Positions 1-55,424 of a stretch of 55,424 nucleotides of DNA are shown here, piece by piece. The stretch lies in assembly GCA_030019075.1 (NCBI GenBank), contig JASEHD010000001.1:1-55424 (forward strand). Reading direction: 5' to 3'. The position numbers and the translations under genes are program-made. Numbering within the stretch: position 1 is the first letter of the stretch; each line of letters starts with the position of its first letter. Under the pieces are notes generated by a model. The model made no database searches, was not told the origin of the DNA, and saw only the letters and a list, made by a program, of their open reading frames with translations. Origin of the DNA: Bacteroidota bacterium (GTDB taxonomy: Bacteria; Bacteroidota; Ignavibacteria; UBA10030; SZUA-254).

Positions 1-9
1 TTTCTTCAT
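1..9 (-). CDS. 5' end (MKK...) of a TPP-riboswitch-controlled gene running off the left edge
   Basis: ATG at 9 on the minus strand with GGAG RBS at 18-21, directly downstream of the riboswitch terminator. Confidence 0.6.
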
Positions 10-29
10 ATAGAATTCTCCTATAATAA

Positions 30-107
30 AATACAAACGCCGTTTCCCTAATTCTTCCAGCGTAGAAAGAATCAGACCTGCCCGACGGCAGGCGGGAAAA
101 CGGCGTT
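30..107 (-). terminator. Riboswitch expression-platform terminator hairpin, interrupted by a 20-nt insert at 77-96
   Basis: 36-56 pairs with 67-76 + 97-107 (21 bp including G-U on the minus strand), followed by a U-rich tail; loop CTACGCTGG is complementary to the aptamer 3' CCAGCGTAG. Confidence 0.75.
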
Positions 108-120
108 CAAGAAATATATT

Positions 121-208
121 TCCATTTTCCTACGCTGGTATTATCCAGATCAGGTATTTAGGGTTTTATCTCAGACCCGGTTTTCTCTCCGGGACACCCC
201 TAACGGAT
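121..208 (-). promoter_or_regulatory. TPP (THI-box) riboswitch aptamer
   Basis: Minus strand reads GGGGTG...CTGAGA..AACCC..ACCTGATCTGGATAATACCAGCGTAGGAA, the canonical TPP consensus. Confidence 0.95.
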
Positions 209-217
209 TACAGTTAA

Positions 218-246
218 AATATAATGTTTGTCTAACTTGGATGCAA
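218..246 (-). promoter_or_regulatory. sigma70-type promoter for the TPP leader
   Basis: TTGCAT-N17-TATATT on the minus strand just upstream of the aptamer. Confidence 0.65.
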
Positions 247-288
247 ATCCACGATTTGAATCATCAGAAATCTAAAGGAAAAAGAAAC

Positions 289-1800
289 GTTGCCTCATAT
301 AAGAATCTATATGAAAATTAATAAACTTAGGTTGTTATCCAACAAACATTACACGATTTGCTTGGCTATTAAGCAAATCAGGACATCCGTAAAGAATAAT
401 CTGACAAACCCACCAGAACGGCATTGTCGGGCTGGTATCAAAACAGGAGACAGCCATGAAACAATTAACTTTAAAGGAACGCAGAATTATGACTAAAGCA
501 TTTGCACGACGTTACCAGCAGGCAACGAAAAAACAAAAAACTCTTATCCTTGATCAATTCTGTTCAAGCACAGGATATGCACGAGCATATGCATCTTTTC
601 TTCTCCATAACTGGTGACGAAAAGTCAAACTTACCATCAGGGGTGTTAGAACAATATATGAGTTCGGTTGCCCAACAAAAAAACGCACCAGACGATATCG
701 TCCACGCAAATACGATGAGCGTGTCGACAGAGCTTTGAAACTCATCTGGTACATAGCCGATGGTATCTGTGGCAAACGACTTGCCCAATTCATTCGTGAT
801 ACCGTGCCTGTGCTCGAACGATTCGAAGAGATCACACTTGATGCCGATACTCGTTCTAAGTTGCTTACTATCAGTCCGGCAACAATTGATCGTCATCTCA
901 CTTCTGAACGGAAAAAGTCTCAGATAAAAGGTCGATCCACAACAAAACCGGGGACACTCCTAAAACACCACATCCCTATTCGCACATTCGCACAGTGGGA
1001 TGAACAAAAGCCAGGTTTTGTTGAAATCGACCTCGTATCGCACGAAGGTGGCTATTTTGAGGGTGATAATATCTACACCCTCGATGTTACTGATGTCTGT
1101 ACTACTTGGACTGAAACACGTGCCATAAAAAACAAAGCTCAAAAATGGGTCTTCGAAGCTCTCGAACAGATTATTACAAACCTTCCTTTCCCATTACGTG
1201 GCATCGATTCAGACAATGGTAGCGAGTTTATTAACAATCATCTCCTGCGGTACTGTCAACAACACAAACTCACTTTCACCCGCCACGGCGGGTTCACACG
1301 CAGTCGTGAGTATCGAAAAAACGATAACTGTTTTGTTGAACAAAAAAACTTCTCCATCGTTCGTAGAACTGTCGGCTATTACCGCTTCGACACCGACGAG
1401 GAACTCCAATTGATGAATAGCATTTACGATACCCTGCGGCTCTACACTAACTTCTTTTTACCTACTATGAAGCTCAAACAAAAAATTCGTACTGGCAGCC
1501 AAGTCAAACGTCTATATGACAAACCAGTTACTCCTTTTAAGCGTGTCCTCCAACACACGGCTGTCTCTAAGACACTCAAACAGAAACTTAGCATTCTATA
1601 TCCTACTTTAAATCCTGCTCAACTCAAACGGACACTCATTAAACTCCAAGATCGTTTGTTCTTTATCGCAGAATCAAAATCTAAACATAAACCGCTGAAC
1701 CGTAAACAATTATCATCGTTACCATATGACAAGCATTCTTCTTATATTTCTCATGCCTCTCACCCGGGGCCACTTCATCTAGAAATTTAAATGAGGCAAT
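289..1800 (+). mobile_element. Insertion sequence (DDE/integrase-core, ISNCY-like)
   Basis: Imperfect terminal IRs gttgcctcatataagaatcta (289-309) and tagaaatttaaatgaggcaat (1780-1800), 16/21 match, enclosing a transposase; exact ends uncertain. Confidence 0.7.
456..1790 (+). pseudogene. Integrase-core (rve/DDE) transposase with one in-frame TGA at 615-617
   Basis: ATG 456 (GGAG RBS) is in frame with ORF 735-1790; motifs EIDLVSH, GIDSDNGSEFIN, KNDNCFVEQKN; ...HNW*RKV... nonsense codon. Confidence 0.85.
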
Positions 1801-1847
1801 AAAATCCATTGTATCCAAAGACTTAATGTAAATAGAACTTTCTATGG

Positions 1848-3092
1848 CTAAGATGGATTACCGATCTTACTAATGAACAGCACGGTTGAAGATGGGGCAT
1901 CTCGGATAACAAACACGAAAGGTTTGTTCAAATTCATTATAATACGTGATGGCAATGAAACACGGTCAATTATCACAACCGTGACTGCGGCTGCTTCTGT
2001 TCCTTCTTCATTTACATCTACGTAAGATTTGTGTATGACCTTACTAATAAACAGTGGGACGTTTTTGTTAATACGGCTGAAATCAGCCATTCCTCCTGAA
2101 AACGCAATTCCCATACCCATGGAGGTTAAGACGTCATTCATAGTTAGATCATATTCGACTTTAAATTTAGGTAATGAAAGTTCAACTTCCGCACTATCAA
2201 GTTTGTTGATCCAATCAAGCAGCGATTGATCGTTCAATCCAGAAATGAAGGCATCAATCGAAACAGAAGGTTTGGGCAGCATTACCGTCATCCGAAAATC
2301 ACCAATACTGTATGGTAGGTCAATTACCTGAACATTACTATCTTCATAGTATAAATATTTACTCGTTTGATTCATCATCCGAACGGTTTTCTTTGATCCA
2401 TCGCTGCATGTAAATTCACCATCCCGTGTCTTTGTTGTATCAAACTGGAACGTCCATGTACCTTTGAAGTAAATAGCATTGATCAAGTACATCACCGTTG
2501 ACCAGGGAATTGGTGGTTGGATAACTTCCTTTATTTTTTCCCGCGTTTTCTTGCTTACCCAAGCATTGATTATATCGGCAGATGTTGGATTACTAAAATC
2601 TAACGAAGCCACTTCTGCATCAAAGTAAGTTCTATTAGTTTGAATAAATTCTTCTTCGACTGGAAAATCATTGCGATGCCAGATAGAATTTGCAATTGTG
2701 AAAATAACTTTGGTGTCAAGGTTTGTGAGAAGATTCGTCAGACCTTTATACGATTCATTGATCTCTTGATTAGTCAAACCGTTAAGTTCAAGTGTTTTTT
2801 GCATCGAATCATAAGTTGCACCGGATGCACCGTTGAGCGTCATGCCAAGAGCATACGATACACTAAGCGGAGAAATGAAAATATTTGGTTTGTTATCGAG
2901 TTCGTTAATTTTTCCAAAAAGTTTTAAGCCAAAAACATTTGTAGAACCAACGAGCTGCTGTTCATGTGTAGTAAGTTGACGCCTCGTTTGTTGGGGTGGT
3001 GGTTGGGGAACATTTGTTCCAGTATCCCTACATTCGATGTGAAGCATACTCAATAAGAGAATGCAAATAGTTAGAATTGGAATTCTATTCAT
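1848..3092 (-). CDS. Serpin family protease inhibitor, probable lipoprotein
   Basis: NIFISPLS, LINAIYFKGTW, hinge EEGTEAAAVT, NKPFVFVIRD; N-terminal signal peptide ending in Cys. Confidence 0.95.
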   Translation of the reverse strand: MNRIPILTICILLLSMLHIECRDTGTNVPQPPPQQTRRQLTTHEQQLVGSTNVFGLKLFGKINELDNKPNIFISPLSVSYALGMTLNGASGATYDSMQKTLELNGLTNQEINESYKGLTNLLTNLDTKVIFTIANSIWHRNDFPVEEEFIQTNRTYFDAEVASLDFSNPTSADIINAWVSKKTREKIKEVIQPPIPWSTVMYLINAIYFKGTWTFQFDTTKTRDGEFTCSDGSKKTVRMMNQTSKYLYYEDSNVQVIDLPYSIGDFRMTVMLPKPSVSIDAFISGLNDQSLLDWINKLDSAEVELSLPKFKVEYDLTMNDVLTSMGMGIAFSGGMADFSRINKNVPLFISKVIHKSYVDVNEEGTEAAAVTVVIIDRVSLPSRIIMNLNKPFVFVIRDAPSSTVLFISKIGNPS

Positions 3093-3607
3093 GGTTTTTT
3101 CTCCTTATAAATATTAATCCGATTTCCTAAGGACTGAAGACGTTACTAATAAAATAGTAATTCCTACAATGAAAATCAACTGCAAAGCGCTGGTGTAGGT
3201 TATCAGCCAACAAAAGAAATAAAAACCCGACTCGGTTTAGGGTTAAGGGAAATTATCACAAACAAATACAATCAATATTCTGACGACCCTAAAACAACCG
3301 ATAAGGTTGAAAATACATCAATCGATGGCGGTATGGAATCGGTTACGAATGTTGAATTGTTCGTAATAATACCTCGATAACAGCTAAGATAAGTAAATAC
3401 ATCACAGCCATATTAAATCTTCGGTTGATTAACGAGAAGCGAGTATCGCCTCGCACCCAGATAAAAGAGACGATTGCTTTAGGTTTGAGTTACACGATTT
3501 TTTAACTAATATGTTTGATCCTGTGCCGAGAACAATCGCAGAATTGGAACTCTCTAAAAATTTTCTTATATTTTTACACAGTTTTTATATTAATAAGGAA
3601 ATTATTC

Positions 3608-3862
3608 ATGGCAAAACATTTATCAGCGGAACGACAGGCAAGAAAAGCATTAAAAAGGCGAGCGATTAATAGAGCTTATATGTCGAAGATGAAGACTTCG
3701 CTTCGTCACGTCCGTGAATTACAAGATAAAGAAAAAGCAACAGGGGAACTAAAAAAGGCAGTTAAACTCCTGGATCGGCTTGCAGCGAAAGGTATTATTC
3801 ATAAAAATAATGCCGCTAATAAAAAATCGAGCCTAACGAAATTTGTTAACTCGTTAAAATGA
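3608..3862 (+). CDS. rpsT: 30S ribosomal protein S20
   Basis: MAKHLSAERQARKALKRR...KGIIHKNNAANKKSSL; start reassigned to ATG 3608. Confidence 0.95.
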   Translation: MAKHLSAERQARKALKRRAINRAYMSKMKTSLRHVRELQDKEKATGELKKAVKLLDRLAAKGIIHKNNAANKKSSLTKFVNSLK

Positions 3863-3883
3863 TTTAGGGCATTGTACAAATTT

Positions 3884-3911
3884 AAAAGCCCCGATGATCA
3901 CGGGGCTTTTT
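3884..3911. terminator. Bidirectional intrinsic terminator
   Basis: aaaagccccg-atgatca-cggggctttt between convergent genes. Confidence 0.85.
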
Positions 3912-4905
3912 AATTCTGATTCTGGGAGAGCTCCCCCTGAATGTTTCCTTCCAATTCTAAAATTCTCTTCTCAATTTCTTCCCCAAGCTCAGGTCTATTT
4001 TGTTTAAGTAATCGGTATGTTAATATGGCTTCTATATATTCACCTTGCGAGGCGTAAATCTCGGCAAGTGTCCCGCTGACGATCCGACCATCATCTTCAT
4101 CCGTTTTTAGTATAACGGGTTCAATGTAAACATCATTGTCAGCTATCTGGTTCTCGGTTTGCGAATCAACGTCATGCTCTTGGTTTTCACTTATTTCTAT
4201 CGTGTCTTCGTCAGATGAAACTGGCTGCTCGATTTCTGTTTTCGCTTCGATTAATTCTAATTTATCGGATTCATTATTGGCGATAAATGTTTCTTGAGTG
4301 GAAGGAATATCTGCAACAGCTTGAATGATTTCATTTTTATCTGTGGATTCGATCGGGATTTCGGTTTCAATTGTTGGAACTGCGATCAAATTTTCCTCAG
4401 TACATGCAGATTCATGTCCAATCTCTAAAGATAGATTCGTTTCCTCAAGAATTTTTGATTGCTCGATTTCTATAGCAGGACATAAAACAATCGGTTCTTC
4501 AGTGTTGGTCGAATCATATTCCTCAACTGAAGGATATTCGATTAGCTGTTGGGCTGAAAGATTGTCTTCAATTTGTAGATTTGTGTTTAAACTATCGGGT
4601 GTTTGTTCTGAATCGATAAAATCTTGTATTTCAGATCGAAGCGAGATTAGTGTTGTCGTATTCGGGTTGAGTGAAATTGCGTAGTCGATTGATTCGAGTG
4701 CTGCAGTGTAATCTTGGTCTTTAACATAACACTCGGCTAATGCAAAATGTGCTGTTATGTATTGCGGATATATTTCTAATCCTGAGATGCAAAGTTTTTT
4801 CGCTTCCTGATTTTTTCCGGCCATCAGATACTCGTGGACAAGTCGTGCGAAGAGCGGTGAAAACGGGCGGCGTACCAGCTTATGTTCTAAGTATTCGATT
4901 GTCAA
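3910..4905 (-). CDS. TPR-containing protein with acidic linker
   Basis: N-terminal TPR helices, E/D-rich middle, C-terminal TLAEIYASQGEY motif. Confidence 0.75.
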   Translation of the reverse strand: MTIEYLEHKLVRRPFSPLFARLVHEYLMAGKNQEAKKLCISGLEIYPQYITAHFALAECYVKDQDYTAALESIDYAISLNPNTTTLISLRSEIQDFIDSEQTPDSLNTNLQIEDNLSAQQLIEYPSVEEYDSTNTEEPIVLCPAIEIEQSKILEETNLSLEIGHESACTEENLIAVPTIETEIPIESTDKNEIIQAVADIPSTQETFIANNESDKLELIEAKTEIEQPVSSDEDTIEISENQEHDVDSQTENQIADNDVYIEPVILKTDEDDGRIVSGTLAEIYASQGEYIEAILTYRLLKQNRPELGEEIEKRILELEGNIQGELSQNQN

Positions 4906-6378
4906 TTATTTTACCATCGATAGTTTACGAGCCATCCAGGCATGTCGAATCGAAAGCCATGCGACGAGACCGAATCCCATCGTAAAAAGTAGCTGAAACG
5001 GCAGGGCGGCAATTTCTAAATAATAGATTGAGGATATCACACCAAAAAAACAATACATCGCTAAGAGCAGCTCGATGATGACGGTATAGTTAAACTTCTT
5101 GAGAACGTATTTTTTATCAAGCCAGGTATCTTTTTTGTCGATCACGGAATATTTTGGTGTTCTCACAAACTCAGATTTTTTCTTAATTAACCCTTCGATA
5201 ACAGCTTTTGTGTTGTTTACCGCGAATCCCATACTGCCTGCCATAAAGAGGGGGAAGAGCAGCATTCGTTTTCGCCAATCATGATAGACATCCTTTTGAG
5301 AGTAAAGGTAGAAGAGGAACGAGCCAATAAAAGCAAACACGAATATCGCCATGATAGCGAAGTATGTTTCGTACCCACCTTGATGTTTAATAAAAATAAG
5401 TGGAACGTTTAATATGCCTGCGAGTAAAATAAATGGGAAAACAATATTGTTAGAAAGATGAAATGTTGCGTGAAGTTTCTTTTCAAATGGAAGATCAGAT
5501 TTCCAGACGCGGGGAAGAATTTTTCGCGCCGTTTCAATTGCACCTTTCGTCCATCTAAATTGCTGTGATTTCAATGCATTGATTTCCGATGGCAGCTCGG
5601 CAGGAGATGTAACATCATTTAAGAATTTAAATTTCCATCCGCGCAATTGTGCCCGATAGCTTAAATCTAAATCTTCGGTTAGAGTGTCAGCTTCCCAGTT
5701 GCCCGCATCGAAGATACATTCTTTACGCCAGATGCCACCCGTACCATTGAAATTGATAAAGAACCCTGCTTTATTCCTTACATTTTGTTCAATAACGAAA
5801 TGTCCATCGAGCGCCATTGCCTGGATACGAGTCAGAAATGAATACTCTCTATTGAGATGTTCCCATCTGGTTTGAACCAGCCCAACTTTTCGATTTTGAT
5901 AGAAATATGGTAATGTATCATTAAGGAAATTTTTTGGTGGGATGAAATCTGCGTCAAAAATAGAAATAAACTCACCGCGTGCAGTGATGAGTCCATATTT
6001 AAGAGCACCCGCTTTAAAACCATCGCGTGAACCACGTCTCACATGCTTAATGTCGAATCCTTGGTTCTGGTATTGATCCACAAGCTCTTTTATGAGATCT
6101 GTTGTCTCGTCCGTAGAATCATCGAGCACTTGAAACTCAATCTTCTCTTTAGGGTAGTCGATTGCGCATGCTGCCTTCAACAACCTGTCGACAACATAAT
6201 ATTCATTATAGACTGGTAATTGAATTGTAACCTCAGGGAATTCCTTTAACTCACCCGCAGATTCATGTTTTTTATCTCTATGTTTGAGATAATAGAAAAT
6301 CATTACGAAGCCGCTCGAACCAAAAAGAAAGAGAATTGAAAGAGAGAAGAAATATGTACCAATTATAAAATCTTGCAT
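4906..6378 (-). CDS. GT2 cellulose-synthase-like membrane glycosyltransferase
   Basis: QLPVYNE, FDADF, TEDLDL, QQFRW (QxxRW) motifs and TM helices. Confidence 0.9.
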   Translation of the reverse strand: MQDFIIGTYFFSLSILFLFGSSGFVMIFYYLKHRDKKHESAGELKEFPEVTIQLPVYNEYYVVDRLLKAACAIDYPKEKIEFQVLDDSTDETTDLIKELVDQYQNQGFDIKHVRRGSRDGFKAGALKYGLITARGEFISIFDADFIPPKNFLNDTLPYFYQNRKVGLVQTRWEHLNREYSFLTRIQAMALDGHFVIEQNVRNKAGFFINFNGTGGIWRKECIFDAGNWEADTLTEDLDLSYRAQLRGWKFKFLNDVTSPAELPSEINALKSQQFRWTKGAIETARKILPRVWKSDLPFEKKLHATFHLSNNIVFPFILLAGILNVPLIFIKHQGGYETYFAIMAIFVFAFIGSFLFYLYSQKDVYHDWRKRMLLFPLFMAGSMGFAVNNTKAVIEGLIKKKSEFVRTPKYSVIDKKDTWLDKKYVLKKFNYTVIIELLLAMYCFFGVISSIYYLEIAALPFQLLFTMGFGLVAWLSIRHAWMARKLSMVK

Positions 6379-6407
6379 GGATGTAATTTTACGCCTTTAT
6401 CTTGTTT

Positions 6408-6911
6408 TTACCAGTTAGTAACAGTCTGTAGCAGGATGTCTTCACACAACTTTTCGTTTGCGGTACTAATGCTCGCCTCACGATCTATTGCACCACCGCT
6501 GATCTGATAATCTGCCCACTGTGAAAATTGTTTTTCCCAAACCTTTTTTTTCAATTTCATATCTTGATAAGTTACTTTCACAGTAACAGTTATACGTGAT
6601 TTACTGACGGTTTCACCTGCTGTAACAACTTGTGGTTGATCTGTCATTGCTACGATGATTCCTTCGAGGATTGAATCTGCGGTTGTCTTATCGGCAATCG
6701 CCAAGCTGTTATCTTGTCGGAATTTTTCGATCAATTTATTAGTCAATATTTCACGTAAATTAGGTTCACCGGATCCACTTTGATCATCAAATAATGGAAT
6801 CGCTATAGTCTGAAGATGTGGTGGAACAGAAGCCCCTGTAAACGAGTAACATCCGATAAAATGTATTAACGAAAAAATTACCGCAGTTAGAATGACGTTC
6901 ATCTTATGCAT
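6408..6911 (-). CDS. lptE: LptE-like LPS-assembly lipoprotein
   Basis: Lipobox FIGC followed by YSFTGAS; typical FCB position after the sigma54 regulator. Confidence 0.7.
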
Positions 6912-8031
6912 CTAAATTGTACTCTTTTATTTTTCTGTACAATGTTCTCTCGCTTATGTTCAATGCTTTAGAAGCAAGGCGTCGATTCCCTTTAAAACGG
7001 TCTAACGCACCTATGATCGCCCTCTTCTCAATTTTTTCCACTGGTTCAATAGGGGGACCCTCATCAGGGTTAGCTGCATCGAATGATGCTTCGACGAAAC
7101 GTGAATCAATGCGTGTTCCATTTTGATGATTCAATATAGTTTTTATTTCATTGATATCGCTTTTCATCTCGAGCAATGCTCGAAGTATCAATTCTCGTTC
7201 AGCTTGGTCTAAACTTTTATGAGTATAGACGGGTAAATTTCTATTTTCTTCATGTACAGTATCTTTAATATACTTCCTAAGATCGGTGGCTTTAATCCGT
7301 TTACCGTGCTCGATAATAATTATGCTTTCAATTACGTTACGCAGCTCTCGAACGTTGCCGTGCCAGTGATAGTTTTTAAGCAATTCCCTGGCTTCGTTAG
7401 AAAAGCCCTCAAATACAATATTGTTTTTCTCACAAATTTGTTTTGCAAACTCATCTGCAAAAAGCAATATATCTTCTCTCCGTTCGCGCAGCGGTGGGAT
7501 GCGGATATTGATTGACCGCAATCGAAAATATAAATCAGCCCGAAAGTTTCCTTGTCGTACCGCAGATTCTAAATCTCTATTAGTCGCTGCTATTATTCTG
7601 ACGTCAACTTTCCTTGGTGTTGCTGAGCCGACTCGCATATATTCACCACTCTCAAGTACACGCAGGAACTTCACCTGTGTCGCCAAAGGTAATTCACCAA
7701 TTTCATCAAGAAGAATTGTTCCATCATCAGCAAGCTCGAAGTATCCTTTCCGTGTTTCTCCTGCACCGGTAAATGCGCCCTTTTCGTGTCCGAACAATTC
7801 GCTTTCAATAATTCCCTCAGGGATGGCGCCGGCGTTTACCGAGATCATAGGTTTAGAGGCACGCCTGCTCAATTGATGAATTGTTTTAGCGATAACTTCT
7901 TTCCCCGTTCCGCTCTCACCCGTTAATAGTACGGTTATATCAGTAGGAGCAACCTGCTGTATGACACTGAAAATTTCTTTTATCTCAACCGAATTGCCGA
8001 TGATACCAAATTGTTGTTGACGCTGATCCAA
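6904..8031 (-). CDS. Sigma-54-dependent transcriptional regulator (AAA+ plus Fis HTH, no receiver domain)
   Basis: [32 protein letters not shown]-terminal HTH. Confidence 0.93.
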
Positions 8032-8034
8032 TAT

Positions 8035-8865
8035 TCAATACCTCTCGACTATCATGGAATCTAATTTATATTTCTTCTTAATCTCTTTGACCATATCACG
8101 AGCTTCTTCGATCGTTGAGAAACTTCCAACCCAAACCAGGTACATGTTCCGCCCGTTTCGGATTTTATTCGTTATCTCAACTTTGTATCCCAGATCATCA
8201 AAATATTTTTTTTGCTTCTCAGCATTTACTATCGTAGAATACGCCCCAACCTGCACTGTATATGGTTCGCTTACCGATACCGGCAGTGTAGGAGTTTGCG
8301 TTGGTTGTTTACTCGGTGGCGGTTCTATTGTTTGGGGGATTTCTTGTGTTTCTGTTGTAATCACTTCTTTCTCAGGAAGTTTCACGGGCATTTCTTCTTG
8401 AGGAGGAATTATGGGTTCAGGTTTTCCGGTCACGTATGGGGAGTTTGGATATTCTTTCTTTAGCTGCTGCATTTTCAGGTCAGCGGTACGGTACAAACCA
8501 AGTGAATAGTAATACTGGTGAATCCGATAGAGTGCATCATCCGCCCACTCGCTTTTCGAGAAGTTATCAACGGTACCCTGATAAAATTTTACCGCTTCAA
8601 TACCATCGGTCGCTAATCTGCCCTGTAGATATAGGATGCCAGGTTCATTCTGATATTTTGAAACGAGGTCAGGTAAAATTTTTCGTACTTCTTCCGATTG
8701 TCCCTTATCTACCTTCTCAATCGCATCGCGAATTTCCTCTTCACGTGATTGTGCCAAGAGCGGTGAGCTGTGAGCAATGAGCAGAGAGCAGAGAGATAAA
8801 AATAACAAACCTAATATCCAATATCTAACATCTAACATCTTCTCAACGAGTTGAGTTGTCAACAT
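8035..8865 (-). CDS. Exported TPR + SPOR-domain protein
   Basis: Signal peptide, TPR (ADDALYR..YPNSPY), Pro-rich linker, SPOR domain (YTVQVGAY..VWVGSF). Confidence 0.85.
   Translation of the reverse strand: MLTTQLVEKMLDVRYWILGLLFLSLCSLLIAHSSPLLAQSREEEIRDAIEKVDKGQSEEVRKILPDLVSKYQNEPGILYLQGRLATDGIEAVKFYQGTVDNFSKSEWADDALYRIHQYYYSLGLYRTADLKMQQLKKEYPNSPYVTGKPEPIIPPQEEMPVKLPEKEVITTETQEIPQTIEPPPSKQPTQTPTLPVSVSEPYTVQVGAYSTIVNAEKQKKYFDDLGYKVEITNKIRNGRNMYLVWVGSFSTIEEARDMVKEIKKKYKLDSMIVERY
8764..8840. repeat. Two blocks of 7-bp tandem repeats in the SPOR-gene 5' end
   Basis: tgagctg/tgagcaa/tgagcag/agagcag (8764-8791) and aatatcc/aatatct/aacatct/aacatct (8813-8840). Confidence 0.75.
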
Positions 8866-10214
8866 AATGTTACCTCCTTGGTTTTGTTTTGTTCTATTGT
8901 TCCAAATAATGTCGCTGAATTTGTTTGATTGATTTTCAGATTTATGTAATCACCGATTTTAAACTCACCTTTTTGGAAAATAACCATTTTATTCCCTTCA
9001 TTTCGTCCCTGCCATTCAGAAGCAGATTTTTTACTCCTACCCTCAACCAGTACTTCAACAACTTTACCAATATTTGAATGATTAATCTGAGCGGAGATTC
9101 GGTTTTGTAAATCAATAATTTCATTGATCCGGCGTGTCTTAGTTTCATTTGATACATCATCCCCCATTTTATATGCCGGTGTATTTTCTCTTGCCGAATA
9201 TTGAAACATAAAAGCTCCATCGAATCGAATCTCTTCGATTAACTCTAAAGTCTTTTTATGATCTTCATCAGCTTCAGTCGGGAATCCTACAATGAAGTCG
9301 GTAGAAATGCTTACATTTGGCATCGCAGTTCTAATTTTATCAATGAGATACCGATAATGTTTGCTATCATAATTTCGATTCATCAACTCCAAAATTCTGT
9401 CGGAGGCAGATTGAATAGGTAAATGGATATATTTACAAATGTTTTTATGCTCGGCGATTGTTTCTATGAGTTCATCCGAAATATCTTGCGGATGGGATGT
9501 TGTAAATCTAATTCTCATCGTTCTATCAACCGAAGCAACTGCACTCAATAAGTGATCGAATTTATTATTTCGATCTTGATAAGAATTTACATTTTGTCCA
9601 AGGAGGGTAATTTCTTTAAAACCCCGTTTTGCAAGACTCTCAACTTCTTGAATTATACTTACGAGCGGACGACTCCGTTCCCGACCGCGTGTGAAAGGTA
9701 CCACACAAAACGAGCAAAATTTATCACAACCCCGCATGACTGAAATCCAAGCACTAATTCCATTGGTACGGAGTGGAGAAATATCATTATAAGTTTCTAT
9801 ACGTGAAAGCTGAACAGCAATTCCTTTTTCACCATGCCATGCTTTGTGTACAAGATCGGGAAGTTTACGATATTCATCAGGTCCGACGATCAAATCAACG
9901 ATCTGTCCAACACCCTTTGCTTTTTCGGTTGTTAGATTCGAGCGCAAACGTTCCGCCATGCAGCCAAGAACACCCACAACAACATCTGGATTTTTATTTT
10001 TTATTGATTTGAATTTTCCAAGTCGTCCATAAATACGCTGTTCAGCGTGTTCACGGACGCCGCATGTGTTTACAAGAATAACGTCAGCATCGGTGATGTT
10101 CTCGGTAATTGTATAACCCTCCTCGTTCAACAAACTAAGCACAAGCTCACTGTCTGCCATATTCATCTGACAGCCATAAGTTTCGAGGTATAGCTTTTTA
10201 TTAATTTCTTGCAA
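8859..10214 (-). CDS. miaB: tRNA-2-methylthio-N6-dimethylallyladenosine synthase
   Basis: YLETYGCQMN, radical-SAM CxxxCxxC (CDKFCSFC), C-terminal TRAM domain. Confidence 0.95.
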   Translation of the reverse strand: MQEINKKLYLETYGCQMNMADSELVLSLLNEEGYTITENITDADVILVNTCGVREHAEQRIYGRLGKFKSIKNKNPDVVVGVLGCMAERLRSNLTTEKAKGVGQIVDLIVGPDEYRKLPDLVHKAWHGEKGIAVQLSRIETYNDISPLRTNGISAWISVMRGCDKFCSFCVVPFTRGRERSRPLVSIIQEVESLAKRGFKEITLLGQNVNSYQDRNNKFDHLLSAVASVDRTMRIRFTTSHPQDISDELIETIAEHKNICKYIHLPIQSASDRILELMNRNYDSKHYRYLIDKIRTAMPNVSISTDFIVGFPTEADEDHKKTLELIEEIRFDGAFMFQYSARENTPAYKMGDDVSNETKTRRINEIIDLQNRISAQINHSNIGKVVEVLVEGRSKKSASEWQGRNEGNKMVIFQKGEFKIGDYINLKINQTNSATLFGTIEQNKTKEVTLC

Positions 10215-10427
10215 TGAATGGTTTTTATTGTTGTTTTTTCGCTATTAAAGATACTGAAAATCTGTCATACAGTCAAGGATTTTACAACCTATTAAAGTAA
10301 ATTAATATTATGCGACAAAAAGGCAGTGGAAAACACATATTTCAATATCTGCCGATATTTGACATCAGGATAAATTATTATTATCTTCTATTAACAGAAA
10401 ACTAAAACTAAAACAATGGAGGTTTAT

Positions 10428-11528
10428 ATGAATCGGATTGTTTTTTTGTTCGCGTTGTTGATTATTATTCTCGGTCTGAACTGCAATCAATATAAAGATG
10501 GCGTGATCGATCCGGGAACAAACCATAACATCGGTAAAGTCTCAATTTCAATTTCACAAGCGCCCGATGAAGTTACGAGTGTTATCGCAACATTATCTCG
10601 TCGTGGTTTTGAAGACCGTATTTTAATCTTAACGATTTCAGATAAAGGACAAAGTGCATGGGGTGAATTTACTGACGTACCTATCGGGATGTGGCACTTA
10701 AAAGTAGATGCGAGAAATGATTTAGGTATCGTTCGATATAGCGGAGAGAGAGATGTTGAGGTTTTACCTGGACAAACATCGGTGGTTGAGTTAGAGTTAC
10801 TGTCGACAAGCGGAGGTATCGAGATACACGTAACGTGGGGAGGTAAATGCACAACACCGCCTTCAGGTCTTGTTAGCTGGTGGAGTGGTGATGGAACAGC
10901 AAACGATGTTGCTGGCTCAAATCATGGAATGTTAATGAATGGAGCAACGTTTGGTCAAGGGAAAGTTCGGCGAGCATTCAGTTTTGATGGAATAGATGAT
11001 TATGTGAGAATACCACATTCACCTTCATTGAATCCGAGTGGGAGTTTTAGCGTTGAAGCCTGGATATATTTGTTAAAAGATGCATGGGGGGTTGTAATCG
11101 CAAAATGGGGTGATATTTATGATTGGAGAAATCAGCGATCTTGGGTATTGTGTGTTCGTGATAGTCTTATTATAGAATTTTCAATTGGAGATTCGACACA
11201 AAAAAATTACATATTTCATTATTTTGCAACACCACCATGGACACTAAAGACAAAAGTGTGGACTCACATCGCAGGTGTTTATGACCATAGTTCCGGAACA
11301 CATCGAATCTATGCAAATGGTATTAAGGTTGCAGAAAAAACCGAGCCACCCATAGTCGCATACGATGGCATAGCCGATGTCGCTATCGGGGCTGCGTTAA
11401 ATGCTTCGTTTTTACCTAAATATTTCTTCCCCGGTTTGATTGATGAGGTGAGTTTTTACCATAGAGCATTATCCGAGAAAGAAGTTAGGAACATTTATAA
11501 TGCTGGAGTTTCGGGGAAATGCCGATGA
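10428..11528 (+). CDS. Lipoprotein with N-terminal beta domain and LamG-like jellyroll domain
   Basis: Lipobox LGLNC; GLVSWW, FSFDGIDDYV, FSVEAWI, WTHIAGVYD, GLIDEV; GGAGG RBS before ATG 10428. Confidence 0.85.
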   Translation: MNRIVFLFALLIIILGLNCNQYKDGVIDPGTNHNIGKVSISISQAPDEVTSVIATLSRRGFEDRILILTISDKGQSAWGEFTDVPIGMWHLKVDARNDLGIVRYSGERDVEVLPGQTSVVELELLSTSGGIEIHVTWGGKCTTPPSGLVSWWSGDGTANDVAGSNHGMLMNGATFGQGKVRRAFSFDGIDDYVRIPHSPSLNPSGSFSVEAWIYLLKDAWGVVIAKWGDIYDWRNQRSWVLCVRDSLIIEFSIGDSTQKNYIFHYFATPPWTLKTKVWTHIAGVYDHSSGTHRIYANGIKVAEKTEPPIVAYDGIADVAIGAALNASFLPKYFFPGLIDEVSFYHRALSEKEVRNIYNAGVSGKCR

Positions 11529-11546
11529 TTTATCATTCACAGATAA

Positions 11547-11619
11547 GTCACCCTGAACTCGTTTCAGGGTCTAAAATCACTAAGATTCGGATCCCGCTCA
11601 GAGAGCGGGACGGAATGAC
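11547..11619. repeat. Inverted pair of GTCA-type palindromic repeats with an internal palindrome
   Basis: gtcaccctgaa-ctcg-tttcagggtct ... gattcgga[tcccgctcagagagcggga]cggaatgac. Confidence 0.6.
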
Positions 11620-11706
11620 TCGTTGTTTCAAAAAGATATTTCAGAAGTTTAAATATTTTATCATAAAAACCCAAAATAATTTATAGACTAATATATGGAG
11701 GAAGTC

Positions 11707-12802
11707 ATGCGCAGGATTTCATTTATTTTTATCTTATTGATATTCGGTTTGAGTTGCAATCAATACAAAGAGAGTGTAACCGAACCGGGAACAATCGACA
11801 ACAGTAATACAGTCTCAATTTCAATTTCACAAGCGCCCGATGAAGTTACGAGTGTTATCGCAACATTATCTCGTCGTGGTTTTGAAGACCGTATTTTAAT
11901 CTTAACGATTTCAGATAAAGGACAAAGTGCATGGGGTGAATTTACTGACGTACCTATCGGGATGTGGCACTTAAAAGTAGATGCGAGAAATGATTTAGGT
12001 ATCGTTCGATATAGCGGAGAGAGATGTTGAGGTTTTACCTGGACAAACATCAGTGGTTGAGTTAGAGTTACTCCCAACAACCGGAACTATCGAGATATAC
12101 GTAACGTGGGGAGGTAAATGTACAACACCGCCCTCAGGTCTAGTTAGCTGGTGGAGTGGTGATGGAACGGCAAACGATATAGTCGGCTCAAATCATGGAA
12201 TGTTAATAAATGGTGCAACTTATGGTTCAGGGAAAGTTCGGCGAGCATTCAGTTTCGATGGAATAGATGATTATGTGAGAATACCACACTCACCTTCATT
12301 AAATCCGAGCGGGAGCTTTACAGTTGATGCGTGGATATATCCGACGAGAGATGCACATGCGACAATAATAGGTAAATGGGGTGATCGTGGAAGCTGGAGC
12401 GGCCAACGCTCATGGAATATCGCTGTTCGTCCTAATAGGAGAATTAATTTTAGTATCTCAGATTCTATACATCAAAACGATTCAACTTTCCATTCTTTTA
12501 AAACTAAGGTAAATGCAATTGTGTGTAATCAATGGAATCACGTTGCAGGAGTTTATGACCAATTAACAGGCACTCGTAGAATTTATATAAATGGTGTAAA
12601 TGTTGCTGAACGTGATGATCAACCCATATCAATTTTTAAAAGCATCGCTGATGTGTCTATCGGTACCGAATTATTTTCACCTTACACTATGGACTATTTT
12701 TTCCCGGGACGTATCGACGAGGTAGATTTTTATCATAAAGCGCTCACTGATGAAGAAATAAAAGCGATTTATTATGCAGGTAGGTCTGGGAAGTGTAGAT
12801 GA
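11707..12802 (+). pseudogene. Frameshifted paralog of the LamG lipoprotein
   Basis: ORFs 11695-12030 and 12053-12802 align end to end with 10428-11528; (GA)4 at 12017-12024 versus (GA)5 in the paralog. Confidence 0.85.
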
Positions 12803-13100
12803 GTAATAAATATTTTGTCGTTACGGTTGTTCTTGATTGAAGATAAAGTATAACGTTGTTATATTTTATTTTTAGTATTTATTTTATTGAAGCCTTAGTG
12901 TTGTGTATCAATACTCTATTTATTAGATCACTTCATACCATTTCAAGCATTTTAGTCTTTTCTATGCTTTGTAAATATGTTATAAATATATATATTGATT
13001 TTATTTCAATATAAATTTTATTGCTGTACCATTCTCTTTTGTACCATAACCTCTAAGAAATTCGAGTAAACTTTCGTGTTATATTCAATAATCGTTTCCG

Positions 13101-14660
13101 ATGTCCACTGCGATCCGCGATAAGATTATCCGTAATACTCTTTATTCAATCATAGGACGGATATGGACAATAATAATTGGGCTCTTGCTCATTCCTTATA
13201 TCGTCAATATAGTTGGTATCGAGCGTTTTGGTGTTTGGTCTTTACTATCGGTATTGGTGGGTTATTTTGCACTTTTGGATTTTGGTGTTGGTGTTTCTTA
13301 TACCCGCTTTATTGCAGAAGCTTATGCTCAAAAAAATGATATTGAAATCAATCGTATCGTAAATTCTGGTTTTGTTTTTTATTTTTTCATAGCGGTTCCC
13401 CTTTTTCTAATTAGCTATTTTGGGCAAGGAATTATATTTTCTTTTTTACAAATTGATGTTCATTCGTTACCTGATGCCGTCTTCGCTTATTATGGTGTGA
13501 TAATATTGTTTATATCGACTGCCGCAATGAGCGGTTTTAGCACTATTCTTCAAGGGATCCAAAGAATTGATATCACAAACAAAGTTGCAATAGTAGTTAC
13601 TATACCTAATGTAATAGCTACAGTTTATTTTCTCCAAAATGGATTCAAGTTAGACGGATTATTGTGGGCAACTTCGATATCGACCATGTTTGGTTTGGTA
13701 CTTTCGATTTATTTTGCAAAAAAATGTTTACCATCTTTACAGTTCAATCCGCTACTCTTTTCATGGAAAACTATCACTAGGATTCTTCCTTTTGGTTTAA
13801 AATTACAATTTGCAAAACTTGCTGACATCATAACTTTTCAAACTGACAGAGCCTTTGTTTCTTATTTTACCGGTGTTAGTTCAGTGACATATTATCATTT
13901 GGGATCACAACTTAACTGGCGGATTCGTGATATTCCATTGTTACTGCTTACGTCGTTATTGCCTGCCACATCAGAATTACACACATTGAACGAAAAAGAT
14001 AAACTCTATAACCTATATTTCAGAGGCACAAAATATCTCGCAGTGATTGCAATTCCACTAATGTTATTTATTGGAACCACATCACACCTTATTATGATGG
14101 TTTGGATGGGCCCTGGATATTCTTTATCTGGTTATATTTCACAGATATTAGTTGTCGGATATTTAATTAATGTTTTTGTTGGCGTTGGAGTTATTGTTGC
14201 TGCGGGTATGAATAAACCGGAGTATCAATTGCATTCAGCAATATTGACGAGCGTTGTAAATATTGTACTTGTAATATTTTGTGGGAAATTATGGGGTATA
14301 ATTGGTATTGCTTTTGCGATTTCGATCTCACTTATGGTTGGACCTGTTTATTTTGTTGTGACTTTTCACCGCCATATTCAAAATCCAGCAGGTCAATTTT
14401 TAAAAAATGCGGTTATAAAACCATTAAAAGCTGTATTGGGTGGAACAATCTTTTTTCTAGTTGTCAATATATATTATTTTAACTCTGTTGATAATCGGTT
14501 TACGGGGGGCGTGATTCTATTCCTTGAGCTAGTTATTTTTTTTTCTATTTATATTTTTCTTCTTATTAAATTATCTCATTTTGATGATGTTGACAAAGAA
14601 CTCTTTATGAATAATTATTTATGGTCTAAGTTTAAAAATAAATGGTTTCATATCAAGTAA
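13101..14660 (+). CDS. wzx: Wzx-type polysaccharide flippase (MOP family)
   Basis: Many TM helices, GIERFGVW, LLDFGVG motifs. Confidence 0.85.
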   Translation: MSTAIRDKIIRNTLYSIIGRIWTIIIGLLLIPYIVNIVGIERFGVWSLLSVLVGYFALLDFGVGVSYTRFIAEAYAQKNDIEINRIVNSGFVFYFFIAVPLFLISYFGQGIIFSFLQIDVHSLPDAVFAYYGVIILFISTAAMSGFSTILQGIQRIDITNKVAIVVTIPNVIATVYFLQNGFKLDGLLWATSISTMFGLVLSIYFAKKCLPSLQFNPLLFSWKTITRILPFGLKLQFAKLADIITFQTDRAFVSYFTGVSSVTYYHLGSQLNWRIRDIPLLLLTSLLPATSELHTLNEKDKLYNLYFRGTKYLAVIAIPLMLFIGTTSHLIMMVWMGPGYSLSGYISQILVVGYLINVFVGVGVIVAAGMNKPEYQLHSAILTSVVNIVLVIFCGKLWGIIGIAFAISISLMVGPVYFVVTFHRHIQNPAGQFLKNAVIKPLKAVLGGTIFFLVVNIYYFNSVDNRFTGGVILFLELVIFFSIYIFLLIKLSHFDDVDKELFMNNYLWSKFKNKWFHIK

Positions 14661-14713
14661 ATACATCGTTTAAACTCTATAAATAACGTTGTGAGGATTA
14701 GTTTAAAATTAAA

Positions 14714-15452
14714 ATGTTAAATCAATTATTGAGATATTATCCGGTTGTAAAACTTATTAACAAATCATCACCTCGGAATATTTTAGAATTGGGAAGCGGT
14801 TCTCAGGGTATTGGAAAATATATTAACCAAAATTTTTTTGGTGTTGATATAAATTTTAAGGATTATTTTGATGTACAACAATCAATTATACCGAACCTTC
14901 AGGCTGTACAAGCTCAAGGGCATTATTTGCCATTTCGTGACAATGTTTTTGATTTAGTAATTTGTGTTGATATGCTGGAACATGTGCCTAAATTCTCACG
15001 AGAGCAATTAATTATTGAGTTAGTTCGAGTAGCGAGGGGGCAAGTATTTCTTTCTTTTCCCTGCGGTACGAATGCTCTTAAAATGGACCAAAAACTTTTT
15101 GCACTTTATAAAAAAAAGGAAAGAAAGTGCCGGGCTGGTTAGAGGAACACATAAACATTGAATTTCCAGATTATGAACATATCGGTAGTATACTACATAG
15201 ATATAATTTTCGATTTCGAACTAATAAAAATGAAAATATATTGTTTCATTACTTTGTCATGAAACTAGAAATGAGAGAGATTGGGAAAATCTTAACAATT
15301 ATATCTAAAGGGATTGCTTATTGTTTTTCGTATAACGCGAGTGGTAAGTTTTTAAATTATTGCGGAAGTTCATTACGACCTCTGTTATTTTTATTCTCCA
15401 AAGTTTTACTTTTAAAAGCTCATACCGAATAATATTTACAATTGAGAAGTAA
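14714..15452 (+). pseudogene. Class I SAM methyltransferase with frameshift(s)
   Basis: LELGSGSQG, DMLEHV; continues in the -1 frame at A8 tract 15110-15117 (VPGWLEEH); a third frame ends in TAA at 15450-15452 adjacent to the next ATG. Confidence 0.7.
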
Positions 15453-16376
15453 ATGATCATGATAGACAAACAACAAGAAAATAAATTTTTAGTATCAATA
15501 ATTATCCCAACCTATAATAGGAGAGATATTTTATTTAAATGTTTAGAAGTATTGAGTAAACAAGTATTTTATGGTTCTTTCGAAGTGTTGGTAATTGATG
15601 ATGGAAGTACTGATCAAACAGCCGAGCTATTAAATCAACGGCTGTTAGATTATCCATATTCGTTGAGATCTTATGAACAAAAAAAAAAGGGACCTGCTGC
15701 TGCTCGAAATATTGGAATCTCAGTAGCAAAAGGGGAAATTATTATATTCCTTGGGGATGATACCTTGGTTTCCGAGAGATTCATTCAGGAACACTATCTA
15801 TGGCAAATCGAGAAATATCCTTCGATACAAACTGCAATTCTTGGTAGGATCGAGTGGGATTCATCGTTGGAAATTACTCCATTGATGGAGTTTCTAAATC
15901 GAGGACCGCAGTTTAATTTTCCATCAATTGAACAAAAAATAATAGTTGATTTTAATTATTTTGTGTCATCGAACATATCATTAAAAAGAGAATTTATAAA
16001 AGATATGTTCTTTGATGAAAGCTTCTCTGGCGCAGCATGGGAGGATGTGGAATATGCTTTCCGTCTTTCAAGGCACGGAATGAAAATATATTACAATAAA
16101 AATGCAGTTTGTTTTCACCATCATCCAACTGATATGGAGTCGCTTATAAAAAGAAGCTACTTTGTTGGGAAAAATTTAAAGCTCCTGCATACAAAGTGGC
16201 CAGAGTTTTTACAATATAGAAAAGCACCATCCTTTGGTATTATCCAGAAAATGAAGAAGTGGATATTGCGTATTATATCTCCTTTTGGGAAATATAGTTT
16301 TATTAGACCATTACTCTTCCAATATTATGCCGTTCTTCACCGAGAGAATATGCATCGTGGTTATTATAACTTATGA
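15453..16376 (+). CDS. GT2 glycosyltransferase
   Basis: SIIIPTYNR, IDDGSTD, GPAAARNIG, WEDVE. Confidence 0.92.
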   Translation: MIMIDKQQENKFLVSIIIPTYNRRDILFKCLEVLSKQVFYGSFEVLVIDDGSTDQTAELLNQRLLDYPYSLRSYEQKKKGPAAARNIGISVAKGEIIIFLGDDTLVSERFIQEHYLWQIEKYPSIQTAILGRIEWDSSLEITPLMEFLNRGPQFNFPSIEQKIIVDFNYFVSSNISLKREFIKDMFFDESFSGAAWEDVEYAFRLSRHGMKIYYNKNAVCFHHHPTDMESLIKRSYFVGKNLKLLHTKWPEFLQYRKAPSFGIIQKMKKWILRIISPFGKYSFIRPLLFQYYAVLHRENMHRGYYNL

Positions 16377-16611
16377 TGATTGATAAATGACAAATTATGT
16401 TTTTATTAAACATTTGGTTCTCAGCTATCAAGTTTCGCATGGTACATCGTTACGATAGAGCAGAAATGTTTAAAATATGGGATCGTGCCACGAGGACAAA
16501 TGTTGTTTAATGAACTCTATCCTCCTGATCAAATTATCGACTTAGTTTGGCAGTTGGAAGTATTTTTTGTATTATAAAATCATTTAACTGAGGTTCTCAA
16601 CATAGGGATGT

Positions 16612-17505
16612 ATGCAATCAGAATATAATTTTATTTTTAGATCATTTAGATATTTCCAAAAATTACTCCGTGGAAGTGGTCTTGGGAAGTATAAGATTTT
16701 TCGAGTTGTCAGGGATTTCATATACAGATCAACTCGCCCTGCAAAACCGTTAGTCATTGAGATATATGGGGTTAAAATGCTAATTGATCCAAATACTAAT
16801 GCAGTCGTCCCGGAACTTTTAAGGGATGGTGTATTTGAACAAGCTGAAACTGAGCTTATTAGAACTATACTGAAACCGGGAGATACTTTTATTGATATTG
16901 GTGGTAATATCGGGTATTATACCCTCATAGCAGCAAATATTGTGAAAGATTCCGGAAAAGTTATTGCGTTCGAACCTGAACCTAAGAACTTTGCGATACT
17001 GAATAATAATGTCGAGTTGAACAATTTTTATAACGTAACATTAATTCCAAAAGCCCTCTCAGACAAACGTGGGCATTTCAAACTTTTCTTGAATAGACTA
17101 AACACCGGTGCACATCATCTCTACGATACTGGTGATGGGTCGGAATTTCTTAATGTCGAGGTAACAACACTTGATGAATATCTATATGCCAATCCTTCAA
17201 AGGTTGACGTAATTAAAATGGATATCGAGGGTTACGAACCATTCGCTTTTAGGGGGATGAAAAATACAATTAAGATGAATCCAAATATAAAAATTCTCTC
17301 TGAGTTTTCACCCGAAATGATAATGAAAGCAGGAGATACTCCACTTGACTACATAAAAGATTTACGTTCTTTAGGGTTTATTATTAATATAATTGATGAG
17401 CACGAACACTTGATTAGCAATATATCAGATGGTTATCTTTTTGATTATTGTAAAATAAATTATCCTGTTAATCTGTTTTGTGTCAGACAAAATAAAACAG
17501 CCTGA
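16612..17505 (+). CDS. FkbM-family methyltransferase
   Basis: FIDIGGNIGYY, AFEP, IKMDIEGYE. Confidence 0.92.
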   Translation: MQSEYNFIFRSFRYFQKLLRGSGLGKYKIFRVVRDFIYRSTRPAKPLVIEIYGVKMLIDPNTNAVVPELLRDGVFEQAETELIRTILKPGDTFIDIGGNIGYYTLIAANIVKDSGKVIAFEPEPKNFAILNNNVELNNFYNVTLIPKALSDKRGHFKLFLNRLNTGAHHLYDTGDGSEFLNVEVTTLDEYLYANPSKVDVIKMDIEGYEPFAFRGMKNTIKMNPNIKILSEFSPEMIMKAGDTPLDYIKDLRSLGFIINIIDEHEHLISNISDGYLFDYCKINYPVNLFCVRQNKTA

Positions 17506-17535
17506 CACAAGAGTCTGGCAATTTGAAATTTAGAT

Positions 17536-18399
17536 ATGATAAAATTATCTATTATCATCGTTAATTATAAAACTCGTGAATATCTAAGAGAACTCCTTAA
17601 TTCCATTAAAGAGCATTTGTCGGCTGAAACCAAATACGAAGTATTTGTTGTGGATAATGCTTCAAACGATGGAAGTGTGGAGATGTTAAACAAGGGATCC
17701 TTAGATGTTACTCTTATCGAATCAAAAGAAAACCTTGGTTTTAGTAAAGCAAATAACTTAGCGATTGCACAATCAAGAGGAGAAATAATCTTATTACTGA
17801 ATCCAGATACGATGCTTCTTCCTGACCATAAATTCGATGAAATATTAAAACGGTTTGAGAATGATGTACGAATTGGAATAATTGGAGGCAGGGTGTATGA
17901 TCGCAACCTTATACAAGTATCGTCTTATGGGCGTGATCCCACACCTTTTACATTAGTTTTTCATTTCTCTTTTTTAGGTAAAGTACTTGCGAGATTAATT
18001 CCACCATTGCGAAAATACCGTTTTGCAAACTATTACAAAAAAGCATTTCAAATTGAAAAAGAAGTTGAAATAATTAATGGTTGTTGCTTTTTTATACGTC
18101 GAAAGACGATTGATGATATTGGAATGTTAGATGAAAGATTTTTTATATTCTTAGAAGAAGGAGATATATGTGTACGAGCACGAAGTTCAGGTTGGAAAGT
18201 AATTTACACCCCACTCAAAACAGTAATACATTTTGGTCAAGAGAGCACAAAACAAAATCGTATACAAATGTCCGAGCAATTTTTAAAGAGTTTAAAAATA
18301 TTCTATGAGAAGCATTATCCTTTTGATATGAAAAAACTTGAATGGATATTACGAATGGGAATTATTAAACCGAGAATAAAAAAAGGAATCAAACGATAA
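17536..18399 (+). CDS. GT2 glycosyltransferase (rhamnosyltransferase-like)
   Basis: IIIVNY, VDNASNDGS, NLGFSKANN, LLNPD. Confidence 0.9.
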   Translation: MIKLSIIIVNYKTREYLRELLNSIKEHLSAETKYEVFVVDNASNDGSVEMLNKGSLDVTLIESKENLGFSKANNLAIAQSRGEIILLLNPDTMLLPDHKFDEILKRFENDVRIGIIGGRVYDRNLIQVSSYGRDPTPFTLVFHFSFLGKVLARLIPPLRKYRFANYYKKAFQIEKEVEIINGCCFFIRRKTIDDIGMLDERFFIFLEEGDICVRARSSGWKVIYTPLKTVIHFGQESTKQNRIQMSEQFLKSLKIFYEKHYPFDMKKLEWILRMGIIKPRIKKGIKR

Positions 18400-18401
18400 A
18401 A

Positions 18402-19496
18402 ATGAAACTGTTATTGGGAATAATAAAAAAGTTTTTTCGTTCCTATAAGACACCAATCTCAACAATGGATATAAGGAGTATATTAATTGTTGATCTCAAT
18501 CATATTGGTGACATGTTAATGTCTTCACCAGTATATCGGGCATTGAGTGAGAATATCCCAACCGTAAGAATACATGCATTGATTTATCCATCAGCGAAAA
18601 TGGCACTAGATGATAATCCATATATTGAATCTATTCATGAGTTACACGAGGGGGTATTGTTAATGCAGATTCGAACACTCTTTAAACTTAGAAAGCAAAA
18701 TTATGACTTAGTATTTCAACTGAATACGTCACTTCGAACGAATTTTTTAATGTGGATAATAGGGAAACGTTTTCGATTAGGATATGATTATGCGAACCGT
18801 GGCTGTTTCAATAATATACATGTTCCTATCGCTTGCCGTACAACTCAATCCCAATATCGAGTAGATGAGTGTATAGAGCTTTTAGAAAAAGCATTCGGAT
18901 GGCGTATAACTAATCGTTCGATGATTTTTAATATTCGTGATGAACACATAGAAAAAGTGAATATGCTATTAAAAAGCTATGAAGTATCTAGTGACGATCT
19001 TCTAATTGGTATTCAAACAAATTGTCACCCAGTATGGAAGGAACGGCGATGGGATCGGGATAAATTCGCAAGCTTATCGGATAGTCTCATAGAAAGATAT
19101 AGAGCAAAAATTATATTCACCGGATCAACAGCTGATCGGGAATACGTTCAACCTATAATTGATTCAATTAGGAATAGACAGAGTGCCGTAAATTTAGTTG
19201 GAGAAACGACTTTAACAGAATTAGGAGCTTTACTGCGACGAATAAATGTTTTTATTACAATCAATACTGGACCGATGCAAATAGCAATTTCTCAGAATAC
19301 TCCTACGATTGCTCTGATGGGAGTTACGCCACACCAAATTACTTTCCCCATGAATAATCCAATTTTTCAGCATATTTCAGGTAGTGAGTTTATTAAGGAT
19401 GAATTAGGCAGGTTTCATGCCCAAACTGAGGGTAGTATGAATAAAATTGAGGTTGTTCAGGTAATTGAAAAAGTTCGATTTTTATTAGAAAAATAA
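18402..19496 (+). CDS. GT9 (heptosyltransferase-like) glycosyltransferase
   Basis: HIGDMLMSSP, NLVGETTLTEL, NTGPMQIA. Confidence 0.88.
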   Translation: MKLLLGIIKKFFRSYKTPISTMDIRSILIVDLNHIGDMLMSSPVYRALSENIPTVRIHALIYPSAKMALDDNPYIESIHELHEGVLLMQIRTLFKLRKQNYDLVFQLNTSLRTNFLMWIIGKRFRLGYDYANRGCFNNIHVPIACRTTQSQYRVDECIELLEKAFGWRITNRSMIFNIRDEHIEKVNMLLKSYEVSSDDLLIGIQTNCHPVWKERRWDRDKFASLSDSLIERYRAKIIFTGSTADREYVQPIIDSIRNRQSAVNLVGETTLTELGALLRRINVFITINTGPMQIAISQNTPTIALMGVTPHQITFPMNNPIFQHISGSEFIKDELGRFHAQTEGSMNKIEVVQVIEKVRFLLEK

Positions 19497-19515
19497 GAAA
19501 AACGTGATTACTCTA

Positions 19516-19544
19516 TTGACTTTCCATAATCATCTCATTATATT
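19516..19544 (+). promoter_or_regulatory. sigma70-type promoter
   Basis: TTGACT-N17-TATATT upstream of the lipoprotein gene. Confidence 0.6.
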
Positions 19545-19596
19545 ATACAAGAAAATAGTTAACCGAATAATAATTTTTAAGAACTTGGAGGTTCAG

Positions 19597-20577
19597 ATGA
19601 AAAAATATTATTTTTCAATAATCGTATTCATTTTTTTAATTAGTCTCAGTTGTTCTCGGTATGAGGACAATATCATAGATCCTAATATCCCGACTCAGGT
19701 AGGGAAGATTTCTTTATCAATTTCAGAAGCCCCGCATGATATTGTAAGTGTAGTTGCTAAACTCACGAGAAATAAATATGAAGATCGCATAGCGATTCTC
19801 ACAATCGCGGATACTGGTCAAAGTGCATCCGGAACATTTAACGATGTACCAATCGGAATTTGGCGGCTGAGTGTTGAAGCAATGAATGCTTTCGGTAAGA
19901 TTCGATATCGTGGAGGAACAAGTATTGAAATTCTACCTGGACAAACTTCGATGGTTGAACTCCATTTGTTACCCACTCATGGAAATATAGAAATTCGTGT
20001 ATCTTGGGGAGAAAGTAAAATTCTTGTACCCGATCATTCAAAGTGGGAATGGACACAAGATTCCCGCGGTGGAGGTTCGCAGAGTAAGTTAGTTAATAAT
20101 AATGGAATAATTGAAATTCATCCTGTTGACCACGTTCATTTTTTTAACCGATCTATTAATCAAGGTAAAGCAATTTATAAATTTAAATTTAAAGGTGTCA
20201 ATTTTAAATTCGCTTGGAGAATAACTCCTAATTTAAACGGTGGTACAGCATTAATTTTAGAAAAAGTTCCTGGAGGTGAATATGTTGGATTAATTCATGT
20301 GAATTGGTCGGGATTTTATTACGGATGGCATAACAATTATAGTGCATTTGGTAATCCCTCGAATGTCACTTTCGATAGTTCTTCTTGGCATGAAGTAGAA
20401 ATACGAGAAACTGGAAATGATCTTGAAATATATTTTGACCGTCAAAAATTGAACATGTTCGAAAATCAAATTCCTGCGAGCCAATTTTTAGCCGATGTCG
20501 GAAATGGATATATTGGCATCGGGAACGATGATTATTCAATCGTCTCTTATAAAGATTTTCAAATAATCCCATACTAA
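19597..20577 (+). CDS. Lipoprotein, third paralog: shared N-terminal domain with a different (probably ConA-like) C-terminal beta domain
   Basis: Lipobox ISLSC; N-domain EDRIAILTI..GQSASG.F.DVPIGIW..LPGQTS..EL..VSWG shared with 10428; C-terminal WHEVEI..GYIGI. Confidence 0.8.
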   Translation: MKKYYFSIIVFIFLISLSCSRYEDNIIDPNIPTQVGKISLSISEAPHDIVSVVAKLTRNKYEDRIAILTIADTGQSASGTFNDVPIGIWRLSVEAMNAFGKIRYRGGTSIEILPGQTSMVELHLLPTHGNIEIRVSWGESKILVPDHSKWEWTQDSRGGGSQSKLVNNNGIIEIHPVDHVHFFNRSINQGKAIYKFKFKGVNFKFAWRITPNLNGGTALILEKVPGGEYVGLIHVNWSGFYYGWHNNYSAFGNPSNVTFDSSSWHEVEIRETGNDLEIYFDRQKLNMFENQIPASQFLADVGNGYIGIGNDDYSIVSYKDFQIIPY

Positions 20578-20646
20578 CTTTTAATACTCTGCTATCTCTC
20601 TGCGAACTCTGGACACCTCTCTCACCTCTGTCATACAGGGTCGCAG

Positions 20647-20677
20647 GGAGGGCGGAGTTTATTCCCTCCATTTTTTT
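20647..20677 (+). terminator. Intrinsic terminator
   Basis: ggaggg...ccctcc stem followed by T7. Confidence 0.55.
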
Positions 20678-20703
20678 AATTCTTTCTAATTTTTCTGTAT
20701 ATT

Positions 20704-23220
20704 ATGCTAATGTCATCAAAAACTAAGCATCAGCAAAAAGCACAAATCGGTTATAAAGCATCATGGTTTGATAGTCTCTCATCTATGAAAAAAGATACAC
20801 TATGTGTCTTTATTCTCCTCTTGTTGGTTTATATACTTTTCTTCAGGATTATTACATCTGATATGATTTTTTCAGATTCAGGTGATACCGCTGCCGCACA
20901 TAGCTGGGGGAAATCATTCGAGAAATTAAAGGAGCAAGAACAAACGCCGCCTCATTGGATACCATATATCTTCAGCGGAATACCTATCGCCGCTGCTTTG
21001 ATGTTTCCGCACAATCCAAATTATTTAGAAATTATTGTACAATTTCCCGCACGGGTTATTTTCCTCAATGCTGAAATGTCGTGGATGGTACTGCATTTTT
21101 TCCTGATGGGCGTTTTTATGTTATTGCTGGCAAGGCAGATGAAGTTCTCACATTTACCATCGCTGCTCGCCGGGCTTACGTTCATGTTGAATCCGTATGC
21201 GATTGGGCTTGCACAGGGCGGTCATGGCACAAAGCTGATGACACTGACTTTCATCCCACTCGTATTCATGCTGACATATGCTTTATTTCAGCGGAAAGAC
21301 ATTTTGACCATTGGTTTACTTGCGGCGGCTCTCGGCACAATGTTTCTTAATAAACATCCTCAAATCGCTTTTTATGGATTGCTGTTTATCGGTAGTTATG
21401 TATTATATGAAATCGTAATAACTATCCGAAAGGAACCATCGTTAGTAATAAAAAAGATTTTGTTTTTAGCTCTTGCTTTAGGAATTGGATTTGCAATCTA
21501 TTCATATGAATTCTTACCAACTCAGGAATATTCTGCATATTCAATCAGGGGTGCTGGAAGTGGAGGTGAGGGGGCGACGAGCGGTCTATCGTACGATTAT
21601 GCAACCAATTGGTCATTCCATCCATTCGAGTTGATGAACTATTTCATCCCGTCGTTCTTTGGTTTTTCATCTCCTTTCTATTGGGGATGGATGCCATTTA
21701 CTGAAAGTACCGTATATATCGGTATAGTTCCAATTCTTTTAAGCATCGTCGCTTTGGTTTACCGCCGTACGAAACTCACATGGTTCCTGATAATATTCTC
21801 TATAATCATGTTCTTTATCTCGTTCGGGAAACATTTTGGAATACTATATAATTTATTTTTCGACTACATGCCTTACTTCAACAAGTTCCGGGTGCCAGTG
21901 ATGATATTGCATCTTATTCCGATCACATTCGGTATTCTGGCAGCAATAGGATTGACGGTGCTTGCCGATATGCAGAGCAGCGCAAAGTTGTTTAATCTTG
22001 AAAAGCTGCGCAAGCGACTTTATATAACTGTTGGTATTATTGGTGCAATACTACTTATCGGTTTCATTAGTAACGATTCCGTGTATTCAGCAGTTTCCGG
22101 TACGATGTTTCAACGCAGTGACGATATGCAGCAATTAAAACAGCAGTATGGCGGACAAGCCCAGCAGGTTCTTGAACAATTGAAACGGATGAGATTCGAT
22201 CTTTTATGGAAAGATTATATTAAGTTTGCTTTAATCAGCGGAGTGAGTATCGGTTTTATCATCATGTACATCAAACGAAAGATGAATTTTACAACACTGA
22301 CTTTAGGATTCCTCGTTGTTCTGATAATTGATCTTTTTATTCTTGATATGAAATTCATAGATCCCAAACCAAGAAGTTTATTCGAGGAACGTTTTCATCC
22401 CGATGCAACAGTTAAATTCTTTAAGACAGATACAACTCTCTTCAGAGTTTTTCCGATTGGACAAGACCTTTTTCAGGATAATACTTATATGTACCATCAG
22501 GTGGCTTCGATAGGTGGTTACAGTCCTGCTAAATTAAAAATCTACCAGGAATTATTAGAATCATCTCTTTACAGCGGTTCTGATCCTCAATTCCCTTTGA
22601 ACATGAATGTCGTTAATATGCTAAATGCGAAATATCTTGTTGCTCAAGGGAAATTACCAGAAGAACGATTCACTTTGGTATATGCTGATCAAGCCAAAGG
22701 TATCGCAACATTTCTAAATCCTGACCATCTCCCGCGTGCCTGGTTCGTGGATACAGCCATTATTGCTCATTCGAAAACCGAAACTTTTTCTTATATGAAT
22801 TTACCTTCCTGGAATCCGAGAGTAACCGCGATTCTTGAGAAATCACCAATCACAAAATTTACAAAATCAGTTTCTGCCAATGTTGTCATCGCGAAGCATG
22901 AATCTGGGAAAATCGTTCTTAGTACTTTTTCAAGCAACACCTCGTTGCTTGTACTGAGTGAGGTTTATTATCCCGCGGGATGGAAGGCATTTGTTGACGG
23001 GCAGGAAACCGAGATATACAAAACCAATTACGTGCTACGATCTATTGTTGTACCGGCGGGCAGCCATAATGTTGAATTCCGTTTTCAGTCATCAACTTAT
23101 GAGATGGGGTTGAATATTACAAATGGTGCTTGGATAATAACGGCAATTCTTATTATTATCGGTATGATACAAATACCATCTGTCCGACAGAAACTTCCGT
23201 TTAGAAAGATAGTAACTTAG
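20704..23220 (+). CDS. YfhO-family (GT-C) membrane glycosyltransferase
   Basis: Many TM helices, HPQIAFY, SIGGYSPAKL, LVLSEVYYPAGWKAFVDG, VPAGSHNVEFRF. Confidence 0.88.
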   Translation: MLMSSKTKHQQKAQIGYKASWFDSLSSMKKDTLCVFILLLLVYILFFRIITSDMIFSDSGDTAAAHSWGKSFEKLKEQEQTPPHWIPYIFSGIPIAAALMFPHNPNYLEIIVQFPARVIFLNAEMSWMVLHFFLMGVFMLLLARQMKFSHLPSLLAGLTFMLNPYAIGLAQGGHGTKLMTLTFIPLVFMLTYALFQRKDILTIGLLAAALGTMFLNKHPQIAFYGLLFIGSYVLYEIVITIRKEPSLVIKKILFLALALGIGFAIYSYEFLPTQEYSAYSIRGAGSGGEGATSGLSYDYATNWSFHPFELMNYFIPSFFGFSSPFYWGWMPFTESTVYIGIVPILLSIVALVYRRTKLTWFLIIFSIIMFFISFGKHFGILYNLFFDYMPYFNKFRVPVMILHLIPITFGILAAIGLTVLADMQSSAKLFNLEKLRKRLYITVGIIGAILLIGFISNDSVYSAVSGTMFQRSDDMQQLKQQYGGQAQQVLEQLKRMRFDLLWKDYIKFALISGVSIGFIIMYIKRKMNFTTLTLGFLVVLIIDLFILDMKFIDPKPRSLFEERFHPDATVKFFKTDTTLFRVFPIGQDLFQDNTYMYHQVASIGGYSPAKLKIYQELLESSLYSGSDPQFPLNMNVVNMLNAKYLVAQGKLPEERFTLVYADQAKGIATFLNPDHLPRAWFVDTAIIAHSKTETFSYMNLPSWNPRVTAILEKSPITKFTKSVSANVVIAKHESGKIVLSTFSSNTSLLVLSEVYYPAGWKAFVDGQETEIYKTNYVLRSIVVPAGSHNVEFRFQSSTYEMGLNITNGAWIITAILIIIGMIQIPSVRQKLPFRKIVT

Positions 23221-23250
23221 TCGGATAAGGGATGGCGAAATTTGAAAATT

Positions 23251-23279
23251 AAAAAGGTCGGTGGTGTGCCGACCTTTTT
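23251..23279. terminator. Bidirectional intrinsic terminator
   Basis: aaaaaggtcgg-tggtgtg-ccgaccttttt between convergent yfhO-like gene and rpsU. Confidence 0.85.
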
Positions 23280-23301
23280 CACATCCGGGAATAATGTTAG
23301 T

Positions 23302-23496
23302 TTACATTTCTTCCATACGAGTGCGATACGACCGACGGACGGCTTTAATCTTCTCCATCCGTTTTTTTACAGAAGGCTTGGTGAAATAGGAGCGTTTTTT
23401 GACCTCTTTTAAAATTCCAGAACGCTCATATTTTTTCTTAAACCTGCGGATAGCGCGGTCGATGTTTTCGTTTTCCTGTATAACAATCCCGACCAT
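23302..23496 (-). CDS. rpsU: 30S ribosomal protein S21
   Basis: ENENIDRAIRRFKKK...FTKPSVKKR; GGAGGTGA RBS before ATG 23496. Confidence 0.95.
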   Translation of the reverse strand: MVGIVIQENENIDRAIRRFKKKYERSGILKEVKKRSYFTKPSVKKRMEKIKAVRRSYRTRMEEM

Positions 23497-23520
23497 GCTG
23501 TTCACCTCCCTCCGTAACCG

Positions 23521-23934
23521 TTATTCATGTAGTACTACTCCTATTGTATTTTCAATCTCAACCGGTGTTTCCGGTTTAATGTTTTCTATTAACCGACGCT
23601 GACCAAGCTTTGTGAATGAAACAATAATCGCTTGGTTTCCATCGGATGTTTTTATTTTACTCAGCACCTTACCAACATCATTCCACTCGTTATGGAAAAT
23701 CGCTTCACCAATCTTGAAGCATTGTAGTGGATTGTACAACGTCGCATTTTCAGGATCAAGCTTGTTGGCTTTTGGGTCGGTAGATTCCGAGACTTCCAAT
23801 AAGCTTGTATGATGACAGCGGGTGCAGCGGAACCAAATTTTTCCCTGAATTCCCTCCATTGCCCCAACCATCTCCATGCGTGTATCCTTATGGCAGTAGC
23901 CACAAAATCGGTCAGAATATTTTGTACGAGTCAT
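23521..23934 (-). CDS. Hypothetical protein: Zn ribbon plus Tudor/SH3-like domain
   Basis: CxxC...CxxC (CGYC, CTRC); C-terminal FKIGEAIFH..W..GKV...IIVSF..G.RRL. Confidence 0.75.
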   Translation of the reverse strand: MTRTKYSDRFCGYCHKDTRMEMVGAMEGIQGKIWFRCTRCHHTSLLEVSESTDPKANKLDPENATLYNPLQCFKIGEAIFHNEWNDVGKVLSKIKTSDGNQAIIVSFTKLGQRRLIENIKPETPVEIENTIGVVLHE

Positions 23935-24072
23935 TCTAACTCCCTAAATTGTTGTAAAGATCTTTGAATAATAAGTGAATATCCGAGATGCGCAGGTTAA
24001 TGACTATGCAGACGAAAGATATTTTCACTTTGCGCTCACTTGATGATCTGAATGAATTAGCATCTCATTATT

Positions 24073-24101
24073 AATATATGCAATTCTTTGATTTTAGTCA
24101 A
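24073..24101 (-). promoter_or_regulatory. sigma70-type promoter for the Zn-ribbon/rpsU operon
   Basis: TTGACT-N17-TATATT on the minus strand. Confidence 0.7.
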
Positions 24102-24186
24102 TGTTTTTTAACTGAAATAAATATTATTTTTGAATTTATGCTTAAAATAGATATATTTAACATAGTTTCTGATAAATTTGGATATG

Positions 24187-24260
24187 GGGCCCTTAGCTCA
24201 GTTGGTTAGAGCAGCAGACTCATAATCTGCGGGTCGTAGGTTCGAGTCCTACAGGGCCCA
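24187..24260 (+). tRNA. tRNA-Ile2 (CAT anticodon); CCA not encoded
   Basis: Cloverleaf GGGCCCT...AGGGCCC-A, anticodon arm GCAGA-CT-CAT-AA-TCTGC, TTCGAG T-loop; paired G1-C72 excludes initiator; resembles ileX-type tRNAs (elongator Met not fully excluded). Confidence 0.9.
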
Positions 24261-24307
24261 CGAAATGGATGGATCTTCACTCCCTCCGAATACTTTGTGG
24301 CAACCTC

Positions 24308-26281
24308 CTATTTTCTTTGATTTTGCAAAATTTGATATATTTTGTTCCTTGATTCACGTACTCTACTATCTGTTGAGTTTGTGGCAAGATAAACGTCATA
24401 GTTGCGGATAGCACGCTGATAATCTCCCAAAACTGCGGCAACATCACCTGCATACCTGAACAACAACGGCTCTCGCATCCCTAAGTTGATAGCGGTTGTA
24501 AAATGGTGATCTGCCCGTTCAAAATTCTTTTTACCTGAATACAACACACCTAAATTTGCGTGTGCTTTTTGCATTCCGGGATTTAATTGGATCGCCCGTT
24601 CATTATATACAATTGCATTTGCAGTGTCTCCTCGATTTGCATATTCAACACCGATATTAGAATATATGCCGGGGTCGGGACTACCGAGTGAAACAGCCCG
24701 CTGCAGCATCTCAAAATATTTTTCCCGCTCGTCTAATTTTCGATATACATCAGCGATGTTGCCAATGATGCGGGGATTTTTTGAATCAATAGTAATATAA
24801 TGCTCATAGTAGATGCGTGCATCAGCGTATTGCTGCGTGCCAAAGAAGAAATTTGCTAATGCCTCATCGTGATTCATCTGTGCAAGTTTTGACAATAATT
24901 TTTCACTATTCAATAGTCTCATTCTTGCGAGATGCCGCTCATCTGATGCATTAACGCCAATCCACGCACTGGTATGTACTAAAAGAACGACAGCTATAAG
25001 AAAAATAATTTCACGACGATGATTAAGAGTAGTAACTTGACTTAACAAATAGACAGGAAGGATCATCAATGGAACAAAGTAGCTTGAGAGCATATCCCAA
25101 TCGCGTGCCATACCAAGAGCGCTGTTTATAATCCAAGTGAAGAAGATACCACAGGCGGCTGATAATAATAAGAAGAGTGTGGTTGGGTTTTTTAACCTAT
25201 GTTCTTTTGGTAAAGTTGGAATAAGGGCGATTGCCAAAAATAATCCAAAAGGAGCTACAAGCATCATAAGGTTAAGCCAATCGAGGAGGTGAACAAAAGA
25301 AAACATTGGGTACGGAAAAACCCCAAACCCACCTTTGAATGGTTTTAGAAAATCTACACTCCCCGACTTCAGATGTCTTGTCAGGTCGACTAAATTAAAA
25401 CCGACCAAAAATAATACTGCAATCCCAAGTATCCCAACTGCACCCAACAAAATAATTAATTGAAGCTTGTTCCGTTTCCACTTGAAGATGATAAGAATAA
25501 TCAAAGTTGGTATAAATACTAAGTCTCCAAGATGCAGCATTGTCATTAACAAAAAGAATAAAATTGGCACTACTATCGAAACACGTTTTTCTAAACATAG
25601 CCATCCGGAAATAAAATAAGCTGTTGTTGTGATGTATTGAAGAATGTAATTTTCGACATAACCGAAGAAAAATTGCGATGTTGCCCCGAAGAGTAACAGA
25701 CATCCTAATAGAAATTTTTCAGGCAGTGGTATTTGTAAATTTCGAACACTCCAAAACACGAGTAGAAAAAATCCGATTGATGCAAGGATATCTATCGAGT
25801 AATAAACTGTATAAGAATTTGGAGTATTTTCGAATGGAACGATCGACATAGCCCACCGGTAAATCCAAAACATAAGCGGCTGATTTTTAAAACTCAGTGT
25901 AATCTCGTCACCCATGATCCCTAGTGGTACTGAGCGTAATAAAACTGCCCCGTCACCTAATAAATGAAATTTAACAGGGAAAAGATATATCAATATCAAG
26001 AATATTCCAACGGTAATAAGAAAATTAACAGCTAACGGTAGTCTTGAAAAGATTCTAAGTAATTTCCCCAAGTAATGTATGCTGGCAACCTGTACTTGAG
26101 GGATAAAAAGAATTAGAACAATAACCAATGTCAAGATTGCAATCGATGAATCGTAGAATGCAAAGAAATGTACCCCCCAATTGTAATGAGATGGATCGAT
26201 AGTTCCCCAGATGTGCAATCCAACAATGAGAAGACAAAATCCTATGATAATTTTGTAAGTATTTAGCATATTAGCTTTCAA
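24308..26281 (-). CDS. Multi-pass membrane protein with C-terminal TPRs (GT-C-like)
   Basis: Numerous TM segments followed by TPR repeats (YSNIGVEYA, AHANLGVLY). Confidence 0.75.
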   Translation of the reverse strand: MKANMLNTYKIIIGFCLLIVGLHIWGTIDPSHYNWGVHFFAFYDSSIAILTLVIVLILFIPQVQVASIHYLGKLLRIFSRLPLAVNFLITVGIFLILIYLFPVKFHLLGDGAVLLRSVPLGIMGDEITLSFKNQPLMFWIYRWAMSIVPFENTPNSYTVYYSIDILASIGFFLLVFWSVRNLQIPLPEKFLLGCLLLFGATSQFFFGYVENYILQYITTTAYFISGWLCLEKRVSIVVPILFFLLMTMLHLGDLVFIPTLIILIIFKWKRNKLQLIILLGAVGILGIAVLFLVGFNLVDLTRHLKSGSVDFLKPFKGGFGVFPYPMFSFVHLLDWLNLMMLVAPFGLFLAIALIPTLPKEHRLKNPTTLFLLLSAACGIFFTWIINSALGMARDWDMLSSYFVPLMILPVYLLSQVTTLNHRREIIFLIAVVLLVHTSAWIGVNASDERHLARMRLLNSEKLLSKLAQMNHDEALANFFFGTQQYADARIYYEHYITIDSKNPRIIGNIADVYRKLDEREKYFEMLQRAVSLGSPDPGIYSNIGVEYANRGDTANAIVYNERAIQLNPGMQKAHANLGVLYSGKKNFERADHHFTTAINLGMREPLLFRYAGDVAAVLGDYQRAIRNYDVYLATNSTDSRVRESRNKIYQILQNQRK

Positions 26282-26382
26282 TATAATACATAATTTTATT
26301 TTAATGCAATATCTTGTTTATAAGATGAATAATGTGTAATTTTGGAAAAGTTTTTTTCAAAAAATCCCCTTGTTTATTAGTT

Positions 26383-27285
26383 ATGACATTTTCGGTGATA
26401 GTGCCGACATATAATCGACTTGAACGATTGAAAATTGCGTTAGAGGGTCTTTATTATCAAGATTATAAAGATTTTGAAATCATCGTGGTAAACGATGGAA
26501 GTAAAGATGGTACAGCCGAATACCTCGCCCAAGCAGTCCGTGAGCATGGCATCCGTGTAGTTGAGCTTTCTGACCTGGGCATTGCTGCGGCACGCAACCG
26601 CGGCGCCGAAGCTGCAATGGGGAATATCCTCGCTTTTCTTGATGACGACTGCAGCGTTTACCCAACTTGGCTGCGGGATCTTGAAACAGCACTCCAACGG
26701 CATCGTGCTTCTCTCGTTTTCGGTAATGTCTCAAATGCGTTAACCGATAGTGACTACTCATCCGTCCATCATGAGATGAATCAGTTTTTGATCAAGCGGA
26801 TGAATTGCGATCCGTTACATCCTCGATTTGTTCTCACATCTACGTTTGCCTGTGATCCTAAGGTTTTTAAACAGTACGGTGGATTCGATGAACGATTCTA
26901 TTTCGGTTCGGAAGATCGTGAGCTGATCGGTCGACTACTTGCTTCTGGAGAGCGACTTGCCTTCGAGAAAGATATTGTGGTCGAGCACCGCCACCAATTT
27001 ACGTTACGACCATTCCTCTTCTATTATTATCGCCTTGGGCGCGGGTCCCATCTTCTTTATAACGTTGCCAACAAGGAAAAACTGCTCGGTCTAAAAACAA
27101 ATCCTATCTGGAACATTATAACGATGATCTCGGCTGTTGGGAAAGGTAAGGGGCTGTTTCGCAGATTTCGGTTAATAATTCTCGCATTTATTGCTCAGTT
27201 TTTTATCTGGTTTGGCTTTATTCATGCAAGGGTCGTGGGGGTTTCAGACCTTCGTAGAAAAAACAATTCAGAAACGCAGCCGTGA
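26383..27285 (+). CDS. GT2 glycosyltransferase
   Basis: SVIVPTYNR, VNDGSKD, AAARNRG, FLDDD. Confidence 0.9.
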   Translation: MTFSVIVPTYNRLERLKIALEGLYYQDYKDFEIIVVNDGSKDGTAEYLAQAVREHGIRVVELSDLGIAAARNRGAEAAMGNILAFLDDDCSVYPTWLRDLETALQRHRASLVFGNVSNALTDSDYSSVHHEMNQFLIKRMNCDPLHPRFVLTSTFACDPKVFKQYGGFDERFYFGSEDRELIGRLLASGERLAFEKDIVVEHRHQFTLRPFLFYYYRLGRGSHLLYNVANKEKLLGLKTNPIWNIITMISAVGKGKGLFRRFRLIILAFIAQFFIWFGFIHARVVGVSDLRRKNNSETQP

Positions 27286-28481
27286 TGATGGCAGACTATG
27301 AAGTAAAACAGAAGATTATGTTCATCAGTTTGTATTCCGAAATCGGAGGTGGTGAGATTGGTTTATTTCATTTATTGAAAAATATAGATAAATCACTTTT
27401 TCAACCTATCGTTATGTTCAATAAGCATGGTCCGTTGGTAGAGAAGTTGGAAAAAATAGGAATCCAAACAACGATTGTACCGTTCGTTGTTGCAATGCTG
27501 CAACAATGTATTATTCCAAGAATATTTTGGAGTAATTTCAAAGCTTCATGGGAAATAAAAAGCTACATAAAAAAACAGCGAATCGAAATTGTCCAGTGCA
27601 GCGATGTTCTATCCCTTCTTCTGCTTTTTCCTTCTATGCTTTTAAATCGCACACCCATCGTATTTAGCGTTATCTTTTTTTATGAGAAACTGCGTGCCTT
27701 TCTTCTCACTTTGCTTTCTATGTTTAGTGTAAAGTATATTGTAACGTTATCTTCGATGGTGATGAATGATTTGACGGAAAAAACCTTCGGATTGAAAAAA
27801 AAGGTCAAGCTTATTTATTGGGGTGTCGATACTTCTAAATTTCATGGAAGAATAGTTGAGGAGAAACAGCGGCTGCGCGAAAAACTTGGATTACCTCTGA
27901 ATAAAAAGATTATTGGCTTTATCGGAAGATACGAGGTCTGGAAAGGACATGAGACGTTTCTGAATACTGCAAACCAGCTGATCAAAACAAGAAACGATTT
28001 ATTTTTTCTTATCGTTGGCGGTGCAATGACCGAGAATATTATTCCAAGTATTGCTAGTTACCGTAAAAAAGTGATCAAACGTATTGAAGATTTAAAACTG
28101 CAAGGTCGCTTAACGGTATGGGGACACAGAGACGATATTCCTGATGTAATGGGAAGCTTAGATGTTTTTGTCTGCCCGTCAGATCATGAGCCATTCGGAC
28201 TGGTGGTGCTTGAAGCGCTCGCGAGCGGTGTGCCTGTGGTTGTCAGCTCAACCGTTGGTGCGCTGGAAGTTCTCGATAGAATTGAAAACGTATTTGTCGC
28301 CGAGCCGCGCAATCCGATTTCTTTCTCGGACAAGATTACTGACGCATTGGAATTAAATAAAAAAATATTAAGCAGCCAACAATCGCAGCGTTTACTCGAT
28401 GTGCTAAATCAATTATCATGGACTGCCTATTCAAGTAAATACGAACAAATTTATCAAAATCTTTTATCGAATCCGATGTAG
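27282..28481 (+). CDS. GT4 glycosyltransferase
   Basis: GGGE, FIGR..WKG, EPFGLVVLEALASG; stop TAG lies inside a REP GTAG. Confidence 0.92.
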   Translation: MMMADYEVKQKIMFISLYSEIGGGEIGLFHLLKNIDKSLFQPIVMFNKHGPLVEKLEKIGIQTTIVPFVVAMLQQCIIPRIFWSNFKASWEIKSYIKKQRIEIVQCSDVLSLLLLFPSMLLNRTPIVFSVIFFYEKLRAFLLTLLSMFSVKYIVTLSSMVMNDLTEKTFGLKKKVKLIYWGVDTSKFHGRIVEEKQRLREKLGLPLNKKIIGFIGRYEVWKGHETFLNTANQLIKTRNDLFFLIVGGAMTENIIPSIASYRKKVIKRIEDLKLQGRLTVWGHRDDIPDVMGSLDVFVCPSDHEPFGLVVLEALASGVPVVVSSTVGALEVLDRIENVFVAEPRNPISFSDKITDALELNKKILSSQQSQRLLDVLNQLSWTAYSSKYEQIYQNLLSNPM

Positions 28482-28872
28482 CCGCAAGCTTATTTATCCG
28501 CTCGACGAGTCGAATCATCGACCTCCCGCCAAAAAAGGCGGCGGGCAAGCTGGCGGAATGCTTGCGTGGTTGCCAAATACGCAACCTACAAAAGATACCT
28601 GTCGTAGCCGCAAGCTTCACGCCTGCGGGTGCTGTCCACAACGCAACTATAAAGGCGATGTCCTGAGGATTCAGTCCGAAGGATCGCGGCTACAAAAGAA
28701 CCCCGTCGTAGCCGCAGGCTTCACGCCTGCGGGTGCTGTCCACAACGCAACTATAAAGGCGATGTCCTGAGGATTCAGTCCGAAGGATCGCGGCTACAAA
28801 AGAACCCCGTCGTAGCCGCAGGCTTCACGCCTGCGGGTGCTGCCCACAACGCAACTATAAAAGTTGCGCTAC
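28478..28872. repeat. REP/BIME-like array left of RAYT-1
   Basis: GTAG-ccgcaggc-ttcac-gcctgcg units at 28478, 28604, 28708, 28812 (104-bp period for the last three) alternating with inverted cgcaac..gttgcg-CTAC units. Confidence 0.92.
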
Positions 28873-29348
28873 GACCATTCGTCGAAATTGTAAACAGTGG
28901 AACCTTTGTGTGGGAATTGTTTCCAATCTACCACGATTCCTTTCCGGACAGGGTTTTGTAAAATGTATTCGATTTGTTTCCGAAGGTCTTCGCTGTTTCG
29001 TATGATATGGTCGTAATAATCCTTCTGCCAATGAAATTCATGTCGATGTTGATACAACCAATAACCGGTTCGTTGTTTGAATCCGTTAACCATTTTTAAA
29101 ATGTTTGCATCATCAGATTTTCCTTCGATGATCAGATGTAAATGATCCGGCATGAAAAGATACATGTGAATATCGCATTGTTGCCTGTGCGCTTCTTCTA
29201 ATAATGTATTTCTGAAATATTCCACGATGTTGTTATTCGTGAAAACCGATTTTCTTTCTTGAACGCACAGTGTAAATACAACGATTTGGTGCCCCGTATA
29301 ACACTCAGGTGTCAATCGATGATGTTTTTCCCGTATTATCTTTCCCAT
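28869..29348 (-). CDS. REP-associated tyrosine transposase (RAYT / TnpA-REP, HUH Y1)
   Basis: MPDHLHL HUH motif, WQKDYYDHIIR, YILQNPVRKG; flanked by GTAG REPs. Confidence 0.92.
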   Translation of the reverse strand: MGKIIREKHHRLTPECYTGHQIVVFTLCVQERKSVFTNNNIVEYFRNTLLEEAHRQQCDIHMYLFMPDHLHLIIEGKSDDANILKMVNGFKQRTGYWLYQHRHEFHWQKDYYDHIIRNSEDLRKQIEYILQNPVRKGIVVDWKQFPHKGSTVYNFDEWS

Positions 29349-29354
29349 GGTTTT

Positions 29355-29383
29355 AATATATTACATTCAATTAAAAAAATCAA
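29355..29383 (-). promoter_or_regulatory. Promoter of RAYT-1 (probably leaderless mRNA)
   Basis: TTGATT-N17-TATATT, 6 nt before ATG, no SD sequence. Confidence 0.65.
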
Positions 29384-29395
29384 AGCCAACCCGCC

Positions 29396-29648
29396 GTAGC
29401 CGCAAGCTTATTTATCCGCTCGACGAGTCGAATCATCGACCTCCCGCCAAAAAAGGCGGCGGGCAAGCTGGCGGAATGCTTGCGTTGTTGCCAAATACGC
29501 AACCTACAAAAGATACCTGTCGTAGCCGCAGGCTTCACGCCTGCGGGAGTCGCCTCCACACGCAACCATAAAGGCGTTGTCCTGAGGACTCAGTCCGAAG
29601 GATCGCGGCTAAAAAAGAACTCCGCCGTAGCCGCAGACTTCTTTATCC
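29396..29648. repeat. REP array right of RAYT-1 (direct copy of 28478-28700)
   Basis: GTAG REPs at 29396, 29522, 29627 (last one truncated). Confidence 0.9.
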
Positions 29649-29734
29649 ACCCCCAACCTCCTGTTTAAATAATCCATTAGGGGAAGGGGTCAAATTGTTA
29701 TCATCATAAAGCATCACCAACTGCTTGTGACAAA

Positions 29735-29780
29735 ATATTAAAATTAATGCTTGAACTCCATCAAAAAAGTTGGTAAATTA
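29735..29780 (+). promoter_or_regulatory. 46-bp direct repeat copy 1 containing a sigma70 promoter
   Basis: 45/46 identical to 31024-31069; TTGAAC-N17-TAAATT. Confidence 0.8.
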
Positions 29781-29802
29781 AGTACACATCCTTTTCCCAT
29801 TT

Positions 29803-30198
29803 ATGCTTGAGCAGAAAATTATACAATTTTTTAAAAACATAGACGCAGCAGTCGCAGTTTACCTGTTTGGTTCAGCAGGAACTGAGCATGAGCGATCTGA
29901 CAGCGACATCGATGTGGCAGTCTTATTTATAGCCGATACTGTGCCAGATGGTTTGCAGCTCGTTCAAATGCAGCAAGATCTCACTGATTTTTTAGTGAAC
30001 GAAGCCGATATCGTTTGCTTGAATAAAGCTAATGTTATTTTGAAAATGCAAGTCTTAAAAAAGGGGAAAAAGTTGATTGATCGCGACCCCCGCACTACAA
30101 ACATGTTCTTCACACGGACGATTAATGAATATGATGATTTGAAACGTATTCGCAAGCCAATCGAATCGCAAATTCTAAGAGGAGGGCTGCATGGTTGA
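29803..30198 (+). CDS. MNT (minimal nucleotidyltransferase) antitoxin, MntA-like
   Basis: YLFGS..SDIDVAV motif; overlaps the downstream HEPN gene. Confidence 0.9.
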   Translation: MLEQKIIQFFKNIDAAVAVYLFGSAGTEHERSDSDIDVAVLFIADTVPDGLQLVQMQQDLTDFLVNEADIVCLNKANVILKMQVLKKGKKLIDRDPRTTNMFFTRTINEYDDLKRIRKPIESQILRGGLHG

Positions 30199-30616
30199 TA
30201 ACGATCTTATCATTTCGAAAATTAAAAGCATTCAGAAATGTCTTAAGCGGATTAAAGATGTAACCCGCTTTGACCCGAAAAGTTTAGAAGATATTGACGT
30301 GCAGGATATTTTTACTTTAAACCTCCAACGCGCAATACAATCGACTTTGGATTTGGCATCACATATCGTTGCATCGGAAGGATTTGGTATGCCGGATTCT
30401 CTTAAAGAAGATTTCATCATCCTCGAAAAAGCGAATATCATTTCTCGTGAGCTAACGAATAAAATGGTGAAGATGGTTGGCTTCAGAAACATTGCCGTTC
30501 ATGAGTACCAGGAACTTGACGTTGAAATGCTCAAATCTATTCTTCAATATCATATTACCGATTTGGAAGAGTTTTATACAGCCATCGTAAAACATTTTGC
30601 CGTAAATCATCCCTAA
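30191..30616 (+). CDS. HEPN (DUF86/HepT-like) RNase toxin
   Basis: GFRNIAVHEY (Rx4H). Confidence 0.9.
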   Translation: MVDNDLIISKIKSIQKCLKRIKDVTRFDPKSLEDIDVQDIFTLNLQRAIQSTLDLASHIVASEGFGMPDSLKEDFIILEKANIISRELTNKMVKMVGFRNIAVHEYQELDVEMLKSILQYHITDLEEFYTAIVKHFAVNHP

Positions 30617-30714
30617 GATGCTAAACGATTGCGTTCATAATAAAATCATCTCCAACTATTTATTATCAGATATGTTAATAACTGATATTACGCATGGGTA
30701 CCAAGATACACATT

Positions 30715-30866
30715 AATAGCCCCACGATTCCTGCCCGTCCGGCAGGCGGGTATCGTGGGGTTTAGTAGAATCCAAACAATAGCGGGGCTTCAGCCCACAA
30801 ATTATGAGGTTAAATCCCTCGCGGTTAAGTCTTTTGTATTTCCCCGAACTGAAGTTCAGAGATATT
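30715..30866. repeat. REPIN/MITE-like palindromic element with a 21-nt insert in its first loop
   Basis: aatagc-ccccacgat..atcgtgggg, gggcttcagccc, ccccgaactgaagttc..tatt; inverted ends. Confidence 0.7.
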
Positions 30867-31023
30867 GAGTGACAAAAGACTTCTATGAACATAACCAATC
30901 TTTGAATGAAACACAGTGTTTGCTCTCTGAACTCTGAGTCTCTGCGTTGAAAATAAAAAAAACGGGGTCGCGGAGTATCCTAATTGCACAAATAGATAAA
31001 ATCATGGTCTTATCTAAATCCAG

Positions 31024-31069
31024 ATATTAAAATTAATGCTTGAACTCCATCAAAAAAGTTAGTAAATTA
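31024..31069 (+). promoter_or_regulatory. 46-bp direct repeat copy 2 (promoter upstream of wzm)
   Basis: Matches 29735-29780. Confidence 0.8.
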
Positions 31070-31098
31070 TAGAGCCAATTTATAGTATTTTACGCTTT

Positions 31099-31156
31099 GT
31101 AGAACGAACTTCAGTTCGTTAAATATTTATCAAGAACGAAATAAATTTCGTTCTAC
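31099..31156. repeat. Inverted GTAG-REP pair (REPIN) in the wzm leader
   Basis: GTAG-aacgaact-tc-agttcgtt ... aacgaaat-aa-atttcgtt-CTAC. Confidence 0.8.
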
Positions 31157-31192
31157 ATTTTGGAATTGTAAAACTTAGATAGTCAAAACATA

Positions 31193-32020
31193 ATGACAGA
31201 CATACAAACCACGACTGCAAATATAACAGCCGATAACGCTCCTGCTGTTCGTAAGTTCACCAAATGGCGGCAATATTACAACATAGTGAAAGAGCTTGCC
31301 ATTGTAGATTTCCGTAAAAAATATCACGACTCGACACTCGGCTATTTCTGGTCGATGCTTAATCCGCTTCTCAGGTTCGGTGTCTACCATTTTGTATTTT
31401 CATATCTCTTCGTCAGTAAACTTCACAAGTTCACACTCTATTTACTGACAGGTGTATTCTTCTATAATTTTTTTTCGGATATAACTTCAAGTGCAATAAA
31501 TGCAGTTCGAAGCCGCTCAAGATTAACAAAAACAATCTATTTCCCAAGGTATCTTTTAGTATTTTCTTCTAGTTTAACTGCTGTCTTTTCATTTACTATT
31601 AATGTGGCACTAATCTGGGTAGTAGTAATGATTTTTGACCATGTATCTTTTTATCAGATATTTACTGTAGTTCCATTTGTTTTATTAATCCTTTTTGGTA
31701 CCGGTATTGGTTTGATTCTTTCTATCCTTTTTGTTCACTTCCGCGACATTACAGAGATTTGGGGAGTCCTGCTCACACTCGGTTTCTGGCTCACACCTAT
31801 CATGTATGATCCAAAGTATGTACCAGAACCACTGGCAAACGTTGCGCTGCTTAATCCCATAGGACGAATTCTCGTTCTACTTCGTGCTTATTTAGTCTAT
31901 GGCGATGTCCCTTCGCTGCCGTTTTTCCTCTCGACTTCATTGCTATGTATTGGTATTTTTATTTTTGGACTGTGGCTTTTCCAGCGGTACGAACATAGAA
32001 TACCGGAGTACGTTTCATGA
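31193..32020 (+). CDS. wzm: ABC-2 polysaccharide exporter permease
   Basis: DFRKKYHDSTLGYFWSMLNPL, FWLTPIMY, LNP. Confidence 0.9.
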   Translation: MTDIQTTTANITADNAPAVRKFTKWRQYYNIVKELAIVDFRKKYHDSTLGYFWSMLNPLLRFGVYHFVFSYLFVSKLHKFTLYLLTGVFFYNFFSDITSSAINAVRSRSRLTKTIYFPRYLLVFSSSLTAVFSFTINVALIWVVVMIFDHVSFYQIFTVVPFVLLILFGTGIGLILSILFVHFRDITEIWGVLLTLGFWLTPIMYDPKYVPEPLANVALLNPIGRILVLLRAYLVYGDVPSLPFFLSTSLLCIGIFIFGLWLFQRYEHRIPEYVS

Positions 32021-33636
32021 TTATTCTTGAAAATGTTTCTAAAGTCTTCCGGATCCCGCATGAACGTACTAAAACGTTGTACCACAAATTGCTTTCGTTT
32101 ACAAAGGCAGGTTATTCATACGAAGATTTATACGCATTGAAAAATATAAATATTCATGTTAAATCGGGCGAGTTCCTTGGTATAATCGGCAGAAATGGCT
32201 CGGGGAAGTCCACGCTACTCCGCATCATAGCCGGTGTGTATCGACCGACAGGTGGTAAGGTAATCGTCAACGAAGAAATTTCACCACTGTTGGAGCTTGG
32301 TTTGGGTTTCGATAACAGTTTTTCATGCCGAGATAATATTTATGTTTATGGTGCGCTGCTTGGTTATTCACGAAAACAAATGTCGGTGAAGGTTGATGAG
32401 ATATTGGCATTTGCAGAACTTGAACGATTTGCAGATGCAAAATTGGATACACTTTCTTCTGGTATGCGGGTGCGGCTTGCTTTTTCGATTGCAATCCAAT
32501 CTGTTGCACCAGTAATTTTAGTCGATGAAGTACTTGCAGTTGGCGATAAAGTGTTTGCCGAAAAATGCCGAAATGTTTTTAGAGCATTACAAAAAGAGGG
32601 CAGAACAATAGTATTTGTTTCTCATGATACAACTTCTATAAAGGAATTTTGCAATAGGGTAATAGTTATACACCAAGGGGAAATTGTTGGTGATGGTGAA
32701 CCAACGGAAATGGTAGAGTTTTACAACAAAAGAGTATTACCTGCTATAGACACAGTTGTACCTTACAATGCAAAGACAAGAAGTGCAGTATCCGTATTCG
32801 AGAAATCCTCCGATGGGGACTCACCTCCACAGTCGTTATCACAGGTTAAAGTTGAAGCAGTGATTGAAAAACCTGTTGTTAAAAAATCGAATGGATACAA
32901 TCTAAAGGAATTTTGGGAAAAACGACTTACTGATAATTTTAACTTGAGCGGTGTCGGTAATATCTCATTCGACGAGCGATACAACGAGTACCTTTACCAC
33001 CAGCGACTTACTGTTCTGAAGAAGGTTCTAAAAAAATACAAAATTATTCTTGAGGGAAAGAAAGTTTTAGATGTTGGATGCGGTATCGGATATTTTACGA
33101 AGTTCTATCTTGACCGGTCGGCAAAAGTAACGGGCTTAGACATCGCTCCGGTTGTCATCGATCGGTTGAAAAAATCTATCCCGAGTGCCGAATTCATTCG
33201 GGCGGATATTTCAAGCGCTGATGGACGTTTAAAGAAAATGTTCGATGTTATTCATTCCTTCAATACTATCATTCATATTACAGACGATGAGAAGTTCCAA
33301 ACAACATTGATGCATTTGTGTAAGATGTTGAAGATGGGTGGTTATTTATTTATCACAGATTATTTTGGGAAAACCGACTATGCACCTGCACCGCACGTTA
33401 AGTTCAGGAGCTTGGAACGTTACAAGATGATGAAAGAGCATGGAGTTGATATTCTTGAGGTATGTCCGATACACCGCTTCCTGAATAATAAACTAAAATC
33501 GTCTTCAATAAAAATTAAACCTGCAGTTATACCGATATTTCTACTTTTCGATAGCGTGCTCAACTTTATGAACATTCCGGGTGGTTTTGATTTGAAGTTG
33601 ATGATTGCTAAGAAAGTGGGAGGGAATAAAGAGTGA
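32017..33636 (+). CDS. wzt: Polysaccharide ABC ATPase fused to a C-terminal class I methyltransferase
   Basis: GRNGSGKST, LSSGM, VDEVLAVGD; C-terminal VLDVGCGIG. Confidence 0.88.
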   Translation: MIILENVSKVFRIPHERTKTLYHKLLSFTKAGYSYEDLYALKNINIHVKSGEFLGIIGRNGSGKSTLLRIIAGVYRPTGGKVIVNEEISPLLELGLGFDNSFSCRDNIYVYGALLGYSRKQMSVKVDEILAFAELERFADAKLDTLSSGMRVRLAFSIAIQSVAPVILVDEVLAVGDKVFAEKCRNVFRALQKEGRTIVFVSHDTTSIKEFCNRVIVIHQGEIVGDGEPTEMVEFYNKRVLPAIDTVVPYNAKTRSAVSVFEKSSDGDSPPQSLSQVKVEAVIEKPVVKKSNGYNLKEFWEKRLTDNFNLSGVGNISFDERYNEYLYHQRLTVLKKVLKKYKIILEGKKVLDVGCGIGYFTKFYLDRSAKVTGLDIAPVVIDRLKKSIPSAEFIRADISSADGRLKKMFDVIHSFNTIIHITDDEKFQTTLMHLCKMLKMGGYLFITDYFGKTDYAPAPHVKFRSLERYKMMKEHGVDILEVCPIHRFLNNKLKSSSIKIKPAVIPIFLLFDSVLNFMNIPGGFDLKLMIAKKVGGNKE

Positions 33637-33679
33637 GTTGTATTCTTCATACTTTCTATTCTGAGAATAAAAGGATTAT

Positions 33680-35593
33680 ATGAAAATTACATATATCGTT
33701 GGTGTTTTTCCGAAATTATCTGAGACTTTTGTTCTGAGCCAGATCGTTGCTCTTATTGAGAGAGGGCATGAGGTCGATATTATTTCACTTACGCGATCCG
33801 GTGAACAAAAAGTTCATGATGAGGTAGGGAAATATGATCTAATCACAAAAACAAACTTTATCACCAGGAATTCATCGTACCTTGGGTTCGTGCTATCAGA
33901 AAAGCTTATTTCCTCACTAATATTTACCGATATTATCCACTCACACTTTGCTGCTGAACCGACGAACACCGCGTTAAAACTTTCGCGCGTATTTAATATT
34001 CCCTACGTATTTACTGCTCATGCATACGACATATTCATTAATCCCGATGCAACAAATCTCCGCGAGCGTTGTAATTTAGCTACGAAAATCATTACTGTTT
34101 CCGATTACAATAAAAAGTATCTCCTTAAAATGCTCGGCGATGATCTTGTCGGGAAGATGGAGATCATCCGTTACGGAATTAAAACTGATCGGTTTAAGTA
34201 CATAGCGAGGCACACCAAAGATCGATTGAGAATATTGCTCATCGGCAGATTCGTCGAGAAGAAAGGAATTCCGTTCGCCATCGAAGGTTTTGCGGAGTTC
34301 GCGAAGGAACAAGATAATGCCGAATTGAGGATTATCGGCGACGGTGCCCTAAGGGATGAGATCGTGGATCTTATAGCAAAACACAATCTGACAGAAAAAG
34401 TTATTTTGTTAGGAGATCAGCCACAGACCGCTGTTATCAAAGAAATGAATAAAGCGGATATATATCTCTTGCCGTCGGTGACTGCAGCTAACGGTGATAG
34501 TGAAGGTGTTCCCGTTTCGCTTATGGAGGCAATGGCAACTGGCTTACCCGTTGTTTCTACGTATCATACCGGTATTCCCGAGCTTGTTACCGATGGAGAT
34601 TCGGGGTTCCTTGTTCCCGAAAAGGATGCACATGCGATTGCGGACCGGCTGAAGCGGCTGGCTAAGGATGCCAAGCTTCGCACAGATATGGGACGCCGCG
34701 GTAGAAAAATGATTGAAGATGTTTATAACCATCCCAGGGAAATCGATCAATTGGAGAAACTGTTCACAAACCTTCTTGCGAAGAAATCTCTCGTCTCATC
34801 TATTTCCTTGGAGCAGCGTGCTCATCTCCAGCGGCGTATCGCCGACACCGTTGCCCAAATCATCGGTCAGCGTGAAGAACAAACGAAGAAATTTGATGAA
34901 AAGCTCTGTCCTTTAGGCGATCTGCTCAAAACGTTAGGTGATGTGAATCAGAAGAATGCTCTCTTGCAGCAGAAGGAACTTGAGATTACTCGTTTGCAGA
35001 CTGAGATGACAGAGCGCGAGAAACAATTGCGTGAATTTTCTGAGCGGTTAAAACGGGTCGAGGGTGAGCAGAAGAACACAAGCGATGCACTCTCGCGTGA
35101 GAAAGCAGTTCTCGCAGAGCGGAACGAACAATTAAAAGAGAGGAACAGTACCATCGATAAACTACAACAAACCCTCATTGAACGCGAAGGTTCCTTGCAG
35201 CACCTCACGGAACGTTTATCGGCTTCCGAATCTGAAGTGAGTTGGCGGAAAGATGAAATTGTAAAGTTACAGTCTGTGGTAAAAGAACGCGATGATCTAA
35301 TCAAACAAAAGGATAGGTTGATTCAAGAACGGGAAGATGAGCTACGCTTGAAGAGCGAGTTGATTCGGCAAAGAGACGAACAAATCAGTGAGCGTGATAA
35401 TGCGATAATGGAAAAAGATGACCAGATTCATCAACGAGTTGAGAAGATTCATAATCTTAACACCAAAATTCAGAATAAGAACCAGGATATAAAAGTTCTC
35501 CAGACTTGGCTTGACAACATCACCCGAAGTATCCCCTATCGGATCTATGCGGCTACTCTTCGTCCTATACTGATGCGAAAGAAGAAATTATAG
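33680..35593 (+). CDS. GT4 (WcaL-like) glycosyltransferase with long C-terminal coiled coil
   Basis: FPKLSETF, GRFVEKKG, EGVPVSLMEAMATG; heptad-rich C-terminal third. Confidence 0.88.
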   Translation: MKITYIVGVFPKLSETFVLSQIVALIERGHEVDIISLTRSGEQKVHDEVGKYDLITKTNFITRNSSYLGFVLSEKLISSLIFTDIIHSHFAAEPTNTALKLSRVFNIPYVFTAHAYDIFINPDATNLRERCNLATKIITVSDYNKKYLLKMLGDDLVGKMEIIRYGIKTDRFKYIARHTKDRLRILLIGRFVEKKGIPFAIEGFAEFAKEQDNAELRIIGDGALRDEIVDLIAKHNLTEKVILLGDQPQTAVIKEMNKADIYLLPSVTAANGDSEGVPVSLMEAMATGLPVVSTYHTGIPELVTDGDSGFLVPEKDAHAIADRLKRLAKDAKLRTDMGRRGRKMIEDVYNHPREIDQLEKLFTNLLAKKSLVSSISLEQRAHLQRRIADTVAQIIGQREEQTKKFDEKLCPLGDLLKTLGDVNQKNALLQQKELEITRLQTEMTEREKQLREFSERLKRVEGEQKNTSDALSREKAVLAERNEQLKERNSTIDKLQQTLIEREGSLQHLTERLSASESEVSWRKDEIVKLQSVVKERDDLIKQKDRLIQEREDELRLKSELIRQRDEQISERDNAIMEKDDQIHQRVEKIHNLNTKIQNKNQDIKVLQTWLDNITRSIPYRIYAATLRPILMRKKKL

Positions 35594-35613
35594 GTTGTGA
35601 GTTGAGGTAAAGA

Positions 35614-36738
35614 ATGAAAATTTCGATACTAAGTTTCGATATGGGTCATAATTGCCTTGGGCGGGCATATCTTCTTGGGAAAGTCTTACAGCGACGCTAC
35701 GATGTCGAGATCCTCGGGACGCAATTCCCCTCGTTCGGTTCCACAATTTGGAAACCTTGCGATACCGGTGAGTTTAAATATTACACGGTCAAGGGTGGGA
35801 AATTCCCCGATTATTTTGGGTCGGTAAGGGACCTTCTTAAACATATTTCGGGCGATGTAATTTACGCATCTAAACTTCGCTTCTCAAGTTATGGGATTGG
35901 GTTTCTCAAGAAATTATTCTCATGGAAGCCGCTTGTTCTTGATATAGATGATCTCGAAACATCGTGGTATGTACCTGAAGAGTGGAAGAAAAGAAGAGCT
36001 TATTCATTTCGAGATCCAACAGGTTATCATCACACAAAATGGATTCAGAGGTTTAAATGGTTTGCAAATGAAATCACAACAGTTTCTACTCAGTTACAGG
36101 AACGATATGGTGGGATTATAATTCCCCATGGAAGGGACACTGATTATCTAGATCCTTCTAAACACGATGGTTATGATCTCCGCTGCAATTTAGGAATCGA
36201 GGAAAAGAAAATTATCATGTTCCTGGGTACTCCAAGACCTCATAAGGGTCTGGAGGATGTAATTCGTGCGCTCGCATTTATCAGAAGGTCAGATATACGT
36301 TTTATTATAGTTGGCAAGGATTCCGATCTAAGTTATGAACAGAAATTACGGGAGTTGGGAGGCGATAGAGTCATCCTCTTGGATCAGATACCCTTCACTG
36401 AGGTTCCACGATACCTGAGTATTGCTGATCTCGTTGTCATCCCCCAGAGGCGGCATGAACAATCGTCGGGGCAGATCCCGGCGAAAGTTTTTGATGCTAT
36501 GGCAATGGCGAAACCTATTATCGCAACAAACGTCTCCGATCTCCCGAATATTCTTGACGGATGCGGTATCGTTGTCGAGCCGGGAGACATCGAATCTCTT
36601 GCATATGAAATTGAGTGGGTGTTCTCTCATCCTAATGAAATACATGAACTTGGTGAAAAAGCACGTGCTAAGTGCATCGCTGAATATAGTTGGGATGTAA
36701 TGGAAGAGCGACTTAAAAATATCTTTGATCGATTATGA
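35614..36738 (+). CDS. GT4 glycosyltransferase
   Basis: FLGTPRPHKG, PAKVFDAMAMAKPII. Confidence 0.88.
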   Translation: MKISILSFDMGHNCLGRAYLLGKVLQRRYDVEILGTQFPSFGSTIWKPCDTGEFKYYTVKGGKFPDYFGSVRDLLKHISGDVIYASKLRFSSYGIGFLKKLFSWKPLVLDIDDLETSWYVPEEWKKRRAYSFRDPTGYHHTKWIQRFKWFANEITTVSTQLQERYGGIIIPHGRDTDYLDPSKHDGYDLRCNLGIEEKKIIMFLGTPRPHKGLEDVIRALAFIRRSDIRFIIVGKDSDLSYEQKLRELGGDRVILLDQIPFTEVPRYLSIADLVVIPQRRHEQSSGQIPAKVFDAMAMAKPIIATNVSDLPNILDGCGIVVEPGDIESLAYEIEWVFSHPNEIHELGEKARAKCIAEYSWDVMEERLKNIFDRL

Positions 36739-39700
36739 GTAACCGCAAGCACATATGTATTATCTCTCGAAGTCTTCCTTGGTACGACCGCGGTTCAGGA
36801 CACTTGCGATTCATTACTGCTATCGAGCTGATGCGAAAACACTTTGATGTTACTTTTGTTACGGAACGGTACTTCGAGGACGATGCCCATGCCGATTACC
36901 GATATGTTCAAGCTTTACAAAAACTTGGTGTCACCGTCTTGTTTAAAAATTTCAAACTCGAAAATGTTCTGCAAAACGATTTTGATGTAATAATATTCGA
37001 GTTTTTTGATACAGCTCTCCGCAACTTGGCATTCGTTAAGAAGATTCGTCCTGACCTTCCTGTGATTATTGATACTGTAGATGTTCATTTTGCACGTGAG
37101 CTTCAGATGGCAGAGGTGCTTAAGAGCGAAGATTTACTACGTAAAGCTTTGGAGACGAAAAGTAAGGAATTAAAGGTGTACGGGGATTCGGATGTTATTT
37201 GGACTGTGACGGATCATGATAGACAAATATTGCTGAAAGAGAATCCGCAGCTGTGTGTTAACGTTATACCAAATATCCATAAGCTAAAACCCATAAATAG
37301 AAACAATAACAACATAGAACGCAATACATTGCTGTTCATCGGGGGTTTCTGGCACCAACCTAACGAAGACGCTGTCTTATTTTTTCACGAGAAAATATTT
37401 CCCCATATAAGAAAGGAAATATCTGAGGCAAAACTTATCATTGTGGGTAATTCACCAACAGAAAAAGTGAAAGCACTAGCAAGCGAATCTGTGCAAGTTG
37501 TTGGTTGGGTTCCTGAAACGGAACCGTACTTGCAAAAAGCACACGTTTCAATAGTTCCCTTGCGTTATGGTGCGGGATTGAAAGGAAAAGTTGGTGAAGC
37601 GATGATGTCCGGTCTTCCAATAGTAACAACATCAGTTGGTATTCAGGGAATGGATGTTACTGATGGAGTGCATTTATTGGTTGCTGATGCACCAATTGAT
37701 TTTGCAAATAAAACAATCCAACTTCTCAAAGACGTTGAATTACAGAATGCATTATCGAAAAATGCTTATGACTATATTCGTACTCACTACACACCTGAAA
37801 TAGTAGAAGAAAAACTTCTTTTATCGATTGGGAAAGCAATAAACACACGCCAGCTCAGAGAAGAACAAATAAATGTCACAGAAAAAAGACAAGATCATGT
37901 ATTATCAATGGAGGACGGTTTACCATTTGTTTCGATTATCGTTCCAGTCTTCAATTCATCTTGCACTCTTGACCTATGTATACAAGCACTTTTAAATCAG
38001 AATTATCCGAAAAGTAATTATGAAATTATTATGGTAGATAATAACTCGACTGATGATTCTGTTGATATTATTAAAAAATACCCTGTTTCCCTTTATTTCG
38101 AAAAGAAAAAGCAAACATCATACGCAGCAAGGAACCAGGGCATTAAAAATTCAAAGGGAGAAATACTTTGTTTCACTGATTCTGATTGTATTACTGATAA
38201 TAACTGGATTGCAGAATTAGTAAAGTGTTTCTCCGAACCTAACATTGGAGGTATCGGTGGTCCTATCCTTGCCTATGAACCAACAACCCAAGTGGAAAAA
38301 TATATTGATGAGAATAGTTTAGTCACACATTCAAAAAAAACACATTTTCTTCCATTTGCCGCTACTGCAAATGCAGCTTACAGACGAATCATTTTTGAAG
38401 AGGCTGGTTTGTTTGAGGATAAATTTATAACGGGCAGTGATATGGAAATGTCTTGGAGGATGCAATCGAAAACACATTTCTCGATGGGTTTTACTGAAAA
38501 AGCGATCATTTTTCATAAACATAGAACAAATTTAAAAGATTTTACTTTCCAGAGAAGGCGAAATGGTCTAGCGAGCATCATACATGCCACTATGTTCGGT
38601 ATAAATAAAGAATATCCAAATGAGCGATATTCAAACAAATTCATTAAACAACGACTATCAACCGAGTTAAAGGGCTTTATTAAAAACTTTTTAAAAGTGA
38701 TTAGAATAATTATTTCGAAATGGAATCATAGTGAAGTAAATGAAAATATACTCATTCATCATATCGATAGATTAAGTTTTATCATGGGACAAATTGAAGG
38801 GATAATGAAGTATAGAATTCTTAAAATATTTTTCAGAATTCAACCTATTAAAGTAAATATAAGTCGTGTAGATGCTTTTAATGTTATGAAAGATTCAGTT
38901 AATTTAAATAAAATGAATTGGCAAACACGGGATATTGAAAATGATAAAACTAAGAACTTAGAATACAATAAAATGGTTGGAGAAGAAATAACAGAATATA
39001 AAAAAGTCCCAATCACAAAAGAATTGAAATTAGGTGGAATACATGATCAGGAAGCATGGCATTATTACTGGAGGCATGTAGATGCTAGGGTCAAAGAGCT
39101 GCTTGGGAATAAATATTGGTATCAGTTAGAGAGAAATGCTAATAGATTGAATTCCCCCAAGATCCTTAGTCTTGGTTGTGGGCACGGGGGATATGAAATT
39201 GCACTTGCAAAAAAATTACAATCGAATTATGAAATCATAGGGCTAGACTTAAATGAAGATATCTTAAAAAAGGCAGCAGAAATAGCTGATAAAAGTAAAT
39301 TAAATATAAAGTTTAATAAAGTAGATCTTAACTATATTAATCTCCCCAAAAATTATTTTGATATTGTTTATGCTCAAGCTTCTTTACATCATGTTATTAA
39401 TTTGGAACACTTATTTCATCAAGTATATGATGCGTTGAAAGACAAAGGTCAATTTTTCGTTGCCGATATAATCGGAAAAAATAGAGTGATATTGTGGGAT
39501 GAGAATTTGGAGTTTATTAATAAGATTATATTAGATATTCCAGAAAGTTATCGTAAAGATAAAGATGGTCGAATCGTTGAATTAATTAAGCTATATGCAA
39601 ATCCTGGTATGGAGGGTATACGTCAAGAGGAGATCCTCGGTCAACTATTGAAAATTTTTAGAAGTGAGTTTCTATATCTTCATAATGCATTTATTCGTTT

Positions 39701-39857
39701 TATCGCAACTCATCCAATTATAGGTGAAAATTTATCTGCTAATATTGAACAAAGTCAACAAATATTAAATCACCTAATAAGCGAAGATGATGATCAAATA
39801 GAAAAAGAGAAACTTCGCCCAACGGAAATGTTAGGAATTTTTAGAGTGAAAAAATAG
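36735..39857 (+). CDS. Multidomain GT4 + GT2 + SAM methyltransferase
   Basis: PLRYGAGLKGKVGEAM; SIIVPVFN..VDNNSTD..FTDSD; ILSLGCGHG..ASLHH. Confidence 0.88.
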   Translation: MSNRKHICIISRSLPWYDRGSGHLRFITAIELMRKHFDVTFVTERYFEDDAHADYRYVQALQKLGVTVLFKNFKLENVLQNDFDVIIFEFFDTALRNLAFVKKIRPDLPVIIDTVDVHFARELQMAEVLKSEDLLRKALETKSKELKVYGDSDVIWTVTDHDRQILLKENPQLCVNVIPNIHKLKPINRNNNNIERNTLLFIGGFWHQPNEDAVLFFHEKIFPHIRKEISEAKLIIVGNSPTEKVKALASESVQVVGWVPETEPYLQKAHVSIVPLRYGAGLKGKVGEAMMSGLPIVTTSVGIQGMDVTDGVHLLVADAPIDFANKTIQLLKDVELQNALSKNAYDYIRTHYTPEIVEEKLLLSIGKAINTRQLREEQINVTEKRQDHVLSMEDGLPFVSIIVPVFNSSCTLDLCIQALLNQNYPKSNYEIIMVDNNSTDDSVDIIKKYPVSLYFEKKKQTSYAARNQGIKNSKGEILCFTDSDCITDNNWIAELVKCFSEPNIGGIGGPILAYEPTTQVEKYIDENSLVTHSKKTHFLPFAATANAAYRRIIFEEAGLFEDKFITGSDMEMSWRMQSKTHFSMGFTEKAIIFHKHRTNLKDFTFQRRRNGLASIIHATMFGINKEYPNERYSNKFIKQRLSTELKGFIKNFLKVIRIIISKWNHSEVNENILIHHIDRLSFIMGQIEGIMKYRILKIFFRIQPIKVNISRVDAFNVMKDSVNLNKMNWQTRDIENDKTKNLEYNKMVGEEITEYKKVPITKELKLGGIHDQEAWHYYWRHVDARVKELLGNKYWYQLERNANRLNSPKILSLGCGHGGYEIALAKKLQSNYEIIGLDLNEDILKKAAEIADKSKLNIKFNKVDLNYINLPKNYFDIVYAQASLHHVINLEHLFHQVYDALKDKGQFFVADIIGKNRVILWDENLEFINKIILDIPESYRKDKDGRIVELIKLYANPGMEGIRQEEILGQLLKIFRSEFLYLHNAFIRFIATHPIIGENLSANIEQSQQILNHLISEDDDQIEKEKLRPTEMLGIFRVKK

Positions 39858-39864
39858 TAAAATA

Positions 39865-41643
39865 ATGCGGATTGTTGAGAGAAAATATTTTTGGGTCATT
39901 GTCTTCTTCTTTATCATTATCCTTTTTTCTTTAATTAAGGCGGATTCTATTTTCAATTATTCTGTTTTTGATATAGATGAAGAATACACTGTTAAATTTG
40001 CTGTAGGATTCTTAGGGTATGATTTTAATCCTCGATGGTTTGGGTACCATACATTACCGATGTATCTACTTTCTACCGTCTATTTTATTATATATGGTAT
40101 TTATTCTATTTTTAATATTGTTTCTTCGAAGGTCGAGTTTGTTTCTCTGCTGTTCGATGATAATGGTGTCTTTTTTATTAGTGCAAGGATTGTATGTAGT
40201 TTAATCTATACTATAGGGTGTTTCGTACTTTCGATAATCATTTATAAGTCTTATCGCTCAAAAATCGGAGCAATATTTTTTTTCTTGGTTGCTAATTTTA
40301 TCCCTGATGCTATTTATGCGTCGAACAATATTCGAGTTGATACTTTCGTTTTTCTTTTCTTGAGTCTAACTATTTATTTTAGTACATATGCAGAAAAAAA
40401 ACCAGCCAATTTTGTTCTATCGATTATTTTTTGTGCTGCGGCATTTGCTTCAAAGATACCGGCAATAGTATTTTATCCGATATTATTTTTACAAACATTG
40501 ATTGATGTAAGATCGAAGATTTATCCAAAAAAGTACCTTATATATATTATTGCTTTACTTCCAACTTTCACTTTCATCTTCATGCCGTTTGCTTTTTTAG
40601 ATTTTAATTCTTATCGTCCGATCATTGATCAGTTAACTAATAGAGCATCAGGAGAATTTATACATGTAGGTAAAGTACATTTTTTTGATCTCGTAAGCCG
40701 ACTTAATGCTCTTATAAATATAATTGTTAATCAGGTGGGTGTATTTTCAATTATTGGTATGTTTTTTTCATTTGTTTATTCGATTATTTATGATAGAAAA
40801 CTTATTCTGCCTTTTCTATACTGCATTCTTTATGTCGCATCTTTCACAACAAGTCTAACGATTGATCATTACTGGCTCAGGCCAATATATCCCTTCTTCA
40901 TATTTTTTACAATTGTTTTATTGACAAGGAAAGATATTCTTAATAAACTCAGTGTAAAATTTGATAGATATTCAGGAAGTAAAAATGTTAAGTATAAATT
41001 GATTGCATTCACCACTTTTGGGATATTTATTTTCTTTATTATTTACTATTCTTTAAGTTTATATGGAAATGTTTTACTATATTACAAACATTGGCCAAAA
41101 AATGAAAAAGATACTCGTGTTGAAGCGAACAATTGGATTCAGCAGAATTTTTCTACAAATGATAAAATATGGTTAGAGGGTCAAATCCCACACTATTTAC
41201 CGAAGGTTTTTTCTAATGATACAATTACTAATAGGATAATTCCCCTGGGTTTTTATCTAAAACAAAATCAAAATAAAATATTAGATGATGCTTTCGAATA
41301 CTATTGTTCACAATCGAAAACGAAGTACAAGATTTTGAATGTGAGATTAATTGGCAATCATGCTGCAAATCCGTTCACCGTTAATATTTTAGAGAGGGTA
41401 CAAAAAATCAAACCGGGTGATTATGTGGTAATATCAAGTTATATTTATTCTAGATATTATAAAACTAATACTATGCAACAGTTATCTCGTATAACTTATG
41501 ACGCGCAAAAATATTACGCATTTTTAAGAAAACAAGAACTTAAAAAATCTTTTAAGGGTAGTGGACCCAATATCGATATTTATCAAATACGTGATTCGCT
41601 TTCTACAATCATGGCAGACACATTGTATAATCATAAAATGTGA
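39865..41643 (+). CDS. GT-C (ArnT/PMT-like) membrane glycosyltransferase
   Basis: N-terminal DE motif (DIDEE), NPRWFGY, multiple TM helices; adjacent to a polyprenol-P GT2. Confidence 0.7.
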   Translation: MRIVERKYFWVIVFFFIIILFSLIKADSIFNYSVFDIDEEYTVKFAVGFLGYDFNPRWFGYHTLPMYLLSTVYFIIYGIYSIFNIVSSKVEFVSLLFDDNGVFFISARIVCSLIYTIGCFVLSIIIYKSYRSKIGAIFFFLVANFIPDAIYASNNIRVDTFVFLFLSLTIYFSTYAEKKPANFVLSIIFCAAAFASKIPAIVFYPILFLQTLIDVRSKIYPKKYLIYIIALLPTFTFIFMPFAFLDFNSYRPIIDQLTNRASGEFIHVGKVHFFDLVSRLNALINIIVNQVGVFSIIGMFFSFVYSIIYDRKLILPFLYCILYVASFTTSLTIDHYWLRPIYPFFIFFTIVLLTRKDILNKLSVKFDRYSGSKNVKYKLIAFTTFGIFIFFIIYYSLSLYGNVLLYYKHWPKNEKDTRVEANNWIQQNFSTNDKIWLEGQIPHYLPKVFSNDTITNRIIPLGFYLKQNQNKILDDAFEYYCSQSKTKYKILNVRLIGNHAANPFTVNILERVQKIKPGDYVVISSYIYSRYYKTNTMQQLSRITYDAQKYYAFLRKQELKKSFKGSGPNIDIYQIRDSLSTIMADTLYNHKM

Positions 41644-42561
41644 GTGTATAATATGTTATCAGTAGTTATTCCCGTTTATAATAGTGAATCGACTCTTTCA
41701 GAATTGTACAATCGGTTACAGCCAATTCTTCTTAATGTAAAAGAAGAATCCGAAATCATCTTTGTTGATGATGCGAGTCGGGATAATTCATGGAAGGTCC
41801 TTGAAGAATTGCACAAGCAAGACACGAGGGTAAAAATAATTCAGCTTATGCGCAACTTCGGTCAGCATAATGCCATCATGTGCGGATTCCACTATGCTCA
41901 GGGTGAGTATGTCATCACTATGGATGATGATCTTCAGAACCCACCCGAAGAAATCCCGAAACTCATTAGAAAAATAGATGAAGGATATGATTTGGTATAT
42001 GGAGAATATATCACAAAGCACCATGGAGGTATTCGCAATCTTGGTTCTGGCATTATTCAATTTATCTACAAGAAAGTTTTCAAGATGCATTCAAATATAA
42101 CAGCATTTAGGATCATCAGGAAAAAATTAGTTGAATGTGTAATAAAGCATGATAGGAGTTATGTTTTTCTTGATGGATTGCTCGCCTGGAATACAATTAA
42201 TATCGGGACAATTCCCGTAATGCATAACGCTAGAATTTCCGGTAAATCGGGATACGGTTTTTCCAAGCTACTTACTCTTGCTATGAATATGATTACGAAT
42301 TTTTCTATATTACCACTCCAGTTTGCGACCTGGTTTGGATTCAGTTTTGCGATTATTGGTTTCATATTAGCCGTATACTTTCTTTTTAAAAAGATTTTTT
42401 TAGGTATCCCAGTGGAAGGATTTACTGCTCTGATTGTCGCTGTGACAATTTTTTCCGGGATGCAATTGATTACCGTAGGTTTAATAGGAGAATACCTGGG
42501 ACGAATTCATATAAATATTAATGCAAAACCCCAGTACGAAATAAGGGAAATTATTGAATGA
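41644..42561 (+). CDS. Polyprenol-phosphate glycosyltransferase (ArnC/GtrB-like GT2)
   Basis: RNFGQHNA, MDDDLQNPPEEI, two C-terminal TM helices, GEYLGRI. Confidence 0.9.
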   Translation: MYNMLSVVIPVYNSESTLSELYNRLQPILLNVKEESEIIFVDDASRDNSWKVLEELHKQDTRVKIIQLMRNFGQHNAIMCGFHYAQGEYVITMDDDLQNPPEEIPKLIRKIDEGYDLVYGEYITKHHGGIRNLGSGIIQFIYKKVFKMHSNITAFRIIRKKLVECVIKHDRSYVFLDGLLAWNTINIGTIPVMHNARISGKSGYGFSKLLTLAMNMITNFSILPLQFATWFGFSFAIIGFILAVYFLFKKIFLGIPVEGFTALIVAVTIFSGMQLITVGLIGEYLGRIHININAKPQYEIREIIE

Positions 42562-43409
42562 ATCTAAAACAACTGTTAAGAGGAAATAGATATGTCCCTC
42601 TACAAAATCATAAAATGAATATTTTAAATCCAGTGGCCGAGATAACAATTCATCCTCGTGTATTAATTGGTGAGAATGTTACTATTGGGAAAAATACCAA
42701 AAAGGTCGATATCGGCTACGGTACTTTTCTGGGGAACAATATTTATATTGATACTCCGGAACTCTCCATCGGTGAGTACACAACCATTCATCACTCTACA
42801 ACAATTCATGGATATGAGAATATAAAAATAGGACATAATTGCTGGTTTGGACAATTTTGTATAATCGATGGAATTGGTGGTACAACAATCGGAAATAATG
42901 TCGGTGTTGGTGCACATTCACAACTTTGGTCACACATGAAATTCGGCGACATGACAGCTGGATGCAAATGGCATAATACGAAGAACCTTATTATTAAAGA
43001 TGATGTTTGGTTTGTAGGTCATTGTATTGTGTGTCCAATTACTGCTGAAGAAAAAGCGATGTTAATGGTCGGGGGTGTTGTATCGCAGGATATGAAGGCG
43101 AATCATATTTATGGAGGTGTACCCGCAAAAGATTTAACAGATAGAATTGGAACACAATTCAAAGAAGATATTACGATTCAAGAAAAGTTGGAAATATTTA
43201 ATAATTATTTACGCGAGTATGAGAAAATGGGAAATAACGTATCGTTTGTACGCATTAAGGATACCGAAGCTGCAAGTTACGTTCCTAGGAAACATACTCT
43301 GTTTTCAATTTCAGATCGGTCATATGTTCCGACGCGTTCGGAGGAAGAGTACCGTCTAATGAAATTTTTATTATATGAAAAAGCTAAGTTTATTCCAGTT
43401 AATAAATAA
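42558..43409 (+). CDS. Hexapeptide-repeat (LbH) acyltransferase
   Basis: IGxxxx repeats, YGGVPAK. Confidence 0.8.
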   Translation: MNLKQLLRGNRYVPLQNHKMNILNPVAEITIHPRVLIGENVTIGKNTKKVDIGYGTFLGNNIYIDTPELSIGEYTTIHHSTTIHGYENIKIGHNCWFGQFCIIDGIGGTTIGNNVGVGAHSQLWSHMKFGDMTAGCKWHNTKNLIIKDDVWFVGHCIVCPITAEEKAMLMVGGVVSQDMKANHIYGGVPAKDLTDRIGTQFKEDITIQEKLEIFNNYLREYEKMGNNVSFVRIKDTEAASYVPRKHTLFSISDRSYVPTRSEEEYRLMKFLLYEKAKFIPVNK

Positions 43410-43429
43410 AATTCAGTTTGTGATTTTTT

Positions 43430-44572
43430 ATGATTAAAATTCCATTCAATCGTCCATCAATCATAGGTAAAGAATTAGAGTACATTGCACAAGCGGTACA
43501 AGGCGGGCAAATCTCTGGCGACGGGCTATTCACAAAAAAATGCCACGCTTTGATTGAAGAAAAGTTCGGTGCTAAGAAAGTTCTCCTAACAACATCGTGT
43601 ACCTCGGGACTTGAGATGTCTGCTCTGCTTTGTAACATACAATCCGGGGACGAGGTTATTCTGCCATCGTTCACGTTTGTCTCAACGGCAAATGCCTTTT
43701 GTCTTAGGGGAGCTAAACCTATCTTTGTGGATATCGAACAAAAAACACTTAATATCAATCCTGATTTAATAGAAGCGAAAATCACAAATAAGACAAAAGC
43801 TATTGTTCCAATTCATTATGCAGGTGTTAGCTGTGATATGGATATAGTTATGGATATTGGGAGGAAGTATAAGATTCCTGTAATCGAAGATGCAGCTCAG
43901 GGTGTGAATGCAAAATATAAGGATCAATATCTAGGTACAATTGGACAGCTCGGCGCTTATTCCTTCCATGAGACTAAGAATTTCATCTCCGGGGAAGGTG
44001 GTGCTCTTGTCATTAACGACGAGCAGTACATCGAGCGTGCCGAGATTGTCCGTGAGAAGGGTACCAACCGAAGCAAGTTCTGGCGTGGTCAGGTGGATAA
44101 ATATACATGGGTGGATATAGGATCGTCGTATCTACCTTCAGATATCTTAGCGGCTTACCTTTACGCGCAGTTAGAGTCGATGGAACAGATCACAGCTGTA
44201 CGCAGAAAAATCTACAAGTATTATCTTAAAAAATTATCACCGCTCGAAGAGCGCGGGCTGCTCCGGCTTCCCCGCATACCCTCTTGGTGTCAGCCAAACT
44301 ATCACATGTTTTACATTCTTCTACAAACGCAGAAGATGCGAGATGGGCTGATGAAGACACTGAAAGATAACGGTATCATGGCAGTGTTCCATTATCTCCC
44401 ACTGCATACGTCTCCGATGGGGAAGAAATTCGGTTACAAAGAGGGAGAATTTCCCGTGACGGAAGATGTAAGCAAGCGGCTGTTGCGTCTTCCATTCTAT
44501 AATGATTTAACTGAGAGTGATCAGGAACGGATTGTTACGATAATAAATAATTTTGTTTCAGAAATTTCTTGA
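43430..44572 (+). CDS. rffA: dTDP-4-amino-4,6-dideoxygalactose transaminase
   Basis: IPFNRP, EDAAQG, SFHETKN, EKGTNRSKF.RGQVDKYTWVDIGSSYL. Confidence 0.92.
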   Translation: MIKIPFNRPSIIGKELEYIAQAVQGGQISGDGLFTKKCHALIEEKFGAKKVLLTTSCTSGLEMSALLCNIQSGDEVILPSFTFVSTANAFCLRGAKPIFVDIEQKTLNINPDLIEAKITNKTKAIVPIHYAGVSCDMDIVMDIGRKYKIPVIEDAAQGVNAKYKDQYLGTIGQLGAYSFHETKNFISGEGGALVINDEQYIERAEIVREKGTNRSKFWRGQVDKYTWVDIGSSYLPSDILAAYLYAQLESMEQITAVRRKIYKYYLKKLSPLEERGLLRLPRIPSWCQPNYHMFYILLQTQKMRDGLMKTLKDNGIMAVFHYLPLHTSPMGKKFGYKEGEFPVTEDVSKRLLRLPFYNDLTESDQERIVTIINNFVSEIS

Positions 44573-44587
44573 TAAATCAAACGTTCT

Positions 44588-45316
44588 ATGTACAATAAAG
44601 AGTCTTGGAAACCGAGTAAATTTCAAAAAGATGCCAACTCCGGTGGATACATTCCGAATCCTTCATACGTTGGTGTTGGTTCCCGTTATGTATGCCAGCT
44701 CTACATAAACGATTATGTGAAACTTATACAGGAACATTGTTCTGGCTATCTGCTCGATTGCGGTTGCGGTGATGTACCGTATTACGAAATCTATCGAGAT
44801 AAAATCTCGGATGTTTATTGCATCGATTGGGAAAACTCACTCCACAAAAATCCCTACGTCGATCAGTGCGTAGATCTGAACAATCCGTTTCCGCTTGAAA
44901 GCAATTCATTCGATACTGTCCTCGCTGCGGATGTCCTTGAGCACATCTACAACCCTATGCTTTTTATGAATGAGGTCGCCCGTGTTGTTAAGCCCGGTGG
45001 CAAAGTTCTCATCATGGTTCCATATTACTACTGGGTCCATGAAGCACCGCACGATTATTATCGCTATACCGAGTATGCACTGAAAAAATTCTGTGATGTA
45101 AATAAACTCAACGTCGTATATCTTCAGCCCTACGGCGGTTATCCAGACATTCTCCTTGATTTGTTCAATAAAAAATATGTAACAAAAGAAACAGGCGTCC
45201 GGAGATTCTTAAAATTCAGCCGTTGGCTCCAGTCGACGAAATATTATAAAAATCTTTGCCAATCAACTGAACGACAATTCCCGCTTGGTTATTGTCTCGT
45301 TGCCCAAAAACCGTAG
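44588..45316 (+). CDS. Class I SAM methyltransferase
   Basis: LLDCGCGDVPY, DVLEH, PHDYYRYT. Confidence 0.88.
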   Translation: MYNKESWKPSKFQKDANSGGYIPNPSYVGVGSRYVCQLYINDYVKLIQEHCSGYLLDCGCGDVPYYEIYRDKISDVYCIDWENSLHKNPYVDQCVDLNNPFPLESNSFDTVLAADVLEHIYNPMLFMNEVARVVKPGGKVLIMVPYYYWVHEAPHDYYRYTEYALKKFCDVNKLNVVYLQPYGGYPDILLDLFNKKYVTKETGVRRFLKFSRWLQSTKYYKNLCQSTERQFPLGYCLVAQKP

Positions 45317-45368
45317 CTGTGGATTTCCCCGCTCATTGTAGTAAAATAACCGGCTTGAGAAGATAGAG

Positions 45369-45701
45369 ATGATGGAAGATAAGTTATTTCAAAATAAAAT
45401 AGATAAGGGTGGTTATAAAATCCATCGTGAAATGAAAGCGATGTGTTATCACGGGCACACGTACACCGTTAGTGAACTCGTGAAACGTTGTACAAATGAA
45501 GGTCTTGGCTGGAGATTGGTTGAGCAGAGATATTCGTTCACAGAAATGGTAAGAGATTTATTCAGTTTTAAAATTTACCGTCAATTACTTAATGGTATAA
45601 AGAATAATCAGATCAAGCATATTTCAGAATTGATGTTTCCTACCATCCGTCCATTGTTCGTATATATTGGGAATCGTTTTATTAAGCGGTATGTCAGGTA
45701 G
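45369..45701 (+). pseudogene. Short ORF, possible remnant of a methyltransferase-like gene
   Basis: 110 aa, operon-oriented, no recognisable catalytic core, ends next to the REP cluster. Confidence 0.35.
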
Positions 45702-45725
45702 CTACAGCGTGGAAACAAACCTGAT

Positions 45726-45921
45726 GTAGTCGCGGACTTTTTTATCCGCCTCCCGCCAAAAAAGGCGGCGGGCAAGCTGGCGGAATGTCTGCGTGGTTGC
45801 CAAATACGCAACCTACAAAAGATGCCTGTCGTAGCCGCAAGCTTAATGCTTGCGGGAGTCGCCTCCACACGCAACCATGAAGTCGTTGTCCTGAGGACTC
45901 AGTCCGAAGGATTGCGGCTAC
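45726..45921. repeat. Third copy of the RAYT-1 REP block
   Basis: GTAG REPs at 45726 and 45831, inverted unit ending CTAC at 45921. Confidence 0.9.
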
Positions 45922-45979
45922 ATTCAGATAACACCCACGACTTGTAAAAGTGATAATCAATTCCTACATTTGGCTTGTT

Positions 45980-46942
45980 ATGGAACGTACAACATCAGAA
46001 AAATTAATTTTCATCATCATCCCAGCTTACAACACGGCTCACCTCATCGGTCGTTCCATAACGAGCGTGCTCTTGCAAACCTATCAACATTTCGAGGTCA
46101 TCATTGTCGATGACGGTTCAACCGATAATCTCAACTATGCACTGGCTCGGTTCAAGGATAATCGTATTCGATCCATCCGTCACGAAGCAAACCGGGGCGG
46201 CTCGGCTGCCCGCAATACCGGCATCAACGCTGCAAGGGGTGAATACATCGCCTTCCTTGATAGCGATGATGAATGGCTGCCGGAGAAATTGGAGAAACAA
46301 ATTGAAGTATTCCGAAAATCTTCAAATGATGTTGGAATGGTATACACCGGCTGGCGCTGGATAAGAGAAAAGGATGGTAAAATAATTCAGGATAAAATTC
46401 CTGCTCAGCGCGGTAACCTTCATCAATTGTTACTGAGCATCGATTGCATTGGCTCAATGTCAACGCCATTAATAAGGACATCTCTTTTGCATGCCATCGG
46501 TGGCTTTGATGAGAAACTCCCCGCCCGGCAAGATTGGGATTTATGGCTGCGACTTTCAAAAGTTTGCAGATTTGATTTTGTTCCCGAAGTTTTAGTCAAT
46601 TACTATGTCCGTACGGAAAGTATATCGGGCAATACTTTGAATAAGATCAAAGGTACTGAGATTGTACTTGAAAAATATCTTGATGAATTCAAATCATTGC
46701 CATCAGCGCTTGCCGGTAATTACATCGTGCTAACGATTCTTTATCTGATCGATGGTGATGTTACCAAAGCACGTGAGATGATGAGGAAATCAATTCAAAG
46801 TGATTCACGTAACTGGAAGATGTACTGGAAGAATCTTGTACACGTTACACTCTCTTTTCTGCCAAGAGCCGTTCGTATTAAATTTTTTAAGGTGATGCGG
46901 TTGATGAATAAAGATTTTTATTGGATAGTAACTCAAAAGTAG
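45980..46942 (+). CDS. GT2 glycosyltransferase
   Basis: IIIPAYN, VDDGSTD, GGSAARNTG, FLDSDD, QDWDLWLR. Confidence 0.92.
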   Translation: MERTTSEKLIFIIIPAYNTAHLIGRSITSVLLQTYQHFEVIIVDDGSTDNLNYALARFKDNRIRSIRHEANRGGSAARNTGINAARGEYIAFLDSDDEWLPEKLEKQIEVFRKSSNDVGMVYTGWRWIREKDGKIIQDKIPAQRGNLHQLLLSIDCIGSMSTPLIRTSLLHAIGGFDEKLPARQDWDLWLRLSKVCRFDFVPEVLVNYYVRTESISGNTLNKIKGTEIVLEKYLDEFKSLPSALAGNYIVLTILYLIDGDVTKAREMMRKSIQSDSRNWKMYWKNLVHVTLSFLPRAVRIKFFKVMRLMNKDFYWIVTQK

Positions 46943-47009
46943 AAATATTTTGCCATGTCTGATTCACAAAAACCTCTTTGGGACTAACGAGCGCTACTGG
47001 GCATGCAAA

Positions 47010-47079
47010 TTCCCAATCGGGAGATTGGGAACGAGCGGGGTGAAATCGTAGAGACAAAGCGAACTGAAGTTCGCCCTAC
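47010..47079. repeat. Two solitary REP-like palindromes
   Basis: ttcccaatc-ggga-gattgggaa-cgag (47010-47035) and gcgaact-ga-agttcgc-cCTAC (47059-47079; same family as 31099). Confidence 0.65.
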
Positions 47080-47118
47080 TCCATCACTCCATTACTCATC
47101 TACTGTCCCATTACACCC

Positions 47119-47147
47119 AAGCATTTTTCACAATAATTCTTTATATT
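47119..47147 (+). promoter_or_regulatory. 29-bp direct repeat copy 1, ending in a TATATT -10 box
   Basis: aagcatttttcacaataattctttatatt, identical at 48911-48939. Confidence 0.75.
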
Positions 47148-47217
47148 ATTTCGTGTGGATAGTTAAGTACTATTCCAAATAAATGGACATTAGTTCAAAA
47201 TATTGGACGATCAATCA

Positions 47218-47754
47218 ATGAATAAAATAAAAGACATACTAATAAATACAAATGCACAGCGAGTCATAAATATATTATTGGATTATCCGAGGGAAGAATT
47301 TCTTGAGAAAGAGATTCAGCGTAAATTGAGAATCAGCAAATCAGGAACCAATTATGCGTTAAAAGAATTGGTTGGTGCAGGGTTATTAATAAAAAATAAT
47401 CGTGGCAAACAAAATCATTGGTCGCTCAATTTCCATAATCCCATTGTGAAACAGATGAAAGTTATTTTATTACTCAATGCTCTATTCGATAAGCTGAAGA
47501 AGGTTTCTAAATCAATAATTCTATTTGGAAGCTCTTCACATGGTGGAGATGTAAACGACAGTGATATTGATTTGTTTATTATCAGTCATAACAGAGAGGA
47601 AATAGAAAGACTTGTTAAGAATCATAAATCAGAACGGAAGATACAAGCTATAATCCGCACAGATTTGCAATTTATCGAGATGAAACATACGGATCCGGTA
47701 TTCTATGATCAAGTAGAGCACGGAATCGTTATTTGGGAGGAAAAAAGTGAATAG
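47218..47754 (+). CDS. wHTH-MNT nucleotidyltransferase antitoxin
   Basis: N-terminal winged HTH (EIQRKLRISKSGTNYALKEL), ILFGS..SDIDLFI. Confidence 0.85.
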   Translation: MNKIKDILINTNAQRVINILLDYPREEFLEKEIQRKLRISKSGTNYALKELVGAGLLIKNNRGKQNHWSLNFHNPIVKQMKVILLLNALFDKLKKVSKSIILFGSSSHGGDVNDSDIDLFIISHNREEIERLVKNHKSERKIQAIIRTDLQFIEMKHTDPVFYDQVEHGIVIWEEKSE

Positions 47755-47773
47755 TGAATTTGATGAATATAGG

Positions 47774-48073
47774 AGGTCAGCAGTAGAACTGCTTCCCAGC
47801 ATGGCGACTAAGAAGTCAGCAGTAGACCAGCCCAACCCGCCTGCGGCAGGCAGGCATCTTAGCTGACGGGACTGCCTCATAGCTTTCTTAGCTGGGAGGA
47901 TGTTCTACATCCGACCTTTGGTGTCAGGAAGGTCAACTTTCAGCAGTCCTTAGCTGGGAGGGGGTTCACACCTCCGACCTGTTCGGCGGCGAGGGTCAGC
48001 AGTAGACCAGCCCGACACCAGCCCGACCCGCCTGCGGCAGGCAGGCATCTTGGCTGGCGGGACTGCTTCCCAG
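47774..48073. repeat. REP family 2 array upstream of RAYT-2
   Basis: AGGTC-stem6-AGA-stem6-TCCCAGC units: 47774 (+), 47813 (+, filled), 47891 (-), 47953 (-), 47993 (+, filled). Confidence 0.85.
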
Positions 48074-48152
48074 ATTGGGCGGGACAGTTTCCCAGTTTTT
48101 GGGTTTTAGAAAAAATTATTTACATTCAATAAAAAGTCAACACAGGGAAATT

Positions 48153-48698
48153 ATGTCACACTGGAAATTTATATCTGGAACAGAAGACCAATTATATTTT
48201 CTAACATCAAGCATTGTTGATTGGACATATATTTTTACCGAACCTGATTATTTCGAAATTATAATCGAAAGCTTAAAACACTGTCAGCAGCACAAATCGC
48301 TCATCATTGCTGGATACGTCATAATGCCAAATCATCTTCATCTTATCTGTGTTGGATCGAAGGAAGATAAACTTGTTGATACCATGCGTGATTTTAAACA
48401 TTACACAGCCTGTAAAATACTTGACAATTTGCATTTAGGTCAACGATGGAAGGAATTAGAAATTTTCCATAGGGCAGCAATCGAGGAAGGTAAAGGAAAT
48501 GAACAGAGGTTTTGGAATGAAGGTATGCATCCAATTTTGGTTTCCAATGAAAAAATGTTTCAAGAAAAATTAAATTACATGCACAATAATCCGGTTAGAA
48601 AAGGATTTGTTGCTGCACCAGAGCATTGGTTATATTCAAGTGCGAGGAATTATATCCTCGGAGATCATTCGATTATGAAGATTGAATGTTATAATTAA
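48153..48698 (+). CDS. REP-associated tyrosine transposase (RAYT-2, Bacteroidota type)
   Basis: YFLTSSIVDW, YVIMPNHLHLI, MRDFK, YMHNNPVRKG, WLYSSARNY. Confidence 0.92.
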   Translation: MSHWKFISGTEDQLYFLTSSIVDWTYIFTEPDYFEIIIESLKHCQQHKSLIIAGYVIMPNHLHLICVGSKEDKLVDTMRDFKHYTACKILDNLHLGQRWKELEIFHRAAIEEGKGNEQRFWNEGMHPILVSNEKMFQEKLNYMHNNPVRKGFVAAPEHWLYSSARNYILGDHSIMKIECYN

Positions 48699-48723
48699 TT
48701 CGATGAACTTATCGGGGTCGGTG

Positions 48724-48784
48724 GAGTCGGTAGTAGAACTACCTCATAGCTTTTTTAGCTGGGAGGATGTTCCACATCCGACCT
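48724..48784. repeat. REP family 2 inverted pair downstream of RAYT-2
   Basis: gagtc-ggtagt-aga-actacc-tcatagc and gctggga-ggatgt-tcc-acatcc-gacct; uninterrupted counterpart of 47813-47917. Confidence 0.85.
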
Positions 48785-48910
48785 TGAGAAGAAATGCAAA
48801 TCTGTTGGCGTTTAATACGGCAAGCCTTATATCCACACCCTCAATGGCAGGCAGAAATCCTGAATCTTAAATCCATCCTTACAGCACTTCATCATTCATT
48901 TTACTCCACT

Positions 48911-48939
48911 AAGCATTTTTCACAATAATTCTTTATATT
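48911..48939 (+). promoter_or_regulatory. 29-bp direct repeat copy 2
   Basis: Identical to 47119-47147. Confidence 0.75.
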
Positions 48940-48951
48940 GTGTCGTATCCT

Positions 48952-49398
48952 ATGATTCGTTTTACAAAAATAACGCACAACGTTCGAGAGCTATTTCCAA
49001 AACTTCTTGAATATTTTTCGACTCGTCAGGATGTGGAGTTTGCATATCTCTTTGGTTCATACGGTATCGGTTACGAAACTCCAATGAGCGATGTAGATAT
49101 TGCTGTGTATCTTATGAGCGAAGTACCAAAGGATAAATATTTCGACATACGGTTAAGGATCATTCAAGATGCTACGGAAATTCTCCATACAGATGAAGTT
49201 GATTTGAGTATTTTAAATGACGCTGATCAACTCTTCGCTTTCAACATTATTTCTACAAGTACAATTTTGTATGATCGTAATCCCGTATTGCGTATCGATT
49301 ATGAAGTCAGAATAATTGATCGATATTTGGATTTTGATCCATACAGGCAGATTCAGGATAATGCTTATCTTAATAATTTGATTCTGAGATCGGAATGA
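48952..49398 (+). CDS. MNT antitoxin (MntA-like)
   Basis: AYLFGSY..SDVDIAV. Confidence 0.9.
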   Translation: MIRFTKITHNVRELFPKLLEYFSTRQDVEFAYLFGSYGIGYETPMSDVDIAVYLMSEVPKDKYFDIRLRIIQDATEILHTDEVDLSILNDADQLFAFNIISTSTILYDRNPVLRIDYEVRIIDRYLDFDPYRQIQDNAYLNNLILRSE

Positions 49399-49823
49399 TG
49401 AAACGCGAATCAATAGTTGCGAAACTTCAGAAACTTGATGAAACGATCAAATCACTGGAACAATTAAAATCACATTCAAGGGGAAAAATTCTTGATGATT
49501 ATTTATTGCAAGCCGCATTAGAGCGGAATCTGCAAATTGCATCACAAGTTGTGCTTGATATCGGAAATAGTATTTTAGCTGAACGCGGCATTAGAGGGAT
49601 TCATGAATACAAAGATATTATTATCCGTTTAGGTTCGGAAGGGATCATACCAAAGGAGTTTTCCGAAAAGATTTTTCCAATAGCAGGTTTAAGGAATTTA
49701 TTAGTGCACAATTATCTTGAGATCGATCCTAACCGCCTTGTAGATATTTTATTTAATGATCTTGATGATCTCAAAAAATATATGAAAATTATTGCAACTT
49801 ACCTCAATAATCAATTAAAATAA
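49395..49823 (+). CDS. HEPN (DUF86/HepT-like) toxin
   Basis: ALERNLQ, GLRNLLVHNY (Rx4H). Confidence 0.9.
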   Translation: MMKRESIVAKLQKLDETIKSLEQLKSHSRGKILDDYLLQAALERNLQIASQVVLDIGNSILAERGIRGIHEYKDIIIRLGSEGIIPKEFSEKIFPIAGLRNLLVHNYLEIDPNRLVDILFNDLDDLKKYMKIIATYLNNQLK

Positions 49824-49841
49824 TCATTGATCGAAGTTTAA

Positions 49842-50846
49842 ATGAAAAAAGCACTCATAACAGGAATTACAGGTCAGGACGGCTCGTATCTCGCAGAGCT
49901 TTTACTGAATAAAGGATACGAAGTTCATGGAATAATGCGACGTGCAAGCACTTTTAACACGGGTCGCATCAATCATCTCTACACCGATCCGCATGTCAAT
50001 GGTGTAAAATTCTTTTTGCATTATGGCGACATAAGCGATTCAACCAATCTCATTAAGCTCCTTTACAATCTTAAGCCGGATGAAGTGTATCATCTCGCTG
50101 CTCAAAGTCATGTGCGTGTAAGTTTTGATATCCCGGAATATACAGGAGATGTATCAGGAATTGGTACAGTTAGAATATTAGAAGCGATCCGGGAGACTGG
50201 TATCAAGACTAAATTCTATCAAGCTTCAAGCAGTGAAATGTTTGGAATGGTAAGGGAGATTCCTCAGAAAGAGACAACTCCGTTTTATCCGAGAAGTCCA
50301 TATGGCTGCTCAAAAGTATATGCTTATTGGATAACTGTGAATTATCGGGAATCGTATAATATATTTGCATGCAACGGTATTCTTTTTAATCATGAATCAC
50401 CGCGTCGTGGGGAAACGTTTGTTACGAGAAAAATAACTCGTGCACTTGCCCACATCAAAGCTGGGATTCAAGATTCTCTCTATCTCGGGAATTTGGATGC
50501 AAAGCGCGACTGGGGTTATGCAAAAGAATTCGTGGAAGCAATGTGGCTTATGATGCAACAAGATATACCGGATGACTACGTAATAGCAACAGGTGAAACA
50601 CATACCGTGAGGGAGTTTCTTGAAGAAGCTTTTTCGTATGCGGGTTTAGATTGGAAAAAATATGTGAAGATTGATCGTCGATATTTCCGCCCTGCTGAAG
50701 TTGACGTACTTATCGGAGATGCAAGCAAAGCGAAACAGAAACTTGGCTGGCAGCCGAAGACAACATTTAAACAATTAGTGCGATTGATGGTTGACGCTGA
50801 TATTGAATTGCTGAATAAAGAACGTCATCTGAATATCAAAGTTTAA
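49842..50846 (+). CDS. gmd: GDP-mannose 4,6-dehydratase
   Basis: [40 protein letters not shown]. Confidence 0.97.
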
Positions 50847-50859
50847 ATAGACGTCACCT

Positions 50860-50887
50860 GTCACGTTGAGCGCAAGTCGAAACGTGA
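50860..50887. repeat. GTCA..TGAGCG.AGTCGAA-type palindrome; partner copy inverted at 51122-51176
   Basis: gtcacgttgagcgcaagtcgaaacgtga and gtcttagac[..]tgcgctcagacagac flank the GIY-YIG remnant. Confidence 0.6.
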
Positions 50888-50918
50888 TATTGGTTAGAAC
50901 TTAGCTGAATGCGGGGTA

Positions 50919-51121
50919 ATGAAAAGAGCCTGGGTGTACATACTCGAATGTTCCGATGGTTCTTATTATACTGGATGCACCACAAATATTGAGAAGAGAA
51001 TATCGGAGCATCAGTTAGGTGTATACAATGGATATACTTCAATGAGAGATTTGATTTACTCCATGAATTTGCGCAGTCGAAGGAGATGATAGAAAGGCGG
51101 GAAAAAAGAGATGCAAAGTAA
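50919..51121 (+). pseudogene. GIY-YIG nuclease (UPF0213-like) with internal deletion and frameshift
   Basis: MKRAWVYILECSDGSYYTGCTTNIEKRISEH...YTSMR, then FDLLHEFAQ...DAK* in another frame; the central A..E..IK segment is missing. Confidence 0.8.
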
Positions 51122-51207
51122 GTCTTAGACTTCGTTCATCCCGTCTGCCGACGGGATTCACTGCGCTCAGACAGACAGTGCGTTTTATTAATAAAATTGA
51201 TAATCAT

Positions 51208-52263
51208 ATGAATAAAAACTCTAAAATATACGTTGCAGGGCATACCGGACTTGTCGGCTCTGCACTTGTCAGGAAGTTGAAAGAGAAGGGATACACAAAT
51301 CTCATCTTCCGTGAATATCCGCCGTTCAATTTAATAAATCAGCACAAAGCTGAAGAACTTTTCAGAGCTGAAAAACCTGAATACGTTTTCCTTGCTGCTG
51401 CCCGTGTCGGTGGTATACTTGCAAACAATACTTACAAAGCAGATTTCATCTACGATAATCTCGCTATCGCGATGAACGTGATTAAATCTGCATACAAGTT
51501 CGGTGTTAAGAAGTTACTCAATCTCGGTTCGTCGTGTATTTACCCAAAACTTGCACCACAACCGCTGAAGGAAGAATATCTCCTCAGCGGATATCTTGAA
51601 TCGACGAACGAGCCATATGCCATAGCGAAGATCGCTGCAATAAAATTATGCCGATACTTTAACGAACAATATGGAACGAATTTCATTTCCATCATGCCCA
51701 CTAATCTTTACGGTCCGTACGATAACTTCAATCTTGAAACCGCGCATGTTTTACCTGCACTGATCCGCAAGTTCTATTTAGCTAAATTACTTCAAGAGAA
51801 AAAATATGATCTGATTTTAAAAGATGTACATGCTTATCGCCTCGGTTTCGGAACTCAGGTTGAAGATGATATTGAAAGTCTAACTAACACTCTTCAACGA
51901 ATTGGAATAACTGATAAAGCTGTGGTTTTATGGGGGAGTGGTTCACCTTATCGTGAATTTTTATATGTAGATGATTTAGCAGATGCTGCCGTGTACTTAA
52001 TGGAACGGTGCGAATACAAAGATATAGGCGAGTTCATAAACGTTGGGAGTGGTGTTGATATTACTATCAGGGACATCGCACTCATGGTGAAAGATATTGT
52101 TGGATTTACAGGTGACATAGAGTACGATCCATCCAAACCAGATGGAACCCCGAGGAAGTTATTGGATGTCAGTCGGCTCATGAAGTTAAATTGGAAACCA
52201 TCGATATCATTAGAAGAAGGGATAATTCGTACGTTCGAGTGGTATTCGGTACGTGTGCAATAA
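51208..52263 (+). CDS. fcl: GDP-L-fucose synthase
   Basis: IYVAGHTGLVGSA, LAAARVGGILAN, GSSCIYPK, YAIAK, KPDGTPRK. Confidence 0.95.
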   Translation: MNKNSKIYVAGHTGLVGSALVRKLKEKGYTNLIFREYPPFNLINQHKAEELFRAEKPEYVFLAAARVGGILANNTYKADFIYDNLAIAMNVIKSAYKFGVKKLLNLGSSCIYPKLAPQPLKEEYLLSGYLESTNEPYAIAKIAAIKLCRYFNEQYGTNFISIMPTNLYGPYDNFNLETAHVLPALIRKFYLAKLLQEKKYDLILKDVHAYRLGFGTQVEDDIESLTNTLQRIGITDKAVVLWGSGSPYREFLYVDDLADAAVYLMERCEYKDIGEFINVGSGVDITIRDIALMVKDIVGFTGDIEYDPSKPDGTPRKLLDVSRLMKLNWKPSISLEEGIIRTFEWYSVRVQ

Positions 52264-52270
52264 CTTCTCT

Positions 52271-53110
52271 ATGTATTTCCCGAAAATATCAATTGTTACA
52301 CCCTCGTTCAATCAAGCTCAATTTATCGAGGCAAATATTCAAAGCGTCGTTTCACAAAAATATTCCGATGTAGAACATATCATTATTGATGGGGGATCAA
52401 CAGACGGGACATTGGACGTTCTAAAAAAATATAATCACTTGCACTGGATTTCAGAGCCAGATCGTGGGCAGTCACATGGTTTGAATAAAGGATTTAAGAT
52501 GGCAGCGGGTGAAATTATTGGATGGTTAAACTCGGACGATACATTTTGCCCGAACGTTTTTCAGCTTGTGGCAAGCAAGTTTGAGGATAGAGATGTAATG
52601 GTTGTTTATGGGGATGGTTTTGAAGTTGATGAAAATGATAAAATAATTCGCCCGCTGTATTCCCTTGGTGCCTCGCCTGAAGTTTTAATAAGATACTGGA
52701 AGTGGAAATACGAATTTGTACAACCGGCGTTTTTTTTCCGTCGTAATGTTTTTGATGAGATAGGATATTTGGACGAAAGATTGTATTATGCTATGGATTG
52801 TGATTTTTTTATCCGGTTAGGGAAACGATATAAACTCTGCCATGTTGAGAAGCCGATAGCAAACTTCCGGCTCTATCCGGAATCAAAGACGGGCAAACAT
52901 TTTTTAAAATTCTTGCCGGATTATATCTGGGAAATGCACAAAGTTTCGTATCGTTATTGGGGAAAACCTTCATCACTAAAATATTATAGTTATCTCTTTT
53001 CTTTTCTCACTGCGATTGGTTATTCTTTCTTAAAGAATCTGTTTTTTAGTCCAACCTCTAAATCTCGGGCAGCAATCAAGCGTAAATTTTATAGAAACGA
53101 TAGATTATGA
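52271..53110 (+). CDS. GT2 glycosyltransferase (WcaE-like)
   Basis: SIVTPSFNQ, IDGGSTDG, SEPDRGQSHGLNKG, WLNSDD. Confidence 0.9.
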   Translation: MYFPKISIVTPSFNQAQFIEANIQSVVSQKYSDVEHIIIDGGSTDGTLDVLKKYNHLHWISEPDRGQSHGLNKGFKMAAGEIIGWLNSDDTFCPNVFQLVASKFEDRDVMVVYGDGFEVDENDKIIRPLYSLGASPEVLIRYWKWKYEFVQPAFFFRRNVFDEIGYLDERLYYAMDCDFFIRLGKRYKLCHVEKPIANFRLYPESKTGKHFLKFLPDYIWEMHKVSYRYWGKPSSLKYYSYLFSFLTAIGYSFLKNLFFSPTSKSRAAIKRKFYRNDRL

Positions 53111-54246
53111 AGATTGAAGTCTTAGTTATTGGTGGTGGAATTGTTGGGCTTTCTTGTGCTGCGGAGAGTGCGAAGAATGGCTTTTCAACACTTCTTGTTG
53201 AACGCCACGAATCCTTCGGTCAGGAAACAAGCAGTCGGAACAGTGAAGTAATACATTCAGGAATTTATTATCAGCCCGGCTCGTTGAAAGCAAAATTGTG
53301 CGTTACTGCAAACCACAATCTTTATAAAGAGTGCGAACGGTCTGGTGTGTGGACTAAACGCTGTGGTAAATTGATTGTAGCTGTTACACAAGAAGAACGG
53401 AAACCATTAGAAGAACTCTACAAGCGTGGACTGGCAAATGGAGTTGGTGAATTGGTTTTGTTGGATGCTATTCAGGCAAAGCGGATTGAACCATACATAA
53501 AATGTTGTGCCGCTATTTATGTTTTATCTACAGGTATAATTGATTCCCATCAGTTGATGAAATCATATCTTTCGGAAGCGAAATCGTTTGGTGCAGATTT
53601 TGCGTTTAATGTTAATTTTGTCGGCGGTGAGAGAAAAAATTATTTGTTTGATGTCCGGTTAAGAGATACGGATGGTCACTTAACCACTCTCGAAGCTGAG
53701 TATGTGATAAATGCGGCGGGTTTGCAGTCGGATAAAGTTGCTCAAGCATTTGGAATCAATATTGATACAGCAGGTTACCGTTTGCACTATAATCGCGGAC
53801 ATTACTATTCGGTATCGCCATCGAAGGGAAAACTTATTTCTCATTTGGTGTATCCAATTCCGCTCAAGCATCTTGTAAGTGTTGGGATCCATACTGCAAT
53901 TGATAAGGCGGGACGTGTAAGACTCGGACCCGACCATGAGTACCTCGATCAATCAATTCCAGAGATCGATTGGTACAAATTTGATGATACCCGGAAGGAA
54001 AAATTTTTAAAAGCTGTGCAGTCGTATTTTCCCGCTCTTCAATTAAGTGATCTGTCTCCCGATCAAGTAGGTGTTCGTCCGAAACTTAAAGGATCGGAAA
54101 GTGAGGTGAAAGATTTTATTATTCAGGAAGAGAGTGTAAAAGGTCTATCTGGATTAGTTAATCTTATCGGAATTGAATCTCCGGGATTGACATGCGCACG
54201 TGAGATAGCGCGTGAGGTGATCCGAAGAATTGTAGATATTTCATAA
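53107..54246 (+). CDS. FAD-dependent oxidoreductase, L-2-hydroxyglutarate oxidase (LhgO)-like
   Basis: IGGGIVG, ETSSRNSEVIHSGIYY, GIESPGLT. Confidence 0.88.
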   Translation: MKIEVLVIGGGIVGLSCAAESAKNGFSTLLVERHESFGQETSSRNSEVIHSGIYYQPGSLKAKLCVTANHNLYKECERSGVWTKRCGKLIVAVTQEERKPLEELYKRGLANGVGELVLLDAIQAKRIEPYIKCCAAIYVLSTGIIDSHQLMKSYLSEAKSFGADFAFNVNFVGGERKNYLFDVRLRDTDGHLTTLEAEYVINAAGLQSDKVAQAFGINIDTAGYRLHYNRGHYYSVSPSKGKLISHLVYPIPLKHLVSVGIHTAIDKAGRVRLGPDHEYLDQSIPEIDWYKFDDTRKEKFLKAVQSYFPALQLSDLSPDQVGVRPKLKGSESEVKDFIIQEESVKGLSGLVNLIGIESPGLTCAREIAREVIRRIVDIS

Positions 54247-54321
54247 GAATCACACCATAAAGAACGGTCTTTGTTTTTCCCATCGCTTTTCTCTATATTT
54301 TTACGGTGATACTACATTTTT

Positions 54322-54654
54322 ATGGAACGGTTGAATCAAATAGAGAAACAACTCCTTAGCGAATTGAAAGAATCGCTGCAAAAACAACTTGGTACCCGTT
54401 TGAGTAAGTTTGTCCTCTTCGGATCGAAAGCTCGTGGTGATTCCAATTTCGATTCTGATTTGGATGTTGCTATCGTAGTGGATGGTTTAGATAGGAACTT
54501 GAAAAGAGAAATATTCGACCTGGTTGCCGATCTTGAATTGAAGTATTTATATGCAATTTCATCTCTGGTGTTATCAACGGAAGAATTCAATCAACTTCTA
54601 AATCGTGAGCGAAGAATTGCAATGGATATTGTTAATGAAGGAGTTCCATTATGA
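54322..54654 (+). CDS. MNT nucleotidyltransferase antitoxin
   Basis: VLFGSKARGD..DSDLDVAI. Confidence 0.88.
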   Translation: MERLNQIEKQLLSELKESLQKQLGTRLSKFVLFGSKARGDSNFDSDLDVAIVVDGLDRNLKREIFDLVADLELKYLYAISSLVLSTEEFNQLLNRERRIAMDIVNEGVPL

Positions 54655-54981
54655 CGGAAGGTAATAAATATATGAATATCAGTGAAGAACTTGATCGAGC
54701 AGCATCATCAATGGCATCTGCAGATATTCTAATACATAGTGGCTACTATAATGATGCTGTCTCCCGATTGTATTATGCAATATTTCATACGATGAAAGCT
54801 TTGTTACTCTCTGAAGGTTCGGAACCGAAAACACAAGAAGGTGCGTTAACATTGTTTGCTAAACATTTTGTAAAAACCGGAGTTTTTGCACCGCAAGATT
54901 CGCATACTTTTTCACGGTTAATGAAATATCGTGAGGAAGCTGATTAAAGATTATCTTAGGCAAAAAAAATATATCGAATGA
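54651..54981 (+). pseudogene. HEPN protein with internal deletion
   Basis: AVSRLYYAIFH..REEAD*; an out-of-frame tail IKDYLRQKKYIE* ends in an ATGA overlap with the next gene. Confidence 0.7.
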
Positions 54982-55424
54982 TTTCAACTATCATGTCCAC
55001 TAATCCAATCTCAACATACAATCCACTTGTTTCGGTAATCATACCGGTGAAGAACAGCAGTAAGACTCTAAGTCAATGTCTCCGCTCGATAAAGAGGTCG
55101 TATTATAAAAACTATGAGATAATCGTAGTTGATGATCGTTCGACTGACAATTCAATTGAAATTGGGAAAGCTTATAGTTGCACAGTCATCCAGGTGAAAG
55201 AAGGTAATGGTGCAAACAACGCACGCAATGTTGGTTCGTCATCTGCAAAGGGCGATATCCTAATGTTTGTGGACTCGGATATCGTTATCGGGAGAGAAAC
55301 TATGTTGGGAATCGTAGAATCTTTAGAAGAAAATCATACCGATGCAGTGGTAGGAATTTATACAGCAAAGCATCGCAATGAGTCGTTTGTGAGTCAGTAT
55401 AAAAATCTTTGGGTGCGGTATTCA
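54978..55424 (+). CDS. GT2 glycosyltransferase, truncated by the window end
   Basis: PLVSVIIPVKNS, EIIVVDDRSTDNS, ARNVG, FVDSD; open to the end. Confidence 0.88.
   Translation, partial: MISTIMSTNPISTYNPLVSVIIPVKNSSKTLSQCLRSIKRSYYKNYEIIVVDDRSTDNSIEIGKAYSCTVIQVKEGNGANNARNVGSSSAKGDILMFVDSDIVIGRETMLGIVESLEENHTDAVVGIYTAKHRNESFVSQYKNLWVRYS

Follow-up and report, generated by a model that had tools for sequence, protein, structure and literature searches.

Hairpin inserts of 15-39 nt in Ignavibacteria-like bacteria look like unusually small relatives of REP elements

We have analysed short hairpin sequences in a stretch of 55,424 nt from a Bacteroidota bacterium (contig JASEHD010000001.1, positions 1-55,424, this whole stretch being termed the window), together with the 3.18 Mb genome and 31 related genomes. 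The hairpin families resemble known REP elements but are unusually small, and they occur as clean, duplication-free inserts of 15-39 nt in loops, in each other and in frame within genes. Each unit is self-contained and hairpin-forming, and is inserted exactly without target duplication; at orthologous sites its presence is all-or-none. We conclude that the hairpins are very probably genuine mobile insertions. On balance we also favor the reading that the hairpins of the window belong to a guild of REP-like micro-palindromes common to an order of Ignavibacteria-like bacteria, whose movement may use Y1-type chemistry on single-stranded hairpins.

The strongest class, termed X, has the form CCTGCCCG..loop..CAGGCGGG, with termini CCTG.. 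at one end and ..CGGG at the other and a length of 19-39 nt (at the widest 19-43 nt). Y is a unit of 15 nt, TNNGCC-NNN-GGCNNA, Z is the family CCCGCC..GGCGGG+CAAG and W is a 21-mer unit. A sequence-only reading of this DNA had located several classes of small palindrome, and at every position the ascribed sequence is present. The features of the window are as follows.

77-96, plus strand: X of 20 nt, CCTGCC-CGAC-GGCAGG-CGGG, in the large loop of the stem-loop after the minus-strand TPP riboswitch
110-211, minus strand: TPP riboswitch aptamer, host context of X 77-96 (Rfam RF00059, 74.2 bits, gathering score 54.3)
1279-1296, plus strand: 18-nt GC hairpin CCCGCC-AC-GGCGGG+TTCA, in frame within a DDE (rve) transposase gene, with TTCAC on either side
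28478-28570, plus strand: REP1 hairpin carrying the GTAG tag, its loop occupied by a nest of three levels (nested fold -20.6 kcal/mol)
28493-28557, plus strand: outer TTTA+TCCGC..GGCGGA of this nest, enclosing W (28502-28522) and Z (28525-28549, CCCGCC-AAAAAAGGC-GGCGGG-CAAG)
28656-28683, plus strand: V unit, CGATG+TCCTGAGGA-TTCAG-TCCGAAGGA, within the second hairpin of the REP1 unit
28760-28787, plus strand: V, second tandem copy
28869-29348, minus strand: RAYT1, flanked by REP1 arrays (Pfam Y1_Tnp 44.7 bits; NCBIfam NF047646 98.4 bits, cut-off 80)
29396-29488, plus strand: second copy of the REP1 nest, with outer unit 29415-29475 (TTTA from 29411), W 29420-29440 and Z 29443-29467
29575-29602, plus strand: V beside the second REP1 nest
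30682-30861, plus strand: decayed MITE with left terminal repeat CTGATATTACGCA (fold z -4.54)
30720-30760, plus strand: MITE hairpin CCCCACGAT..ATCGTGGGG, containing X 30730-30750
30842-30859, plus strand: MITE hairpin CCCCGAAC-TGAA-GTTCAG, empty
45726-45797, plus strand: third REP1 nest, without W and so an empty allele for it, with outer unit 45745-45784 (TTTA from 45741) and Z 45752-45776
45884-45911, plus strand: V beside the third REP1 nest
47775-47799, plus strand: REP2 hairpin GGTCAGCAGT-AGA-ACTGCTTCCCAG, empty; the empty partner of 48007-48061 in an unbiased scan
47815-47883, plus strand: REP2 with a decayed CCAGCC..+CGGG hairpin (47827-47870) after AGA, which contains a reverse-oriented 19-nt X-like element (47836-47854)
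47994-48073, plus strand: REP2 with a CCAGCC-CGA..CATCT-GGCTGG-CGGG hairpin (48018-48061) and a partial duplicate ahead of it (48007-48017); three nested stems in the fold, -19.4 kcal/mol, z -2.56
48027-48045: reverse X-like 19-mer within the 48018-48061 hairpin
48153-48698, plus strand: RAYT2 (NCBIfam NF047646 105.2 bits, cut-off 80; Pfam Y1_Tnp below cut-off)
51138-51160, plus strand: isolated hairpin ATCCCGTC-TGCC-GACGGGAT+TCA, occurring once in the genome (fold z -4.02)

A genome-wide motif count found 33 copies of X with exact ends. X is present in 20 of the 31 related genomes, with conserved ends and variable loops, and the reversed motif used as a control gave no match in any of the 31. 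Alignment of flanks had been proposed as a way to define both ends and a target motif. The ends are indeed reproducible (33 copies against none for the control), but there is no fixed target word: no conserved word was found at the 27 distinct sites, 24 of which have a purine at position -1. Some copies of X are neighbors in direct orientation (C28, C183 and C188) or nested (C22), the others being singlets. A sister family, CCAGCC..GGCTGG+CGGG, differs from X by a compensatory change in the stem. Where X lies well inside long ORFs its length is divisible by 3 in six cases out of six, compared with 13 of 27 elsewhere, and paralogous T9SS tails carry two different X copies at the identical spot in opposite orientations. 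Many copies travel within larger repeats, so that independent events are far fewer than copies.

Y is present as 72 copies in the genome, against none in a shuffled genome and none in the reversed format. It often forms 30-nt dimers and has no constant flank, TTTA being no general feature of the Y copies. The form TCCGCC-NNN-GGCGGA was found in 30 of the 31 genomes (controls 0-1). V units were matched in four of the 31, in REP1-type units only, except for a match in G012 that lies in an unrelated context. The sequence-only reading had regarded TTTA+TCCGC..GGCGGA and CG(A/T)TG+TCCTGAGGA..TCCGAAGGA as dispersed classes alongside X. Dispersal holds for X, but these two are limited to three and four copies respectively, all in the window and all within the REP units of one RAYT; restricted to one REP family, they may be REP subtypes. 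A further class, hairpin plus TTCA, dissolves into two unrelated singletons (1279-1296 and 51138-51160), each sequence occurring once in the genome. For the second of these no empty or paralogous site was found, and nothing marks it as an insert by origin.

Filled and empty versions of the same site are found within host repeats. The MITE hairpin CCCCACGAT T|T ATCGTGGGG is filled in four copies and empty in three, and a second MITE hairpin carries a 19-nt X in C171, C183 and C188 and is empty in C213; the MITE terminal repeat has 59 matches in the genome. The REP2 sequence GGTCAGCAGTAGA|ACTGCTTCCCAG is empty at 47775-47799 and filled at 47815-47883 and 47994-48073, and at C168:14267 the same REP2 has a 24-nt hairpin from which the inner insert is absent. 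In G001 the REP1 loop TTT|ATG is either empty or holds only the 19-nt TTTA+TCCGCC-TCT-GGCGGA, to which the window copies add two inserts. The empty form of V, GCAAC-TATAAAA-GTTGC-GCTAC, lies at 28848-28869, and both empty and filled forms of V occur in G001.

Unique sites behave in the same all-or-none manner. The TPP terminator site CAGA|AAAAC is filled in one of nine aligned orthologues (G000 only) and empty in the eight relatives; on the minus strand the region 36-108, comprising X 77-96 and the terminator stem-loop, folds at -22.5 kcal/mol (z -5.87). The enolase gene has an in-frame insert in two of 29 genomes, and the filled G000 is sister to the empty G001 with support of 100/97. Thus none of the gradual change at orthologous sites that had been named in advance as counting against insertion was seen. 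In the transposase gene the 1279-1296 insert adds six residues (RHGGFT) relative to the closest of seven homologues (G031, 54% identity), and the six others align with a four-residue gap. Of the 50 inserts of 45 nt or less that an unbiased scan gave, 21 fold at -7 kcal/mol or better, compared with 4.6% of random segments. The junction ambiguity of the hairpin inserts is 0-1 nt, and hence there is no target duplication. The filled and empty pairs uphold the earlier proposal that these are discrete insertions below the size of MITEs and REPINs (15-39 nt) and that they leave no duplication.

Where do the units land? The preferred hosts are the unpaired loops of other hairpins, namely those of REPs, MITE hairpins, the riboswitch terminator and dead tRNA fragments. 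A perfect host stem of 5 bp or more encloses X at 13 of its 27 distinct sites, compared with 7.1% of random positions. In decayed tRNA fragments Y is inserted in the D loop, the anticodon loop and the T loop, the T-loop inserts being at GGTTC|GAATCC. Decayed tRNA-Ser halves have inserts in the D loop (two) and the anticodon loop, while the intact tRNA-Ser counterpart has none. The units also insert into each other, with nesting to a depth of three levels. Besides the nests of the window, X holds another X at C22, the CCAGCC type at C164, Y at C171 and in G008, and W in G004. Both the hairpin preference and the mutual insertion had been anticipated from the sequence. The loop preference might partly reflect which insertions are tolerated.

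A scheme for movement may be suggested. The DNA would fold while single-stranded, leaving loops as the remaining single-stranded targets. An enzyme acting in trans, specific for single-stranded DNA hairpins, would then cut and join at the loop without staggered cleavage. Such chemistry would match that of the HUH Y1 transposases (IS200/IS605 TnpA and RAYT); precise loss would be possible, and the stems might afterwards be kept paired by compensatory change. RAYT proteins are described as carrying out cleavage and strand transfer on single-stranded DNA at a hairpin with a 5' tetranucleotide (PMC3479197).

Both Y1 proteins of the window are RAYTs by NCBIfam NF047646, and Y1 HUH models (IS200/IS605 TnpA, RAYT) match nine places in the genome. 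REP1 flanks RAYT1 and REP2 flanks RAYT2, and the RAYT2 orthologues of relatives have flanking REPs of the CTGGGAGG-hairpin-CGACC type. No X was found in the examined flanks of RAYT or Y1 loci from relatives, and near the RAYTs of the window X occurs only as an insert in other elements. The GTAG tag is absent from X and Y, and was seen only on REP1 beside RAYT1. With kinship ignored, RAYT matches and X counts show a weak correlation (Spearman 0.49, Fisher 0.067); RAYT2-like proteins and X are both present in 13 genomes, X only in seven, RAYT2 only in five and neither in six. G016, with a completeness of 99%, carries four copies of X and 17 of Y and no Y1 or RAYT match, and there is no RAYT-model match in G020 (6 X) or G027 (34 Y). 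Given that X flanks no RAYT, that the correlation is weak and that G016 has no match, mobilization by the RAYTs, suggested in the sequence-only reading, is not established. We hold movement by a RAYT or another Y1 enzyme as a tentative possibility, somewhat short of probable.

A bolder reading is that no mobile DNA units smaller than these single hairpins of 15-39 nt have yet been seen, and that they transpose by structure rather than sequence into any hairpin loop, including each other and the three loops of tRNA genes. Its enzyme would not be the neighboring RAYTs, because genomes without any Y1 match still carry the units. We consider this doubtful; if true, such structure-guided, RAYT-independent movement would amount to a new, 'loop-hopping' kind of transposition and would generate short peptide inserts in frame.

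Alternatively, the units could be mobile by virtue of another single-strand- or structure-specific nuclease or recombinase, such as one of the small GIY-YIG proteins beside tRNA fragments, or an unrecognized enzyme. The units of G016 and G027, the fact that X is never the REP flanking a RAYT, and the Y dimers in tRNA fragments made by tandem GIY-YIG elements all favor this. Nevertheless, most of the 72 diverse contexts of Y have no GIY-YIG nearby, and no candidate gene has been identified. GIY-YIG homing enzymes cut double-stranded DNA, and we know of no case in which they paste short hairpins. We regard a mover other than a Y1 enzyme as unlikely.

It is less likely still that the hairpins were never transposed and that template switching or gene conversion, with other hairpin loci as the source, copied them into sites of stalled replication, filled and empty sites arising by recombination among repeats. 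Many of the filled and empty pairs do lie within larger repeat families (MITE copies, REP units and T9SS tails), and quasi-palindrome correction yields perfect stems that differ by compensatory changes. However, the inserts at unique sites (enolase, TPP terminator and transposase gene) have no surrounding repeat homology, junction microhomology is just 0-1 nt, and the same ends are kept across an order of bacteria while the loops vary. Host-selected motifs (terminators, RNA stabilizers or protein-binding sites) shared by selection and inheritance are improbable. One copy does extend a riboswitch terminator, the enolase inserts of G000 and G011 differ mostly synonymously, and REPs elsewhere are credited with terminator-, stabilizer- or binding-type roles in the account of PMC3733652. 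However, copies also lie in dead tRNA fragments, in other repeats and in frame in functionally unrelated proteins, copy numbers in the related genomes run from 0 to 112, and orthologous presence is patchy.

As REP-like hairpins that are probably mobile, the units bear on the integration step of REP-type elements, which the REPIN and RAYT literature represented by PMC3116915 and PMC3479197 leaves open. In this lineage both the boundaries of the elements and their empty sites can be placed exactly at many positions, which is rare, and these sites suggest that the elements land in hairpin loops and are joined without duplication. A vague model of REP spread can thereby be turned into testable substrates. 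The units also give rise to small in-frame additions to conserved proteins (enolase and secretion tails) and to altered riboswitch terminators. Annotators should take inserts of 15-39 nt in genes or tRNA-like sequences of these MAGs as real rather than as errors of assembly.

How do the units compare with known systems? The earlier suggestion that nothing of the kind had been formally described was too strong, since Di Nocera, De Gregorio and Rocco (2013, PMC3733652) describe tagged REPs of 20-40 bp that are inserted in genes and in small palindromes. As that account presents the GTAG and CGTC super-families, their members are likewise short, GC-rich and palindromic, carry an unpaired tag of 4 nt at one of their ends and form families whose loops vary; some are found inside genes or other small palindromes, copy number is uneven among relatives, and CGTC REPs are without a dedicated transposase. 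X, with its size and 33 dispersed copies, is a short dispersed palindrome of this kind, while Y falls below the usual REP size of about 20-40 bp. The tags differ, being neither GTAG nor CGTC (CCTG/CGGG in X and none in Y). Beyond what that account describes, the units here go down to 15 nt, nest to three levels and have empty sites documenting loop insertion, including in tRNA fragments. An Ignavibacteria-like lineage was not found in the parts of the account at hand, whose family lists might include Chlorobi/Bacteroidetes relatives.

The RAYT-REP system is represented in the window by two bona fide RAYTs with REP arrays (cf. Bertels and Rainey 2011, PMC3116915; Messing et al. 2012, PMC3479197), and the proposed chemistry is the same cleavage and strand transfer on a single-stranded hairpin with a tetranucleotide (PMC3479197). 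X differs from a REPtron in its absence from the flanks of RAYT and Y1 loci fetched from relatives, some genomes carry X or Y without a RAYT match, and the units are mostly singlets rather than the inverted doublets of REPINs (cf. PMC3116915). Elements of the IS200/IS605 family share single-stranded transposition, hairpin ends, lack of target duplication and precise excision with the scheme proposed here, as set out in PMC3479197. Their left and right subterminal hairpins are distinct, however, and they insert on the 3' side of a fixed word of 4-5 nt, whereas X and Y are single hairpins with no fixed word. MITEs have terminal inverted repeats that match an IS and a target-site duplication; the hairpin units, with junctions ambiguous by 0-1 nt, are not MITEs, and the sole true MITE here is the host element whose terminal repeat is CTGATGTTACGCA.

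Mitochondrial GC clusters and double-hairpin elements are very small GC-rich hairpins that spread through a genome rich in A and T and at times lie within genes. The Y dimers of 30 nt are literally double hairpins, an analogy only, with an organellar setting and no demonstrated relation. Rickettsia palindromic elements, of about 100-150 nt and specific to Rickettsia, are tolerated in-frame palindromic inserts in protein-coding genes; the inserts here are also in frame in genes, but are of only 15-39 nt. Finally, Elhai and colleagues are said to have described in 2008 (Genome Res 18:1484) small dispersed repeats of 21-27 nt in the cyanobacterium Nostoc, reportedly arguing that these are mobile and inserted in each other and in other repeats. 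The units described here belong to another phylum and have other sequences. One of them is of only 15 nt, and there are also in-frame insertions within conserved genes and empty sites in orthologues.

We have counted the hairpin micro-elements of the window across the whole of the studied genome, a draft of 3.18 Mb in 226 contigs with 39.5% G+C, and in related genomes. The window forms the opening 55,424 nt of contig C111. MAGs of Ignavibacteriaceae and Melioribacteraceae are among the best named matches to the enolase, and the genome is accordingly taken to be Ignavibacteria-like. Every position named in a sequence-only reading of the window carries the sequence claimed for it. Strict genome-wide counts of its four classes gave 7 copies for hairpin+CGGG, 3 for the core of TTTA+TCCGC..GGCGGA, 4 for the class that we term V and 1+1 for hairpin+TTCA; at such counts the last three are not genome-wide families. 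The first class was redefined by its ends, as CCTGCCCG..loop..CAGGCGGG, and is termed X. With exact ends there are 33 copies in the genome, with a total length of 19-43 nt depending on the loop, most commonly 30 nt (9 copies), 19 nt (8) and 21 nt (5). The X pattern is found in 20 of 31 related genomes and its backwards-read control in none of the 31, indicating ends that have been kept throughout a bacterial order and loops that vary. As read off the sequence, the ends permit two hairpin registers, CCTGCC/GGCAGG or CCCGCC/GGCGGG. There is also a sister form, CCAGCC..GGCTGG+CGGG, with a compensatory T/A swap. An assembly or adapter artefact is ruled out, because the same motifs recur in 20-30 independently assembled genomes.

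The window sites lie among the following features:

110-211, minus strand (211-110): TPP riboswitch aptamer (Rfam, 74.2 bits)
456-1790: DDE (rve) transposase gene
28869-29348, minus strand: RAYT1, a REP-associated tyrosine transposase
29803-30616 and 48940-49823: two nucleotidyltransferase/HepT (MNT-HEPN) toxin-antitoxin-like pairs
30682-30861: MITE/IS family host with terminal repeat CTGATGTTACGCA (59 matches in the genome)
48153-48698, plus strand: RAYT2, a second REP-associated tyrosine transposase
within the window: polysaccharide-synthesis region

The gene under control of the TPP riboswitch extends past the start of the contig. The DDE transposase frame is broken by an in-frame TGA near 614, and this is the sole copy in the genome. 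The terminal repeat CTGATGTTACGCA forms the end of many contigs, so that this MITE probably breaks the assembly.

Comparison of filled and empty sites was made both between paralogues and between orthologues, and the two agree on the insertion character of the units. The TPP riboswitch is followed by a long stem, whose loop contains the X at 77-96. Among 9 aligned orthologous loci this X is present only in the studied genome; the 8 others, including that of a genome of the same genus (G001), are uninterrupted at CAGA|AAAAC. The G001 locus (C27:10056-10301), which lacks this X, carries a different 30-nt hairpin insert of its own within the TPP aptamer. When positions 26001-46000 of the window were searched in G001, alignment was limited to the RAYT1 locus and a handful of genes, and thus most window sites have no orthologue there.

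Repeats provide further comparisons. The X at 30730-30750 lies inside the MITE, whose hairpin CCCCACGAT-TT-ATCGTGGGG lacks an insert in 3 copies; in 4 others an X of 20-21 nt lies exactly between the two T nucleotides. A second MITE hairpin, CCCCGAACT|TCAGTTCGGGG, is empty in contig C213 and in the window (30842-30859); in C171, C183 and C188 an X of 19 nt fills it. The REP hairpin beside RAYT2, GGTCAGCAGT-AGA-ACTGCTTCCCAG, has an empty copy at 47775-47799. In the copies at 47815-47883 and 47994-48073 the CCAGCC..GGCTGG+CGGG hairpin has been inserted after AGA, and within both inserts is nested a reverse-oriented 19-nt X-like unit. The intermediate state is found in C168, where the CCAGCC hairpin is present and the inner unit absent. 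On the RAYT1 side, the loop of the GTAG-tagged REP is plain TTTAT or TTTAC in some G001 copies and TTT[TTTA-TCCGCC-TCT-GGCGGA]ATG in others. In the window this TTTA-TCCGCC..GGCGGA unit carries within its loop a further 25-nt CCCGCC-AAAAAAGGC-GGCGGG-CAAG, and 2 of the 3 window copies of this nest additionally contain a 21-mer. Predicted single-strand folds of the filled sites contain nested stems, as expected. A dispersed hairpin, CACCCTTCGACAAGCTCAGGGTG, has 17 copies in the genome, and the loop of one of them (C165:21946) holds an insert of 25 nt.

Are such events found without prior definition of the units? The genome was scanned for any 12+12 nt junction that is found elsewhere split by 10-70 nt, with local and tandem cases removed. 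The remaining inserts no longer than 45 nt numbered 50. A fold of -7 kcal/mol or better was predicted for 21 of the 50, compared with 4.6% of random length-matched genomic segments; with few exceptions, the 21 are X, Y-type (described below) or related GC hairpins. The weakly folding, AT-rich events with a single partner are probably chance matches. Junction ambiguity of the well-folding inserts is 0-1 nt, indicating that target duplication is absent. Among 27 X sites with distinct flanks, which are not all independent since several hosts belong to repeat families, 13 lie in a perfect host stem (at least 5 bp, loop of 10 nt or less), as against 7.1% when 20,000 positions were drawn at random. 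The 27 sites revealed no fixed target word; immediately before X, 24 of them have a purine.

A second family, Y, has the 15-nt format TNNGCC-NNN-GGCNNA, in which the NN are paired. The genome contains 72 copies, compared with 0 in a shuffled genome and 0 for the reversed format; they comprise 8 stem variants and include 12 adjacent dimers of 30 nt. The commonest form, TCCGCC-NNN-GGCGGA, has between 1 and 112 copies in each of 30 of the 31 relatives; controls gave 0-1. Y-type units also occupy tRNA fragments associated with small GIY-YIG genes at two loci of the studied genome:

C172:9250-10050: tandem small GIY-YIG genes, each regenerating the 5′ half of tRNA-Ser(cga)
C204:450-980: tandem small GIY-YIG genes, each ending in a tRNA 3′ fragment

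These genes look like a tRNA-targeting GIY-YIG mobile element; a frameshifted GIY-YIG remnant also lies in the window at about 50928-51090. Each of the two tandem elements on C172 has left behind a decayed 5′ half of tRNA-Ser. Y-type units fill the D loop of these halves, where two distinct inserts are seen, as well as the anticodon loop. No such insert is present in the complete tRNA-Ser(cga) that lies downstream. In the 3′ fragments behind the C204 genes a Y dimer interrupts the T loop at GGTTC|GAATCC. Because the fragments are free of selection as tRNAs, yet the inserts observed are in loops, we infer that the units target by structure, beyond the mere survival of tolerated insertions.

Units are also accommodated within genes. 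In the enolase of the studied genome, the conserved ELRD.D and KKRYNGKGV are separated by an in-frame X of 36 nt (DLPANQVPGGQAG). Among 29 aligned relatives this X is present, at the same position, only here and in G011. In an enolase tree calculated with the insert left out, the studied genome is sister to the empty G001 (support 100/97) and G011 lies elsewhere, requiring at least two events: two gains, or a gain and a precise loss. The secretion-tail motif SGVYFY carries a 30-nt Y dimer (SSKGGYASG) in 8 of 76 matched rows, and in 2 of these 8 the same spot also holds a 21-nt X, the two X being oppositely oriented. Well inside long ORFs the length of X is divisible by 3 in 6/6 copies, compared with 13/27 elsewhere, and no copies of 19 or 20 nt are found there. 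Heptamer arrays GGATTTC/GAAATCC repeatedly host X (C98:808, C162:16087, C188:7537, C171:48390 and C122:24295), and some of these arrays lie within the coding sequence of secretion-tail proteins.

The smaller classes fared less well. The hairpin+TTCA class dissolves into two unrelated singletons. One is an 18-nt hairpin at 1279-1296 in the DDE transposase, which itself counts among the comparisons that speak for insertion: it adds 6 residues (RHGGFT) relative to the closest homologue, where six more distant homologues have a 4-residue gap; the other, at 51138-51160, has no comparison site. The TTTA tag is not general for Y. V is confined to REP1-type units (the type that flanks RAYT1 in the window) in the studied genome, G001 and G016, with a fourth match, in G012, in an unrelated context. 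Since V on the opposite strand reads as a GTAG-tagged imperfect hairpin, it may represent a REP subtype and not an insert in its own right; empty forms are, however, present.

The same reading had suggested that RAYTs might mobilise the units. Both window proteins match the RAYT model NF047646, at 105.2 and 98.4 bits (curated cut-off 80). Pfam Y1_Tnp matches (E up to 0.01) lie at 9 places in the genome, most bordered by small hairpin repeats of their own. Across the 31 genomes, 13 have both RAYT2-like genes and X, 7 X only, 5 RAYT2-like only and 6 neither, giving no clear link, and a different REP, not X, borders five RAYT2 orthologues. At none of the Y1 and RAYT loci retrieved from relatives was X found within the flanks examined. 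The X clusters of G010 and G003, considered as possible flanks of a RAYT, proved to be X copies riding within another dispersed repeat. In G006, one X lies 600 nt from a weak RAYT-like match, with another ORF in between, and its surroundings are short tandem repeats. With kinship ignored, RAYT-model matches correlate with X counts (Spearman 0.49, p 0.005) and give a presence table of 18/6/2/5 (Fisher 0.067), the relationship being weaker for Pfam Y1 (rho 0.39, Fisher 0.32). Neither a Y1 nor a RAYT match was obtained in G016, a 99% complete genome of 10 contigs that contains 4 X and 17 Y (TCCGCC-NNN-GGCGGA) and so lends itself to testing for an origin independent of RAYTs; G027 has 34 Y with 0 RAYT-model matches. 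Units in genomes lacking a RAYT match, the failure of X to flank RAYTs and the weak correlations thus make a RAYT no more than a candidate mobiliser. One further arrangement was considered as the ends of a larger element:

C15:1567-4206: two 56-nt composites (X in another small hairpin), 95% alike, inverted, 2.5 kb apart

Each composite lies within an ORF, and these ORFs flank an ordinary two-component system of histidine kinase and response regulator; the pair was rejected as element ends. The observation of hairpin micro-inserts is confirmed, while the interpretation placed on it, insertion into hairpins and into each other with possible mobilisation by RAYTs, is supported in part only.

HUH Y1 enzymes, as outlined in PMC3479197, recognise a hairpin with a 5′ tetranucleotide, and cleave and strand-transfer single-stranded DNA with no target duplication. 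This chemistry appears to be the best fit to the anatomy of the elements; an enzyme of HUH Y1 type would cut and join the hairpin units on single-stranded DNA.

How do the elements compare with known systems? Nested mobile repeats of 21-27 nt were reportedly described in Nostoc by Elhai and colleagues in 2008. The mitochondrial palindromes of Lobosphaera are not a close parallel. REPs are outlined as 20-40 bp units that bear a GTAG or CGTC tag, left unpaired, and that in some cases are located inside genes or within small palindromes, the CGTC type being without a transposase (Di Nocera et al., 2013; PMC3733652), and the mobile unit has been put as doublets (REPINs), not singlets (Bertels and Rainey, 2011). 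The elements described here behave like REPs, yet differ in the tag and in not flanking RAYTs; they part from REPINs over the doublet, from MITEs over target duplication and from IS200/IS605 derivatives over a fixed target word. A limited literature search, at the level of titles and abstracts, found no prior description of such elements in Ignavibacteria. Relative to the literature found in that search, what goes further is the 15-nt unit, the three-level nesting, the empty sites centred on loops, those of all three tRNA loops among them, the in-frame inserts in enolase, and conservation across an order.

Follow-up and report, generated by a model that had tools for sequence, protein, structure and literature searches.

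Short hairpin-forming repeats probably inserted in succession into the loop of a RAYT-associated REP hairpin in an Ignavibacteria genome

Among the described systems with which the present locus can be compared, the closest precedent is the small dispersed repeats (SDR) of cyanobacteria, for which an RNA intermediate has been proposed. Elhai et al. 2008 reportedly found, in heterocyst-forming cyanobacteria, dispersed SDRs of ~21-27 nt, some of them hairpins, nested in themselves and in minitransposons, and are said to have proposed them as the smallest mobile elements. According to the available part of PMC5861425, SDR5 inserts in HIP1 and no SDR was found outside Nostocaceae; the SDRs of the 2008 study are also cited in the accessible portion of PMC3116915. 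The locus that we analyzed lies in a 55,424-nt stretch of DNA (hereafter the window) from a Bacteroidota bacterium with the GTDB lineage Ignavibacteria, UBA10030, SZUA-254 (assembly GCA_030019075.1), and two repeats of this genome resemble SDRs: a unit of 21 nt (U21), present at 21 loci in unrelated contexts, and a shorter hairpin of 15 nt (H15), present at 47 loci. Nesting is seen here too, with U21 lying in H15-type hairpins and H15 in the loop of a REP hairpin. The differences from SDRs are nevertheless considerable, since both the phylum and the sequences are others and, whereas SDRs were met in Nostocaceae only, 76 of the 80 collection matches listed for U21 (out of at least 116 stretches) are labelled as Ignavibacteria-, Bacteroidota- or Chitinophaga-type MAGs. 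Additionally, U21 and H15 are also met within housekeeping genes, where they keep the frame, the base 5' of U21 is invariably C, and no reverse transcriptase was found in this genome.

The Rickettsia palindromic elements (RPE), palindromic repeats of ~100-150 bp that lie in frame within protein-coding genes, are alike in this last respect and far longer than U21 and H15. The short palindromic repeats of green-algal organelle genomes (Volvox carteri), which in the available part of their description average 50 nt and occupy intergenic DNA and non-ORF parts of introns, are unlike the present units both in size and in being organellar. MITEs (with terminal inverted repeats and target-site duplication, and usually >50 bp) are not matched either, the units found here being 15-25 nt long. 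With the IS200/IS605 family and its palindrome-associated derivatives U21 may share the lack of target duplication, one orientation relative to a short target and the dependence on hairpin DNA, but it holds, on direct reading, at most one 5-7-bp hairpin instead of two subterminal ones, and its target is a single invariant C instead of a tetra- or pentanucleotide. Cleavage by Y1/HUH enzymes takes place on the 3' side of a particular base, at C^T in the case of the E. coli TnpA-REP (available text of PMC3479197), and C^T is also found at the left junction of U21.

The unit in the window resembles a REPtron in its RAYT gene (REP-associated tyrosine transposase, family NF047646), in the GTAG-tagged hairpins on both sides of this gene and in its REP doublets; it differs in that the REP family is tiny, since a search of the genome for many dispersed copies found this REP type at four loci only (the two clusters in the window and single loci on two other contigs, C149:42120 and C195:6817). 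REPs with long self-complementary loops occur in E. coli and Bradyrhizobium, with an inner loop of up to 27 bp (PMC3733652), and the available part of that paper does not explain them as insertions of independent repeat families. In the REPs of the window, unlike those, each part of the loop can be traced either to an independent repeat family or to a dated indel. The features on which the analysis relies are the following.

28478..28566, forward strand: composite REP in the +65 state (GTAG tag and left arm 28478-28492, loop insert 28493-28557, right arm ATGCTTGCG 28558-28566)
28493..28501, forward strand: left part of the first-level insert, TTTA and TCCGC (the right part is CT at 28550-28551 and GGCGGA at 28552-28557)
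28501/28523: borders of U21 in the first composite REP, TCCGC on the left and CTCCCGCC on the right
28502..28522, forward strand: U21 copy TCGACGAGTCGAATCATCGAC of the first composite REP, at TCCGC^C
28525..28549, forward strand: second insert, 25 nt, CCCGCCAAAAAAGGCGGCGGGCAAG (register ambiguous by 1-2 nt)
28586..28861, forward strand: array of a tandemly repeated 104-nt REPIN unit (2.7 copies), lying between the first composite REP and the gene of the RAYT
28869..29348, reverse strand: RAYT gene, 159 aa (Pfam Y1_Tnp, 1.7e-11; NCBIfam NF047646, REP_Tyr_transpos, 98.4 bits for a cut-off of 80 bits)
29396..29484, forward strand: second composite REP in the +65 state, upstream of the RAYT gene at 48 nt from its start (U21 at 29420-29440, 25-nt insert at 29443-29467)
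29627..29651, forward strand: truncated REP, GTAGCCGCAGACTTC then TTTATCCACC, which retains only the left edge of the first-level insert
45726..45793, forward strand: composite REP in the +44 state, with stem GCGGAC/GTCTGC (GTAGTCGCGGAC...GTCTGCG), insert at 45741-45784, 25-nt insert at 45752-45776 and without U21
45831-45854: "empty" REP, GTAGCCGCAAGCTTA followed by ATGCTTGCG, in the first hairpin (45831-45857) of the next feature
45831..45921, forward strand: REPIN, a GTAGCCGC...GCGGCTAC doublet (whole doublet -22.8 kcal/mol, z -4.9)

The H-L-H motif and the Y-I-L-Q-N-P stretch are readable in the RAYT protein, and GTAG-tagged GTAGCCGC... hairpins flank its gene at 28478, 28604, 28708, 28812, 29396, 29522 and 29627. 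The inverted REP doublets (REPINs) are found at 28604-28693, 28708-28797 and 45831-45921, as well as on contigs C149 and C195; the first hairpin of the doublet at 45831-45921 folds with -10.6 kcal/mol, a value reached by none of 200 shuffled sequences. Three of the GTAG-tagged hairpins beside or near the RAYT gene carry loop inserts, of 65, 65 and 44 nt, and both these and the empty loop are present in the sequence as a first-pass annotation of this DNA had described them. The two longer inserts (28493-28557 and 29411-29475) are identical strings, the shorter one equals them minus TCGACGAGTCGAATCATCGAC, and the 44 nt common to all three are identical (44/44 bases). Folded as single-stranded DNA, the 89-nt REP in the +65 state has the REP stem at its base, followed by a TCCGC/GCGGA stem and two inner hairpins side by side (-20.5 kcal/mol, z = -2.5, with 4 of 200 shuffles as stable). 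The RAYT gene is bracketed by a direct repeat of 160 nt (97% identity), and since each copy of this repeat contains one of the two 65-nt inserts, the latter record one event and not two. The REPs that hold the same insert differ, moreover, in their stems (GCAAGC and GCGGAC in this genome, GCAGAC and GCAGGC in that of the sister species), which requires in addition either REP-to-REP conversion or an insert that moved as a whole.

The outer hairpin of the insert is a member of the H15 family (TCCGCC-NNN-GGCGGA), which is the top 6-3-6 hairpin stem and the commonest 15-nt hairpin family of the genome; a reversed-pattern control gave no match, and H15 is present in 39 of 41 related genomes, with 0-112 copies. 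In full, the first-level insert has 19 nt (TTTA and TCCGCC-TCT-GGCGGA), and it is intact in the sister species, where a search for the form holding this level only, suggested together with the original series, finds it in three REPs. By alignment, one of these +19 REPs is at the site orthologous to the +44 REP of the window (45726..45793), sharing its left flank with 45369-45922 (69% over 562 nt), and the sister-species RAYT beside a +19 REP matches 28866-29404 (84%). Composite REPs adjoin the RAYT gene in both species. The aligned states are then +19 in three sister-species REPs, +44 in one REP of the window and +65 in two. All four states (0, +19, +44 and +65) are seen, with the qualification that the window shows the 0 state in a paralogous REP only: the empty REP, which had been read as the pre-insertion form, belongs to the same composite unit as its second REP and is not a pre-insertion allele. 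In genes, H15 is ruled out as a clean 15-nt insertion, the gains being +3 aa in pepA, +4 aa in an hpnD-like gene and +11 aa in aroB (the latter together with U21).

The 21 nt by which the two longer inserts exceed the shorter one differ by a single mismatch (G13 to A) from the U21 pattern, TCGACGAGTCGAGTCnTCGAC, and have A at its variable position 16, so this inner unit is a diverged copy of that dispersed repeat. The 21 loci in the 3.18-Mb genome were counted at <=3 mismatches, against an estimated ~0.05 expected, and the reversed pattern has no match in this genome, so that chance does not account for the repeat. At least 19 of the loci lie outside the composite REPs, and U21 is present in 23 of 40 other related genomes (24 of 41 with this one, 0-20 copies each), which bears out the proposal that the 21-nt unit should also be met in unrelated contexts. 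Thirteen of the 21 loci are in real genes, in at least five different reading frames. PdxA is longer by exactly seven residues (a 7-codon insertion) than in 29 of 29 relatives, which have no U21 at this site, the gain of exactly 21 nt fitting equally a 21-nt unit or a 20-nt unit with one duplicated C; polA has 39 nt more than in a genome of the same genus, 26 of 29 relatives having no extra residues at that loop; and AroB has 11 aa more than in 29 of 29 relatives, through H15 and U21 together. Judged from these comparisons, U21 is derived, and not ancestral, in pdxA, polA and aroB.

The base 5' of U21 is C in all 20 copies of this genome and in all 27 copies of relatives (47/47), with a fixed orientation, and the base on its 3' side is C in 18/20 and 22/27 copies, respectively, and never G; at position -2 there is no more than a bias (C or T in 23/27). 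No target duplication of more than 1 nt was seen at the gene insertions compared with relatives, and U21 accordingly looks like a precise, one-orientation 21-nt insertion in conserved genes, either free of duplication or with at most 1 nt duplicated. Complementary flanks surround 20 of 129 copies (control mean 6.9, maximum 15), many of them at the TCCGC^C of H15-type hairpins, and U21 is nested within both H15-type and other small hairpin repeats. The U21 copies of the composite REPs occupy this same TCCGC^C site, in the first-level H15 hairpin and beside the second insert, and the notion that each insertion landed in the previous hairpin is to be abandoned on this point.

Taken together, the data make it probable that this is a GTAG-tagged REP of a REP-RAYT unit whose loop was enlarged by three separate insertions of short GC-rich hairpin-forming pieces. 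As all the intermediates are preserved, the order of events becomes readable, and we infer it as follows. Before the split from the sister species, TTTA and the hairpin TCCGCC-TCT-GGCGGA would have been inserted in the loop of the REP (+19); a piece of 25 nt would then have been added, in the present lineage alone, within the loop of the H15 hairpin (+44), and U21 would finally have entered the TCCGC^C of this hairpin (+65), after which the U21-bearing REP would have been duplicated as part of the 160-nt block, so that it now stands on the two flanks of the RAYT gene. The core of the series originally proposed, ordered and nested growth by successive insertion, thus stands, with the 44 nt resulting from two events (+19, then +25) instead of one nested pair. 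Two things would keep the loops available as insertion sites, namely the preference of U21 for C^C within small hairpins and the fact that an insert in the loop does no damage to the REP stem or the GTAG tag. The second step does not precede the third universally, given that a REP-free TTTA-TCCGC...GGCGGA-ATG frame elsewhere in the genome (C134:557) holds a 16-nt truncated U21 (5 nt lost) without the 25-nt piece.

For this 25-nt piece, CCCGCC-A6-GGCGGCGGG-CAAG, the idea that the inner units also exist independently of the outer one, which holds for the dispersed U21, finds no support. No copy was found outside the three REPs of the window, nor in any of 40 relatives at <=3 mismatches, and for this reason the second step may have arisen locally and not through a mobile unit coming in. 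Metagenome matches to its 20-nt core were set aside as chance or terminator-like, all 11 being in unrelated contexts with a GC content of 0.30-0.71. The uniqueness of the piece also speaks for a more general alternative, that the inner pieces, and above all this one, were not imported but grew inside the REP cluster itself, through slippage, template switching or a strand transfer carried out by the RAYT. In agreement with such growth, it resembles the hairpin CCCGCC-NNN-GGCGGG (18 loci) with A3 grown to A6 and GGC duplicated, and its end reads GCAAGCT, a string of 7 nt shared with the left arm of the REP, which allows an alternative pairing with the right arm. As an account of the whole loop we consider local growth unlikely, however, since it leaves unexplained U21 and H15, of which consensus copies lie in unrelated loci and genera, and since even the 25-nt piece does not vary among REPs whose stems differ.

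Palindromic DNA is readily deleted. The series could consequently be read in the opposite direction, this REP subtype having started from +65 and reached the +44, +19 and empty states through precise losses by replication slippage across palindromes, and the 5 nt lost from U21 at C134:557 indicate that partial loss does happen. Against this very unlikely reading, the U21 site is empty in 29/29 relatives for pdxA and aroB and in the polA of the same genus, the three sister-species REPs all have the +19 form that corresponds to the standard 3-nt-loop form of the 47 H15 loci, and two gains are a more parsimonious account than three precise losses that occurred independently. That the long hairpin is instead a DNA or RNA structure under selection (e.g. 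for control of RAYT expression or for recognition by the RAYT), with the likeness to repeats being secondary, is highly improbable: composite REPs do stand next to the RAYT gene in both species and their 44 shared nt are identical in copies with different stems, but a Rfam scan of 28000-30000 (E up to 1) gave only a chance miRNA match (E 0.91), the fold z-score is just the value given above, the inserted state varies between the sister species and among copies within the genome, and the parts are copies of genome-wide repeat families.

If successive insertion is the correct explanation, the REP loop in the window offers a rare example of nested growth with all of its intermediates preserved, partly at an orthologous site in the sister species. 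The presence of 15-21-base repeats also in essential genes, here and in relatives, suggests that they are among the smallest mobile DNA pieces known; should units of this size truly move, the lower size limit of mobile DNA would be pushed down, and the minimal recognition need of a transposition machine would be one small hairpin and a single flanking C. By entering genes in frame, as in polA, pdxA and aroB, the units would naturally supply proteins with small inserted loops, and they could be put to practical use as a marker with which to date and type the lineages of a group that is little known and documented mainly by metagenomes. The motif strings of these repeats had no match in the literature searched, and the best 10 of the 62 literature matches for Ignavibacteria together with REP, RAYT or MITE made no mention of Ignavibacteria.

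Regarding the enzyme responsible, we tentatively consider the possibility that U21 and H15 were moved in trans, as single-stranded DNA, by one of the HUH/Y1 transposases of the genome. The strand-specific and duplication-free insertion, together with the lack of any RVT_1 gene found in this 98%-complete genome, points weakly to such an enzyme. A reverse transcriptase was rejected as the leading idea on this ground and on the lack of correlation between RVT_1 counts and repeat counts (rho 0.04 and 0.06), with other RT families and unassembled repeats being possible; 12 of the 22 genomes without RT hold U21. Counts of Y1_Tnp are correlated with the repeat copy numbers (Spearman 0.45 and 0.48; n = 41 related genomes, which are not independent), a correlation that could reflect a general tolerance of repeats. 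A broader version of this proposal is in our view doubtful. In it, U21 and H15 would be live single-strand DNA elements, non-autonomous and smaller than any seen so far, for which HUH/Y1 enzymes act in trans and which insert strand-specifically at a C^C exposed in small hairpins; active in parallel across a whole Ignavibacteria-like order, they would give rise to nested hairpins outside coding sequences and lengthen essential proteins, such as DNA polymerase I, PdxA and AroB, by loops of 5-7 residues. The Y1_Tnp genes of this genome are found at 7 loci, each with its own flanking hairpins with 4-nt loops, which speaks against a direct tie of H15 or U21 to a particular Y1 gene, except for U21 at the RAYT of the window; H15 flanks none of the 7 loci, and U21 is near the window RAYT only. 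In one relative (G008), U21 lies within the 97-nt terminal inverted repeats of a Y1 element.

The REP type analysed here is scarce in the genome (a 3.18 Mb draft in 226 contigs, 39.5% GC), with 49 matches to GTAGCCGC and REPs only at two clusters in the window, at C149:42120 and at C195:6817. The sequences described at the window REPs in the first-pass annotation are present as described there, and the features concerned are the following.

45831-45854: empty REP with 5' GTAG tag, GTAGCCGCAAGC-TTAAT-GCTTGCG, by direct sequence reading
28478-28566: +65 REP copy 1 (65 nt inserted in the loop), insert 28493-28557, stem as in the empty REP
29396-29484: +65 REP copy 2, insert 29411-29475, stem as in the empty REP
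45726-45793: +44 REP, insert 45741-45784, different stem GTAGTCGCGGAC...GTCTGCG
28869-29348, minus strand: RAYT (REP-associated tyrosine transposase) ORF, 159 aa, between the two 65-nt copies; Pfam Y1_Tnp 1.7e-11; NCBIfam NF047646 98.4 bits (cut-off 80)
28586-28861: 2.7 tandem copies of a 104-nt REPIN (inverted REP doublet) unit, flanking the RAYT

The two 65-nt inserts are identical strings, and the 44-nt insert equals them minus TCGACGAGTCGAATCATCGAC, the 21-nt inner unit (U21). Both +65 REPs lie inside a direct repeat of 160 nt (97% identical) on either side of the RAYT and therefore represent one event, copied afterwards. GTAG hairpins flank this RAYT, and every one of the seven Y1_Tnp matches in the genome has its own flanking hairpin family; the host structure is a REP-RAYT unit of the usual kind, though a small one. 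Just downstream of it, at 29803-30616, lies a toxin-antitoxin pair of the MNT-HepT type, formed by a nucleotidyltransferase (Polbeta/NTP_transf_2, 131 aa) whose gene overlaps that of a HepT-like RNase (141 aa).

These loops had been read in the first-pass annotation as an ordered series 0, +44, +65, produced by successive insertions, each into the previous hairpin. The successive events stand, but the series is incomplete, since a +19 state in the sister species (the same-genus genome) splits +44 into two events. In the homologous RAYT region of that species, three REPs have as loop TTTA plus TCCGCCTCTGGCGGA (C to T in one copy), the predicted form holding only the outer 15-nt hairpin TCCGCC-NNN-GGCGGA (H15), and empty REPs, GCAGAC-TTTAT-GTCTGC, adjoin them. 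The left flank of this locus matches window 45369-45922 (69% over 562 nt) and its RAYT matches 28866-29404 (84%); this makes the sister +19 REP the positional orthologue of the +44 REP, and the 25 nt between them a true indel at a single site. In the alignment A1, the 0, +19, +44 and +65 states are in register. With H15 seated in the REP loop, its own loop region holds U21 (after TCCGC) beside the 25-nt piece (after TCCGCCT), so that three events gave only two nesting levels and the proposed three-level nesting has to be given up. The most parsimonious order for these REPs is +19, +25, +21. In a fold of the 89-nt composite as single-stranded DNA, the REP stem leads into a TCCGC/GCGGA stem, which carries two adjacent inner hairpins (-20.5 kcal/mol, z -2.5; equally good in 4 of 200 shuffles). 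RAYT and REPs share one locus (L002) in the sister species, and its flank matches 45369-45922, where the window has REPs only, with the RAYT 16 kb off at 28.9 kb; either the REP-RAYT unit has been relocated, or it was duplicated and one of the two sites later lost it.

The 25-nt piece, CCCGCCAAAAAAGGCGGCGGGCAAG, is confined to the three window REPs; a search of 40 relatives that allowed up to three mismatches gave no match, and the 11 stretches of metagenomes that match its core are unrelated to it. Its form is like that of the genome's CCCGCC-NNN-GGCGGG hairpins, except that the A run is longer and the GGC is duplicated, and it terminates in GCAAGCT, the REP left arm; it may have come from elsewhere or grown in place. 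At C134:557-594, a TTTA-TCCGC...GGCGGA-ATG frame stands outside any REP; it contains a U21 shortened to 16 nt by the absence of one GAGTC, but not the 25-nt piece, and so speaks against a universal order of the last two events. With the identical insert found in REPs of differing stems as well (A1), REP-to-REP conversion or movement of the whole insert must also have occurred.

When relatives were searched with the window DNA, the sole match was, unexpectedly, to the 21 nt of U21, on other contigs and in other genera. The presence of U21 in unrelated contexts, which had been put forward as a check, is borne out by 21 loci in the genome (pattern TCGACGAGTCGAGTCGTCGAC, at most three mismatches), against a chance expectation estimated at about 0.05, and by its occurrence in 24 of 41 related genomes, sampled at one per species (0-20 copies, the highest number in the window's own genome). 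A reversed-pattern control gave 0 matches in that genome and 1 across the 41. Perfect copies occur in 12 of the 41, and an exact scan, again restricted to a single genome from each species, yielded at least 116 stretches; among the matches listed, 76 of 80 carry Ignavibacteria-, Bacteroidota- or Chitinophaga-type MAG labels, taken solely from the titles of the matching records. Conservation ends one C beyond each side. Real genes contain 13 of the 21 loci, on both strands and in at least five reading frames (GRRLDSS, VDDSTRR, RRVESST, SMSRVVD, LDESSRR), which rules out a protein motif and makes U21 a DNA unit.

The base 5' of U21 is C in all 20 own copies and in all 27 copies from relatives (retrieved with a flank-free pattern), and the 3' base, never G, is likewise C in 18 of the 20 and 22 of the 27, respectively, so that all insertions have the same orientation with respect to a C^C step. 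An equivalent description of the 21-nt gain is a near-palindrome of 20 nt together with a single duplicated C. Complementary flanks, which place U21 within a hairpin, are found in 20 of 129 copies (control mean 6.9, maximum 15, 200 permutations). The hairpins that host it are small repeats too, and of several kinds, the commonest being TCCGC^C-NNN-GGCGGA, identical to the site used in the window and found again at C191:239, C181:7929, more loosely at C70:902, and in many other genomes. In several other genomes, a larger repeat, cattctga-TCCCGCC..GGCGGGA-gaagaatc, also hosts U21.

Precise 21-nt gains, an orientation fixed relative to the 5' C, duplication of at most 1 nt, a preference for small hairpins and consensus copies in many diverged genera are all shown; they are hallmarks of a sequence-specific and strand-specific process acting on single strands, such as that of HUH/Y1 enzymes. 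A Y1 enzyme would then mobilise the small units in trans, a proposal that we advance tentatively and consider rather less probable than its opposite. According to PMC3479197, the cleavage site of E. coli TnpA-REP is C^T, as is U21's left junction. Y1_Tnp counts correlate with those of U21 (Spearman rho 0.48) and H15 (rho 0.45) over 41 genomes, values overstated because the genomes are related; U21 is absent from seven of the eight genomes without Y1_Tnp. No RVT_1 gene was found in the window's own genome (98% complete), and U21 is present in 12 of 22 RT-less genomes. In the relative G008, 97-nt terminal inverted repeats (95% matching; 758-854 and 4827-4923 of L278, G008:C108:23800-28766) surround a Y1_Tnp gene, with U21 14 nt from the outer end and adjoining CTGTAG; this gene is in two pieces, interrupted by the gene for a sensor histidine kinase of 1041 aa, and the 'cacc-U21-ctgtag' junction recurs in genome G022. 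Against a Y1 motor count the lack of H15 flanking at any Y1 gene of the window's own genome and the lack in U21 of the two subterminal hairpins of IS200/IS605 elements.

Nested small dispersed repeats of 21-27 nt, perhaps the smallest mobile elements, were reportedly described in Nostoc and relatives by Elhai and colleagues in 2008. They are the nearest precedent for units such as U21 and H15; as summarized in PMC5861425 (citing Elhai et al. 2008), none were found outside Nostocaceae. Long self-complementary loops in REPs have been described, and in the relevant passages of PMC3733652 they are not resolved into insertions. Organelle palindromic repeats, on the account in PMC2670323, insert into each other as well. 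The U21 and H15 strings were not found in the literature searched, nor was Ignavibacteria mentioned in that on REP, RAYT or MITE, among the best matches listed. Rickettsia palindromic elements, which are far longer than U21 and H15, likewise lie in frame within genes, as their descriptions outline.

H15 has 47 loci in the window's own genome (reversed control 0) and occurs in 39 of 41 relatives (0-112 copies). It is the top 6-3-6 hairpin of the genome, followed by CCCGCC (18), CCGCTC (12), AACCTT (12) and TACGCC (8); in a shuffled genome the top stem is T6, with 10 loci. Of the 47 loci, 32 fall in open frames of 150 aa or more, versus 1726 of 2000 random sites, and some in-frame loci close to N-termini may really sit upstream of the gene. 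A single phase, reading S-A-x-G-G, accounts for 25 of these 32, and four head-to-tail pairs (30 nt, SAxGG-SAxGG; C66:20495, C66:29625, C88:35102 and C134:74) lie in type-9-secretion C-terminal domains of four proteins, in the loop preceding a (P/S)SG(V/L/M)Y motif. Compared with orthologues, pepA has gained three residues and an hpnD-like gene four, the hairpin being absent in 5 of 5 relatives for each; H15 sites are thus markers of lineage-specific gains, but these gains are not clean insertions of 15 nt. One other genus shares the copy in an ABC-transporter gene. Numerous other small hairpin families occur genome-wide (e.g. C168:9782, C218:5099, C225:10863, C156:17527), with CCGCTC, AACCTT and TACGCC stems around 3-nt loops and TCACCG, TTGCCG, GCATTC and GTCGGA stems around 4-nt loops; on C156, the loop of another GTAG-like hairpin holds a TCCCGCC-AAA-GGCGGGA hairpin.

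For U21, the empty-site comparison is exact in pdxA, with seven extra residues here that are absent from 29 of 29 relatives' orthologues. In aroB, 11 residues are gained versus 29 of 29 relatives, at a site with both U21 and an H15 hairpin, and in polA the gain of 39 bases versus the same-genus genome takes in U21 plus a TCCCGC-TTCG-GCGGGA hairpin. The polA loop has no extra residues in 26 of 29 relatives, while of the remaining three, two have +2 and +4 and one a different tandem insert of 12 residues; it is a recurrent insertion-tolerant site. This surface loop carries a tandem SYESRVT-SYESRIT in another genus (L051, from G036) and four extra residues in a third (L029, from G002). A U21 copy in a batD-like gene is also present in the sister species, with divergence at two of the 21 positions, and old and young copies therefore coexist. 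The sister species' mpg is split over two contig ends (L219, G001:C65, and G001:C17) exactly at the loop that holds U21 and H15 here, which would fit a break of the assembly at the repeat.
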